Made by a program: the position numbers and the translations under genes
Notes under the pieces: generated by a model
The model's input: only the letters and a program-made list of their open reading frames with translations
Told to the model about the DNA's origin: nothing
The model's database searches: none
In this document: piece after piece, positions 1 through 30,256 of the stretch
How positions within the stretch are numbered: the first letter of the stretch is position 1
Layout: each line of letters opens with the position of its first letter
Source of the DNA: a virus
IMG/VR virus record: IMGVR_UViG_3300044786_000093
DNA: 30,256 nt
Strand: one strand, 5' to 3'

Positions 1-127
1 ACCCCCGACTGCCCCCGACCTGATCGGGGGGGGGGCCAGCGCCTACCGCCCCCACGCGCACCCGCGCCAGCTTGTGCCCTTCAACGATCACGCTTCCCAG
101 CGTGCCCATGTCGGGCTGCTCATGCAG
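1..127. repeat. Terminal direct repeat. Bases 1-127 are identical to 30130-30256, so the contig ends overlap and the unit is circular or circularly permuted, about 30,129 bp.
   Basis: Both ends read base by base: acccccgactgcccccgacctgatcgggggggggg...tcgggctgctcatgcag occurs at each terminus. Confidence 0.95.
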
Positions 128-274
128 CACACCGAAGTCTGACAAACTCTGCACGTTGTAGTGACCACAATCGCAGAACCAACCCGCACCCCCGGCCAAC
201 ACGTTGGCCGTCTTCTCGCACACTCCGCAGGTTTCACCCGTGAAGCCGTTGTAATTGGCCCAAGTATCAGCCAT
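1..274 (-). CDS. Small zinc-ribbon-like protein (91 aa). It is the last gene of the leftward operon, and its TAG stop spans the circular junction (pos 1 plus 30129-30128).
   Basis: Hand translation from ATG at 274: MADTWANYNGFTGETCGVCEKTANVLAGGAGWFCDCGHYN...GAGPPPDQVGGSRG. It has a CxxC...CxC motif. It is absent from the ORF track because the stop lies across the contig end. A G10 run (26-35) lies inside it. Confidence 0.6.
   Translation of the reverse strand, partial: MADTWANYNGFTGETCGVCEKTANVLAGGAGWFCDCGHYNVQSLSDFGVLHEQPDMGTLGSVIVEGHKLARVRVGAVGAGPPPDQVGGSRG
12..30. repeat. Hairpin element of the variant family (CCCCCGA-CCTGA-TCGGGGG).
   Basis: The same palindrome recurs at 733-753 and 9531-9551, with degenerate copies at 13878-13922 and a duplicate at 30141-30159. 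Confidence 0.7.
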
Positions 275-279
275 CTCAG

Positions 280-618
280 TTATTTCTGAAACAGTGTAGA
301 CTTCCATTTCGTTTGCTCTCCCATCACCGCCCGATGCTCATCGTCCAACACACCGCTCCGCGCCCCGCACACCGGGCACACAAGATCGCCCAGCACGAGC
401 GAGTAGACCATCTCGGCAGGCGCGCCGTACTTCCGCTCAGGGTGCAGACAGATCATCTTCACTTCCCCGCCCACCGCCGACATACTGCCAGGACAGCGTG
501 TGCCCCCACGACCGTGGCTCTCATAGCGCGGCGTGCGATCTTGCCCAAGCGTGGTCTCACGAACAGCCACACCGCAAACCGGACACAGCGAGAAGACCAC
601 AAGGTCCATCGCGCTCAT
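280..618 (-). CDS. Hypothetical double zinc-ribbon protein (112 aa, two CPVCG motifs).
   Basis: It lies in ORF 280..717(-). The ATG at 618 forms an ATGA overlap with the stop of the upstream gene (615-617). Sequence: MSAMDLVVFSLCPVCG...VCPVCGARS. Confidence 0.65.
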   Translation of the reverse strand: MSAMDLVVFSLCPVCGVAVRETTLGQDRTPRYESHGRGGTRCPGSMSAVGGEVKMICLHPERKYGAPAEMVYSLVLGDLVCPVCGARSGVLDDEHRAVMGEQTKWKSTLFQK

Positions 619-797
619 CGCCACGCGCCCGAGATCCCCGACGCCCACCACTCCCCCAGCGCCGCGATCACCACGACCAGCGCGTACCAAAGCAGCTCGC
701 GGTTGCGCCAAGCCCACCGACTGACCGACTTCGTCCCCGACCTAATCGGGGATCGGACTTCGGACTTACCGACTCCGGACTGACTGACCGCGCTCAT
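615..797 (-). CDS. Small membrane protein (60 aa, one hydrophobic helix LLWYALVVVIAALGEWW).
   Basis: It lies in ORF 615..830(-). The ATG at 797 forms an ATGA overlap with the stop of the upstream gene (794-796). Its N-terminus is encoded by the heptad repeats and a hairpin element. Confidence 0.55.
   Translation of the reverse strand: MSAVSQSGVGKSEVRSPIRSGTKSVSRWAWRNRELLWYALVVVIAALGEWWASGISGAWR
733..753. repeat. Hairpin element of the variant family (GTCCCCGA-CCTAA-TCGGGGAT).
   Basis: 7-bp palindromic stem. The reverse complement ATCCCCGATTAGGTCGGGGAC parallels the main family ATCCCCGCGCAGGCGGGGAC, with a C:G to A:T compensatory pair. Confidence 0.7.
754..788. repeat. Imperfect heptad repeats (cggactt cggactt accgact ccggact gactgac).
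   Basis: Read directly. Same repeat family as at 1071, 10474, 17845, 22023 and 25382. Confidence 0.7.
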
Positions 798-1120
798 GTC
801 CCCGACTCCTTCTCCGGCAGCTGCCACCAAAGCGGCCCCGCGATAGCAATCTGCCTGAGCCGCCCCCCATAAAGCGCCCTCTCCGCTTCGCCGATGGCCG
901 CTTCGATATAGGGAAACTTCTCACACCCATCGTGCTCAGTCAGATAGCGCATCACGGCCACGTACAGCGTCTCCAGCACCGCTCGATCAACGCTGGCGAA
1001 CACGCGCACATGCTCTCGGCCTTCTGCCTCCTGTGAACTGCCTTCTGCCTTCTGCGTACTGCCTTCTGGCGACTGACCGACTTCGAACTTCGGACTGACG
1101 ACTGACGACTGAGTCTTCAT
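794..1120 (-). CDS. Hypothetical protein (108 aa) with a repeat-encoded, low-complexity N-terminus.
   Basis: ORF track. The ATG at 1120 forms an ATGA overlap with the upstream stop (1117-1119). The N-terminal ~40 aa are encoded by heptads (1071-1112) and gccttctg tandem repeats (~1017-1070). Confidence 0.6.
   Translation of the reverse strand: MKTQSSVVSPKFEVGQSPEGSTQKAEGSSQEAEGREHVRVFASVDRAVLETLYVAVMRYLTEHDGCEKFPYIEAAIGEAERALYGGRLRQIAIAGPLWWQLPEKESGT
1071..1112. repeat. Six in-phase heptads (gactgac cgacttc gaacttc ggactga cgactga cgactga).
   Basis: Read directly. Exact 7-nt register. Confidence 0.8.
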
Positions 1121-1413
1121 GTCCCCACCGGCCTTCCACGCTTCACCTTCAAGCGCCCGTCCGCGCGCCCCGCTTCCGAGCGACGCCGCGCGATCTCCTG
1201 CTCAACGTCTTTCACCAGCACGCGCCCCTGCTTTTGCACGTTCGACTCGCGCTCGTCGCGCAGCCAGGTAAGACGCCCACGCAGACACAACTCGGCCAGC
1301 GCCCCCGCCGAAATCCCGATCCGCTTCGCTGCCTCGCTCATCGTATACACGTCGCGCTCCCCGGCCACGTCCACCGGCTTCCATTCCTGAAAGTGCTGCA
1401 ACATCTTCGGCAT
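1117..1413 (-). CDS. Helix-turn-helix DNA-binding protein (MerR/excisionase-like HTH). It is the first gene of the leftward operon and a candidate early regulator.
   Basis: ORF 1117..1428(-). The motif YTMSEAAKRIGISAGALAELCLRGRL resembles an HTH. GGAGGA (1418-1423) lies 4 nt before ATG 1413. GTG 1428 is an alternative start. Confidence 0.7.
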   Translation of the reverse strand: MPKMLQHFQEWKPVDVAGERDVYTMSEAAKRIGISAGALAELCLRGRLTWLRDERESNVQKQGRVLVKDVEQEIARRRSEAGRADGRLKVKRGRPVGT

Positions 1414-1430
1414 AGCGTCCTCCGCCACTC

Positions 1431-1458
1431 ATCATAATCAACTTCCGGTAATTGTCAA
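1431..1458 (-). promoter_or_regulatory. Sigma70-type promoter for the leftward operon (TTGACA-N16-TATGAT).
   Basis: The minus strand reads cacTTGACAattaccggaagttgatTATGATgagtggcGGAGGAcgctATG. It sits in an AT-richer island within a GC-rich genome. Confidence 0.65.
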
Positions 1459-1499
1459 GTGGATCAGGCTTATGGAGATAAAGCCGAACTATCTCATCC

Positions 1500-2060
1500 C
1501 GTAGCGTTTGTCTCGAGCCCGAAGTAGTCGGCCACCCCGACCTCTACGCCGCGAAGCGCGGCACGATCTCCTTTACGCCGCGAAGCGCGGCACGAGCAAA
1601 ACCTTCCGCGCGGAAAACCAAGAGCCGCGCGGCGGGGGGGTCGCGGCCCCCCCCGGCTTCGCTCCCCCACCCCTCCAATGGGGGGACAGTAGCGCCCCGC
1701 CCCCCCGCCAAGCTCCCCCTCCTGATGCGCGTGACCCATCGCAGACGACCCGCAGAGCAAAGGCGGCTACGCCACATTGAGAAGAGCGTGGCGTAGCCAA
1801 CGCGCAGGCCCACCAGCCCTTCCAACACACACGCACCAGTGACACCACCCGCAGAGCTCCCGCGCGCCGCGCGCGGGCGGGGGGCGACCCGACGCCCCCC
1901 AGATCAGACCTCCCCCTCGGGTCGCGGCTTTCAGCCGGCGCGCCGGACGGGGGAAGACCAAGTGCCCCCCGCCGGTACCGGGCGGCCCCCTGCCCGCCCG
2001 CGCGCCGTCCTCAGCCGCGGGCCACTCACCCCGGCCTGGGGGTTTACCATAGGCCGCCGC
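1500..2060. other. Hairpin-dense, C/A-rich (T-poor on +) non-coding block.
   Basis: Contents: direct repeat tacgccGCGAAGCgcggcacga x2 (1545-1594); ccgcgcgg-aaaaccaagag-ccgcgcgg; an 11-bp stem ggctacgccac/gtggcgtagcc (1763-1796); gggggcg-acccga-cgccccc; cggggg-aagaccaagtg-cccccg; gcGCGAAGCgcgc (2059-2069). All ORFs here are Arg/Gly/Pro-rich with no RBS. Confidence 0.6.
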
Positions 2061-2106
2061 GCGAAGCGCGCGCTGTTGTCTTTCATCTTGGGTTTTTTCT
2101 TTTCTT

Positions 2107-2140
2107 TAAAAGCAAGGCCCGGCTTTCCGGGTCTTTTTTG
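2107..2140 (+). terminator. Intrinsic terminator, possibly bidirectional.
   Basis: aaaagcaaGGCCCGGctttCCGGGTCtttttt: a 7-bp GC stem (2116-2122/2127-2133) and a T6 run (2134-2139), with an A-rich stretch upstream. Confidence 0.6.
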
Positions 2141-2989
2141 CCGGGTTTCGGGGTGGGCGGCGTGTGCTCTTTCGGGTGGGCCTGGCGTGTCTTTTGTGCT
2201 CTTTCGGGTGGTCAAACAACCGCTCTCTTGGGGTCTTGCGTTGGCTCTCTCTTTGTGTCATGCTGTCTCTGTTCGTTGGTTCTTCTTCCTGTTGTTGTTG
2301 CGCTCCGCTTCTTGCGGAGCCGGGTGGTCGCCGTGTTCGCTCCTTCTTCTCTCTCCGCTCCTGTTCTCGCTTTCGTCGGCCTGTGGGCCGTGTTCGCGCT
2401 GCTGTTGTGGGTGCGCCTGTGCCTGCGGCGCTGGGCGCTGCTGGCCGGTGGCGTGCCCGGCCTGGTGGCGGCGGGCGTCGCCGTCTCGTTCGTGCCGGGT
2501 GGTGTCGTGTTCCGCTGTTCGCCGCGCCGCGCTGTGCCGGTCGCCGCTCGGCTGCTGGCGCTCTGCCGCTTGCTCGGCGTGCCCGCCGCGGCGGTCTCGT
2601 TCCCGGCTTCCGCCGGTGGCGGTGTGTCCGTGTTCGCGGCGCCGTGGTTGGGTGCGTTGCTGTGCTGTCGCGCTTTCCGCTCGGCGCGGGCGGTGGGCTG
2701 TGGCGTCGTGTGGGGTGTGCTGTGAGGCCTGCTGTGTCTGTCTCTCCCGCCCTGTGCCTTGCGCGCGGCCTGCCCCGCGCCGCCCGCGCCGTGTTGCGCG
2801 GTCGCGCGCTCCTCGTCGGGCGTGGTGCGCTGTTGCGCGGCTTGCCCATCCCCGCGCGCGTGCTGGCGGCGCTGTCCTGCCCGGCGCTGGCGTCGTCCGC
2901 GCCCGGCGCTGTCCCGACCTGCGGGCGTGCCGGTTGCGTCTGCGGGCGGGTCTGCCCGTCCGCACAGCCCGCGCTGTTTGGGTTCGCGT
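2141..2989 (+). other. Adenine-depleted tract: 12 A in 849 nt on the + strand, and none in 2319-2724.
   Basis: Hand count of every line. A occurs only at 2214-2216, 2218-2219, 2260, 2318, 2725, 2848, 2917, 2964 and 2966. All six frames are open as a consequence. Confidence 0.9.
2324..2725 (+). CDS. Candidate adenine-free ORF A (133 aa). It is hydrophobic and Arg-rich, membrane-like, and built only from V, A, L, G, F, W, C, S, P and R.
   Basis: GTG 2324 follows the only GGAG in the tract (2316-2319). T counts in 2401-2520 are 17/4/9 at coordinates 0/1/2 mod 3, which equals codon positions 2/3/1 of this frame. Third positions are almost all G/C. It ends at the TGA formed with the lone A at 2725. 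Confidence 0.4.
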   Translation: MVAVFAPSSLSAPVLAFVGLWAVFALLLWVRLCLRRWALLAGGVPGLVAAGVAVSFVPGGVVFRCSPRRAVPVAARLLALCRLLGVPAAAVSFPASAGGGVSVFAAPWLGALLCCRAFRSARAVGCGVVWGVL

Positions 2990-2991
2990 AG
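2734..2991 (+). CDS. Candidate nearly adenine-free ORF B (85 aa, 4 A in the sense codons).
   Basis: GTG 2734 lies 6 nt after GAGG (2724-2727). T counts in 2761-3000 are 7/15/22 at coordinates 0/1/2 mod 3, which equals codon positions 3/1/2 of this frame, a +1 phase shift relative to ORF A. Stop is TAG 2989-2991. Confidence 0.35.
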   Translation: MSVSPALCLARGLPRAARAVLRGRALLVGRGALLRGLPIPARVLAALSCPALASSAPGAVPTCGRAGCVCGRVCPSAQPALFGFA

Positions 2992-3019
2992 CCCGTGCTC
3001 TGTTTTCGGAGGCTGTACT

Positions 3020-3442
3020 ATGAATCGGCTGACTGGCTCTGGCGGTGAGACGGTAAGCGCGGATGTGCGCGCGGCGATTGCCCGCGCCCACCGCGCCAAT
3101 TCCAAGACAAACCCAAACCCGACCCGCGTCGTCGCCATCGCTTCGCCGTCATCGCTCTATCCGCGAGAACTCTCGCCGCTCCAGTTCCAGGCCGCGCGCC
3201 ACCAGGCTGTCATGGCGCGTGTGAGGCGCTCGGCTCATGCGCCGTCCGGCGTGGTCGTCGTCGTTTCGTTCGGCGCGTTCGCAAACGCGGCAGCATTCGG
3301 GCGCGAACTGGCCGCAAACCGGCGCGTGGTTGTGCGCCGCTCCGAGGTCGGGTTCGACGTGACCGTGCCAGCATCGTGCACGCTGCGTTCTCTGCTGCGC
3401 GGCGCTGAGGCGACCACGTGGCAGGCGATTGAGAATTTCTAA
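3020..3442 (+). CDS. Hypothetical early protein (140 aa).
   Basis: GGAGG (3008-3012) lies 7 nt before ATG 3020. It is in frame with ORF 2759..3442, and normal composition resumes here. Confidence 0.75.
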   Translation: MNRLTGSGGETVSADVRAAIARAHRANSKTNPNPTRVVAIASPSSLYPRELSPLQFQAARHQAVMARVRRSAHAPSGVVVVVSFGAFANAAAFGRELAANRRVVVRRSEVGFDVTVPASCTLRSLLRGAEATTWQAIENF

Positions 3443-3690
3443 ATGGCTAATCCGGCCACTCTCTTACCCGGTCAGAGGCTTACGCTGTGGTGCGAGCAGC
3501 GGGCGCTGTGTGCCGATCAAGAGAAATGCCGCGAAGTGCAAACGAACCGGAGTTTTCAAAACCGGCACGCCGCCAGAAACTTTCGGGGTTTGCGCGCGAG
3601 GCGGCCTACAAATCACCGGGGAAACCCCAGAAGGCGACTGACTCGCTAGGCAATTATCCGCTGTCAACCGCCAACCATTACGGAGGACAC

Positions 3691-3954
3691 ATGAACCCAA
3701 CACAGAAACGCGCCACTACCCACACCGCGCCCATGTTCCCGACCGGCGACGACCTGCCCCTATTCAGTGGCACGCCCATGCGCGCCCAGGTGGAGGAGTT
3801 CAAACCGGAGGCCGTCGAGGAGCAGCCAACTCTCTTTACACTGCCCAGGCCAGAGATGCGCCCGCGCCGCCGACCCATTGCGGCTCCGCCCGCAACCGGC
3901 ATCCTGCTACCGATTCACGTCACTGCCGCCGCCGTCGCAGAGGCCGCACGCTGA
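3691..3954 (+). CDS. Hypothetical protein (87 aa).
   Basis: cGGAGGAcacATG RBS. The C-terminal part of ORF 3487..3954. Confidence 0.7.
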   Translation: MNPTQKRATTHTAPMFPTGDDLPLFSGTPMRAQVEEFKPEAVEEQPTLFTLPRPEMRPRRRPIAAPPATGILLPIHVTAAAVAEAAR

Positions 3955-4004
3955 GAGAAAGACAGCGGCGACACCTACTAGCAACATTCACACCGGAGGA
4001 CATC

Positions 4005-4310
4005 ATGCTCACCGATACCATCACCCCCACCCGCACCATCTCGCACGCGCTCGCGCTCGCGAGCGACGGCGGCTATGCTGCGCTGCACGAACTCGCCACG
4101 CTCACGCCGCTCAGCGCCGGCGACCTGTGCCTGCTGGCGACCGGCGCGAACCCGCGCATGAGCCAGGCCGGGATTGACCTGGCGCTGGCGCTGTATCATG
4201 AGCGCGAGGGCACGCACATCGGCGCGCATGGAGGCAGCGTTTGTGAGGTCTGCGATCTGGACGCCGTGAATGAGTACGCGCTGAAAATCCTGCTGGAGGC
4301 GCAGCGATGA
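4005..4310 (+). CDS. Hypothetical protein (101 aa).
   Basis: ccGGAGGAcatcATG RBS. ORF track. Confidence 0.75.
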   Translation: MLTDTITPTRTISHALALASDGGYAALHELATLTPLSAGDLCLLATGANPRMSQAGIDLALALYHEREGTHIGAHGGSVCEVCDLDAVNEYALKILLEAQR

Positions 4311-4597
4311 ACACGCTCTCGCTCGAGGCCCAGCGCGCGGTCGAGGAGTCTGCCGCGCGCAGCCGCCTGCACGCAGCGCGCTACGGCGTGCGCTTCACCG
4401 TCATCCTGTCCGATCCCGGCACGCGGATGCGGCGCGCCGGCCAGGAGGTGCCGCTGCGCGCCGCCGTCGCCGGCAGCGACGGCACGATCAACTACATCAG
4501 CGCCGACGCGGACGGCCTGCTGCACTGCACGTGCCGCGCGGATCCCCGCGCAGGCGGGGACTGTGCGCACCTGAACGCCTACACGCGCCACATGTAA
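4307..4597 (+). CDS. SWIM-type zinc-finger protein (96 aa).
   Basis: ATGA overlap with the upstream gene. A CxC-x10-CxH motif (HCTCRADPRAGGDCAH) is present. The palindromic element 4542-4561 encodes the DPRAGGD loop. Confidence 0.7.
   Translation: MNTLSLEAQRAVEESAARSRLHAARYGVRFTVILSDPGTRMRRAGQEVPLRAAVAGSDGTINYISADADGLLHCTCRADPRAGGDCAHLNAYTRHM
4542..4561 (+). repeat. Palindromic hairpin element, copy 1 (ATCCCCGCGCAGGCGGGGAC), in frame within a CDS.
   Basis: Exact 20-mer, also at 9880-9899 and 16128-16147. Confidence 0.9.
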
Positions 4598-4605
4598 AAA
4601 CGAAA

Positions 4606-4634
4606 GCCCGCTGCGGAGGGGGGCCGCAGCGGGC
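4606..4634. terminator. GC-rich hairpin (gcccgctgcgg-agggggg-ccgcagcgggc). The U-tract is on the minus-strand side.
   Basis: An 11-bp perfect stem, with aaaaacgaaa upstream on + (equal to tttcgttttt downstream on -). Confidence 0.5.
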
Positions 4635-4697
4635 AAATGGGCGGACTGGCTCCGTGCGAACCAGCCGCCTACAATTAGGATAGCAGAAAGGAGCACC

Positions 4698-5207
4698 ATG
4701 TCAACACCCAACGGCACACTCCATTGCACGATCTGCGGCGAAGTCCTGCCCGCTCACAAGCCTGGCTGCAAGCACAACCCGGCGAACGCCAGGCCCGCCG
4801 CGATCCAACGCGAGGCCCCCTACACCGGCCCGCGCATCACCTGGTCGTCGCTGGCGACGCACATCAAGGCGCTCTATCTCGACCCGCCCAAGACGCTCAC
4901 GATCCGCGCGCTCAAATACGAGGTCACGCGCGGCCAGGACGGCAACGAGCGCAAGGTGGAGGTGCTCGCCTTCCGCGAGTGCCCGCAGACCTTGATTTTG
5001 AATGAGAGCTGCAAAGACGCGCTCTTCGCGCTCTTCGGCGACGACGTGTCCGCGTGTGTCGGCAAGGCCATCACGCTCTACGCTAAGCCGTTCGGCAAGC
5101 GCCGCATCGCCGCAATCCGCGCCGCCAACGGCACGTCCCCAGCGGCGGCGCCGGTCCCCGCGCAGGCGGGGATGGCCGCGCCCGAGGCCGAGGAAGAGAA
5201 GTTCTAA
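4698..5207 (+). CDS. Hypothetical protein (169 aa). Possibly an SSB-like OB-fold protein with an acidic C-terminal tail ending in F; this is a weak call.
   Basis: aAAGGAGcaccATG RBS. N-terminal CxxC...C. C-terminus ...APEAEEEKF. Carries element copy 2. Confidence 0.7.
   Translation: MSTPNGTLHCTICGEVLPAHKPGCKHNPANARPAAIQREAPYTGPRITWSSLATHIKALYLDPPKTLTIRALKYEVTRGQDGNERKVEVLAFRECPQTLILNESCKDALFALFGDDVSACVGKAITLYAKPFGKRRIAAIRAANGTSPAAAPVPAQAGMAAPEAEEEKF
5154..5173 (-). repeat. Palindromic hairpin element, copy 2 (GTCCCCGCGCAGGCGGGGAT on +).
   Basis: Same stem and loop, with the flanking A/C swapped. It lies inside a CDS in a different reading frame (PVPAQAGM). Confidence 0.8.
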
Positions 5208-5211
5208 CCCA

Positions 5212-5267
5212 CCCCCGCCCTTGCGGGGGCAAGCCCAGGGGGCAGCGTCAGAAACGGCGCTGCCCCC
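5212..5267 (+). terminator. Two tandem GC hairpins after the 4698-5207 gene.
   Basis: cccccgc-cctt-gcggggg (5212-5229, element-like) and gggggcagcg-tcagaaacgg-cgctgccccc (5238-5267). Confidence 0.5.
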
Positions 5268-5285
5268 ACCACACCGGAGGACATC

Positions 5286-5549
5286 ATGACACGCACACAG
5301 AAAGAAGCCGCAGCGCACGCAAAACGAATCCTGTGGAACGCTACCGAGGCGATAGAGTACGCCGTCGCACTGCTGACAGAGTGCAACTGCCGCGCCGAAG
5401 CGGCGGCGATCTCGGCCACCTGCGCCGGAATCTACCCGGACGAGGACAAGCCCGAAAATTGGCCGGAGGACGATACGCCCGCACCCACGCCGCCCGCGCC
5501 CGTCGCCACGCTCTGGCAGGACGAGCCGGACGAGGAGGAGAAACCCTAA
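5286..5549 (+). CDS. Hypothetical acidic protein (87 aa).
   Basis: ccGGAGGAcatcATG RBS. ORF track. Confidence 0.75.
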   Translation: MTRTQKEAAAHAKRILWNATEAIEYAVALLTECNCRAEAAAISATCAGIYPDEDKPENWPEDDTPAPTPPAPVATLWQDEPDEEEKP

Positions 5550-5623
5550 CCGAACCGTTGCCATTCTCGCGCCAGGATCGTGCTACACTCAACTCACACC
5601 ATCACTCACAATCGGAGGACACC

Positions 5624-5887
5624 ATGAACAAGAATGAGATCAAAGCCAAGCTTGCGGAGTTCTTCCGCAACCATCAGATTTCTTCGCCGCACGGCACGTT
5701 CGGCCACGTTGGAACAAACGACGGCATTACGACTTGCTCGTGTGGCGCGCGCTGGCACACGTTCTACTCGCGCTACGGTTTGGAGTGGCGCGCGCTCAAC
5801 GAGCAGGCCACCGCGCACGACCAGGCGCAGGCCACGCTCCCGGACGGTTACGGCCTGGACATGGAAGGCAACCTGTTCAAGGAATAG
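5624..5887 (+). CDS. Hypothetical protein (87 aa).
   Basis: tcGGAGGAcaccATG RBS. The C-terminal part of ORF 5333..5887. Confidence 0.75.
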   Translation: MNKNEIKAKLAEFFRNHQISSPHGTFGHVGTNDGITTCSCGARWHTFYSRYGLEWRALNEQATAHDQAQATLPDGYGLDMEGNLFKE

Positions 5888-5909
5888 CCGTCGCACATCG
5901 CCCCACCTG

Positions 5910-5940
5910 CCCCGGCCCGTGCGCCGGGGCTTCCATTTCG
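5910..5940 (+). terminator. Intrinsic terminator-like hairpin.
   Basis: ccccggc-ccgtgc-gccgggg followed by cttccatttcg. Confidence 0.55.
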
Positions 5941-5989
5941 CAAAGCCATTTCCGATTTTGCTATGCGAAATCGTAGCGAGGTGTGCTCC

Positions 5990-6450
5990 AATTTGTTCGC
6001 AGCCGGGCAGGCCAGGGCCGCGCAGCAAGCCACCGCCGAGGCAGGCCGGAGTATCTGCAGCGGTCGGCCTAGGTCCCGGAAAGAAAGCGGGATCGGCGCG
6101 CGGCGCGCTGGGCGGAAGGGCGCGGAGCGGACGGCGCGACTCCAGCCGCGCAACGCGGCTTGGGCCGCGCCGACGCCCGCGCAGAATTTGAAGATGCGCG
6201 CAAAGGACGCGCGTCGCAGGCCTGCCCCATCATGGGGATAAACTTATCACGTGAAGGCCCAGGGGCGCAGCGCCTGCGCTCCGGCGCGAAGCGTGCCGGG
6301 TGGGGGTGCGCTCCCCCCACAACCCCCCGCGCGGGAGACACCCCGCGACCCCGGCAGGGGAGCGAGCAAAGCCCCCTGCACCCCCACACCGAGACCGGCA
6401 ACAAGCCACCGCTCCGGGAGTCCGAAGTATCCGCAGCGGTCAACCGTCAA
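5990..6450. other. Hairpin-dense, T-poor non-coding block bounded by 44-nt imperfect direct repeats (6026-6069 and 6402-6445).
   Basis: The repeats share caagccaccgc...agtatcYgcagcggtc..cc (about 35/44 identical). Internal hairpins: gcgcg-caaagga-cgcgc, gcgcag-cgc-ctgcgc, ccggcGCGAAGCgtgccgg, ggggg-tgcgct-ccccc. No ORF has an RBS or a GC3 signature. Confidence 0.55.
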
Positions 6451-6478
6451 CCGCTTTCCAACCCGCCGAATCTCCCAC

Positions 6479-6507
6479 TTGACGCGCATCTAGACCGGGT
6501 GTATAAA
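6479..6507 (+). promoter_or_regulatory. Sigma70-type promoter (TTGACG-N17-TATAAA) giving a leaderless or near-leaderless mRNA.
   Basis: cacTTGACGcgcatctagaccgggtgTATAAAgaagccATG. The ATG (6514) begins 7 nt after the -10 hexamer and there is no SD. Confidence 0.65.
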
Positions 6508-6513
6508 GAAGCC

Positions 6514-6726
6514 ATGCCCAAACCCCAACCCCGCCCCGCCCCCTACATCTCCATCACCGAGGCCGCCGAGCGATCCGGCCTGACCCACCAGTGGATTCAC
6601 CAGCTCGTCGCCAAGGGCAAAGACGGCCCCTTCCCCGGCGCATGCCAACTCACCAAAGAGTCGAACTCGCCCTACCTGATCCCCGCCACCGAGTTCGAGG
6701 CGTGGCTGAGAGCGAGAGAGACGTGA
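6514..6726 (+). CDS. Excisionase/AlpA-type HTH DNA-binding protein (70 aa). Candidate Xis or lysogeny-switch regulator.
   Basis: YISITEAAERSGLTHQWIHQLV...IPATEFEAWL resembles excisionase-family HTH. It lies about 400 nt from the integrase. Confidence 0.65.
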   Translation: MPKPQPRPAPYISITEAAERSGLTHQWIHQLVAKGKDGPFPGACQLTKESNSPYLIPATEFEAWLRARET

Positions 6727-6989
6727 CCCCTAACATCTTCGCCACCTACTTCGCGGCCCAACTCTCCGGCCACCCGCCGAAGTGGCAGCCCGTGGACACG
6801 CTTTCCGTCCAATTCGAGTCCGGCAAGATCGTCGGACTCACCTACTACAGCAAACACTTTGAACTCTCGCCCGACATCGAGATCAAGGGCGTGGCCCGCG
6901 TCGCCTACGACCAGGCGACCAACACCATCTACTACTACGTCCCCAAAGAAGAAAAACGCGGCCAGCCCCCCCGCGAAGGCGGGGGCTGA
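6723..6989 (+). CDS. Hypothetical protein (88 aa).
   Basis: GTGA start/stop overlap with the upstream gene. In frame with ORF 6591..6989. The C-terminus is encoded by an element-like hairpin (6968-6985). Confidence 0.6.
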   Translation: MTPNIFATYFAAQLSGHPPKWQPVDTLSVQFESGKIVGLTYYSKHFELSPDIEIKGVARVAYDQATNTIYYYVPKEEKRGQPPREGGG

Positions 6990-7088
6990 CCGCGTCGTCG
7001 CACTACTCGGCCCTCCAGGCCGACCGCGCCCACATCCGCTAAGAGTGAGGGCAGCGGCCAGCACATTAAAAACCGAATAGCACGACAG

Positions 7089-7123
7089 TGAGCCGCCCAG
7101 GACTTGAACCCGGAACCAAGTGT
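7089..7123 (-). other. tRNA 3'-end-like segment (T-arm plus acceptor 3' strand). Candidate attP core.
   Basis: The minus strand reads ..ggttCCGGGTTCAAGTCCTGGGCGGCTCA: T-stem/loop GGTTCAAGTCC followed by a 7-nt acceptor strand. No complete cloverleaf lies upstream. It directly abuts the integrase stop codon. Confidence 0.6.
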
Positions 7124-8044
7124 TTAAGGCGCATGTGCCCCACCCAGCAGGTGCAGCACCGGCGAGTAGCGGTCAAACAGCGTCGCGTCCGCGCTCGCCA
7201 TCTGCGCCATCAGCCAACGCGTGTACTCCTCGACGTGCTGAAAGTCGTCCCAGCGGCCGAAGAACTGTAACATGCGCGTGGGGCAGTTTGCAAGAGTCAT
7301 CCCGCACGAGAACGCCCGCCGCCAGGCGTGCGGCGAGAACGCCTTGACCCCGGCGCGCCCGGCCGCCCGTCGGCACAGGCACTTCAGCCCGCCGCGCGTC
7401 AGAGCCTGCCCCCGCTCCGCACCAAAGCCCAGGCCGACGAAGAGCGTCTCCGCGCCCGCCGCCGCGACCTGCGGCCGCGCGCCCAGCCAGGCCGCCAGCG
7501 CCGCCGCGGTCGGCGCGCTGAAGAACCCAAACTTCGTCTGTCCCCCCTTCACGACCACGTCGAACACACGCCGCTCTAGATCCACGTCGCCGATCCGCAG
7601 CCGACAGACTTCCGAGGCGCGCAGGCCCGAGTCGTACAGCAGCATGAAAATGGCCGTGTCGCGTGCACCCGTGACCGTGCTCGTGTCGCACGCCGCCAGC
7701 ACCGCCAACACTTCTCCGGCCGAGAGCGTGCGCTGCACCCGGCGCGGCACGCGCGGATAGGGCAGCCCGCGCGCCGGGGACGAGTCCCCGAGCGACCACT
7801 TGAAGAAACTGCGCATCCCCGCGAGCGCGCGCCTGGTCGCCGAGGCCCCCACCCCCGCCGCCCGCCGCTCAGCCAGGTAGCGCGTCAGGTCCGCCGTCCG
7901 CCAATCGCCGAGGCCCACGACCGGCGGCGATTGCGCCGCACCCCATCGCACCAGTGCCCGCACGTCGAAGCCGTAGCCGACACACGTCTCCGGCGCGTGG
8001 CACAGGGCCAACCAGTTCAGCCAGTCCCCGATCAACTGCTCCAT
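7124..8044 (-). CDS. int: Tyrosine recombinase/integrase (306 aa).
   Basis: N-terminal SAM-like core-binding region. Catalytic signature GLRASE...KGG...HAWRRAF...GRW...Y(TRW). SD-like gggggagagaaagac precedes the ATG. Confidence 0.9.
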   Translation of the reverse strand: MEQLIGDWLNWLALCHAPETCVGYGFDVRALVRWGAAQSPPVVGLGDWRTADLTRYLAERRAAGVGASATRRALAGMRSFFKWSLGDSSPARGLPYPRVPRRVQRTLSAGEVLAVLAACDTSTVTGARDTAIFMLLYDSGLRASEVCRLRIGDVDLERRVFDVVVKGGQTKFGFFSAPTAAALAAWLGARPQVAAAGAETLFVGLGFGAERGQALTRGGLKCLCRRAAGRAGVKAFSPHAWRRAFSCGMTLANCPTRMLQFFGRWDDFQHVEEYTRWLMAQMASADATLFDRYSPVLHLLGGAHAP

Positions 8045-8062
8045 GTCTTTCTCTCCCCCGCT

Positions 8063-8103
8063 CCCCGCTTAAAAGGCGGGGCGCGGACTCAAAGAGTCCG
8101 CGC
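8063..8103. terminator. Two adjacent hairpins in the int upstream region.
   Basis: ccccgc-ttaaaag-gcgggg and gcgcggactc-aaa-gagtccgcgc (10-bp perfect stem). Confidence 0.45.
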
Positions 8104-8240
8104 CGCCTCCCCGGCGCGTGATCTCTGACGCTGGCGCACCGCCGACACCGGCGCGCCCGTCATCACACATCAGCACTTTAGCACGAAGGAGAAGTGAGCG
8201 GCCACATTTCAAATCAACTTCAAACTATCCATGTGTCCCA

Positions 8241-8260
8241 ATCCCCGCGAAGGCGGGGAC
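8241..8260 (+). repeat. Palindromic hairpin element, copy 3 (ATCCCCGCGAAGGCGGGGAC), intergenic.
   Basis: Identical to copy 6 (13529-13548). Confidence 0.9.
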
Positions 8261-8269
8261 CATCACTCG

Positions 8270-8298
8270 CCCGGCGCAGCCCGGCCCGCTGCGCCGGG
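8270..8298 (+). terminator. GC hairpin (cccggcgcag-cccggcccg-ctgcgccggg).
   Basis: 10-bp perfect stem. No clear U-tract. Confidence 0.4.
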
Positions 8299-8322
8299 CG
8301 ATCTTCACCCGAAGGAGAAACC

Positions 8323-8679
8323 ATGAAGCCAATCACCATTCCGCGACCCAGGGAGAACCCTATGCCACTGCCCGCCCACGTCGTCATCGTCACAACCGGC
8401 GATCTCGACCTGTCAACCGAGCAGGGAGTCGAAACCTGCGTACGCCGCATGTGGGCTGTGCCGCTAGATAGGTCAATCCTTCTGGATTTCCTGTTGGGCT
8501 ATCAGCGCGGCGGCGACCACACCAGCGAGGAGCACCTTGAGCTTCACCGCTTGCAGGCGCTGCTCAATTCGCAACTGCGGCACAAGCGCTTCGACTTTCT
8601 GAGCAAGGGGTTGGCCGCAACGCTGTTTCGCCAAGCCGTGCGCGATCTGCCCAACATCGTGCGGAAAGCATCCGGCTAG
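8323..8679 (+). CDS. Hypothetical protein (118 aa).
   Basis: gAAGGAGaaaccATG RBS. The upstream part of ORF 8194..8679 reads through hairpins and is Arg-rich. Confidence 0.7.
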   Translation: MKPITIPRPRENPMPLPAHVVIVTTGDLDLSTEQGVETCVRRMWAVPLDRSILLDFLLGYQRGGDHTSEEHLELHRLQALLNSQLRHKRFDFLSKGLAATLFRQAVRDLPNIVRKASG

Positions 8680-8692
8680 AAGGAGAAGCGCC

Positions 8693-8962
8693 ATGCCACA
8701 ACACCCCGTGCACCACGTTCAATTCATCTCGAACATCCCCGACCTGCTCCGCGCCATCGCCGACGGCGGCGAACTCGTGATGACCCACGACGGCGAGGCG
8801 CGCGAGACCTGGCATGTCGCAAAGCCCGGCAAGCCCGACCGCCGCGTGCTCGCTTCCACCGCCCGCGCCGCCAAGCGCAAGGGCTACATCGTCCCCAGCG
8901 GCATACTCTACTGGCATCTCACCATCGCCGGTGAGCGCGCACGAGAGCGAGGCAAGACATGA
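8693..8962 (+). CDS. Hypothetical protein (89 aa).
   Basis: gAAGGAGaagcgccATG RBS. Confidence 0.75.
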   Translation: MPQHPVHHVQFISNIPDLLRAIADGGELVMTHDGEARETWHVAKPGKPDRRVLASTARAAKRKGYIVPSGILYWHLTIAGERARERGKT

Positions 8963-9165
8963 AACTCTGCGATCTCTGCTACCGCCGCCGCGCCGCCAAA
9001 CGCTTCACGCTCCGCCCGCGCAATTCGACCACGTGCCGCTGCGACCGGCCCGCCTGCGCCGTGGACACGCGCTACGTCGCACATGCCGAGGTCATCCCCA
9101 TGCTGCCCGAAGACCCTTCGACCGTTCGACTAGCTCACGGCTCAGGAGAGACGCCCGATGAATAA
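8959..9165 (+). CDS. Hypothetical Cys-rich protein (68 aa).
   Basis: ATGA overlap with the upstream gene. CDLC...CRCDRPAC. Confidence 0.65.
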   Translation: MKLCDLCYRRRAAKRFTLRPRNSTTCRCDRPACAVDTRYVAHAEVIPMLPEDPSTVRLAHGSGETPDE

Positions 9166-9514
9166 CAACGACGAACTCGCCAACACACCCATCGCGCACT
9201 ACCACCGCCCCGACGGCATCACGTGCTCGCTCGTCGAGACCAGCCCGCGCGCCGCCGCCTGGCTGCACGTCTTCCACCGGCTCGACGGCATCCCCGTCAC
9301 GTCGCTCTACGCCGAGAAGATGGAGCAGCCCGACCACAGCACCGCGCGCGTTCACATGCTCGACCTGTCCCGCATCACCGGCGCCGAGCGCGCACGGCTC
9401 ATCGTGCACATCGCGCAGAAGTCCGGCGCACCCGCGCACATCGTCGACCAGGAACTCGACATCGCCGGCTGCTCGATCCTGGCGACCGACGTCACGGTCT
9501 CGATCCCGATCTAA
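9158..9514 (+). CDS. Hypothetical protein (118 aa).
   Basis: AGGAGA lies 8 nt upstream. 8-nt overlap with the upstream gene. Confidence 0.7.
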   Translation: MNNNDELANTPIAHYHRPDGITCSLVETSPRAAAWLHVFHRLDGIPVTSLYAEKMEQPDHSTARVHMLDLSRITGAERARLIVHIAQKSGAPAHIVDQELDIAGCSILATDVTVSIPI

Positions 9515-9520
9515 CAACAG

Positions 9521-9566
9521 CGCCCGGCGTGTCCCCGACCTGATCGGGGATGACACACGCCGGGCG
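9521..9566 (+). terminator. Nested hairpin: a 12-bp outer stem enclosing a variant hairpin element (9531-9551).
   Basis: cgcccggcgtgt-[ccccgacctgatcgggg]-atg-acacgccgggcg. Confidence 0.55.
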
Positions 9567-9591
9567 ATTGGGCCGGAGGACTCCAGCCACC

Positions 9592-9611
9592 ATCCCCGCC
9601 TTCGCGGGGAC
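9592..9611 (+). repeat. Palindromic hairpin element, copy 4 (ATCCCCGCCTTCGCGGGGAC; loop inverted relative to copies 3 and 6), intergenic.
   Basis: Read directly. Confidence 0.85.
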
Positions 9612-9653
9612 ACCATCTGCCCACCATCTTACACCAAATCGCCGGAGGACACT

Positions 9654-10160
9654 ATGGATTACCTGGTCATGCTCAGCATCGGCTTCGCGCTCGGCTTCGC
9701 CTACCACGCGCTCGCCCCCTGGCGCGAGAGCAAAACGCTCTCGCTCCAACCCATCACGCGCTACGAGTTCACCCCGCCCGTGCGCGTCGAGCCGACCAGC
9801 CACCGCGAACAGTGGTGCCTGTGGACGCACCACTACATCGCGCTCGTCGAGGCGCTGCAACGCGAACGCGGCGCACACCATCCCCGCGCAGGCGGGGACT
9901 GGCTGCCCAGCTACAGGATGCTGCGCGACGAGACCGGGCAGACCTGGCGCACATTCAAAGTTTACGACGACCTACTCGCACATTCCGGCGTGATCGCCGT
10001 CGTCGGGCAGGGGGGCCGACGCTGGCGCGTGCGCAAGCCGCTGCGCCGAAAGTGCCTGAGCACCCTGCCCTACCCTTTCCCCACCCGCCCGCCGCGCTTC
10101 GACTTCACCGTACAGCGTGACAGCGTGACAGGCGTTACAGCGTTTCAGGAGATGCAATGA
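9654..10160 (+). CDS. Hypothetical protein (168 aa) with an N-terminal hydrophobic segment.
   Basis: ccGGAGGAcactATG RBS. Contains element copy 5, encoding HPRAGGD. Confidence 0.75.
   Translation: MDYLVMLSIGFALGFAYHALAPWRESKTLSLQPITRYEFTPPVRVEPTSHREQWCLWTHHYIALVEALQRERGAHHPRAGGDWLPSYRMLRDETGQTWRTFKVYDDLLAHSGVIAVVGQGGRRWRVRKPLRRKCLSTLPYPFPTRPPRFDFTVQRDSVTGVTAFQEMQ
9880..9899 (+). repeat. Palindromic hairpin element, copy 5 (ATCCCCGCGCAGGCGGGGAC), in frame within a CDS.
   Basis: Exact 20-mer. Confidence 0.9.
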
Positions 10161-10480
10161 AAACCTACAACGCCACCCCGCGCGCGCGCGAGGCCGCCGA
10201 TCAAATTGAAATGCTTATGGCCGTCGAGGGCCAGCCAGTACACGTCATCGTCCACGACACCGGCCGCGCCATCGAGATCGTCGTGCCCGCCGACGTGCCC
10301 GACAAACTCCGCGCCAGCCCGCACGTCCCGGCGAGTATGGCCGTCGGACTCGCCACCCACGCGCGCTACGTCCAGTGGGCGCGGAGGCCCAGCACGAGTC
10401 TCTTCGTCCTGTGCGACGACCAGGAGACATTCGAGCAGTACGACCAAATGCTCAACCCGCCCCAGCCGTCTGACGACTGA
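10157..10480 (+). CDS. Hypothetical protein (107 aa).
   Basis: ATGA overlap. GGAG lies 5 nt upstream. Confidence 0.75.
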   Translation: MKTYNATPRAREAADQIEMLMAVEGQPVHVIVHDTGRAIEIVVPADVPDKLRASPHVPASMAVGLATHARYVQWARRPSTSLFVLCDDQETFEQYDQMLNPPQPSDD

Positions 10481-10510
10481 GGACTGAGGACTGAGAACTG
10501 AGGACTGACC
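10474..10510 (+). repeat. Five in-phase heptads (cgacTGA ggacTGA ggacTGA gaacTGA ggacTGA) filling the intergenic gap.
   Basis: TGA occurs at 10471, 10478 (the real stop), 10485, 10492, 10499 and 10506, so each frame is closed twice. The last GAGGA lies 6 nt before ATG 10511. Confidence 0.85.
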
Positions 10511-10900
10511 ATGACCACCCGCCTACGTTCCGTGCACACCCACCCCGCCCGCCGCCTGACCGTGCTCATCGGCGCGCTCACTGCGCTCCCCGAGGTCGCC
10601 GAGGCATCCCCCGCCCCGAGGCGCAACGGGCGCAGACACCCCGCGCCGCACCTTGTCTCCGCGCCGCCCCAGGTCGCCGACATGGGCCGCCTGCTCGCGG
10701 CCTCCGGCGCCTTGGAGGTCTACTACGTGCGCGGCGCCGCCGACATCATCACCGGCCAGGGCGCGCCACACGGCCTTGCCGTCTCGCTCGACCCCGGCTG
10801 CTACCTGCTCGCCCGCTTCCCCAAGGATCACGAGCCGATGGACGGCCAGGTCGCCGTCTTCACCCACCAGCCCGAAGACAGATGGGGGGACGAGCCATGA
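10511..10900 (+). CDS. Hypothetical protein (129 aa).
   Basis: GAGGActgaccATG. ORF track. Confidence 0.65.
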   Translation: MTTRLRSVHTHPARRLTVLIGALTALPEVAEASPAPRRNGRRHPAPHLVSAPPQVADMGRLLAASGALEVYYVRGAADIITGQGAPHGLAVSLDPGCYLLARFPKDHEPMDGQVAVFTHQPEDRWGDEP

Positions 10901-11106
10901 CCACCCGACCCCGATTCTACGCCAAGAGACTGTTCGCGTCACCCGCGCGCCGCGACGCCAACCCGTCCATCTTCGAGCGCGGCAACAACTTTGCCATCGG
11001 CCTGGCCTACAGCACGAATGAAGCCCAACTCATCGTGGACGCGCTCAACGCCTACGTCGAGATGCCCGTCGTCGCCCGCGACGACAAGCAGCCCGAGGAG
11101 TCCTGA
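10897..11106 (+). CDS. Hypothetical protein (69 aa).
   Basis: ATGA overlap with the upstream gene. In frame with ORF 10882..11106. Confidence 0.65.
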   Translation: MTTRPRFYAKRLFASPARRDANPSIFERGNNFAIGLAYSTNEAQLIVDALNAYVEMPVVARDDKQPEES

Positions 11107-11108
11107 CC

Positions 11109-11258
11109 ATGTTCACCCGCCAGTTCAAAATCGCCATCGAGATGAAGATCGTCGCCGTCGAACTGATCGTCCGCCGCCTGTGGAGGCGGCTGCTCATCGT
11201 CACACTGATCGGCTTCCTGCTCGGCGTGCTCATCGTACTGACCTACAGGCTCCCATGA
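11109..11258 (+). CDS. Small membrane protein (49 aa; below the ORF-track cutoff).
   Basis: Hand translation: MFTRQFKIAIEMKIVAVELIVRRLWRRLLIVTLIGFLLGVLIVLTYRLP. GAGGAG lies 8 nt upstream. ATGA overlap with the next gene. Confidence 0.55.
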   Translation: MFTRQFKIAIEMKIVAVELIVRRLWRRLLIVTLIGFLLGVLIVLTYRLP

Positions 11259-11902
11259 CAACCCCCCGCGATCCCGCCGTCCAGTTTCTCCAGCACACCG
11301 CGCCCACCGCGCTCAAGGTGCTCGTCACCCTGGCCGTCTTTCACGACCGCAACGGCCCGGAGGCCGCCGCCGCCCTCCACTGGCTGTGCTGGGCGGCCAA
11401 GATCGGCAGCGCCACCGCCACCCGCACAACCAAATGGCTCGAACACGAGGGCCTCGTCCAGACGTTCTACATCAAAGGCGACAAGCACCTGCGTCTCACC
11501 GCCGCCGCCGCCCAACTGCCCTTGCCGCTCTCCATTACCCCGCCCAACGGAGAGAGTCATCAAAATGATGACTCTCTCGTCCACAGCCCTACTACTGCTA
11601 CTGTTTTAAGTATTAAGTACCATACTATGGATAACTTGCCTGTGGAAAAAGAGAGTCATCAAAATGATGACTCTCTCAGCTTCGCCGACCAGACCGCCCG
11701 CGTGCTCGTCAAACTCGGCGGCGTGCTATACGACCAGGCGCTCGACGCCGTGCAGACCGCCCTGGAGCAGGGCGACAAACAGGCCGACGTGCTCAGCCAG
11801 ATCGAGCAGTGGTCAGGCTGGATCGCCGCCCACATGCCCGAGGTCATCCCGACCATGGGGCTGTCCATTGCGAAGAACTTACAGAAAGGAGCTTGGATGT
11901 AA
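11255..11902 (+). CDS. Winged-helix DNA-binding protein (215 aa). Candidate replication initiator with an internal origin.
   Basis: LKVLVTLAVF...KIGSATATRTTKWLEHEGLVQTFYIKGDKHLRL resembles a wHTH. The gene contains the repeat/AT-rich cassette at 11550-11677, as in the lambda O/ori arrangement. Confidence 0.6.
   Translation: MTTPRDPAVQFLQHTAPTALKVLVTLAVFHDRNGPEAAAALHWLCWAAKIGSATATRTTKWLEHEGLVQTFYIKGDKHLRLTAAAAQLPLPLSITPPNGESHQNDDSLVHSPTTATVLSIKYHTMDNLPVEKESHQNDDSLSFADQTARVLVKLGGVLYDQALDAVQTALEQGDKQADVLSQIEQWSGWIAAHMPEVIPTMGLSIAKNLQKGAWM
11550..11677. promoter_or_regulatory. Candidate origin of replication: two copies of a 28-bp palindromic repeat flanking an AT-rich spacer.
   Basis: agagagtcatc-aaaat-gatgactctctc occurs at 11551-11578 and 11650-11677. 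The spacer gtccacagccctactactgctactgttttaagtattaagtaccatactatggataacttgcc is the most AT-rich stretch of the region. Confidence 0.5.
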
Positions 11903-11995
11903 GCAGCCTGGCCGAGACATCCGGGAATAGGCCCTTTGGGATGATAGCCCCACAGCGCATCGAGGCGCTGGCGGCCACTGAAAGGAGTCACGAAC

Positions 11996-12112
11996 ATGCT
12001 ACGCAAACTCTTGCACAAATGGATCTGCCCCCGCTGCTTGCAGGCTCTCTTGAACATCGGCTCGCGCGGCCACTGCGGCAACTGCGCAAACTGTCCCGGC
12101 TGCCAGAAGTGA
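11996..12112 (+). CDS. Cys-rich mini-protein (38 aa; below the ORF-track cutoff).
   Basis: AAAGGAG lies 8 nt upstream. Sequence MLRKLLHKWICPRCLQALLNIGSRGHCGNCANCPGCQK, with four CxxC-type pairs. Confidence 0.5.
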   Translation: MLRKLLHKWICPRCLQALLNIGSRGHCGNCANCPGCQK

Positions 12113-12116
12113 AGCC

Positions 12117-12227
12117 ATGACCGCGCCCAAGCGCAACGGGACCGCGCTCACCTGCATCCTGCGCCAACTCGCCCGCGCTGCCGCGATTTTGCTTAGCGAA
12201 ATCGTCCAGCCCGGCGTCCCGCAGTAG
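12117..12227 (+). CDS. Short ORF (36 aa) ending at a TAG that is in frame with the next ORF.
   Basis: GC-rich third positions. TAG 12225-12227 is in frame with ATG 12264, and the 36-nt gap also has a coding-like GC3. Confidence 0.35.
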   Translation: MTAPKRNGTALTCILRQLARAAAILLSEIVQPGVPQ

Positions 12228-12263
12228 ACACCGAGGCTGACGGGAGGCCTGACCATCGGCCTG

Positions 12264-12488
12264 ATGCTCGACGGCGGCGCGGGCCGCCCGACGCTCACCC
12301 TCCAACTCGTGCGCGCCTACCAGCACCCGTCCGAGATCGAGTGGGCCACCGTCGTGCGCGCGCTCCCCTATTCGTTGACACCCACCACCTTCCGCCCGCG
12401 CGCCGCGACCGGGGCCAACAGCCGACACGTCCTGTGGGGCACCACGAAGGTCGACGTGCAGGCAAAACTCTTCAATGAAACTCCTTGA
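12264..12488 (+). CDS. Hypothetical protein (74 aa). Possibly the downstream part of an interrupted or read-through gene that starts at 12117.
   Basis: ORF track. No convincing RBS (GGGAGG is 15 nt upstream). Confidence 0.45.
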   Translation: MLDGGAGRPTLTLQLVRAYQHPSEIEWATVVRALPYSLTPTTFRPRAATGANSRHVLWGTTKVDVQAKLFNETP

Positions 12489-13134
12489 TCTCTTCTGCGG
12501 CGCAGGCGGGGCGGCGATGGGCTACCACCGCGCGGGCTTCGACGTGATCGTGGGCGTGGACACCAAACCGCAGCCGCATTACCCGTTCGAGTTCGTGCAG
12601 GCCGACGCGCTCGAATTCTGCGCGGCGCACGGGCGCGAGTTCGACGCCGTCCACGCGTCACCGCCGTGCCACCACTACAGCACTGGCACACAACACAGGA
12701 AAAACCGGGGCATCGTGTACCCTGCCTTAATCGAGCCGACGCAAGCGCTTTTGCTTGAGATAGGACTGCCTTACATCATTGAGAATGTGCCCGGCGCAAA
12801 AAACGACTTGCGAAAACCCGTCATGCTCTGCGGCAGTATGTTCGGGTTAGGCGTGATGCGGCACCGGCTATTTGAGACGAACTGGCCGCTCCCCGTGCCT
12901 GCCCATGCCTGCAACGGCAACGACATTGATCGGGATGCTCTATCGGTGACGCGGCATGGCCCGCCTGCACGCTGGTATCGCAACCACCCAGACAAAACGT
13001 TCAATATCAAGACGTGGCACGCTGCGATGGGCATAGATTGGATGACACGCAGCGAGTTGACCCAAGCCGTCCCGCCCGCCTACACGGAGTACATCGGCGC
13101 GCAACTGCTCGCCGCCGTCCGAGGCGCGAGATGA
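12475..13134 (+). CDS. DNA (cytosine-5) methyltransferase, compact phage type (219 aa).
   Basis: Motif I DLFCGAGG, motif IV SPPCHHYS (catalytic PC), motif VI IIENVPG, RHRLF, motif X TQAVPPAY. Confidence 0.85.
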   Translation: MKLLDLFCGAGGAAMGYHRAGFDVIVGVDTKPQPHYPFEFVQADALEFCAAHGREFDAVHASPPCHHYSTGTQHRKNRGIVYPALIEPTQALLLEIGLPYIIENVPGAKNDLRKPVMLCGSMFGLGVMRHRLFETNWPLPVPAHACNGNDIDRDALSVTRHGPPARWYRNHPDKTFNIKTWHAAMGIDWMTRSELTQAVPPAYTEYIGAQLLAAVRGAR

Positions 13135-13514
13135 AACAGAAGCGCGGCCACTGCCGCACGTGCTCCTGCCAGGTGCTCGGCGCGATCCGGCCCGAGTGCC
13201 TGCGCGGCGTCACCGGCTGGCTCGACGCCCAGGGCGTCCGCCACTTCGACCCGCTCCCGTGCGCCTTCGACGTCACGCGCGTGCTCGACGCCCCGCCGTG
13301 CCACCACAAACACGGACGCGGCCGCTACGAGCACCCCGGCCTCTACAGCCACGACAAGCGCTGCTCCGACTGCGGCAGCCCCATCTCTAACAACTCTGGC
13401 GGGCGCTGCCGCACATGCTCGAGCAAGATCAACGGCGCGAAGCGCAAGGGCGGCCCGCCCAACGAAGCCTGGCGCGTGAGCATGAGCCCGAGCAGACGGG
13501 CGCGCCAGGCATGA
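13131..13514 (+). CDS. Cys-rich zinc-ribbon protein (127 aa).
   Basis: ATGA overlap with the methyltransferase. CRTCSC...CSDCG...CRTCS. Confidence 0.65.
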   Translation: MKQKRGHCRTCSCQVLGAIRPECLRGVTGWLDAQGVRHFDPLPCAFDVTRVLDAPPCHHKHGRGRYEHPGLYSHDKRCSDCGSPISNNSGGRCRTCSSKINGAKRKGGPPNEAWRVSMSPSRRARQA

Positions 13515-13528
13515 CGATGGACGCGGCC

Positions 13529-13548
13529 ATCCCCGCGAAGGCGGGGAC
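13529..13548 (+). repeat. Palindromic hairpin element, copy 6 (ATCCCCGCGAAGGCGGGGAC), intergenic.
   Basis: Exact match to copy 3. Confidence 0.9.
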
Positions 13549-13587
13549 CACAACTGCCCCCGGCCGCCCGGGCAACCCAGGCCATAA

Positions 13588-13770
13588 ATGACGATACCGG
13601 CCGCCGTTGCGCTCTCCTTGGTCTGCTTGACCTGCATCATCGCTGGCGCAACGGTCATCATCATCGTCGTAAACATGCGCTCGTCACAGATCAGCCGCAA
13701 CGAAGAGCACGCGCCCGCACCCGTGCCGTGGTGGGAGCGCATCCCAGGCCACTGGCACGATTCTGCCTAA
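13588..13770 (+). CDS. Small membrane protein (60 aa).
   Basis: ORF track. Hydrophobic helix AAVALSLVCLTCIIAGATVIIIVV. No clear SD. Confidence 0.5.
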   Translation: MTIPAAVALSLVCLTCIIAGATVIIIVVNMRSSQISRNEEHAPAPVPWWERIPGHWHDSA

Positions 13771-13802
13771 CAGAATCGGGGCAGGGGGGCAGGCCACGCT
13801 CA

Positions 13803-13842
13803 CAAATCGTTAGCCATAAGATTAGTTAAGTCTAACGATTTG
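13803..13842. promoter_or_regulatory. AT-rich inverted repeat (caaatcgttag-N18-ctaacgatttg) upstream of the late promoter. Candidate operator, activator site or pac-region element.
   Basis: 11-bp perfect arms. An AT-rich island in GC-rich DNA, about 80 bp upstream of the -35. Confidence 0.45.
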
Positions 13843-13877
13843 CCAATTTCCCCCTTCCCCGCTCCACTTCTTCCTTG

Positions 13878-13922
13878 ACCCCCGACTTGGATCGAGGGCT
13901 GGCCCCCAATCTGGTCGGGGGT
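13878..13922. repeat. Long hairpin (acccccgac...gtcgggggt) built from two degenerate variant elements. It abuts the -35 of the late promoter.
   Basis: Contains cccccgacttggatcgaggg and cccccaatctggtcggggg. Confidence 0.5.
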
Positions 13923-13950
13923 TGACGCCCCCGCTCAATCGTTCTACTAT
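13922..13950 (+). promoter_or_regulatory. Sigma70-type promoter (TTGACG-N17-TACTAT) for the structural operon, with a near-leaderless first ORF.
   Basis: gTTGACGcccccgctcaatcgttcTACTATacccacccATG. Confidence 0.55.
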
Positions 13951-13958
13951 ACCCACCC

Positions 13959-14102
13959 ATGGACAAGCCGCTGGCGCTCTTCTCGCTGCTGCTCGTCGCA
14001 CTTGCGGCGCTCGCCTACACGCTGCTTTTCCACGTCGCCCGCCGCTGGGCCGTCCCGCCTGACTTCTTCAATGCCCAGGTCCCGACCCACTCGCTCCAGT
14101 AA
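13959..14102 (+). CDS. Small membrane protein (47 aa; below the ORF-track cutoff).
   Basis: Hand translation: MDKPLALFSLLLVALAALAYTLLFHVARRWAVPPDFFNAQVPTHSLQ. The ATG lies 8 nt after the -10. Confidence 0.4.
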   Translation: MDKPLALFSLLLVALAALAYTLLFHVARRWAVPPDFFNAQVPTHSLQ

Positions 14103-14448
14103 GACCCGCAGCCGCGGCGCTCAACGCCGCAACTCCAACGCCAAGACCCACGGCTTTTACTCTTCACTCCCGCCCCGCAAACTCGACACCATTACCGACA
14201 TCCTACTCGACGCCCAGGCGCGCCAGGCGCAGCTCTCCACCTACATCGACGCCGTGCTGGCCGAGGGGGCCACAACCGACGACGTGGTCAAGCTCATTGG
14301 CCTCCACGCGCAGGGCGCCACTCGACTGGCCCGCCTGCTCCGCGACCAGCGCGCCCTCGGAGGCCAGGCCGCCGAGGGCCTGACCGCCGCCATCGCCGCC
14401 GCGCTCGACGAGCTGGGAACAGAGATCGGACTCCCCGAGCCGCCCTAA
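14071..14448 (+). CDS. Putative small terminase-like protein (125 aa).
   Basis: Located just upstream of TerL. The N-terminal basic motif RGAQRRNSNAKTHGFYS resembles the N..KHGxYS box I recall from small proteins upstream of terminases. The start is uncertain (TTG 14002 is an alternative). Confidence 0.45.
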   Translation: MPRSRPTRSSKTRSRGAQRRNSNAKTHGFYSSLPPRKLDTITDILLDAQARQAQLSTYIDAVLAEGATTDDVVKLIGLHAQGATRLARLLRDQRALGGQAAEGLTAAIAAALDELGTEIGLPEPP

Positions 14449-14467
14449 AGGGTCGCAAAGAACGCTG

Positions 14468-14716
14468 ATGAACAAAACCCGCCGCCCACCGCGCCAACTC
14501 GGAGCCGCGCTCCGCCGCTTCGCCCAAGCGCTCGTGCCCACCGTCGGCGCCGACCAGGAAGCGCCGCCGCCCGAAAACGACTGGCAGCGCGCGATAGAGC
14601 TGCGCATCTCCAAGCTGGAGCAGGCCACCAACGCACAGAACCGCCTGCTGCTGCTGACCCTGATCAGCATCCTCGCCGAGTTCCTTTATGGATTGCGAAC
14701 GTACATGACGCCATGA
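14468..14716 (+). CDS. Hypothetical protein (82 aa) with a C-terminal hydrophobic helix.
   Basis: ORF track. Weak RBS. Confidence 0.5.
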   Translation: MNKTRRPPRQLGAALRRFAQALVPTVGADQEAPPPENDWQRAIELRISKLEQATNAQNRLLLLTLISILAEFLYGLRTYMTP

Positions 14717-14722
14717 TCACTT

Positions 14723-16282
14723 ATGGACCCATCCTTATTCGCCCAGGCCAAGGAAGCCGCCAAGAAATGGCTGACCCGCATCAGCGGCTTCTCGCGCCTC
14801 GTCATCCACCGGCCCCTCTACCGCTACCAGCTCGCGCCCGCCTGGGCCATCGTGGACTCAGTGCTCCGCAAGCGCGGGCGCGAGTTCGCAATCATGTTCC
14901 CGCGCCAGTCGGGGAAGAACGAGACCCAGGCGCAGATCGAGGCTTACTTGCTCAATCTCTTCCAACTCGTGCCGCAGGCGCAGATCGTCAAGGCCTCGCC
15001 GACCTTCAAGCCGCAGAGCATCAACGCGATGCTGCGGCTCGAGGCCGCGCTGCGCAACGACTGGAACAAGAACGAGATGCGCAAGCGCGAGGGCTACATC
15101 TTCCAACTCGGCCAGGCGACGATCACTTTCTTCTCCGCCGAGCCGCAGGCCCAGGCCGTGGGCGCATCGGCAACGCTCCTACTGGAGGGCGACGAGGCCC
15201 AGGACATCAGCGAGACGCAGTGGGGGTTGAAGTTCGAGCCGATGATGGCCTCCACCAACGCCACCATGGCCCTGTGGGGCACGGCCTGGACTTCCAAAAC
15301 ATTGCTCGCCCGCACGATCAAGCGCCTGCGCGCGCTCGAAGCGCAGGACGGAGTCAAACGAGTGTTCGTCGTCACGCCTGAGCAGGTCGCCCGCGAGAAC
15401 CCGGCCTACGGCGTGTTCGTCGAGCGCCAGGTCGCAAAGCATGGCCGCCAGCATCCGCTCGTGCGCACGCAGTATTTCAACGAGGAGATCGACGCCGAGG
15501 GCGGGATGTTCCCGCCCACCCGCCGCGCACTCATGCAGGGATCGCACCCGCGCCAGAAAGCCCCCCGCCCCAGCGCGATCTATGCCTTCCTATTGGATGT
15601 CGCCGGCGAGGACGAGGGCGCGACCGGCGACCGCGTCGTCGTGGATCGCGCCGAGCTGGCCAACCCGGAGCGCGACGCCGCGTCGCTCACCATCGTCGAG
15701 ATAGACCTGTCCACGCTCTCCGACCCGCTCATCGCCAAACCCACCTACCGCGCCATCCAGCGCGAGCTGTGGGTCGGCACGAAGCACACCGCGCTCTATG
15801 GCAAACTCCGCGCGCTCATCCACCTGTGGAAGCCGCGCTACATCGCCGCCGACGCGACCGGAGTCGGCGCAGGCATCACCAGCTTCCTAGACACCGCCTT
15901 CCCCGGCCGCGTGCTCCCGTTCGTGTTCAACAGCGCGACCAAATCGCGGCTCGGCTGGGATTTCCTGAGCATCGTCGAAACCGGCCGCTGGCAGGATTGG
16001 GCTGTCCCGGAGGACGGGGCCGATCCAGACTCAGAGACATTCTGGCGCGAACTGGAGGCCGTGCAGTACGAGGCCGGTCTAAACCAGACGCTCCGGTGGG
16101 GCGTGCCCCCCAACACGCGCGCTGATGATCCCCGCGCAGGCGGGGACCGGATCGTCCACGACGACACCGTTCTTTCCGCCGCCCTCTGCGCCGTGCTCGA
16201 CGAACAGGAGTGGTTCGTCGGCGGCCCGACGCTCGTCGTGCGAGGCCGCGACCCGCTCGAGGAGATCGACCGTGGCCGCTAA
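14723..16282 (+). CDS. terL: Terminase large subunit (519 aa).
   Basis: Walker A-like FPRQSGKNET, Walker B-like LLLEGDEAQD, and a C-terminal nuclease-like region (AADATGVGAG...). It lies directly before the portal gene. Contains element copy 7. Confidence 0.85.
   Translation: MDPSLFAQAKEAAKKWLTRISGFSRLVIHRPLYRYQLAPAWAIVDSVLRKRGREFAIMFPRQSGKNETQAQIEAYLLNLFQLVPQAQIVKASPTFKPQSINAMLRLEAALRNDWNKNEMRKREGYIFQLGQATITFFSAEPQAQAVGASATLLLEGDEAQDISETQWGLKFEPMMASTNATMALWGTAWTSKTLLARTIKRLRALEAQDGVKRVFVVTPEQVARENPAYGVFVERQVAKHGRQHPLVRTQYFNEEIDAEGGMFPPTRRALMQGSHPRQKAPRPSAIYAFLLDVAGEDEGATGDRVVVDRAELANPERDAASLTIVEIDLSTLSDPLIAKPTYRAIQRELWVGTKHTALYGKLRALIHLWKPRYIAADATGVGAGITSFLDTAFPGRVLPFVFNSATKSRLGWDFLSIVETGRWQDWAVPEDGADPDSETFWRELEAVQYEAGLNQTLRWGVPPNTRADDPRAGGDRIVHDDTVLSAALCAVLDEQEWFVGGPTLVVRGRDPLEEIDRGR
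16128..16147 (+). repeat. Palindromic hairpin element, copy 7 (ATCCCCGCGCAGGCGGGGAC), in frame in terL (DPRAGGD).
   Basis: Exact 20-mer. Confidence 0.9.
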
Positions 16283-17858
16283 AAGGATTCGGGTAGCCAC
16301 AAAGAGAGTCAAGGGGCGCGCCGCACGCTCCGATTTCGCCCACGCAAAATCGCAGGCCCCGCGATTCACCGCCGCGCAGATGAAAGCCGAAGTCGCCCGC
16401 CAGGTGCAGCTGAGCGTGTCGAAGCTCGCCGTGCGCGAGACCGACGACACCTTCATCCTCGGCGCGCGCCAGGCGTCTCAACAGAACTGGCGCGACCGCT
16501 ACGACTACGACCGCGAAAAGATTTTGCTCGACGCGCTGCTCGTGTGGCGCTCCAACCCGCTCGCGCGCCGCATCGTCGAGCTGACCAGCCAGTACGTCGT
16601 CGGCGGAGGCCTGGTCCCCATCTGCAAGCACCCCGAGACCGCCAAATTCCTGACGAAGTTTTGGGACCACAGACTCAATCGCATGGAGACGCGCTGTATC
16701 GAGTGGTGCGACGAACTGACCCGCTCCGGCGAACTCTTCATCTTGATCGCCACCGACCCCGGCGGCCAGTCCTACGCGCGCGCCGTCGCCGCCGCCGACA
16801 TCGAGGCGATCACCCCATCCGCCAACGACATCGAGCAGGCCGTTTCCTTCCAGCCCAAGCTCAGCGTCGACGCCCTGAGCCTGTCGAAGGGCGACCCCGC
16901 GCCTTACATCGCCTACGACGAGCAGAACGACGAGCCGGACAGCCAGGGCAAGTGGCAGCCGCGCATGGTCCAGTACGCCGTCAACCGCCCCGTGGGCGGG
17001 CAGCACGGCGAGAGCGACCTGGGGCCGCTGCTCCGCTGGCTCACGCGCTACGACGGCTGGCTCGAAGACAGAGTCCGGCTCAACCGCTACCGGCAAGCCT
17101 TCATGTATATCCTCACCGGCACGTGGGAAAACGAGACCGCGCGAAAGAAAAAGCAGGCCGAAATCAACGCCGACCCGCCCCCGCCCGGCTCGACTCTGGT
17201 GACAGACAAGTCCGAAACTTGGGGCGTGCTCAACCCGCAGCTCGCCAGCTTCGAAGCGGGCGAAGACGGTCTGGCGATCAAGAAACACATTGCCACCGGC
17301 GCCGGCATCCCACTTCACTTCGTCGCCGAACCGGAGGGCGAGACGCGCACGACCGCCGCCGCCTCGGGCAGCCCCACCTTCCGCCACTACGAGCAGCGCC
17401 AGCTCTACTTCCTATCGTTCGTCAAAGACATTCTCAACATCGTCCGCCGCCGCGGCATCGAAGCCAAACGGCGTCTCTCCACCACCGCCGACATCGTCAT
17501 GCGCGGCGGTGACATCTCCGGGCGCGACAATGCCGCGCTCGCGCTCGCCGCTTCGCAGATCGTCGCTTCGTTCGCCGTGATCCGCGACCGGGGGTTGATC
17601 GACGACGCGGAACTGCTGCGCCTGTCCTATCGTTTCGCAGGCGAGCTCGTAGATGTGGAGGAGATGCTGGAACGCGGCCGGCAAGCGCCAATGCCTCGCA
17701 TCCTGCCCAAGGCCGGAGCCGCCGCGCCGCCCGGAGGCAACAAGAAGAAGGTCAAGCCCACCGATCCGCTCGTGGACGCCGACGTCGAGAAGCCGCAGGG
17801 CGACGCCGCGCTCAGCGCCGTGCAACGCCGCAACGGTCAGCTGACGACTGACGACTGA
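16272..17858 (+). CDS. Portal protein (about 528 aa).
   Basis: Follows TerL. Size and the motif ...LLVWRSNPLARRIVELTSQYVVGGG... are portal-like. GAGGAG lies 7-9 nt before GTG 16272. ATG 16380 is an alternative start. Confidence 0.75.
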   Translation: MAAKRIRVATKRVKGRAARSDFAHAKSQAPRFTAAQMKAEVARQVQLSVSKLAVRETDDTFILGARQASQQNWRDRYDYDREKILLDALLVWRSNPLARRIVELTSQYVVGGGLVPICKHPETAKFLTKFWDHRLNRMETRCIEWCDELTRSGELFILIATDPGGQSYARAVAAADIEAITPSANDIEQAVSFQPKLSVDALSLSKGDPAPYIAYDEQNDEPDSQGKWQPRMVQYAVNRPVGGQHGESDLGPLLRWLTRYDGWLEDRVRLNRYRQAFMYILTGTWENETARKKKQAEINADPPPPGSTLVTDKSETWGVLNPQLASFEAGEDGLAIKKHIATGAGIPLHFVAEPEGETRTTAAASGSPTFRHYEQRQLYFLSFVKDILNIVRRRGIEAKRRLSTTADIVMRGGDISGRDNAALALAASQIVASFAVIRDRGLIDDAELLRLSYRFAGELVDVEEMLERGRQAPMPRILPKAGAAAPPGGNKKKVKPTDPLVDADVEKPQGDAALSAVQRRNGQLTTDD

Positions 17859-17874
17859 GGACTGAGGACTGACC
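17845..17874 (+). repeat. Heptads cgacTGA cgacTGA ggacTGA ggacTGA at the portal stop.
   Basis: The second TGA (17856-17858) is the portal stop. GAGGA lies 7 nt before ATG 17876. Confidence 0.85.
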
Positions 17875-17875
17875 A

Positions 17876-18235
17876 ATGACCGCTCCCCACGTCACCCGCT
17901 TCCGCAAGGCGCTCGCCGGTTCTTTCTTCCGCGTAGGCTACTACAGCGGCGGCGGCGCGGGCACCGTCGACCCGGAAAAGTTCTGCGTACAGTATCAGAA
18001 GAACCCCACCGCGCCCACGCAGCCCAGCGCGCCCACGCAGCCCAGCGCGCCGACCGGGGCCACACCCGCGACGCCGCCCGCGATGGCGGCCTGCGGCAGC
18101 GCGGCGGGCATACGCAACCCGCCCGTTCCACCAGGCGGCGCACCCAACCCGCCCGCTCCCACCCAGCCACCGCGACCGGCACCGGAGCCGCCACCCGAAG
18201 GGACACCGACACCGCCCACTGGAGGCACACCATGA
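17876..18235 (+). CDS. Pro-rich low-complexity protein (119 aa) with an APTQPS tandem repeat.
   Basis: Heptad-derived SD. ATGA overlap with the capsid gene. Confidence 0.55.
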   Translation: MTAPHVTRFRKALAGSFFRVGYYSGGGAGTVDPEKFCVQYQKNPTAPTQPSAPTQPSAPTGATPATPPAMAACGSAAGIRNPPVPPGGAPNPPAPTQPPRPAPEPPPEGTPTPPTGGTP

Positions 18236-20325
18236 CCGACATCGAACTGACTGACTTCGGACTGACTGAGCAGCACGCGCAATTCGCCGCCGCCGCCGAC
18301 GTCAACGCGCGCGGCGAGTTCGAGATCGTCGCCATCACCGCCGGGCAGGCCAACGGCTGGAACTTCACCGCCAAGGCGCTCCAAGAGTCGGTCAAACTCT
18401 GGGACGGCACCAACTCGCTCATCGACCACGCCGGCTTCTTCGACATGCCCAGCATCATGAAACTCGGCGGCGTGTGCTACGGCCCCGCGTGGGACGAGAG
18501 CCGCCAGGGCATCAAGGCCACGCTCCGCCCGTTCGGACCGTGCGGCCCGCTCGTCGCCGACCTGGGCAAGGAAGTCTTGGCCGCCAAAGCCAAAGGCGAC
18601 CCCATGCCCAAGATCGGCTTCTCCGCAGACATCTGGTTCAAGGCCAACGGCCGCGACGTGATCGAGATCACGCGCATCACCAGCCTTGACCTGGTGATCG
18701 ACCCCGCGCGCGGCGGGGACTTTCTCCGCGCTCTGAATCAGGCGGGCTACCCCCGCCGGGAGGCCACTATGGCAGACACTGCCACCCCCGCTCCCGCCCC
18801 GGCCACAGCGCCAGCCCCGGCGGCCAACACAGCCCAGACGCCTACACCCGTCGCGGCCCAACTCGAAGCCGACCTCGCCGCCATCCGCAACATGGCCCAG
18901 GTTGACGAGGAGCGCCGCGCACTGGCAAGCGAGGCCGCGAAGGCGCGCGAACTCCGCGCCGCCATGTGCGGACACCTGCTCGACACGGGCCTGGCCGCGT
19001 CGCGGCTGCCTACCCCCATGCAGGACAGCGTCCGCAAGCAGTTCAGCACCATCGGCGCCGATGGCAAGATCAAGCCGCGCGCCTTTGAGCCGACCGAGCT
19101 CACCGACGCGATCGACGCAGCGCGCGACCTGGTCAGCGCGCTCACTGGCCCGTCCGCGGTCATCGGACCCGGCCGGACGCACTCCATGTTCAACACGGAC
19201 GACAAAGTCCTGGCCGCCGTCGAGGACCTGATGGAGGTCCCGCGCGACGACGCGCTCAAAGCCGTCAAGACCGCCCAGCTCTCCGGTGTGCGCGAACTCT
19301 ACCTGATGTTCACGGGCGACCGCGACTTCAGGGGCGGCTACTACCCGGAGCACGTCCAACTGGGCACCGGCTCGTTCACCAGCATCGTGGCGAACGTGAT
19401 GAACAAAGCCGTCGTCACGCGCTGGGAACTGATGGGCCGCAAGGGCTACGACTGGTGGAACCAGGTCGCCCACGTCGAGAAATTCAAAGACCTGCAACAA
19501 GTGCGCTGGCTCATCACCGGCACCATCGCCACCCTGCCCACCGTCGCCAAGGGCGCAGAGTACACGCCGCTGATGATCGGCGTAGGCCACGAACTGAGTT
19601 CGTTCGCCAAGTACGGCGGCTACGTCGGGATCGACCTGGAAGACTTGATCAACGACGACACGCGCAAGCTGCGCGAGACCCCGCGCGAGCTCGCCTCCGC
19701 CGCGATCCGCAACATCAGCGAGCTGGTTGCCGCGCTCTTCACCATGAACAGCGCTGTTGGCCCGACGCTCGTCGACACCGGCGCACTGTTCAACAACACC
19801 GCCGTCGCCACCGCCGGTGGCCACCTGAACCTGCTCACGACCGCGCTCGGCACGACCTACGCGGCCTGGGACGCCGCCGCCACCGCCGTCTACAACCAGC
19901 CCATGCTGGTCAGCAACGACACTGGGTACATAGGCACGGGCAAGAAGCTTGGTCTCAACCCGTCCATCTGTCTGGTGCCGCGCGCACTCCAGCCCGCCGC
20001 CGAAGCGCTCTTCACGCCGAACTGGGCGGACAGGGTGGAGGCCATCGCCGCCTCCGGAGGCCCGACCTACGCCGGGCACGTCAAGCCCCTCGTCGTCCCG
20101 GAGTGGACCGACGCCACCGACTGGGCCGCCGTCTGCGACAAGGACCTCGTGCCCGGCGTCTGCATCGGCCACGTCTTCGGCCTGATGCCGGAAATCTTCG
20201 TGGCCGGCGACGAACTCTCGCCCGCCGTCTTCGCCAACGACGAGTTCCGCGTCAAGGTGCGCCACCACCTGGCCGTCGGCGTCGCCGACTTCCGCCCGCT
20301 GCACAAGAACAACGTCGCGGGCTAA
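18232..20325 (+). CDS. Putative fusion of a scaffold/protease-like N-domain with the major capsid protein (697 aa).
   Basis: Position after the portal. The N-terminal ~190 aa (GEFEIVAITAGQANGWNF...LIDH) resemble GPO-type scaffold/peptidase domains. A coiled-coil, Ala/Pro-rich linker follows, then a C-terminal ~400 aa capsid-sized domain. Strong hairpins flank the gene. Confidence 0.6.
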   Translation: MTDIELTDFGLTEQHAQFAAAADVNARGEFEIVAITAGQANGWNFTAKALQESVKLWDGTNSLIDHAGFFDMPSIMKLGGVCYGPAWDESRQGIKATLRPFGPCGPLVADLGKEVLAAKAKGDPMPKIGFSADIWFKANGRDVIEITRITSLDLVIDPARGGDFLRALNQAGYPRREATMADTATPAPAPATAPAPAANTAQTPTPVAAQLEADLAAIRNMAQVDEERRALASEAAKARELRAAMCGHLLDTGLAASRLPTPMQDSVRKQFSTIGADGKIKPRAFEPTELTDAIDAARDLVSALTGPSAVIGPGRTHSMFNTDDKVLAAVEDLMEVPRDDALKAVKTAQLSGVRELYLMFTGDRDFRGGYYPEHVQLGTGSFTSIVANVMNKAVVTRWELMGRKGYDWWNQVAHVEKFKDLQQVRWLITGTIATLPTVAKGAEYTPLMIGVGHELSSFAKYGGYVGIDLEDLINDDTRKLRETPRELASAAIRNISELVAALFTMNSAVGPTLVDTGALFNNTAVATAGGHLNLLTTALGTTYAAWDAAATAVYNQPMLVSNDTGYIGTGKKLGLNPSICLVPRALQPAAEALFTPNWADRVEAIAASGGPTYAGHVKPLVVPEWTDATDWAAVCDKDLVPGVCIGHVFGLMPEIFVAGDELSPAVFANDEFRVKVRHHLAVGVADFRPLHKNNVAG

Positions 20326-20343
20326 GCTCAATAACCCAAAAGA

Positions 20344-20385
20344 GGGGCCGGGCGGCGCGTACATCGGAGTCCACCGCCCGGCCCC
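20344..20385 (+). terminator. Terminator-like hairpin after the capsid gene (12-bp stem ggggccgggcgg/ccgcccggcccc).
   Basis: Read directly. No U-tract. Confidence 0.5.
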
Positions 20386-20438
20386 ACCGCCGCACCATCG
20401 AGTAGCCCGGCCCCATTGGGGCAGGAAAAGGAACACCC

Positions 20439-21119
20439 ATGAACGCCTACCTTCTCTCCACCCTCGCACTCGGCGCGCTCGTGCTCGGCGCACTGCTGAT
20501 CGCGCTCGTGCACGAAGCCCAACGCGGCACGCTCAACTTCTCAGCCCTCACGCGCTGGTTCAAGATCGCCAGCCGCTTCGGCGCAGAACTCGGCGGCTAC
20601 GTCCACAACACCAGCCTGAGCCAGTGGATCTCCCCCGGCATGTGCAGCTACGTGACCGGCACCTGGACGGACGCGGTCGGCGCGGTCACCGGAACCGTCG
20701 TCAAAGAGAAGACCGCCGCCGACAATACCGGCGTGGTCTACATCCCCATCAGCGCCGCTCTGATCGCAAGCAGCGTGGACCTGATGGGCTCGTATCTCAA
20801 GACCATCGACATCTGGTGGGCCACCACCACCGCCGCGCTCGACGCGGCCGGCGCGACGGCGCTCATCGACCTGTTTGTGCTGCCCGCCAACGGCGCGGCC
20901 TTCCCCGCGCTCGTAGCCCAGCCCTTCACCTACGACACCGGCAACGACACCGCCGGCGAGACCGACGATCTGGACGAGCACAAGATGACGCTCACGCTCA
21001 CCACCCCGATCTGGCTCGACGACGACGACCTGGTGCAGGTGCGCATGACCTTCGACGCCGCCGCCACCAGCGTTGTCCGCTTCCACGGCGCACGCGCGAA
21101 CTACACGCTGCGCCTGTAA
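20439..21119 (+). CDS. Hypothetical virion-associated protein (226 aa) with an N-terminal hydrophobic segment.
   Basis: AAAGGA lies 6 nt upstream. It sits between the capsid gene and the terminators. Confidence 0.65.
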   Translation: MNAYLLSTLALGALVLGALLIALVHEAQRGTLNFSALTRWFKIASRFGAELGGYVHNTSLSQWISPGMCSYVTGTWTDAVGAVTGTVVKEKTAADNTGVVYIPISAALIASSVDLMGSYLKTIDIWWATTTAALDAAGATALIDLFVLPANGAAFPALVAQPFTYDTGNDTAGETDDLDEHKMTLTLTTPIWLDDDDLVQVRMTFDAAATSVVRFHGARANYTLRL

Positions 21120-21129
21120 CTGGAAACAC

Positions 21130-21202
21130 GCGGCGACTAGCCACGCCGCTGGTTTCTCTCCTTCGCCCGGGGGCGGCGCGCTCCCAATCACGCGCCGCCC
21201 CC
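21130..21202 (+). terminator. Two hairpins. The first has a T-rich tail.
   Basis: gcggcg-actagcca-cgccgc followed by tggtttctctcc, then gggggcggcgcg-ctcccaatca-cgcgccgccccc. Confidence 0.55.
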
Positions 21203-21222
21203 CACTAGAAAGGACTCTCGCC

Positions 21223-21486
21223 ATGCCCCCCTTCTGGAAGACCATCGAATTTTGGACGGCTGTCCTGATGCCCGTGCTCGTCGTGCTCTGGCCGCTCGCC
21301 ATCGCCGCGCTCCCGTTCCTGTCCGTGCTCACCGCCGAGCAGGTGACGCTCGTCATCGCGGGCGGCATCGTCGCCATCATCGTGGCGCTCACCGGCCTCG
21401 CGCACTTCCGGCTCACGCGCGCCCGCACCCTTGCCATCCTGGCCGCCGCCAACATCGCCGCCGCGCACAGCGCCAAAGGCAAGTGA
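21223..21486 (+). CDS. Multi-pass small membrane protein (87 aa). Holin-like.
   Basis: AAAGGA lies 8 nt upstream. Two or three hydrophobic helices and a basic C-terminus. Confidence 0.55.
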   Translation: MPPFWKTIEFWTAVLMPVLVVLWPLAIAALPFLSVLTAEQVTLVIAGGIVAIIVALTGLAHFRLTRARTLAILAAANIAAAHSAKGK

Positions 21487-21489
21487 CGC

Positions 21490-21804
21490 ATGACCCGGAG
21501 ACCCGCCCCGCCCAACGCTCCACGCCCTACGCCCGCCGACCCGCTCACCGCCGCGCTCAAGATACTCGGCGTCAAGCCAAACAACGTGCAGGACAGCGCG
21601 ACCCGCGAGAACGGCGACTTCGTCGCCATCGTCAACCAGGGACAGAAGTTCGTCTTCACCCCCAAGGAGCTTGCCGACCCGAAGGTCGCCCGCGCCCGCC
21701 TGCGCGCCGAGGGCCGCACCGTCATCCCGCCGCTCGACCCAACGAAGAAGGCCAACGCCAGGCCCGACGACGGCCTGCCGGACGACGGACTGCCCGAGGA
21801 TTAG
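21490..21804 (+). CDS. Hypothetical protein (104 aa).
   Basis: ORF track. Tightly packed after the previous stop. Confidence 0.6.
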   Translation: MTRRPAPPNAPRPTPADPLTAALKILGVKPNNVQDSATRENGDFVAIVNQGQKFVFTPKELADPKVARARLRAEGRTVIPPLDPTKKANARPDDGLPDDGLPED

Positions 21805-21807
21805 CCC

Positions 21808-22029
21808 ATGTTCACCACCGACGAAGGCTCAAACACCAACTGGGCGATCCTGTTCAGCGAACGCGATCTGAAAGAGATTGCCTTCTGCAAGCTCTACGCC
21901 GATCAGTTCGCACACGGCACAGACGGTCACCTGATCCGCCTGATCGTCGCGCGCCTGGCTGCCCAACTCGACGTACAAGAGCAGATGTTGAAAGAACTGC
22001 GGGCCAAGTCTCAGAAGCCCACCGACTGA
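21808..22029 (+). CDS. Hypothetical protein (73 aa).
   Basis: GAGGA lies 7 nt upstream. Confidence 0.65.
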   Translation: MFTTDEGSNTNWAILFSERDLKEIAFCKLYADQFAHGTDGHLIRLIVARLAAQLDVQEQMLKELRAKSQKPTD

Positions 22030-22071
22030 GGACTTCGGACTGACGACTGACTCACTTCGGACTTCCCGACC
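22023..22071 (+). repeat. Seven in-phase heptads (cgacTGA ggacttc ggacTGA cgacTGA ctcactt cggactt cccgacc) that exactly fill the gap to ATG 22072.
   Basis: The first TGA is the real stop (22027-22029). Confidence 0.85.
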
Positions 22072-22746
22072 ATGCCTTTGACCCTCGCCCAACTCGAAGC
22101 CCGCGTCGCGCTCCGCTTGAAGGACCCGGCGAACGCCATCTACTCCACCGCCGACCTCGACGACGCGCTCCGGCTCGCGCTCCACGACTACAGCCGCGCC
22201 TCGCCGCTCACCGCCGAAACGCTGCTCACGCTCCCCGGCGTCGGGCGCACCATCGCGCTCAACAATGTCACCGACCTGCTCAACGTCTCCGAAGTCTGGT
22301 GGCCCTACGACTCAACGCTGGACGACGACACCAACGAGGCCGCCAACCAGGTGAGAGGCTTCTTCCTGCGCTTCGACGACGCGCAGCCCATCGTCACGGT
22401 CAGCACCATCGGCAACGCCAGCCCGCAGACCGACGACGAAGCGTATCTCTGGTACACCAAGCCGCACACGATCCAGAACCTGGACGCGGCCTCGACGACC
22501 ACGCTCCACGCCCATCACGAGACCATGCTGGCCGTCGGCGCAGCCGGCTACGCCGCCACCAGCGAGGCGCTGGACCAGGTCGGCAGCGTCCACATCGACC
22601 CGAAGGAAGTGGACTACCTGAAAACATGGGGCGAGGCGCAGCTGCGCGTGTGGCGCGACTTCCTTGAAACCGTGCGCGCCGCCAGCGCGCGAGGCGGCAA
22701 GCCCTGGGCGGCCAAGGGCTGGAAGCTGGACGCGGACGATAAGTGA
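22072..22746 (+). CDS. Putative head-tail connector/adaptor protein (224 aa).
   Basis: Position. The N-terminus MPLTLAQLEARVALRLKDP...ADLDDAL is typical of gp6-like adaptor N-termini, as I recall them. Confidence 0.5.
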   Translation: MPLTLAQLEARVALRLKDPANAIYSTADLDDALRLALHDYSRASPLTAETLLTLPGVGRTIALNNVTDLLNVSEVWWPYDSTLDDDTNEAANQVRGFFLRFDDAQPIVTVSTIGNASPQTDDEAYLWYTKPHTIQNLDAASTTTLHAHHETMLAVGAAGYAATSEALDQVGSVHIDPKEVDYLKTWGEAQLRVWRDFLETVRAASARGGKPWAAKGWKLDADDK

Positions 22747-22749
22747 CCC

Positions 22750-23046
22750 ATGCACCCTTGTCTTCGCCCCATCGCCGAGCGCGACCCACGCGACATCTTC
22801 GCCGCGCTCGCCGACGGCGCCACCGCGCTCCGCTGGCTGGCGCGTGAGGTCGCCTACGACGCCAATCGCTTCGTCAACCAGGGCGACCGCGACCGCGTCG
22901 CCGTGAACGCCCACGCTCGCTACGAGCGCCAGCGCGCCCACGCCCTCCTGCTCGACATCCTTGCCGACGAACTCGCACTCGTGCAAGCGCAAGCGCGGCT
23001 CAACGCGGCGGCCCATTCGTTGACACCCGACGAGGAACACACGTGA
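22750..23046 (+). CDS. Hypothetical protein (98 aa).
   Basis: ORF track. Tight packing. Confidence 0.6.
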   Translation: MHPCLRPIAERDPRDIFAALADGATALRWLAREVAYDANRFVNQGDRDRVAVNAHARYERQRAHALLLDILADELALVQAQARLNAAAHSLTPDEEHT

Positions 23047-23447
23047 GCGCGCCAACCGGATACCCCTTCTACCTGCACGGGCGCGCCAGAAGCGCCGAGC
23101 ACTTCGCCGAACTCTGCACCGCGCTCCGCACCTTCGACTTCGAGATCGTCGCCGCTTACATCGCCGCCGGAGTCGAAGCCGTCCCACCCGTCGTCGCCGT
23201 CCCACCGCCCCCTGAGCCTGCTGAGCCTGTCGAAGCACATCACAACTTCGCGCCGCGCATCAACCAGAAGGTGATCGACATCTTCCGCGCCGTCTTCGGC
23301 GGGGACTTCTGGGCCATCGTCACCCGCGCCGGGCTGGCCTACATGGCCGCATCACCCGCCGCGCGCCAGGCCGCCTACATCGGCCCCGACGTCGAAGACC
23401 TGCCACTCACACCCGACGAGCGCGCCCGACTGATTGCGGCGCTATGA
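23043..23447 (+). CDS. Hypothetical protein (134 aa).
   Basis: GTG start, with GAGGAA 5 nt upstream. Overlaps both neighbouring genes. Confidence 0.6.
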   Translation: MSAPTGYPFYLHGRARSAEHFAELCTALRTFDFEIVAAYIAAGVEAVPPVVAVPPPPEPAEPVEAHHNFAPRINQKVIDIFRAVFGGDFWAIVTRAGLAYMAASPAARQAAYIGPDVEDLPLTPDERARLIAAL

Positions 23448-25378
23448 AAACGATCAACGCGACGCTCGCCACCGCCCAGAAGACCGGCGCAGGCCAGGCC
23501 CTCGCCCGCGCCACGCTGGCAGACAACAACCACCTTCATTTAAGTCAGCAGCACACGCCCACCGACGGCGGACACGTCTGCGGCGTGAACACGGGCAGCG
23601 CCATCGTCCGCATCCGCCGCGCCGCGACCGGCAACATCCAATCCCAGATCATCACCGACCCGACCGCGCTCGCCGAGTGGAACGCCTGGACGGACATCAC
23701 CGGCGCAACCCCCGCCGTCCCCGACAAGGGCACGCTCTTCTACACCGGCACTTACCTGGTCGCCGTGTGGCAGGACTCGACCGACGCCGACATCAAGTAC
23801 AGCCGCTCGAGCGACGGAGGCTCGACCTGGTCGGCCCCCGCCGTCGCCTATGCACTCGCCGTCGCCGCCTTCTTCTGCGGCGTCTCGGGCGGCGCGGCCC
23901 AAAGCGGCCTCTTCCTGTCCTATGGCGGCCAACTCTATTGGGGCGCGTACAACCCCGCGACCAACACGTGGTCAGCCGTAGACTCCGCTGCGCTCGCCAC
24001 CACTTCCATTACATCCATCGCAGCCGCCTGGGACGCGGACAACAGCCGCCACATCCTGGCTTTCGCCGCCGCCGGGCTGGCAACGGGCCTGAGTTTTCCA
24101 GTGATCTTGATCACCCGCTCGAGCGCGGGCGCGTGGGGCACGCCTCACATCCAGTACGCCATCTCCAGCCTCAACCAGGTCTACACCGGCCTGGCGCTTT
24201 CACAGGAGCAGATCGGAGGCTACTGGTGGCTCTCGGTTCTGCGCCTCGGCGACTGGACCGACAGCGAATACGGCCTGGCGTGCTCCGACGACGGGCTGGA
24301 GTGGGAGGACATCAACTTCCAGGCCGCGACCGACGACTCTGGATTGCTCCAGGTGCTCGGCACGCTCGCCGGTTCCGTGTGGGTCGCCAGCCGTGCAAAG
24401 GTCTGGAAGAACGTCGCGCAATCCTTCTGGTCCAACCGCACGCTCCGCAGCTACGAGATGGACCTGTCCGGCGACATGGGCCGTCTCACCGGCGAGCTGG
24501 TCAACCAGGACGGCGCGATCACCGCCGCGCCGCCTGAGCGTTGGGCCGTGCTCACACTCGAGCGCGGGCTGAACGTCGCAGGCACGGACTACTACGTCAG
24601 CGCGGGCGTCTTCTATCTCACCGGCTTCCACTTCACCCTACAGGACAACGTCGTCGCATTCAGCGCCGTGGACGCGGTGGGTCTTCTGACCCGCTGGGAG
24701 GCCGATCAAGCCTACACGTGGGTGGGCGAATCGCTCACACAACTCGTGCGCTTCGTCTGCGCATTGGCGGGCGTCCACATCGTCACGTTCGACGCCGCCC
24801 CACAGTGGGCCGACACGCTCCCCCTCGTCATCCACCCCGGCAGCAGCGGCCTGGCCGCGCTCGACTCGCTCGCCGCGCGCGGCAACTTCGACGTCGTCGT
24901 GCAGCAGGACGGTTCACTCTATTGCTTCGTCGCCACCACCGCCCCCGCCGCGCAACACACCTACGGCGACGGCGCAAACCAGCACCGCTACTGGCCGGGC
25001 GCGTTCGGCGAGGGGCTGGCCCCCAACTACGTGGCCGTTTACCCGGACGACGAGGCCAACAGCGACGCGACCATGGACACCGCCGACATGGCCGACCTCG
25101 GCCACCGCCAGGTAGACGCCTTCATCGACCGACGGCTGCTCGCCGGGGCCGACGTGGCCGAGCTATCCGCCGCCCGACTCCTGCTCGCCCAGGAGCAGCG
25201 CCGCACCGGCTTCTTCGACTCACCCGTCAACTTCGCGCTCGAACCCGCCGACGTGCTGGAGTTCGACGCCCACTACGAGTCCGGCCTCAACTGGCGCGCC
25301 ACCGGCTTCACCGAGCGCTACGGCATGAACAAGCAGCGCCCCTACTTCCAGCACGTGCTCTTGCGAGGCACCGCGTGA
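23444..25378 (+). CDS. Tail/baseplate structural protein (644 aa) with a BNR/Asp-box motif.
   Basis: ATGA overlap. SRSSDGGSTWS matches the SxDxGxTW Asp-box. Large structural size. Confidence 0.65.
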   Translation: MKTINATLATAQKTGAGQALARATLADNNHLHLSQQHTPTDGGHVCGVNTGSAIVRIRRAATGNIQSQIITDPTALAEWNAWTDITGATPAVPDKGTLFYTGTYLVAVWQDSTDADIKYSRSSDGGSTWSAPAVAYALAVAAFFCGVSGGAAQSGLFLSYGGQLYWGAYNPATNTWSAVDSAALATTSITSIAAAWDADNSRHILAFAAAGLATGLSFPVILITRSSAGAWGTPHIQYAISSLNQVYTGLALSQEQIGGYWWLSVLRLGDWTDSEYGLACSDDGLEWEDINFQAATDDSGLLQVLGTLAGSVWVASRAKVWKNVAQSFWSNRTLRSYEMDLSGDMGRLTGELVNQDGAITAAPPERWAVLTLERGLNVAGTDYYVSAGVFYLTGFHFTLQDNVVAFSAVDAVGLLTRWEADQAYTWVGESLTQLVRFVCALAGVHIVTFDAAPQWADTLPLVIHPGSSGLAALDSLAARGNFDVVVQQDGSLYCFVATTAPAAQHTYGDGANQHRYWPGAFGEGLAPNYVAVYPDDEANSDATMDTADMADLGHRQVDAFIDRRLLAGADVAELSAARLLLAQEQRRTGFFDSPVNFALEPADVLEFDAHYESGLNWRATGFTERYGMNKQRPYFQHVLLRGTA

Positions 25379-25381
25379 CCG

Positions 25382-25421
25382 TGGACTTCGGACTGATGAC
25401 TAACCGACTTCGGACTGACCC
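25382..25421 (+). repeat. Heptad repeats (tggactt cggactg atgacta accgact tcggact gaccc).
   Basis: Read directly. They fill the gap to ATG 25422. Confidence 0.75.
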
Positions 25422-25838
25422 ATGATCAACCCGCACTCGCTCCCCGGCTCCGTCGGCCCCTTCATCGTGCGCAAGGCCGTGATCACCCCGCGTATGCGCC
25501 GGGGCCGCATCATCTCGTTCGACTCGCTCACCTGGAAGGCCGACGTGCAGCTGGACGGCGCGCTCGCCGCACTCACGATCAAGGTCGGCGACTGGGTCAA
25601 CCCCACGTCGCTCGTCGTGGGCGCAGCCGTCGCGGTCACGCTCTTCAACGACAGCAACCCCGACGACGGCCTGGTCGCGGGCGTGTACGACGCCTTGGGC
25701 GGGTGGGACTATTTCGTGCGCGCGCAACTCGACGCGGGCGAATACCTGACCATCCCCGCCCAGCACCAAATGAGAGTCAAGAGCGCGTACACCGTCAACG
25801 GCACGCTCACCATCAACGGCGCATTGATCGTGGACTAA
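25422..25838 (+). CDS. Small tail protein (138 aa), possibly an OB-fold spike/needle-like protein.
   Basis: Position between large tail proteins. GRIISFDSLTWKADVQLDG resembles gpV-type OB-fold starts; this is a weak call. Confidence 0.5.
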   Translation: MINPHSLPGSVGPFIVRKAVITPRMRRGRIISFDSLTWKADVQLDGALAALTIKVGDWVNPTSLVVGAAVAVTLFNDSNPDDGLVAGVYDALGGWDYFVRAQLDAGEYLTIPAQHQMRVKSAYTVNGTLTINGALIVD

Positions 25839-25869
25839 TTTGAACTTTGAAGTTTGCAGTTTGAAGTTT
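25839..25869 (+). repeat. AT-rich heptad repeats (tttgaac tttgaag tttgcag tttgaag tttc).
   Basis: They start immediately after TAA 25836-25838, with a 7-nt register. Confidence 0.8.
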
Positions 25870-25885
25870 CTTCATCTCACATGCC

Positions 25886-28048
25886 ATGACTACTAAACAA
25901 ACGGACACCCACTTCGAAGCCGACGAGCAAGCCAGCGTCGCCACGCCTGACGCAAACAAGGTCCGCCTGTACGCCAAGACCGACGGCCGCTACTACTCCA
26001 AAGACGACGCCGGGGCGGAGGCCGGGCCGTTCGGCGCAGCCGCAGGCGGCAGCCAGCACGTCATCCGCGAGAACGGCACGGGCCTGACCGCCCGCACCGG
26101 TCTCAACTTCGTCGCCGGGCTGATCGCCACCGACGACGCGGGCGGCGACGAGAGCGAAGTCGCGCTCGACTACGCCACAACCGAGATCGTCGACGTGGCC
26201 GCCGCCGAGGGCGCAGGCACGAGCGACAAAGTCCCGCGCGCCGACCACGCGCACGCGGTCCCCAACGACCTCATCACCAACGCCATGCTCGCCAACGTGG
26301 GCACCCAGACGTTCAAGGGCCGCACCACCGCCGCGACCGGCGATTCCGAAGACCTGACCGCCACGCAGGCGACAGCCATTCTCAACGCCATGGTCGGCGA
26401 CGCAGGCGCGGGCGGCACGAAAGGACTCGTCCCAGCGCCCGCCGCCGGCGACACGGCCGCCGGGAAGTATCTCAAGGCCGACGGCGCGTGGACCGTCCCG
26501 CCCGGCGGCGGCAGCAATCACAACCTGCTCGACGGATCAGTCCACCCCGACACGCTTGCCGACACGGTCACCGACGGCGACATCATCATAGGCAACGTCA
26601 CGCCCAAATGGTCGTCGCTCGCAATCTCCGTACCCGCCGCCAACGTGCTCAACGTCCTGAGCGTCGCCTTCGGCGAACTGCGCGCCTCGTGGAAGGCGCT
26701 CTTCGACGCCACCAACCCCGCCGCGCTCGGCACCGCCGCGCCCGGCACGTCGCTCATCGCCGCCCACCGCGACCACGTCCACCTCGACCCCGTCACCGCG
26801 CACGAGGCAGCCAGCGATCCGCACACCGGCTACGTCCGCGAGGCAGACCCGAACTGGACTGACCTGACCGACAGCGGGGCGACGACGCTCCACAGCCACG
26901 CGGGCGGTTCCGCACTCACCGTCCAGGAAGAAGACGGCACGCCCATTGACACCGCCGTCTCGGTCATCCGCGTGCCCAACGGCGGGCTGATTGACAACGG
27001 CGTCGGCGACGTCTCGCTCGGCTACGAGCTTGCCGGTCTCAACGCCACACACCTGGCCGACGCCGCCGACGCGCACGACGCCAGCGCAATCTCCATCCTC
27101 GACACCGCCGCCGACTTCACCGCGACCGACGTCGAAGGCGCACTCGCCGAACTGCAAGCCGACGCCGAAGCCCACGCCGCCGCCGCCGACCCCCACACCG
27201 CCTACGCGCTCGACACCGATCTCTCGACGCACGCCAGCGCCGCCGATCCGCACACCGGCTACGTGCTGGAGTCCTTGATCGACGCGGCCGGCGATCTCAT
27301 CCAGGGGTCCGCCGCCGACACCGTCGCGCGACTGGCGATCAGCGTTCCCGCCGCCAACATTTTGAACGTCCTGGGCGTCGCCTTCGGCGAGACCGTCACC
27401 TCGTGGAAAGCGATCCACGACGCCACCAATCCCGCCGCGCTCGGCACAGCCGCGCCCGGCACATCACTCCTGGCATCGCACCGCGACCACGTCCATCTTG
27501 ATCCGGTGACAGCGCACGTGGCCGCCGGGGACCCCCACACCGGCTACCGCCTGGAGTCGGCTGACCACTCGCACGCTTCGGCGGGCGCGCAGGGCGGCAC
27601 GATCCTGCTCTCCGACACCACAGTCTCGGGCCTGACCGACGGGCAGGTGCTCAAAGCCACCGGCGCGACGACCAAAGCCTTCGAAGACGACGTCGCCGCG
27701 ATCGAGTTCATCATCGACGGCGGCGGAAGCGCGATCACCACCGGGCAGAAGGGCCATCTCGAAATCCCCTTCGCCTGCGTCATCACGCGCGTGACCACAC
27801 TCGCCGACCAGACCGGCTCCATCGTCGTGGACATCTGGAAAGACACCTACGCCAACTTCCCGCCCACCGTCACCGACACCATCACCGCCAGCGCCAAGCC
27901 CACACTCGCCAGCGCGCAGAAGGCGCAGGACTCCACCCTCACCGGCTGGACGACCGCCATCGCGGCGGGCGATATCCTGGCCTACAACGTGGACAGCGCC
28001 ACGACCGTGACGCGCGTCGTCATCTCGCTCAAGGTGCGCAAGACGTGA
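25886..28048 (+). CDS. Tail fibre protein (720 aa) with an internal 71-aa duplication and repeated DH.H / DPHTGY motifs.
   Basis: RADHAHAV, HRDHVHLDPVTAH..DPHTGY (x2), AADPHTAY, AADPHTGY. These motifs are typical of phage tail-fibre repeats. Confidence 0.75.
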   Translation: MTTKQTDTHFEADEQASVATPDANKVRLYAKTDGRYYSKDDAGAEAGPFGAAAGGSQHVIRENGTGLTARTGLNFVAGLIATDDAGGDESEVALDYATTEIVDVAAAEGAGTSDKVPRADHAHAVPNDLITNAMLANVGTQTFKGRTTAATGDSEDLTATQATAILNAMVGDAGAGGTKGLVPAPAAGDTAAGKYLKADGAWTVPPGGGSNHNLLDGSVHPDTLADTVTDGDIIIGNVTPKWSSLAISVPAANVLNVLSVAFGELRASWKALFDATNPAALGTAAPGTSLIAAHRDHVHLDPVTAHEAASDPHTGYVREADPNWTDLTDSGATTLHSHAGGSALTVQEEDGTPIDTAVSVIRVPNGGLIDNGVGDVSLGYELAGLNATHLADAADAHDASAISILDTAADFTATDVEGALAELQADAEAHAAAADPHTAYALDTDLSTHASAADPHTGYVLESLIDAAGDLIQGSAADTVARLAISVPAANILNVLGVAFGETVTSWKAIHDATNPAALGTAAPGTSLLASHRDHVHLDPVTAHVAAGDPHTGYRLESADHSHASAGAQGGTILLSDTTVSGLTDGQVLKATGATTKAFEDDVAAIEFIIDGGGSAITTGQKGHLEIPFACVITRVTTLADQTGSIVVDIWKDTYANFPPTVTDTITASAKPTLASAQKAQDSTLTGWTTAIAAGDILAYNVDSATTVTRVVISLKVRKT
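26621..26833 (+). repeat. Tail-fibre internal duplication, copy 1 (213 nt).
   Basis: ISVPAANVLNVLSVAFGE...HRDHVHLDPVTAHEAASDPHTGY. The partner copy is at 27335-27547. Confidence 0.85.
27335..27547 (+). repeat. Tail-fibre internal duplication, copy 2 (213 nt).
   Basis: ISVPAANILNVLGVAFGE...HRDHVHLDPVTAHVAAGDPHTGY. Differences from copy 1 involve all four bases. Confidence 0.85.
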
Positions 28049-29370
28049 TCGGCTACTTCGCCGCCCCCTACACCCGCGACCTGAGCAAGTCGCGCCCCAC
28101 ACGCTACTGCGCCATGCAGGACGCGCAGAGCGTGATCGCGCTCGACGGCGGCGACTGGCACGAGACCGAAATTCTCCATACGGCCATACCCGCCGCAGGC
28201 GACACAGCTGGCAAGGCCATCGTGCGAGTGCGCGCATCCGTGGCCACACTCGCCGACCTGGCGACGGTGTATCGCCGCCTGCCGAAGAATAGCCTCGACG
28301 ATCCGCTGGCCGATCTGTCCACGGCGGTCAAGCGTGTGCTGCGCGACGAACTGGAGGACAGCGGGTACACCCTGACAGAAATCCAGGCACGCTTCGGCAA
28401 TGATATCGGCGCATATACCCTGCGCGACGTGGTGTCCTTTGCGGCCAGCCGCCGCCGCAAGCCGCGCTACGACGCCGCCAACGACAGAATCATTTGTGAC
28501 GGCGCGATCCAGTCCTGTCGCAACATCCAGGATGTGGAACGCTGGTGCTCCGATGACGCTGACTGGCAGCGGCTACTCGCGCTGCGCGATACGCTGCTCG
28601 CAGAGTGGGACGCCAACCAGAAACTCATCCGCCTGTCCCAGCGCTTGCCGGGCCTGCCGCAGTGGGAGCGCAGTACGCTGCTCGCGCTCGTCGGGCAGGC
28701 CGGATATTTCTTCGACAAAATCAGGCCAGATACGTTCCCGACGACGGGCCTACTCGACGATGCCAATCGTGCCGATGATGCCACGCCCCCACCCGGCGCG
28801 GGCTGGGGAGGAATGCTGTATTCGGCGGGCGGACAATTTCAGGTTTTGACCAATCAATTCGCGCCTCTGGGTGGAGGCGCAAGCACGGATTATTGGGGGA
28901 CACTCTTCGGCACTGATCAAGAGGCGTTTGTAGACATAGCAACAAAAAGCACCGTGAATGGGTCAGCCACGTTCGTTGATCTTCGGGTGGTTGCTCCCGG
29001 AACGTCAGCCTGGGATGGATATGAAATTGAAACTATTGTCGTCGCGGGAGCGGACGAATGCCGCATCTATCGCGTGGACAATGAAGCCTGGACACAACTC
29101 GGTGCTATGGTCAATCAGGAATTCGCATCGGGTGAAAGTCTGGGCGGAGAAGCCATTGGCAGTGCCCTGACTCTGTATCGCAAAAGCGCTGGCAGTTGGG
29201 CCAGCGTGCTGTCGCGCACGGATGCTACCTACGCACCCGCCAGCAGTTATATCGGCATGGGCTCCTACGAAGCCAGCACAACAGAATTCCGGCTTGACAA
29301 CTTCAGCGGCGGGACGGTGGTCGCCGCGGGCGGCGGCTTCGCCCACAGCCAGGGCGTCATCGTCGGCTGA
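28045..29370 (+). CDS. Putative receptor-binding/tail protein (441 aa) with a lectin/LamG-like C-terminal domain.
   Basis: GTGA overlap with the tail fibre. The C-terminal ~170 aa (FVDLRVVAPGTSAWDGYEIETIV...LYRKSAGSW...RLDNFSGG) look like a beta-sandwich. GC content is visibly lower in 28840-29130. Confidence 0.6.
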   Translation: MIGYFAAPYTRDLSKSRPTRYCAMQDAQSVIALDGGDWHETEILHTAIPAAGDTAGKAIVRVRASVATLADLATVYRRLPKNSLDDPLADLSTAVKRVLRDELEDSGYTLTEIQARFGNDIGAYTLRDVVSFAASRRRKPRYDAANDRIICDGAIQSCRNIQDVERWCSDDADWQRLLALRDTLLAEWDANQKLIRLSQRLPGLPQWERSTLLALVGQAGYFFDKIRPDTFPTTGLLDDANRADDATPPPGAGWGGMLYSAGGQFQVLTNQFAPLGGGASTDYWGTLFGTDQEAFVDIATKSTVNGSATFVDLRVVAPGTSAWDGYEIETIVVAGADECRIYRVDNEAWTQLGAMVNQEFASGESLGGEAIGSALTLYRKSAGSWASVLSRTDATYAPASSYIGMGSYEASTTEFRLDNFSGGTVVAAGGGFAHSQGVIVG

Positions 29371-29557
29371 CGGCGACATTCCAAGCAAGTGCTACGCCGC
29401 CGTCTGGCGACGGCGCACGGCCCGGCGTAGCGGCCTGGGCCGAGGCGGTAGCGGGATACCGCGACCGCCGTCAAACAAGTGCAGGGGCGACGCCGCTCCG
29501 CTTGTAAGTGCTGCGTCGCTCGTCGCCCCGTCAAGCCAACCCAGTGCAAAAAGAACC

Positions 29558-29650
29558 CCGGGCGACGGGGGTGAGCTGGCGCGGAAAGAACAAGTGCCCG
29601 CGCCGAACCCCTGGTCGCCCGGACGAGCAAAGGCTGAGGAGGCAAAACCC
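29558..29650. repeat. Structured ~90-nt module, copy 1 (nested helices plus an AAAGGCTGAGGAG tail).
   Basis: cgggcgacggggg-tgagct-[ggcgcgg-aaagaacaagtgc-ccgcgcc]-gaa-cccctggtcgcccg ... aaaggctgaggaggcaaaaccc. Confidence 0.6.
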
Positions 29651-29977
29651 ACACGCGGGGACGCGGGCAAGTGCGCCGCCCGGCCTTGAGAAAGTGCGCC
29701 GGGCCGCTGCCCGCTCGCGGCGTGGTTTCCGGCTGCAGGCGGCTGCTTCGACGCTTGCCCGGCGGCGCACTTCGCAAGAACCAAAACCGCTCTGCCGCCG
29801 CCGGTCTGCGCGCTCGCCCCACCCTTGCCGTCACCACCCCGCGCCCCGCAAGAGCCAAACCCCGGAGGCGGCGTGCGAAGCGCACCCCGCCGTCAGACAA
29901 GAGCCAAAGGCGACGCTTCGCCTGTAAGAACTGCGAAGCGTCGCCGTCAACCAAGATCAAAAGCAAAACCTAATGCT

Positions 29978-30068
29978 CAGGCGACGGGGGTAAGCTGGCG
30001 CGGAAAGAGCAAGAGCCCGCGCCGAACCCCCGTCGCCTTCGCACGGAAAAGGCTGAGGAGACAAAAGC
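29978..30068. repeat. Structured ~90-nt module, copy 2.
   Basis: ggcgacggggg-taagct-[ggcgcgg-aaagagcaagagc-ccgcgcc]-gaa-cccccgtcgcc ... aaaaggctgaggagacaaaagc. About 80% identical to copy 1 by eye. Confidence 0.6.
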
Positions 30069-30093
30069 AAAAGCCCCCACTCATCGCAGGGGC
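30057..30093 (-). terminator. Intrinsic terminator for the leftward operon.
   Basis: The minus strand reads gcccc-tgcgatgagtg-ggggc followed by ttttgcttttgtctcc. It lies about 35 nt downstream of the TAG at the junction. Confidence 0.5.
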
Positions 30094-30127
30094 ATTCGTT
30101 CCTCGGAAAAACTGCCGGGCCGAGCGC

Positions 30128-30256
30128 CTACCCCCGACTGCCCCCGACCTGATCGGGGGGGGGGCCAGCGCCTACCGCCCCCACGCGCACCCGCGCCAGC
30201 TTGTGCCCTTCAACGATCACGCTTCCCAGCGTGCCCATGTCGGGCTGCTCATGCAG
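30128..30256 (-). CDS. 3' portion of the same zinc-ribbon gene annotated at 1-274, seen again because of the end overlap. It includes the complete TAG stop (30130-30128).
   Basis: 30130-30256 duplicates 1-127. Reading the minus strand across 30130/30129/30128 gives TAG. Confidence 0.6.
   Translation of the reverse strand: MHEQPDMGTLGSVIVEGHKLARVRVGAVGAGPPPDQVGGSRG
30130..30256. repeat. Terminal direct repeat, the partner of 1-127.
   Basis: Exact identity, read base by base. Confidence 0.95.

Follow-up and report, generated by a model that had tools for sequence, protein, structure and literature searches.

The first genes of the rightward early operon of a temperate phage are nearly devoid of adenine on their sense strand, and the comparison of five lineages lends good support to the conclusion that adenine has been removed there by sustained selection wherever it is dispensable. 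The window, i.e. the whole stretch of 30,256 nucleotides that was analysed, contains an A-depleted tract of 894 nt (positions 2116-3009, + strand) with 13 A, 297 C, 337 G and 247 T; the minus strand is correspondingly depleted of T. Adenine accounts for 1.5% of the tract and 19.1% of the sequence outside, and about 171 A would be expected (binomial P = 1.3e-62). A run of 406 nt (2319-2724) has no A at all, as compared to 46 nt for the longest such run elsewhere in the window, and a comparable depletion of any other base is found nowhere in the genome. The initial annotation, which had been made from the sequence alone, placed an A-poor tract at 2141-2991. All of its counts were reproduced, among them the 12 A within 2141-2989 (2214-2216, 2218-2219, 2260, 2318, 2725, 2848, 2917, 2964 and 2966) and, by recount, the 406-nt A-free stretch; the tract itself stands, but it reaches slightly beyond the limits given there.

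The sequence recurs without change in contigs from other samples (Logan SRR35361855 and SRR35362108, JGI 3300044774), and four diverged lineages from other projects are equally poor in A at the same place, so that an assembly or sequencing artefact is ruled out. The tract is syntenic in L005 (226-1032), L006 (8414-9134), L032 (7463-6650, minus strand) and L155 (3625-4112). Across the five lineages, it is 490-894 nt long and contains 1.5-2.9% A compared to 19-20% outside (P between 1e-29 and 1e-62). The setting is shared as well: the tract is preceded by a repressor-like gene in divergent orientation and a spacer rich in GC, and it is followed by early genes of normal composition. L007, a more distant relative without ORF1 and ORF2, has no tract.

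Phage genome and boundaries of the tract

It is well supported that the window represents a complete temperate phage genome of approximately 30.1 kb, the assembly of which is circular with a 127-bp overlap, and that the tract (Table 1) forms the start of the rightward (lytic) early operon. An integrase is encoded at 7124-8044. Cultured relatives of the terminase and the capsid protein are all less than 32% identical and hence give no clue to the host. At the right boundary, the number of A per 50 nt rises from 0-1 to 7-11, and each of the five lineages shows a matching jump where the corresponding genes meet; in L006, a homologue of the 140-aa gene also follows the tract. The hairpin at the left boundary has a fold energy of -14 to -15 kcal/mol, and its minus-strand version was picked up by a terminator scan; it shows no clear conservation in the relatives. 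On entering the tract, the GC skew changes from -0.14 to +0.06. Three G runs of at least four are present, and the tract contains no G4 motif. The skew of merely +0.06 and the lack of a G4 motif speak against the earlier suggestion of an R-loop-prone DNA element. Rfam and tRNA scans yielded no matches. Global RNA structure was rejected as an explanation, with a fold z-score of -1.26 relative to shuffled sequence and one small leader hairpin alone being conserved.

Table 1. Coordinates of the tract boundaries, genes and regulatory features in the window
Feature	Position	Strand	Remarks
Repressor-like HTH gene, divergent, leftward	1117-1428	-	conserved beside the tract in L006, L032 and L155
Promoter of the HTH gene, near-consensus TTGACA-16-TATGAT	1458-1431	-	prediction
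Left boundary: GC hairpin AGGCCCGG-CUUU-CCGGGUCU, then T6 on the + strand	2114-2146		terminator-like on both strands
Two perfect 17-nt direct repeats, TGTGCTCTTTCGGGTGG	2163-2179, 2195-2211	+	upstream of the promoter
Early promoter, sigma-70-type, predicted	2236-2264	+	five-lineage alignment
5'-leader hairpin GCUCCGC-UUCUU-GCGGAGC	2302-2320	+	consensus fold, 7 pairs
ORF1, GTG start, 133 codons, TGA stop	2324-2725	+	0 A in sense codons
ORF2, GTG start 6 nt past GAGG (2724-2727), 85 codons, TAG stop	2734-2991	+	4 A
Right boundary: GGAGG (3008-3012), then early gene with ATG 3020, 140 aa	3008-3442	+	normal A content

Two nearly adenine-free genes and their control region

The early promoter, which had been thought to lie next to the tract, is predicted to sit inside it. 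It consists of the -35 element TTGCGT (2236-2241), a 17-nt spacer, a TG motif (2256-2257) and the -10 element CATGCT (2259-2264), from which a transcription start near G2271 is predicted. A2260, the A of the -10 hexamer, and T2264 are invariant in the alignment of the five lineages. In four lineages, the -35 element reads TTGCGT, TTGCTT or TTGTGT and contains no A, and the 'UP-like' segments upstream are likewise A-free, with T-runs and no A-runs; at the corresponding place of the alignment, L155 carries a canonical TTGACA-17-TACAAT. The AT-rich box of the left boundary has no conserved hexamer pair and was therefore rejected as the site of a promoter. The TGTGCTCTTTCGGGTGG repeats are candidate binding sites for a regulator; other repeats occupy the equivalent place in L006 and L032 (GTCA boxes) and in L155 (CAGTTTCGCGTTTCT, twice). 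The leader hairpin, whose 3' arm holds the GGAG upstream of ORF1, keeps its pairing in the four lineages that carry ORF1, with wobble-preserving changes only, and the nucleotide motif CTCYGCTTCTTGCGGRG retrieved L032. A motif scan (17 nt) of GTDB genomes gave chance matches only. The sequence TCACTAAAGGG of L006 shares 11 identical nucleotides with the core of the T3 RNA polymerase promoter; this resemblance looks coincidental, since the phage has no gene for a phage-type RNA polymerase.

Two nearly A-free protein genes on the + strand had been proposed from the phasing of T, whose counts of 17/4/9 (2401-2520) and 7/15/22 (2761-3000) proved exact on recount. Period-3 signals in both ORFs, indels in multiples of three and dN/dS values of 0.12-0.49 agree with this proposal, and by these sequence measures ORF1 and ORF2 are genuine genes; 2141-2323 has no period-3 signal. 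The homologues retain the A-poor property, too. The listed signals are all in place, namely GGAG at 2316-2319, TGA at 2723-2725 overlapping GAGG, GTG at 2734, TAG at 2989-2991 and GGAGG ahead of the ATG at 3020. The TGA/GAGG/GTG junction is conserved and the reading frame switches exactly there. The few A's are thus indeed located where signals require them, as had been proposed, and this can be extended to A2260 of the -10 hexamer.

In ORF1, the GC content at codon positions 1/2/3 is 0.76/0.61/0.83 and T is distributed 32/52/22 (chi-square p = 1e-4). Its homologue in P0002/L005 is 65-68% identical and differs by indels of 18 and 6 nt. dN/dS is 0.23-0.47 (0.44 overall, 0.23 in the best block); frames that do not share the ORF1 wobble position give values of at least 1.0, and the antisense frame that shares it gives 0.25 and 0.45. 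The pair had been described as hydrophobic and membrane-like. This fits ORF1, which is hydrophobic, contains Arg and is probably a membrane protein, as judged by the Kyte-Doolittle index only (windows up to 2.36), but not the small, basic, Cys-containing ORF2. ORF1 varies between the lineages: it has 77 aa in L006 and 117 aa in L032, where it is not hydrophobic, and L155 lacks it.

ORF2 forms the conserved core of the module. It encodes a small basic protein rich in Arg and Cys with the motif LSCPxLAS...CGxxxCxC...Q..LF, and an invariant Gln of the protein retains its A. The protein is 76% identical in L006, 70% in L032 and 58% in L155, and the copy in L005 is recognisable mainly at the C-terminus. 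Among the four alignable copies, dN/dS is 0.12-0.27 at a dS of 0.7-1.3, and 0.36-0.49 in comparisons with L155; differences by codon position amount to 18/10/45. GC at positions 1/2/3 is 0.78/0.71/0.87, and T is distributed 17/24/10 (p = 0.03).

Neither ORF matched Pfam, PHROGs, PADLOC or NCBIfam, with PADLOC being run on ORF1, ORF2 and eight neighbouring genes and Pfam and the other family scans on about 45 ORFs. A blastn search with 1500-3600 and a tblastn search with ORF2 against 50,697 phage records found no match, nor did IMG/VR scans for related loci with the 140-aa neighbour, ORF1, the g169 family and the HTH protein. An ORF1 profile run against 1.84 billion representatives returned the one known homologue only, GTDB genomes gave no match to ORF1, and an ORF2 profile found only itself in a set of 5.8 billion. 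AlphaFold models of both proteins have a pLDDT of approximately 52-54.

Selection against adenine

Of 668 four-fold degenerate sites, 5 are A, compared to 6.3% in the other genes of the phage (P = 2e-13), and this purge persists despite a dS of roughly 0.7-1.3. Four-fold usage is G 0.47, C 0.37 and T 0.15 in the A-depleted ORFs, and C 0.60, G 0.30 and T 0.04 in normal genes. The 5'UTRs and the spacers between ORFs are equally depleted. Only 34 of the 810 codons of eight ORFs contain A, and Lys, Asp, Glu and Tyr are essentially missing; amino-acid composition alone is rejected as the cause, since synonymous and non-coding sites are purged, too. The A's that remain belong to the -10 element, GGAG/GAGG, stop codons with a single A, operator-like repeats and a few conserved residues. 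Where one lineage has a sporadic A, the other lineages mostly have G. An A-poor state that is held through divergence to synonymous saturation argues for continuing selection rather than chance or ancestry. As a consequence of the purge, both proteins are built almost wholly from the ten amino acids with A-free codons. A search of the literature on adenine-free, adenine-less and adenine-depleted sequences brought up no precedent from phages or bacteria, and such a class of A-free genes has not been described before.

What could penalise adenine, and comparison with known systems

The explanation that is tentatively preferred here is that adenines in the first lytic transcript invite adenine-dependent attack, so that every A carried by the RNA would be a cost. 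A transcript composed of G, C and U would offer almost no substrate to such attackers, which may include mRNA interferases and abortive-infection RNases that require A (MazF of the ACA type, HigB/RelE acting on A-rich sites, ToxN types), HEPN RNases such as Csx1, and CmdT, which ADP-ribosylates adenine. Csx1 has been reported to be adenosine-specific (PMC4712672), and CmdT modifies N6 of adenine in GA of single-stranded mRNA (PMC11618068). The pioneer product, above all ORF2, could then be synthesised even if the cell is under stress or mounts a defence, and the downstream genes of normal composition would be expressed later. Resistance to A-dependent RNases or modification, which had already been suggested, is a plausible function. 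The more specific idea of a single-nucleotide 'stealth' counter-defence, in which the pioneer transcript could not be cut, edited or ADP-ribosylated by adenine-dependent immunity or stress RNases, is possible but doubtful. Among the ORFs scanned, PADLOC, Pfam, NCBIfam and PHROGs revealed no A-dependent RNase or modifier in the phage itself. ATP-free transcription as a strict requirement was rejected, as the predicted transcript has an A at about nucleotide 48, in the Shine-Dalgarno sequence.

Three observations concern the reach of the RNA-level explanation. The depletion continues upstream of the predicted promoter: the 57-120 nt that separate the left boundary from the -35 element add up to 467 nt in the five lineages, of which 17 (3.6%) are A. 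An RNA-only model covers this region only if an additional start site exists further upstream; a convincing one was searched for and not found. Avoidance of A alone does not predict the synonymous shift from C to G and T, and the need to protect just the first one or two genes is left unexplained.

The upstream depletion makes a strand-specific constraint on the DNA a serious rival, although it is considered rather unlikely. Here, selection would act to keep the sense strand free of A, and hence the template free of T, from the promoter region through the first genes. The template might thereby be spared blocks directed at thymine, e.g. UV dimers following SOS induction or ADP-ribosyl-thymidine of the DarT type, or the tract might be a 'promoter desert', which insulates the lytic switch from unregulated expression: a -10 element needs A and T and hence cannot arise on either strand of such a desert, which would also bar AUG, canonical Shine-Dalgarno sequences and stop codons on both strands. 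The promoter elements are A-free where possible, i.e. in the -35 hexamer of four lineages and in T-runs without A-runs, and the phage is temperate, having an integrase and a repressor-like neighbour, so that strict control over the first lytic gene matters, as does expression following DNA damage. However, the predicted transcript (2271-3009 of the window, 739 nt with 7 A) is depleted approximately four times as strongly as the DNA upstream, and the canonical, A-containing hexamers of L155 mean that promoter DNA is not strictly A-free. Moreover, shielding 0.9 kb of template leaves the other early genes exposed, spurious promoters are rare in GC-rich DNA anyway so that a total purge seems excessive for insulation, and the phage yielded no gene for the modification of thymine or adenine.

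Anticodon nuclease-type effectors comprise PrrC, RloC, PARIS and retron-type systems. If A-containing codons were avoided, only the tRNAs for F, L, S, C, W, P, R, V, A and G would be needed, and synthesis would survive nucleases that cut tRNA-Lys, -Tyr, -Asn, -Glu and similar tRNAs. The scarcity of A-containing codons and the near absence of Lys, Asp, Glu and Tyr are in line with such a translational cause, which is nevertheless improbable: it does not require A-free third positions, the depletion extends to 5'UTRs, inter-ORF spacers and the DNA upstream of the promoter, and tRNA-fMet is still required for initiation.

A mutational origin is similarly improbable. A local, strand-specific process that removes A, for instance enzymatic deamination of A in a displaced strand or a retroelement-like, adenine-specific copying error, would spare only those A's that are strongly selected. 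The G found most often opposite a sporadic A is compatible with this, as is the gain of T at the expense of C at four-fold sites, which is the direction of deamination on the same strand. However, the limits of the tract are sharp and match a gene boundary in each of the five lineages, G rises by far more (+0.17) than A falls (-0.06), and spontaneous deamination would strip C much faster than A, whereas C still makes up 33%. Furthermore, no reverse transcriptase or deaminase domain was detected among the ORFs scanned, and there is no pair of template and variable repeats.

It is very improbable that the minus strand is the functional one, be it as a U-free antisense RNA or as a T-free gene whose product would be a hydrophilic protein of low complexity. 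In favour of this reading, the tract is open in all six frames, the wobble-sharing antisense frame has equal dN/dS, third-position usage on the minus strand (C>G>A>T) matches the normal codon bias of the phage and the left boundary reads as a minus-strand terminator in the window. Against it, the shift in codon phase falls precisely on the junction of stop and start on the + strand, where a strand without T can have neither, and the size of this shift in L006 differs from that in the other lineages; moreover, GC1>GC2 fits the + strand only, the product would contain no hydrophobic residue, the terminator-like boundary is not conserved and no conserved minus-strand promoter was seen.

The closest parallel to the RNA-level explanation is provided by mRNAs engineered to lack ACA, the translation of which continues under MazF (PMC5408214); the shared principle is that RNA free of the motif stays translatable while other mRNAs are destroyed. 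There, a single 3-nt motif is removed, mostly by design, whereas the tract naturally lacks a whole nucleotide over about 0.9 kb, including promoter region and UTRs, and its proteins are confined to ten amino acids. In vertebrate secretory mRNAs, the regions encoding signal sequences are A-poor (PMC2100149). As in the tract, coding sequence is naturally depleted of A beyond the needs of hydrophobic amino acids, and the depletion is a feature of the RNA. Signal-sequence regions, however, are eukaryotic, linked to nuclear export, about 60-100 nt long and only relatively depleted, whereas the tract belongs to a bacterial virus, spans 490-894 nt and is purged almost totally, non-coding DNA included.

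The first-step-transfer region of phage T5 has no known EcoRI sites, and the EcoP15I sites of T7 are in one orientation. Such restriction-site avoidance is likewise a local or strand-biased purge, driven by host defence, and an A-free strand eliminates every palindromic site that contains A or T. General palindrome avoidance is refuted by the abundance of GC-only palindromes in the tract (GCGC 24, CGCG 18 and CCGG 13 times), and a local purge cannot shield the remaining genome. The terminase gene is 11.7 kb downstream, so that the tract need not lie at a genome end. Diversity-generating retroelements also affect adenine as the sole base, yet they randomise it in a variable repeat of about 100 nt, copied from a template repeat by a reverse transcriptase, whereas A is lost rather than diversified in the tract; with neither an RT domain in the scanned ORFs nor the repeat pair, a target of this kind was rejected. 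In lambdoid phages, the leaders and first genes of the early operons (PR-cro, PL-nutL-N) have an ordinary base composition. The tract resembles these operons in its divergent repressor-like gene, operator-flanked early promoter, leader hairpin and small basic first gene, but it is A-purged and has no sequence or family match to them.

If one base can be stripped from a module of promoter, leader and genes by selection, something must act on adenines in the RNA or thymines in the template, and this force has to outweigh both codon bias and the loss of half of the amino-acid alphabet. Its identification would reveal either a conflict between phage and host along a new axis or a novel requirement for the control of the lytic switch. 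Since a run of at least 200 nt without one base is very easy to search for, a metagenome-wide survey and simple recoding experiments are feasible. ORF1 and ORF2 are natural, conserved and selected proteins of about ten amino acids with Arg as the sole charged residue, which makes them relevant to the design of proteins with a reduced alphabet.

An adenine-depleted tract and its boundaries

The tract (894 nt, + strand) consists of 13 A, 297 C, 337 G and 247 T, and adenine thus accounts for 1.5% of it versus 19.1% of the remaining window (binomial P=1.3e-62). It contains an A-free run of 406 nt (2319-2724), the longest such run elsewhere in the window being 46 nt, and no comparable gap exists in the window for any other base. 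The GC skew is reversed (+0.06 versus -0.14 for the genome). The adenine positions, T-phase counts and signal coordinates listed in the initial annotation were all reproduced exactly, and its concern that the depletion might be an artefact can be set aside: identical sequence is present in contigs of other samples (Logan SRR35361855 and SRR35362108; JGI 3300044774), and in four diverged relatives (L004/L005, L006, L032 and L155) the same location is occupied by a tract just as poor in A, whereas adenine makes up 19-20% of their contigs outside the tracts. The more distant relative L007 lacks ORF1, ORF2 and the tract. All it shows is an A-free run of 94 nt, and its promoter, a classical TTGACA-17-TACAAT, stands before ordinary genes; the depletion therefore travels with the ORF1/ORF2 module. 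In a further relative, L010, the gene at 1302-1844, directly upstream of the g169 homologue, is unpurged but moderately A-poor, with 7-15 A per 100 nt versus about 25 elsewhere; the bias may be present there in a milder form.

In every lineage, the right boundary is sharp: ORF2 ends there, the next gene, of normal composition, has its ribosome binding site there, and the count rises from 0-1 to 7-12 A per 50 nt. On the left, the tract begins 57-120 nt ahead of the -35 element, depending on the lineage. In this interval, 17 A were found in 467 nt (3.6%; five lineages summed, tallied by hand from per-lineage A listings), a depletion that is strong, yet weaker than that of the transcript. The conservation in the relatives of the hairpin at the left boundary is not clear. 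Each tract is edged on the left by a short A-rich box, which ends in AAAG, is followed by G/C and could mark a start site. Eleven nucleotides of the L006 box, TCACTAAAGGG, are identical to what we take to be the promoter core of T3 RNA polymerase; this is probably a coincidence, because no phage-type RNA polymerase gene is present.

Coordinates of the tracts and of other features (window unless another sequence is named)
Feature	Sequence	Coordinates	Strand	Remarks
Tract	window	2116-3009	+	13/894 A
Tract	L004/L005 (ENA and JGI)	226-1032		19/807 A; found via ORF1 homology
Tract	L006 (JGI)	8414-9134		17/721 A; found via conserved downstream gene
Tract	L032 (IMG/VR)	7463-6650	-	15/814 A; found via conserved 17-nt leader motif
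Tract	L155 (ENA)	3625-4112		14/488 A; found via same downstream gene family as L006
A-rich left-edge box	window	2104-2119
A-rich left-edge box	L005	214-232
A-rich left-edge box	L006	8395-8417
A-rich left-edge box	L155	3610-3628
Left-boundary hairpin and T-run	window	2114-2146		terminator-like on both strands
Predicted promoter, aligned to that of L155	window	2236-2264	+	-35 TTGCGT 2236-2241; 17-nt spacer; TG 2256-2257; CATGCT 2259-2264
A2318	window	2318	+	GGAG before ORF1; 3' arm of conserved leader hairpin 2302-2320
A2725	window	2725	+	ORF1 TGA stop; also GAGG before ORF2
A2848	window	2848	+	Ile ATC
A2917	window	2917	+	Thr ACC
A2964	window	2964	+	Ala GCA
A2966	window	2966	+	Gln CAG; Gln invariant in 5/5 ORF2 copies
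A2990	window	2990	+	ORF2 TAG stop
Promoter of leftward genes	window	1458-1431	-	near-consensus TTGACA-16-TATGAT
Spacer mini-hairpin repeats	window	1541-1595, 2058-2072
Spacer mini-hairpin repeats	L006	about 7985-8230
Spacer mini-hairpin repeats	L032	about 7640-8110	-
Spacer mini-hairpin repeats	L004	130-200
Excisionase-like HTH protein	window	6232-6726		just upstream of integrase
Tyrosine integrase	window	7124-8044	-	antisense amid rightward early gene block
Large terminase	window	14723-16282
Portal	window	16125-17858
Protease-capsid fusion	window	18232-20325

Two nearly adenine-free genes

The initial annotation had proposed two nearly A-free genes on the + strand, and codon periodicity, third-position changes and dN/dS values below 1 all argue that ORF1 and ORF2 are real. 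ORF1 (2324-2725) has GC1/2/3 of 0.76/0.61/0.83 and 32/52/22 T at the three codon positions (p=1e-4). It is 65-68% identical to its L005 homologue, from which it differs by indels of 18 and 6 nt and by 38/30/52 changes at the three codon positions, with an overall dN/dS of 0.44 that falls to 0.23 in the best-conserved block. ORF2 (2734-2991) is 76%, 70% and 58% identical to its counterparts in L006, L032 and L155, respectively, and has a C-terminus in common with the L005 copy. Its differences fall mostly at third positions (18/10/45), and dN/dS is 0.12-0.27 at a dS of 0.7-1.3, and 0.36-0.49 against L155. Other frames give dN/dS values of at least 1, except for the antisense frame with a common wobble position, which is inseparable from sense by dN/dS. 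The + strand is favoured because the shift in codon phase falls exactly on the conserved TGA ... GAGG ... GTG junction and differs in size between L006 and the other lineages; because the - strand, on which T is absent there, can neither start nor stop at this junction; and because GC1 exceeds GC2 only in + frames.

ORF2 is the conserved core of the module and encodes 85-96 amino acids with about ten Arg and the motif LSCPxLAS...CGxxxCxC...Q..LF. The ORF1 product is hydrophobic in the window and L005 lineages (133-136 aa) and in L006 (77 aa), non-hydrophobic in L032 (117 aa) and absent from L155. Neither ORF has a match in Pfam, PHROGs, PADLOC or NCBIfam, the ORF1 family is confined to the window and L005 lineages among about 15 billion predicted proteins, and structure predictions for both were of too low confidence for use. 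The ribosome binding region AGGTGCCCT(G/A)TG is duplicated in L155, before ORF2 (3800-3818) and before the next gene (4101-4116), and the start region of ORF1 in the window (cttgcggagccgggtg) resembles that of ORF2 (gctgtgaggcctgctgtg), which hints at gain or loss of ORF1 by recombination between such repeats.

Adenine loss at the nucleotide level and its possible causes

Alignment of the five lineages predicts a promoter inside the tract. It is canonical in L155 (TTGACA-17-TACAAT); the window has TTGCGT and CATGCT at the aligned position, and the remaining lineages have TTGCTT or TTGTGT as -35 and TACTCT, CATACT or TACACT as -10 element. All five lineages share the A at position 2 of the -10 hexamer (window 2260) and the T at position 6 (2264), and transcription is predicted to start near G2271. 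The predicted transcript segment (2271-3009) contains seven A. The sporadic A of the relatives lie in the -10 hexamer, in operator-like repeats (GTCA boxes, and CAGTTTCGCGTTTCT twice in L155, once in the promoter spacer and once at about +30), in single-A stop codons and in codons that are mostly CAG or ACC; adenine is thus kept only where it is seemingly indispensable. The upstream T-runs and the A-less -35 element of four lineages suggest that promoter DNA, too, is written A-free where possible.

The purge acts on the nucleotide and not on the proteins alone. In eight ORFs of four lineages (810 codons), 11/19/6 A were counted at codon positions 1/2/3; the corresponding values for ordinary genes of the phage are 22%/26%/7%. 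Only 5 of 668 four-fold degenerate sites are A (0.7% versus 6.3% in ordinary genes, P=2e-13), and 5'UTRs and inter-ORF spacers are depleted as much as the coding parts. Synonymous sites are near saturation between lineages, and the A-free state is therefore actively maintained. Four-fold usage is G 0.47, C 0.37, T 0.15 and A 0.007 in the tract ORFs, and C 0.60, G 0.30, A 0.063 and T 0.044 in ordinary genes; this shift from C to G/T is a second change, for which we have no explanation. Adenine removal is strand-specific and maintained by selection. In this small clade of temperate phages, it extends over the regulated early promoter, its leader and the one or two genes that open the lytic operon.

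Its cause left aside, the tract is new in kind as a sequence phenomenon, known so far from five lineages, all metagenomic, and no precedent from bacteria or phages emerged from literature searches. Near ideas are the local avoidance of restriction sites in first-entering phage DNA and, as regards position, the early leader of lambdoid phages together with their small first gene. Two others are motif-free transcripts that escape mRNA interferases and the adenine-poor signal-sequence coding regions of vertebrate mRNAs (PMC2100149). None of the four, however, removes a whole base from nearly 1 kb including functional genes, as the tract does.

We tentatively favour a cause at the RNA level, without regarding it as probable: each A in the first lytic transcript would be a liability, and an RNA of G, C and U only would offer almost no substrate for adenine-dependent attack. 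Many toxin RNases require A-containing sites. Published work provides the principle and candidate attackers: ACA-less transcripts stay translatable under MazF (PMC5408214), CmdT ADP-ribosylates single-stranded mRNA at the N6 of adenine in GA dinucleotides (PMC11618068) and Csx1 has been described as adenosine-specific (PMC4712672). Two observations favour such a liability of the RNA, namely that the tract ends sharply where a gene does and that A is depleted more strongly inside the predicted transcript; the depletion upstream of the promoter, the C to G/T shift and the lack of an identified effector or host count against it. The upstream depletion would be accounted for by a strand-specific constraint on the DNA, which we consider possible but unlikely; a T-free template might be immune to thymine-directed blocks, or the region might be one where -10 elements, AUG, SD and stop codons cannot arise on either strand. 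Such a constraint explains neither that the upstream DNA is less depleted than the predicted transcript nor that L155 has a canonical, A-containing promoter. R-loop formation, offered as an alternative in the initial annotation, was tested as R-loop/G4 propensity and found no support. A constraint on codons or tRNAs fails at non-coding and synonymous sites and is improbable, and we judge an adenine-specific mutational process to be just as doubtful: it fits the A-to-G alternation at sporadic sites, but neither the gene-boundary edges of the tract nor the size of the G gain, and no RT or deaminase was found among the ORFs scanned. A function on the - strand, which fails on the phase change between ORF1 and ORF2, is highly improbable. 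Global RNA structure, restriction-site avoidance and a DGR were also tested as causes and were not supported.

Genome context and the upstream spacer

The window begins and ends with a 127-bp exact direct repeat (1-127 and 30130-30256), which shows that the assembly is circularly closed and the genome ~30.13 kb long. Its terminase, portal and capsid genes identify a tailed phage, and the integrase and the excisionase-like gene a temperate one; the arrangement in L155 matches (integrase 6238-7098, - strand). Nearly all genes run rightward from 3020, and five small genes run leftward from 1428, the first encoding an HTH protein (1117-1428). The 1.6 kb between both sets consists of a GC-rich, hairpin-repeat-rich spacer (about 1500-2115) and the tract. 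A C-5 cytosine DNA methyltransferase-like ORF is located at 12475-13134 (N-terminal part of Pfam PF00145; PHROG 363, E=6e-38). Enzymes that modify adenine or thymine were not seen in the genome.

A divergent control region with the conserved core CCGGTAATTGTCAAG...GGATCAGG is found at 1431-1500 in the window, 7925-7975 in L006 and 8290-8250 (- strand) in L032. Its leftward TTGACA belongs to the strong promoter of the leftward genes, the same bases read TTGTCA rightward, and inverted repeats follow the core (GGAGATA...TATCTCA in the window, GGATCA...TGATCC in L006). Lying upstream of the tract, the region could act as an additional promoter in the rightward direction or as an operator. The ~0.6-kb spacer is packed with GC mini-hairpins, each around a short A-containing loop; GCGAAGC is a DNA mini-hairpin motif of unusual stability. 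Two 26-nt direct repeats, CCTYTACGCCGCGAAGCGCGGCACGA, and also GCGCGCGAAGCGCGCGC occur in the window; L006 has three or four ~65-nt tandem units with GGCGAAGCGCC, and L032 and L004 have repeated GCGGAGTACCGC and CGCGAGTACGCG.

T-free runs of 88 and 62 nt occur at 17996-18219, within ORF 17876-18235, because a Pro/Thr/Ala/Gln-rich low-complexity linker (PTQPSAPTQPSAPT...) is encoded there; in contrast to the tract, they are an ordinary compositional effect.

Follow-up and report, generated by a model that had tools for sequence, protein, structure and literature searches.

Known short palindromic repeats

Several described families of short palindromes resemble the hairpins reported here. The Ssn-related motif (SRM) repeats, which include the NTS/dRS3 repeats of Neisseria, form hairpins and are scattered through genomes in many copies (Chenal et al. 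2025, PMC11893778), about half of the Neisseria dRS3 copies consist of the core only, and in Neisseria meningitidis 2% of NTS copies are coding (PMC11893778). In that species, binding needs the palindrome plus the C just 3' of it, whereas cleavage needs three bases upstream. REP/REPIN elements, likewise short and GC-rich palindromes, amplify inside the genome that carries them, in some cases as inverted pairs, and presumably depend on a hairpin-recognising ssDNA enzyme for their movement; they differ from the phage copies in carrying a GTAG/CTAC tetranucleotide with an associated RAYT gene, in forming doublets and in being extragenic, the phage copies being singlets that in some cases lie within genes. 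The Rickettsia RPEs, roughly 100-150 bp long, are palindromic selfish repeats that sit in-frame in unrelated coding genes and add a peptide to tolerant regions; the phage element shares this behavior but is 20 nt long and belongs to a separate sequence family. Finally, some real type I-E CRISPR repeats have the same U-CCCCGC/GCGGGG-A stem and 4-nt loop, and phages can carry CRISPR repeats as solitary repeat units, one promoter-proximal unit at a time, which act as RNA anti-CRISPRs (Camara-Wilpert et al. 2023, PMC10651486).

A hairpin family in a temperate phage

The window analyzed here (IMGVR_UViG_3300044786_000093, the whole stretch of 30,256 nt) represents a complete 30.1-kb temperate phage. 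Positions 1-127 are identical to 30130-30256, an overlap left by the assembly of a circular genome, and a tyrosine integrase gene (7124..8044, minus strand) marks the phage as temperate and thus as a part-time resident of the host chromosome. Two other samples gave independent assemblies of the same phage with 99.9% identity and the same hairpin copies, which are therefore not an assembly artefact; the copies at 13529 and 16128 were also present on an IMG/VR fragment.

The first-pass annotation had described seven near-identical hairpins, and a scan for TCCCCG-N6-CGGGGA bore this out with seven exact matches (at 4543, 5155, 8242, 9593, 9881, 13530 and 16129), against a mean of 0.00 in shuffled controls. 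Allowing up to three mismatches to the 20-mer gave eight main-family matches versus 0.03 expected: five exact A...C copies, one with flanks G...T (5154), one with loop CTTC (9592) and a degenerate copy (6967). The perfect hairpin form, TCCCCGC-N4-GCGGGGA, occurs in seven copies, and together with the degenerate copy and three variants the family comes to about a dozen. Predicted folding energies are about -13 to -15 kcal/mol per hairpin, six of the eight copies share one orientation, two have the loop flipped relative to the flanks, and five lie within ORFs. All 11 copies fall within the left 54% of the genome (0.54^11, about 0.001), and a consistent target-site duplication was not seen across them. 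Among the degenerate copies proposed earlier, only 6967 held up; those at 5212 and 8063 are ordinary hairpins of high GC content, and a relative has unrelated hairpins at those positions. Nor is 13878-13922 a set of degenerate variant copies, being instead a different hairpin with a long loop.

The variant family was found at all three positions reported, each on the minus strand: the variant-like CCCCCGACCTGATCGGGGG at 12..30 (the copy at ~30141-30159 is the same sequence, because of the assembly overlap), GTCCCCGACCTAATCGGGGAT at 733..753, and the intergenic GTCCCCGACCTGATCGGGGAT at 9531..9551. A compensatory stem change in this variant had been put forward as a sign of selection on the hairpin, an argument that is weakened by its being a separate sub-family also found elsewhere (in L171 and, between flanks of SRM type, in L137).

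Coding copies and their recent gain

The closest relative of the phage, which is syntenic with it (~80-86% nucleotide identity), has zero main-family copies and has gained a private variant copy at another site, apparently in-frame. Translation confirmed that three plus-strand copies share one frame in unrelated proteins, reading CRADPRAGGDCAH, AHHPRAGGDWLP and RADDPRAGGDRIV in, respectively, a CxC...CxH protein, the 9654 gene and the large terminase (TerL), and a fourth copy can be added, such that P-R-(A/E)-G-G is encoded in a common frame four times. The first of these (ATCCCCGCGCAGGCGGGGAC, 4542..4561) encodes DPRAGGD in the CxC-to-CxH linker of a 96-aa ORF (4307..4597, plus strand), whose relative's orthologue has a 19-aa linker, 10 aa longer than that of the window; the label 'SWIM' given to this ORF had the CxC-x9-CxH motif as its sole basis, and a Pfam search of the protein returned no match. 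The second (9880..9899) encodes HPRAGGD in a variable linker of a 168-aa gene (9654..10160, plus strand), where outgroups read G-TRPG-W. The third (16128..16147) encodes DPRAGGD in TerL (14723..16282, plus strand), which reads TR-ADDPRAGGD-RIVHDD in the window versus TR-D(P/D)xxG-(E/Q)(L/I)VHDD in 40 orthologues, a net gain of 15 nt over the nearest one. The fourth is the degenerate copy CCCCCCGCGAAGGCGGGGGC (6967..6986, plus strand), which forms the end of ORF 6591-6989 and reads QPPREGGG*; the relative has only CAGCCCGAAGGCTGA there. A fifth coding copy, the flank-swapped GTCCCCGCGCAGGCGGGGAT (5154..5173, minus strand), uses a different frame and is read as VPAQAGM close to the C-terminal end of the ORF 4698-5207 product. 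Net length gains of +6 to +15 nt were seen for four copies (5154, 6967, 9880 and 16128). The analogy to in-frame RPE insertions drawn in the first-pass annotation holds, with PRAGGD missing from the TerL and 9654-gene orthologues.

The remaining main-family copies are intergenic and lie on the plus strand. The copy at 8241..8260 (loop GAAG), between the integrase and gene 8323-8679, sits on the left border of a segment specific to the window. At 9592..9611 (inverted loop CTTC) the hairpin is flanked by a direct repeat of CACCAT, and the relative shows a clean 23-nt empty site, which a deletion between CACCAT repeats in the relative would explain equally well; an empty site is also seen at 9531. 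The copy at 13529..13548 (loop GAAG) lies within a 78-nt insertion, made up of 70 nt of new sequence and the second copy of an 8-nt repeat, that is bounded by ATGACGAT at 13510-13517 and 13588-13595. Over the hairpin and the 24 nt 3' of it, this locus matches that at 8241 with 87% identity, one copy having taken along 24 nt of another copy's flank. Nested copies within hairpin loops, seen elsewhere (L008, L069), also speak for copying between sites, as does the private variant copy of the relative. On these alignments, the outgroups identify at minimum two coding copies, those in TerL and in the 9654 gene, as gains in variable linkers, and the phage main-family copies as a whole are indicated to be lineage-specific gains.

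The same core in bacterial chromosomes

Exact matches to the 20-mer are widespread among bacteria: >120 genome stretches contain it, belonging to Alpha-, Beta- and Gammaproteobacteria, Bacteroidota, Planctomycetota and Chloroflexota. The genomic consensus around it, cGTCATCCCCGCGMAGGCGGGGACCCAg, differs from the NTS as published, CGTCATTCCCGCGMAVGCGGGAATCYRG, by T:A-to-C:G replacement and shares its loop M polymorphism, and the published SRM pattern fits 94 of 147 genomic sites. These bacterial copies have GTC...CCAG flanks and often adjoin a gene for a ~95-aa GIY-YIG (Ssn-type) protein, with single-domain GIY-YIG genes found at distances of 55-217 nt from the exact 20-mer in L075, L066 and L010/L030. 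Letter by letter, the phage core ATCCCCGCGMAGGCGGGGAC agrees with that of the GC-rich genomic SRMs; it also aligns colinearly with the core of NTS, ATTCCCGCGMAVGCGGGAAT, down to the loop A/C polymorphism (PMC11893778). By contrast, the phage copies lack the CYRG downstream flank, five of eight are coding (versus the 2% in N. meningitidis), and two have the flipped loop. None has the upstream GTC(W) flank or matches the SRM pattern, so none is demonstrably a substrate of Ssn; likewise, no GIY-YIG or RAYT gene was found among the genes of the phage. Judged by sequence, the phage hairpins are kept apart from SRM because the defining GTC flank is missing and the phage has no Ssn gene.

Alternative explanations

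The first-pass annotation had also raised the idea that these hairpins are Cas6e/Cascade decoys. In a type I-E host, transcripts with the repeat-like stem-loop would then bind Cas6e and interfere with the maturation of crRNAs or the assembly of Cascade, in the manner of RNA anti-CRISPRs. The I-E stem that it cited is correct: real I-E repeats have exactly this 7-bp stem with its 4-nt loop, among them the published C. ulceribovis GTGTTCCCCGCGCAGGCGGGGATGAGCC and an array (L051) in which the same 20-mer recurs in 25 repeats at 61-nt spacing. Moreover, the minus strand of several copies runs on with GGGGATGG, resembling the start of an I-E handle, and the 13529 copy reaches 24/29 identity. Yet that is the best copy, and none attains the 90% identity over 90% of the repeat used for solitary repeat units; identity over the full repeat is 69-83%, and both the 3' handle, as already stated, and the 5' handle are missing. 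The repeat-like orientation, with its ATGG handle-like flank, is antisense to every local gene, the copies are many and mostly intragenic rather than one and promoter-proximal, the loop alternates G-A/C-A-G in exact match to the NTS/SRM consensus, and the L051 spacers have no match to the phage. A decoy role is thus very improbable. It is nearly as doubtful that the palindrome is kept for binding by a putative host Ssn-type ssDNA nuclease, with copies that are bound but not cut titrating or evading the enzyme on single-stranded phage DNA. The C just 3' of the palindrome is kept in four of seven copies and GTC in none, and the prevailing orientation would suit Ssn, which is strand-specific, but the specificity rules come from a single enzyme with a different core, and missing flanks are equally expected of decayed or imprecisely copied repeats, core-only copies being common in Neisseria dRS3 as well.

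A regulatory role in early transcripts, as factor-dependent terminators or attenuators, 3'-end stabilizers, or RNase or protein-binding sites, is unlikely. In its favor, most copies are in mRNA sense, as had been claimed, those at 4542, 5154, 6967, 9531 and 13529 lie close before or after stop codons, and copies are confined to the early/lysogeny half plus TerL. Against this, no hairpin is followed by a T-run, a terminator scan flagged none, Rfam gave no match, terminators in the middle of TerL and gene 9654 would do harm, and the close syntenic relative works without these copies. Alternatively, the palindromes could be break or microhomology points for module exchange, in which case they would mark the borders of mosaic modules and would not have inserted independently, as has been proposed for Neisseria dRS3 repeats. 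Homology to the relative ends 0-40 nt from the copies at 4542, 5154, 8241 and 13529, and 8241 lies at the border of a gene specific to the window; this test is confounded, however, because an inserted hairpin by itself ends a BLAST alignment, and the copies at 9531, 9592, 9880 and 16128 lie within otherwise collinear sequence. Such joints are improbable.

Origin of the phage copies

The first-pass option of a host REP-like mobile palindrome fits best: bacterial chromosomes commonly carry the exact 20-mer as their SRM core, and the phage copies are lineage-specific gains. We posit that the hairpins are probably core-only copies of a short GC-rich palindrome of the SRM/dRS3 class, recently multiplied in this temperate phage lineage. 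Templated copy-and-paste or conversion of an extruded ssDNA hairpin may generate new copies, probably during the prophage stage in a host maintaining both such repeats and an enzyme that acts on them. Purifying selection would then retain only harmless insertions, either intergenic or in-frame in multiples of 3 nt within flexible linkers, where the translated palindrome gives P-R-A/E-G-G. The perfect 20-nt identity of five copies, their shared orientation (6/8) and the clustering in the left 54% could reflect selection for function, but a benefit to the phage would not be required. Since the phage core equals that of a bacterial chromosomal repeat, the family looks like selfish repeat DNA and not an anti-CRISPR device.

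Genome organization

The window is a temperate phage with 66.7% G+C in which nucleotides 1-127 exactly duplicate 30130-30256; since its ends are identical over these 127 nt, we read them as an assembly overlap and the sequence as a circular, complete genome of 30,129 bp. Almost every gene is on the plus strand, and the gene map agrees with one called independently on a contig that comes from another sample and is 99.9% identical. Recognized genes include a tyrosine integrase (7124-8044, minus strand), the large terminase (TerL, 14723-16282), a protease-capsid fusion (18232-20325) and the portal gene, whose start is placed at 16272 by the independent call, ruling out the ATG beside the hairpin at 16128 as its start codon. 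Deposited phage genomes (INPHARED) contained no DNA-level relative of the window, and a query with the short motif gave no match there either, possibly an effect of low-complexity filtering. The close, syntenic phage used here for comparison (hereafter the relative) was reached through a search with the gene at 9654-10160 (the 9654 gene) and pieced together from four database loci (L170, L171, L172 and L166). It has no counterpart of window 8323-8679, a 118-aa gene bounded on the left by the hairpin at 8241, nor of 12517-13514, a C5 cytosine methyltransferase region in which an N-terminal part (PF00145, PHROG 363) is followed by a 127-aa ORF, so that the methyltransferase may be truncated or split.

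Beside the integrase, the minus strand at 7086-7127 resembles the 3' end of a tRNA or tmRNA, with a T-arm (GGGTTCAAGTCCTGG) and an acceptor strand, and is probably the attP core; ARAGORN called no tRNA in the window, this fragment included. Its sole metagenome match is a 1.1-kb contig of 57% GC (L176) that shares 42 nt, and at this position the relative has another tRNA-like fragment. Gene gaps just upstream of start codons are filled by tandem heptamer repeats (10470-10508, 17841-17873, 22023-22063, 25377-25422, 25839-25869, 753-781 and 1019-1112), such as CTGAGGA (5.6 copies), CTGACGA (4.7) and TTTGAAG (4.4). The period of seven gives heptamers with TGA stops in all three frames, and the GAGGA in some of them is similar to a ribosome-binding site. 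The tract sequence GACTGANGACTGA was absent from the 175 loci compared, and the relative has its own heptamer, (CATCCTT)x3, near L170:3800, where the sequence is non-coding. Two plus-strand genes are separated by a stretch whose minus strand carries the strongest terminator-like hairpin of the left half (4606-4634, 11 bp and then TTTCGTTTTT) as well as a promoter-like site close to consensus (4677-4704, TTGACA-16-TATCCT with a TG), a pairing that hints at antisense or divergent transcription around 4606-4704.

Copy number, form and position of the hairpins

Eleven copies of two related hairpins, eight of a main family (TCCCCGC-N4-GCGGGGA) and three assigned to a variant family, are confined to the genome's left 54%. 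The first-pass annotation had proposed a multi-copy palindrome, and counts of the palindrome (ATCCCCGCGMAGGCGGGGAC) bear this out: TCCCCG-N6-CGGGGA occurs seven times in the window versus 0.00 in shuffled sequences, and the 20-mer with at most three mismatches eight times versus 0.03 expected. Five copies have the exact sequence ATCCCCGCG(A/C)AGGCGGGGAC, the copy at 5154 has swapped flanks, that at 9592 an inverted loop, and that at 6967 is degenerate. The fold of every copy is a 7-bp stem and a loop of 4-5 nt (-13 to -15 kcal/mol), and six of the eight main copies share one orientation. Among the further degenerate copies once proposed, only 6967 belongs to the family, those at 5212 and 8063 being ordinary GC-rich hairpins. 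The variant, GTCCCCGACCT(G/A)ATCGGGGAT, was recovered at 733 and 9531 as annotated; the third, at 12, is a look-alike (and, through the terminal overlap, the same copy as 30142), and 13878-13922, formerly taken for degenerate variant copies, is a different, long-loop hairpin. A scan of viral contigs for the variant family returned mostly self-complementary chance matches. The protease-capsid gene has a similar hairpin at 18699-18719 (GACCCCGCGCGCGGCGGGGAC, coding for DPARGGD), which is kept in the relative (L170 about 8562-8590) and is a native look-alike, not a family copy.

Three of the eight main copies are intergenic (8241, 9592 and 13529), as is the variant copy at 9531, and five are intragenic. 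As the first-pass annotation had noted, three of the latter are read in the same frame, namely 4542 inside ORF 4307-4597 (CRADPRAGGDCAH), which encodes a CxC-CxH protein, 9880 inside the 9654 gene (AHHPRAGGDWLP) and 16128 inside TerL (RADDPRAGGDRIV). The label 'SWIM' for the first of these proteins is dropped, its basis being a CxC-x9-CxH motif only, with 0 Pfam matches. The copy at 6967 forms the final codons of ORF 6591-6989 in this same frame (PREGGG*), and that at 5154, close to the end of ORF 4698-5207, is read in a different one (VPAQAGM).

Gains and losses relative to a close phage

The relative is syntenic with the window from upstream of the integrase through the capsid gene, at 73-98% identity per aligned block (80-86% over long blocks), and has zero main-family copies. 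At 9592, CAGC directly adjoins CACCATCTG in the relative, and the window has 23 additional bases with CACCAT on either side; at 9531, three bases in the relative stand against a 19-base stem-loop in the window; and at 6967, CAGCCCGAAGGCTGA in the relative stands against CAGCCCCCCCGCGAAGGCGGGGGCTGA, the only site with a suggestive, symmetric pattern of +6/+6 nt. The TerL segment is NTR-DDEG-QIVHDD in the closest orthologue (88% identity) and TR-D(P/D)xxG-(E/Q)(L/I)VHDD in forty orthologues; the window alone has NTR-ADDPRAGGD-RIVHDD, a net gain of 15 nt. In the 9654 gene, two outgroups have ERERG-TRPG-WLPSY, the window has AHHPRAGGD and the relative has a different insertion at the hairpin site. 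Orthologues of TerL and of the 9654 gene lack the PRAGGD insert, and the outgroups polarise these two copies, at least, as gains. The CxC…CxH protein has a 19-residue linker in the relative versus a 9-residue, hairpin-encoded linker in the window. Conversely, the relative has a variant copy (ATCCCCGATCAAGTCGGGGAC, L171:3149-3169) that the window lacks and that appears to lie in frame in the orthologue of window ORF 5963-6241. The repeats have therefore come and gone within the divergence of two close phages.

The copy at 13529 moved together with a neighbour's flank. It lies within a 78-nt insertion edged by an 8-nt direct repeat (ATGACGAT), and its hairpin, together with the next 24 nt on the 3' side, matches the 8241 locus (87% identity, E=2e-8). 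The flank is the 8241 locus's own, being present there in the relative without the hairpin. An origin of the copies at pre-existing look-alike sites was not supported, since random windows resembled the 20-mer as well as the orthologous sites of the relative did (empirical p 0.14-0.93).

Relation to bacterial palindromic repeats

The exact 20-mer was found in at least 120 genome stretches when one genome per species was scanned, the matches listed including Sphingomonas, Massilia, Ramlibacter, Pleomorphomonas, Pseudoxanthomonas, Hyphomicrobiales, Bacteroidota, Thermoguttaceae and Chloroflexota. Oriented and extended, the matches listed outside one locus give the consensus cGTCATCCCCGCGMAGGCGGGGACCCAg, and some copies among those listed are inverted pairs or nested in each other. 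In Neisseria, the dRS3 palindrome ATTCCC-N8-GGGAAT forms, in about half of its copies, the core of the NTS (CGTCATTCCCGCGMAVGCGGGAATCYRG), and NTS-like 'Ssn-related motifs' (SRMs), first described in 2025, occur across phyla (Chenal et al. 2025, PMC11893778). As ssDNA, SRMs are bound and cut just upstream by SsnA, a 94-aa GIY-YIG nuclease whose gene they often flank; binding requires the palindrome and the C after it, and cleavage the three bases upstream (PMC11893778). Two changes turn the NTS into the genomic consensus: one stem T:A becomes C:G, and the outermost 3' T, unpaired here, becomes C. The A/C alternation in the loop is the same in both. The published degenerate SRM pattern is matched by 94 of 147 genomic 20-mer sites among the matches listed, and at four loci exact copies have single-domain GIY-YIG genes (PF01541, E about 1e-15) at a distance of 55-217 nt. 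These genes, of about 95 aa with an exact 20-mer on both sides, reproduce the published SRM-ssn-SRM layout (L075 about 980-1400; L066; L010/L030 about 1130-1600); the sources are one Bacteroidota and one alphaproteobacterial MAG plus IMG/VR contigs derived from isolate genomes, with two of the loci on contigs catalogued as viral. Pattern fit, GIY-YIG neighbours and layout together tie the genomic copies to the SRM family. Nested copies, with a main hairpin in the loop of a variant hairpin on an unrelated viral contig (L008 about 6013-6046, CCCCCGACC[TCCCCGCGCAGGCGGGGA]TCGGGGG) and an SRM inside another SRM in an Oceanisphaera MAG (L069 about 5630-5690), suggest insertion into single-stranded hairpin loops.

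The phage core, related to ATTCCCGCGMAVGCGGGAAT, is identical to the pattern-matching genomic copies that flank GIY-YIG genes, and the phage copies have the NTS-type loop polymorphism. However, the upstream GTC(W) of SRMs, which sets the orientation and is required for cleavage, is present in 0/7 copies (triplets CGG, CCA, ACC, ACC, GCC, ATG and GCC), and the pattern HGTCWYN(0-2)YYVSBRHN(0-5)WNVSBRGN(0-2)RNCYNB has no match on either strand of the window. A cytosine directly 3' of the palindrome, the chief determinant of binding in N. meningitidis, is seen in four of seven (8241, 13529, 16128 and, on the other strand, 5154). A phage-encoded enzyme was rejected: Pfam detected no GIY-YIG, RAYT or transposase domain among 40 window ORFs, and tblastn with three Ssn-like proteins gave nothing significant in the window. 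Lacking GTC, pattern fit and a GIY-YIG gene, the copies are not filed as SRMs; by sequence, they are core-only relatives of SRMs, comparable to the half of dRS3 copies without NTS flanks. They have the dRS3 architecture but read ATCCCC-N8-GGGGAC instead of ATTCCC-N8-GGGAAT, and they differ from REP/REPIN-RAYT systems in flanks without GTAG/CTAC and in the missing RAYT (IS200/IS605-like Y1) gene. The earlier comparison with Rickettsia palindromic elements holds for in-frame insertion into unrelated ORFs (TerL, the 9654 gene and ORFs 4307-4597, 4698-5207 and 6591-6989), but not for size and sequence.

Alternative functions

The first-pass annotation had likened the stem to the hairpin recognized by type I-E Cas6e, and this likeness is real: TCCCCGC-N4-GCGGGGA matches the E. 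coli stem, the Corynebacterium ulceribovis repeat and the repeat GTGGTCCCCGCCTGCGCGGGGATGAGCCG of an array of 25 repeats at 61-nt spacing (L051, JAUXYJ010000062.1), which includes the 20-mer, and the published I-E repeats of C. ulceribovis and Propionibacterium acidipropionici carry CCCCGCGCAGGCGGGG. A decoy for Cas6e/Cascade, as also proposed there, would present just such a stem-loop, yet nothing beyond the stem supports it. A full match to a solitary repeat unit in SRUFinder demands 90% identity or more across 90% or more of a known repeat, and the window copies, compared with seven I-E repeats, reach 24/29 (83%) at best without gaps and mostly 20-23/29. The flank that resembles a handle's beginning (GGGGATGG) is a minus-strand sequence, antisense to every gene nearby, five of the eight copies are inside genes, and the loop variation is exactly that of NTS. 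A solitary unit or RNA anti-CRISPR would be expected to be intergenic, single and promoter-proximal, in a host of matching CRISPR subtype; the phage has many copies, three of the eight main ones intergenic. The L051 spacers gave only chance matches of 10-15 nt to the phage. Since the opposite strand of the GC-rich SRM consensus from L033-L152 (CTGGGTCCCCGCCTKCGCGGGGATGACG) has a 23-nt identical core in common with the I-E repeat GTGGTCCCCGCCTGCGCGGGGATGAGCCG, SRM copies could be mistaken for I-E solitary repeats. The same core means that one mimic could address both Ssn, at the DNA level, and type I-E Cas6e, at the RNA level; that the phage deliberately keeps core-only mimics of a host repeat, sequestering or blunting such a hairpin-recognising defence, with the protein-binding palindrome retained and the cleavage flank lost, seems to us improbable.

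Intrinsic (Rho-independent) terminators or another functional RNA were also considered. No copy has a T-tail, the 3' flanks being C/G-rich, and none is among the 24 terminator-like sites of a scan; Rfam gave 0 matches at E<=1, which speaks against a known RNA family, and the close relative manages without copies. A role as recombination joints is hinted at by several copies 0-40 nt from breaks in homology with the relative, but this test is confounded, as the inserted sequence itself ends the alignment.

Proposed origin and implications

We favour the reading, which we hold to be reasonably probable, that the hairpins belong to the SRM/dRS3 class of palindromic repeats and are selfish or neutral, in keeping with the earlier idea of a REP-like mobile palindrome from the host. 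The comparisons show the identity of the core with a bacterial repeat, the lineage-specific gains, the co-transfer of a flank and the in-frame landings. The hairpin would be extruded as ssDNA and then copied by templated insertion or conversion, probably in the lysogenic state, within a host where such repeats are maintained; enzyme, host and ssDNA route are what we infer here. Selection would then act as a filter, the survivors being intergenic copies and in-frame copies in flexible linkers.

The phage supplies dated insertion events, with empty sites in a close relative, a copy that took along its neighbour's flank, and in-frame landings in the essential gene TerL, and so provides a compact natural record of how a palindrome moves and what a genome tolerates. 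It also cautions that SRM-type hairpins in viral genomes can be confused with type I-E repeats or anti-CRISPR RNAs, and indicates that the linkers of virus proteins can be remodelled by a 20-nt repeat.

Follow-up and report, generated by a model that had tools for sequence, protein, structure and literature searches.

A hairpin-packed spacer between converging operons

The window considered here is the whole 30,256-nt stretch of IMG/VR record IMGVR_UViG_3300044786_000093. It belongs to a temperate phage with a circular genome of 30,129 bp and a GC content of 67%. A rightward late operon and a leftward operon of the immunity type converge on some 700 nt of DNA (29371-30070, + strand), 3' of the late genes, that we shall name the hairpin forest. 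It starts directly after the TGA stop (29368-29370) of the last late gene and reaches an A-tract that precedes T1, an intrinsic terminator that serves the leftward operon, and it combines the top hairpin density with the lack of coding signature, of gene call and of an internal + strand terminator. The forest is non-coding. Its open reading frames have a flat GC content by codon position (GC3 0.65-0.75, GC2 0.61-0.73), unlike the real genes of the phage (GC3 0.84-0.93, GC2 0.44-0.56), and two independent gene callers placed no gene within it, in keeping with a previous sequence-only reading, which had seen no credible frame there. That reading also held that about 7% of the genome is devoted to such structure. 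The forest alone makes 2.3%, and the higher figure is reached only when a 1.5-kb non-coding leader (1500-3000) is added.

T1 (30073-30093, - strand) is made of GCCCCUGCGAUGAGUGGGGGC followed by UUUUGCUUUUG, as retrieved by a terminator scan, folding and alignment to a relative. Folded as the - strand it reaches -18.1 kcal/mol (z -4.5), as against -9.5 (z -1.9) for the + strand, a strand specificity that is due to its G-U pairs. It fits the definition of a Rho-independent terminator on the - strand, and it is a strong terminator, leftward only. Its homologue in the nearest relative, a terminator that works in both directions, stands at the late/left junction there (alignment with positions 13190-13230 of L001). 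Between 28800 and 30256 there are five terminator-like sites including T1, all on the - strand and none on the + strand, when shuffled sequences give 2.2 +/- 1.6. Inside the forest the + strand has none and the - strand four weak ones, with interrupted tails (UUUGGCUCUUG and similar).

The forest opens with an entry element (29369-29415), where three mutually complementary 7-mers, GACGGCG, CGCCGTC and GACGGCG, can form two alternative hairpins (29369-29375/29398-29404 or 29398-29404/29409-29415), with CAAGTGC in one of the loops. What follows, as seen by repeat comparison, stem listing and folding (all on the + strand), is a unit of about 215 nt comprising three hairpins, present in two copies 419 nt apart on either side of a unique centre. 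Unit A (29440-29650) begins with hairpin Ha-A (29444-29469) and its linker GTCAAACAAGTGC, continues with Hb-A (29484-29529, loop TTGTAAGTGCT) and the nested module Hc-A (outer helix 29558-29571/29608-29622, inner hairpin 29578-29604, loop AAAGAACAAGTGC), and ends with AAAGGCTGAGGAGGCAAAA (29629-29647). The centre (29651-29861) holds a hairpin with loop CTTGAGAAAGTGC (29678-29704), two distant segments complementary over 16 nt (29669-29684 and 29757-29772), a 9-bp hairpin with CAAGAACCAAAACC in its loop (29759-29804) and a C-rich, G-poor tract (about 29801-29860). Unit B (29862-30070) repeats the order with Ha-B (29867-29891, then linker GTCAGACAAGAGCCAAAG), Hb-B (29909-29945, 13-bp stem, loop CTGTAAGAACT, then linker GTCAACCAAGATCAAAAGCAAAACC), Hc-B (outer helix 29979-29991/30026-30038, inner hairpin 29997-30023, loop AAAGAGCAAGAGC) and the end sequence AAAGGCTGAGGAGACAAAA (30048-30066). 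In Hc a lower stem of 11 bp leads, through a 6/3 internal loop, to an upper stem of 7 bp; the letters of this internal loop do not fit a K-turn or a loop-E motif. Throughout the forest the stems are of 7-13 bp, all G-C, the loops are of 11-13 nt, and the motif hairpins share one orientation.

The two nested modules of about 90 nt that had been proposed are both there, matching over 51 nt at 94% and 19 nt at 95% identity 419 nt apart, but the repeated unit is the larger one just described. The forest most likely grew by local duplication, as the layout of its repeats suggests. Divergence between the units is quite uneven: Hc and the 13-mer AAAGGCTGAGGAG are 94-95% identical, the remainder about 60%, and the three differences between Hc-A and Hc-B all fall at unpaired positions. 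Such unevenness may reflect some more specific constraint, or else gene conversion.

No other part of the genome is so rich in stems. A 700-nt segment starting at 29301 contains 17 perfect stems of at least 7 bp (139 bp), the genome maximum for segments of this length, against a median of 4 stems (28 bp). Folding of both strands, which had been proposed as a check, shows the forest to be more stable than its shuffles (minimum free energy z -3.65 on the + strand, -8.45 on the - strand). The predicted fold is a chain of independent local hairpins, and the individual modules are equally stable (z between -4.2 and -7.3) whichever strand is folded. Most details of the sequence-only reading hold: the perfect stems of 13 bp (29909-29921/29933-29945) and 9 bp (29759-29767/29796-29804), the recurring GACGGCG/CGCCGTC and GGCGACG/CGTCGCC helices, visible in the repeat and stem listing, the six copies of AAGTGC (to which we add four of AAGAGC), the double occurrence of both CAAGAGCCAAA and CAAAAGCAAAA, and look-alike hairpins near 1600 and 1950, now placed at 1606-1632 and 1946-1972. 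The motif CAAGWGC appears seven times on the + strand of the forest and never on the - strand, for about 0.1 expected (shuffles have 8.2 per whole 30 kb, both strands together). Runs of (ARN)3 or longer likewise number five per 700 nt on the + strand and none on the - strand, for a genome average of 1.3 per kb.

The A-rich-loop hairpin and its distribution

The hairpins that carry this motif form a class: a GC stem closes a 12- to 13-nt A-rich loop, AAA[AG]NNCAAGWGC, and is often nested in an outer helix. Two further members lie on the + strand in the early rightward leader, one at 1606-1632 (CCGCGCGG-AAAACCAAGAG-CCGCGCGG; 35.9 bits with a covariance model) and one at 1946-1972 (GGACGGGGG-AAGACCAAGTG-CCCCCCGCC; 34.0 bits), both supported by folding. 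A promoter region (about 1430-1500) precedes them, and two strong terminators, both rightward (2057-2140), follow. An 11-bp hairpin at 1765-1798 (+ strand, stem listing, folding z -5.3) has a loop, ATTGAGAAGAGC, of the type found at 29678-29704. We dismissed a complementarity between the loop and GTGCTCTTTC, at 2166 and 2198, which extends over 9 nt, as chance would give for regions of this size.

Beyond the early leader, the A-rich-loop hairpin recurs in two distant relatives (L147 and L143) and in a palindromic repeat of Chloroflexi. When four copies from the window are aligned with those of L147, L143 and the Chloroflexi repeats, the loop is kept while the stems vary and yet stay paired: 83.9% of the cells are paired, as compared with 63% in shuffles, and seven of seven pairs have changed on both sides, a covariation count biased upward because the aligned hairpins were chosen for forming hairpins. 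At E < 0.1 the covariance model recovers A-rich-loop hairpins alone from 2 Mb of other phage DNA; in the nearest relative no hairpin fits it. In all phage placements the A-rich loop is in sense with respect to the flanking operons, which agrees with a role as RNA element or as a hairpin that binds protein. To judge from this pattern of conservation, the module is not junk. Of the structured single-strand modules that the previous reading had imagined, it is this one that stands, recurring with different stems, its pairing kept, on the sense strand in phages.

The forest as a whole is much more restricted. Six metagenomic copies, found via the flanking proteins (720, 441 and 102 aa), are 100% identical to it, and one further contig is 92% identical over 939 nt and ends at T1; the other matches of the flanking proteins belong to unrelated genomic contexts. 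Alignment with relatives, as had been advised, gave a divided answer: two distant relatives keep the loop hairpin, but at the syntenic site of the nearest one (about 75% nucleotide identity) there is a T1 homologue and no forest, so that the forest is specific to its lineage, inserted or expanded within a region that is mosaic. Indeed, the last late protein of that relative is unrelated to that of our phage, which marks the zone as mosaic. The nearest relative possesses a different hairpin array, of 123 nt and at least 2.6 copies, located after the early-operon terminator and before the late promoter; the late operon just downstream begins with packaging genes. This array is a tandem repeat with 97% identity between copies, hence a recent expansion, and a compensatory C-G to T-A change separates its copies. 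Hairpin arrays at operon boundaries are thus a recurrent, fast-evolving trait of the phage group. At other phage loci, palindromic elements (ATGTCATTGCGAG...GAAGCAATCTC) are inserted directly 3' of stop codons.

Comparison with known elements

Sequence collections gave little. In the window no Rfam 15 family, CRISPR repeats, CrcZ/Rsm sponges and riboswitches included, matches at its gathering score, nor in a scan opened to E <= 10, the values for 29200-30256 (E at least 2, at most 19 bits) being at chance level; ARAGORN finds no tRNA in it. With blastn the forest has no match in 50,697 phages or 72,556 plasmids, and the Hc 27-mer has none in IMG/VR. The 16-mer loop pattern has at least 118 matches, with a stem longer than 4 bp in none of the matches listed. 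A metagenome scan with an anchor conserved between both lineages returned seven unrelated contigs, the phage itself not among them, and a scan of a genome collection matched only one Chloroflexi repeat family, at three loci. Several known systems were considered and set aside. A CRISPR or Racr mimic was discarded for want of a match to the Rfam CRISPR-DR entries, and a type III antitoxin array or a TIGR array for irregular spacing and the lack of a partner gene. More generally, no partner gene of repeat-RNA systems (type III toxin-antitoxin, TIGR-Tas, RNA anti-CRISPR, retron ncRNA) and no defence or toxin gene came out among the neighbouring proteins (PADLOC, Pfam, NCBIfam, no significant match). 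A CsrA/Rsm sponge was rejected because GGA is not enriched, as estimated from base composition.

The closest analogy is with the REP/BIME clusters of bacteria. REPs are mostly found downstream of ORFs, where the neighbouring genes are convergent or co-directional, and are probably RNA elements; those of the CGTC family have an unpaired tag at one end, an 8- to 9-bp stem beginning with A-T and a 4- to 5-nt loop (PMC3733652). The forest resembles them as a cluster of GC-rich palindromic hairpins in non-coding DNA, directly 3' of an ORF and between convergent genes, as a set of repeated units with short conserved linkers, and as a candidate for transcription into RNA 3'-end or termination elements, which is how REP/BIME are thought to act. 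It differs in belonging to a phage rather than a chromosome, in having neither GTAG nor CGTC tag architecture, in its all-G-C stems of 7-13 bp and loops of 11-13 nt, and in the single orientation of its units, when REPs are mostly inverted, head-to-head dimers. Nor was a high-copy family found elsewhere, the plasmids and phages giving none and the genome collection only the three Chloroflexi repeats.

Phage regulatory RNAs offer two other comparisons. A lambda-type nut site consists of boxA and a boxB hairpin with a purine-rich loop. The A-rich-loop hairpin shares the GC stem and the A-rich loop on the sense transcript, the leader copies at 1606 and 1946 are placed between promoter and strong terminators, and a boxA-like TGCTCTTTC occurs twice nearby (2166 and 2198). 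By contrast, its loops are of 12-13 nt rather than 5, the boxA-like sites come after the first terminators, the orphan proteins of the phage include none that is recognisably N-like, and the forest copies lie where the late operon ends, a place in which a nut site is not expected. Hc also recalls the T7-type RNase III hairpins and lambda sib in its size of about 60 nt, in the succession of lower stem, asymmetric internal loop and upper stem, and in its position 3' of coding regions, so that a cut would either leave the 3' end protected by a hairpin or set off decay. There is however no sequence similarity to these sites, and RNase III sites are not characterised by a large conserved terminal loop.

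The sole match in the genome collection is a palindromic repeat (ATGTCRYTGCGAGG ... CCTCGCARCGACAT) of Anaerolineae/Chloroflexi MAGs (loci L184-L186), which shares with Hc a 21-nt core within an inner segment of 21-23 nt. It carries GGCGG-AAAGAGCAAG[A/T]GC-CCGCC, with GGC-AAAACCAAGAGC-GCC on the other arm, and its 12- to 13-nt sequences are identical to the Hc loops and the 1606 loop, the A/T alternative included. Only this inner segment is common to both, however: the window has neither the terminal inverted repeats ATGTCRYTGCGAG / CTCGCARYGACAT nor the GAAGCAATCTC arms, the A-rich segment of the repeat is, by prediction, base-paired to the other arm within a hairpin of about 100 nt, and the MAG loci have 45-49% GC, unlike the phage. 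The three matches make one repeat family, so that they may stand for a single chance event.

What the forest may do

Among the proposals of the sequence-only reading, two are not supported. A large structured ncRNA, in the form then proposed, is at odds with the absence of an Rfam match, with local hairpins that are equal on both strands and with a nearest relative devoid of the region; arrays of iterons are at odds with the distribution of the conserved letters, to which we come back below. The forest is most likely a buffer and an RNA 3'-end protector between converging operons, rather than one large structured RNA. More precisely, and as a tentative choice, we favour a BIME-like hairpin cluster carried as a 3' tail of the late mRNA. 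With no + strand terminator between the last late gene and the forest, late transcription would continue through it and give the mRNA a tail of about 700 nt, whose ten or so GC-rich hairpins (-20 to -45 kcal/mol) could block 3'-to-5' exonucleases. The forest would also serve as a non-coding run-off zone for late transcription before it collides with leftward transcription. T1 would halt the leftward operon, and the weaker units past it, a hairpin with a U-rich tail, might catch read-through before it becomes antisense to the tail genes. Built from copies of a module that the phage family also employs elsewhere, the GC stem with its A-rich loop, the forest would be a lineage-specific phage counterpart of the REP/BIME cluster. 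This has its difficulties. Seven hundred bases far exceed the need of 3'-end protection, a bare hairpin barrier would not call for a motif that is conserved, strand-specific and common to distant relatives, and tag, A-T-paired stems of 8-9 bp, short loops and alternating orientation all set true REPs apart. REP/BIME-like hairpin clusters are usually taken as chromosomal features. If the favoured reading is true, they also arise, and turn over fast, at the operon boundaries of small temperate phages, which bears on the annotation of phage non-coding DNA and on assembly breaks there.

The conserved loop weighs in favour of the main rival, a multivalent protein-binding RNA array, in which A-rich loops and linkers would be recognised, on the sense transcript, by a single RNA-binding protein of phage or host. 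The candidates are a boxB/nut-like antiterminator site, an RNase III-type processing site or an Hfq-like (ARN)n decoy, which would make the forest a sponge, or a platform in many copies, produced late in infection. It is here that loops kept on stems that vary but remain paired, the specificity of the covariance model, the sense orientation in every phage placement, the restriction of (ARN)n runs to the + strand and the confinement of the Hc copy differences to unpaired positions find a ready explanation, and the hairpins at 1606 and 1946 sit exactly where a nut site would. We nevertheless hold this explanation to be somewhat unlikely: the covariation count is inflated by preselection, the (ARN)n excess comes in part from A-rich composition, no RNA-binding or N-like protein is recognised among proteins that are orphans, the nearest relative lacks any hairpin matching the model, and in Chloroflexi the A-rich segment is predicted to be paired, not looped. 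The small proteins of the phage include a 98-aa HTH protein, zinc-ribbon proteins of 102 and 122 aa and a first early protein of 140 aa. A bolder version, which we consider improbable, would make the hairpin an undescribed RNA recognition element of uncultured temperate phages, echoed in Chloroflexi repeats and amplified here into a 700-nt late-expressed platform or decoy for an RNA-binding factor of phage or host, such as an Hfq-like protein or an antiterminator, thus coupling the end of late transcription to the control of the immunity operon. Were the protein-binding explanation true, the hairpin would add a new motif to the regulatory RNAs of phages, and its resemblance to the Chloroflexi repeat would be a first clue to the host of a phage group without cultured member.

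It may also be that the forest does nothing, as harmless and functionless DNA produced by slippage or duplication, or as REP/MITE-like palindromes inserted into a recombination-prone spacer. Such an origin would account for the lack of a forest in the nearest relative and for the mosaic surroundings, in which not even the neighbouring gene is related, as well as for the construction by duplication (the array of the relative being itself a tandem repeat), the palindromes inserted after stop codons at other phage loci and the match of the Hc core to a Chloroflexi repeat. Yet neutral DNA should hardly diverge so unevenly between units, nor keep a loop motif common to distant relatives in non-coding control regions and always in sense, and phage genomes are usually pressed to stay compact; we see this as unlikely. 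A role at the DNA level, either as protein-binding sites (origin iterons, pac/cos, partition) or as priming hairpins extruded from single-stranded DNA, seems to us very improbable. The short GGCGACG and CGCCGTC do recur, the relative's array lies just upstream of packaging genes, its compensatory change would equally keep a DNA palindrome, and the strand asymmetry of the genome is uniform and independent of gene direction, suggesting one-directional replication. But conservation resides in loops and linkers and not in stems, the opposite of what double-stranded binding sites would require. Direct repeats are few and irregularly spaced, the GC content of 0.59-0.74 throughout the forest leaves no AT-rich unwinding element, we found no Rep, Par or primase gene nearby, the terminase genes are 14 kb off, and the location is not conserved among relatives. 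The integrase and the likely attP are elsewhere, at 7124-8044, and for this reason attP was also discarded as an identity for the forest. A stack of leftward terminators as the only explanation was discarded too: just two to three units have adequate U-tracts, and the loop motif is on the sense strand in relatives.

Two further observations may be recorded. We found nothing relevant in the literature on the ATGTCATTGCGAG repeat or on adenine-free phage regions; the same phage has a 406-nt stretch without adenine on one strand, beside the other cluster of A-rich-loop hairpins. Taken together, the non-coding DNA around the immunity operon has an unusual architecture.

Architecture of the hairpin forest

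The non-coding hairpin forest of this phage (29371-30070) occupies the gap from the stop codon of the last late gene to T1, the intrinsic terminator of the leftward operon. Three 7-mers that are mutually complementary make up its leftmost part (29369-29415). A three-hairpin repeat follows in two copies, unit A (29440-29650) and unit B (29862-30070), the latter leading to T1. Between them lies a centre that occurs only once (29651-29861); besides two more hairpins it contains a long-range complement of 16 nt and a tract rich in C and poor in G. The same order is kept in both units: hairpin Ha, linker GTCARACAAGWGC, hairpin Hb, an A-rich linker, hairpin Hc and a 13-mer, AAAGGCTGAGGAG, Shine-Dalgarno-like and with no start codon after it. 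Ha is a small hairpin enclosed by GGCGG...CCGCC, Hb consists of GGCGACG...CGTCGCC with loop YTGTAAGWRCT, and in Hc an outer helix of 11 bp is joined across a 6/3 internal loop to an inner helix of 7 bp, with a 13-nt loop, AAAGARCAAGWGC. Divergence is uneven: Hc and the 13-mer are 94-95% identical between the units, Ha and Hb down to about 60%, and the three substitutions that separate the Hc copies all fall at unpaired positions. What recurs across the hairpins is the loop or linker sequence AAG-W-G/A-C, on the + strand every time; the stems vary.

All the items listed in the sequence-only reading were found again. The 13-bp stem (29909-29921/29933-29945) and the 9-bp stem (29759-29767/29796-29804) are present, the helices GACGGCG/CGCCGTC and GGCGACG/CGTCGCC were found repeatedly, as were both A-rich linkers, CAAGAGCCAAA and CAAAAGCAAAA, and the count of six AAGTGC is matched, with four AAGAGC in addition. 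The two nested modules proposed there do exist, 419 nt apart (51 nt at 94% and 19 nt at 95% identity), but the duplicated unit spans about 215 nt with three hairpins, not just some 90 nt. The share of the genome said to be devoted to structure, 7%, has to be lowered to 2.3% for the forest. That no credible ORF lies here is borne out: the overlapping ORFs are flat in GC across codon positions, unlike real genes, and independent gene callers run on three assemblies placed no gene in the forest.

A census of perfect stems over the whole genome (at least 7 bp, loops of 3-40 nt, 700-nt windows) reaches its maximum in the interval starting at 29301, with 17 stems (139 bp) against a median of 4 (28 bp). 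Folding of the 740-nt region is better than that of dinucleotide shuffles by 3.65 sd on the + strand and 8.45 sd on the - strand, and single modules have z values of -4.2 to -7.3. Within 700 nt, the + strand has seven CAAGWGC and the - strand none; shuffles predict about 8 for the whole 30 kb, both strands together. The modules are equally stable on either strand, the - strand having extra G-U pairs (22 versus 11 on the +), so that folding favours neither. Since a terminator scan found no + strand terminator inside the forest, late transcripts should bear it as a 3' tail.

Relatives at the junction and possible roles

All the copies of this phage, recovered from six samples, agree at every position of the forest (100% identity), and a lineage at 92% identity has as its sole representative a 939-nt contig stopping at T1. 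The nearest longer relative, IMGVR_UViG_3300031576_000981 (about 75% nucleotide identity in structural genes), has at the syntenic junction only a bidirectional terminator, aligning with T1, and its last late protein is unrelated to that of our phage; the junction is therefore a mosaic zone, in which the forest was inserted or expanded. The relative carries a different array, at least 2.6 tandem copies, 97% identical, of a 123-nt unit (L084 1-330 and L312 1-170, loci fetched from that genome); it is placed after the early-operon terminator, with about 100 nt between it and the late promoter downstream. As this array spans both contig ends, the contig is a full circle that was opened within the repeat. 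The array, too, contains a nested module (outer helix 10 bp, internal loop 6 nt, inner helix 7 bp, loop AAGTGAG); where one copy has C-G another has T-A, a compensatory change for which a third copy shows the half-changed intermediate. With a forest here and another array there, hairpin arrays at operon boundaries recur in this phage group, with fast turnover.

The best-supported reading, which we hold tentatively, is that of a REP/BIME-like hairpin cluster built by duplication from a family-typical module. Carried as the 3' tail of late mRNA, its hairpins would shield the 3' end and keep the two converging transcription units apart, leftward read-through being halted by T1 plus a few weaker units. 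In its favour are the position of the forest, a structure that is local throughout, its duplication and its rapid turnover; a plain barrier would not account for how long the forest is, for a conserved loop confined to one strand or for the unequal divergence of the units. These last three features are explained by the main rival, a multivalent array of protein-binding RNA hairpins, and the hairpins of the early leader are indeed placed as a nut/boxB site would be, past the promoter and before two strong terminators (2057-2140); no RNA-binding or N-like protein was identified, and we regard such an array as possible, if doubtful. That the forest is neutral or selfish in origin and functionless is only slightly less probable. 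An action at the DNA level, as iterons, pac or priming signals, is improbable, because conservation resides in the loops rather than the stems and no suitable genes are close by.

REP/BIME clusters are the closest known system in way of working. The forest lies outside the described GTAG/CGTC REP families, since it lacks their defining tag, stem and loop features. It matches no family in an Rfam search, no CRISPR-like repeat and none of the repeat-RNA systems with a partner gene.

Related hairpins and palindromes elsewhere

In all fetched loci (3.1 Mb), hairpins with AAG[AT]G in the loop number 291, versus 259 for a control motif, which is background overall. The scan singled out L147, from a relative with about 49% capsid identity, where CGGCGC-ATAAACCAAGAGC-GCGCCG is nested in GGTGGGG...CCCCACC, in a non-coding gap of about 550 nt from the late-operon terminator to the next promoter. 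That gap also contains GATCACAAGCAAAACC, comparable with GATCAAAAGCAAAACC at window 29955. A covariance model trained on eight A-rich-loop hairpins (scoring these at 34-43 bits) matches L143, from a further relative outside the training set, at 20 bits (E = 0.1); this hairpin, TGCGGC-AAAACCAAAAGC-GCCGCA, is nested too and sits in the equivalent gap. Another 1.2 Mb of phage loci gave no other match below E = 0.4. In the hairpin alignment 83.9% of cells are paired, versus 63% in shuffles, and both sides change at seven of seven pairs, a covariation count inflated by the choice of sequences for forming hairpins. In all phage placements (forest, window 1606 and 1946, L147, L143) the A-rich loop lies in the sense orientation relative to the genes that flank it.

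Scanning a genome collection with the 21-nt Hc core retrieved three Anaerolineae/Chloroflexi MAG contigs (L184-L186) with one palindromic repeat family of about 100 nt, which has GGCGG-AAAGAGCAAG[A/T]GC-CCGCC on one arm and GGC-AAAACCAAGAGC-GCC on the other. There, the predicted fold pairs the Hc-like segment with the opposite arm, and the termini of the repeat are absent from the window. We treat this sequence match as a possible lead to host or origin, not as membership in the repeat family.

Many unrelated phage contigs (L003, L007, L008, L011, L014, L016, L017, L020, L100, L124, L128) contain, often just 3' of a stop codon, a palindromic element whose ends are ATGTCATTGCGAG ... GAAGCAATCTC (full form ATGTCRYTGCGAGG...CCTCGCARCGACAT). 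The Anaerolineae MAGs L184-L186 have it too, and in L124 it is inside 238-nt tandem repeats. No Rfam family matches it, and its sequence was not found printed in the relevant literature. The hairpin scan also returned, in L099 (IMGVR_UViG_3300029799_000859), a 'stem' that extends over thousands of bases. This contig apparently consists of a giant inverted repeat, for which misassembly is the most likely cause.

Operon layout and an adenine-free stretch

Window 1-127 is an exact repeat of 30130-30256 (127 bp), hence a circular (or terminally redundant) genome of 30,129 bp; the leftward gene leaving the right end resumes at position 1. The phage is temperate, with a Xer-like tyrosine integrase (7124-8044, - strand, amid the rightward early region) and an excisionase-like protein, besides terminase, portal and a capsid-protease fusion. 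It has no close cultured relative, its capsid protein being less than 32% identical to that of any cultured phage. The integrase adjoins a second-tier hairpin-dense zone (7600-8300), which may be attP.

The leftward operon starts from a near-consensus promoter, TTGACA-16-TATGAT (about 1431-1458); its first product is an HTH protein and its last a 102-aa zinc-ribbon protein ending at 30128. It is closed by T1 (30093-30073, - strand), canonical on that strand only (-18.1 kcal/mol, versus -9.5 on the + strand) because of G-U pairs. The late operon, oriented rightward, extends from about 13960 to 29370, with a candidate promoter, TTGACG-17-TACTAT, immediately ahead of its first ORF (within 13800-13960) and, upstream of it, an AT-rich palindrome, AAATCGTTAG...CTAACGATTT, operator-like in appearance. 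On the + strand C exceeds G (GC skew about -0.1 to -0.3) and A exceeds T nearly genome-wide. The leftward operon, with its genes on the other strand, shows the same skew, so that the asymmetry is independent of transcription direction.

Downstream of the divergent promoter region lies a hairpin-rich leader of about 550 nt (in 1480-2300), which ends in two intrinsic terminators, both strong and acting rightward (about 2057-2100 and 2113-2140). Two boxA-like TGCTCTTTC (2166 and 2198) come next, ahead of the first real early gene at 3020, a layout that suggests antitermination control. Over 2116-2960 the + strand is nearly adenine-free: in the core, 2319-2724, there are 406 nt without any A, then one A, belonging to a TGA codon, and 122 nt more without (AT skew -1.0 over 2401-2700). 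Lack of A on a single strand is enough to leave every one of the six frames open; the ORFs called there, of 133 and 85 aa, both lack the coding GC3 signature. Nothing was found in the literature on an adenine-free phage stretch, and L143 and L147 have no A-poor equivalent; the nearest relative has a shorter one (L001 20100-20780). This stretch is probably more unusual than the forest itself.
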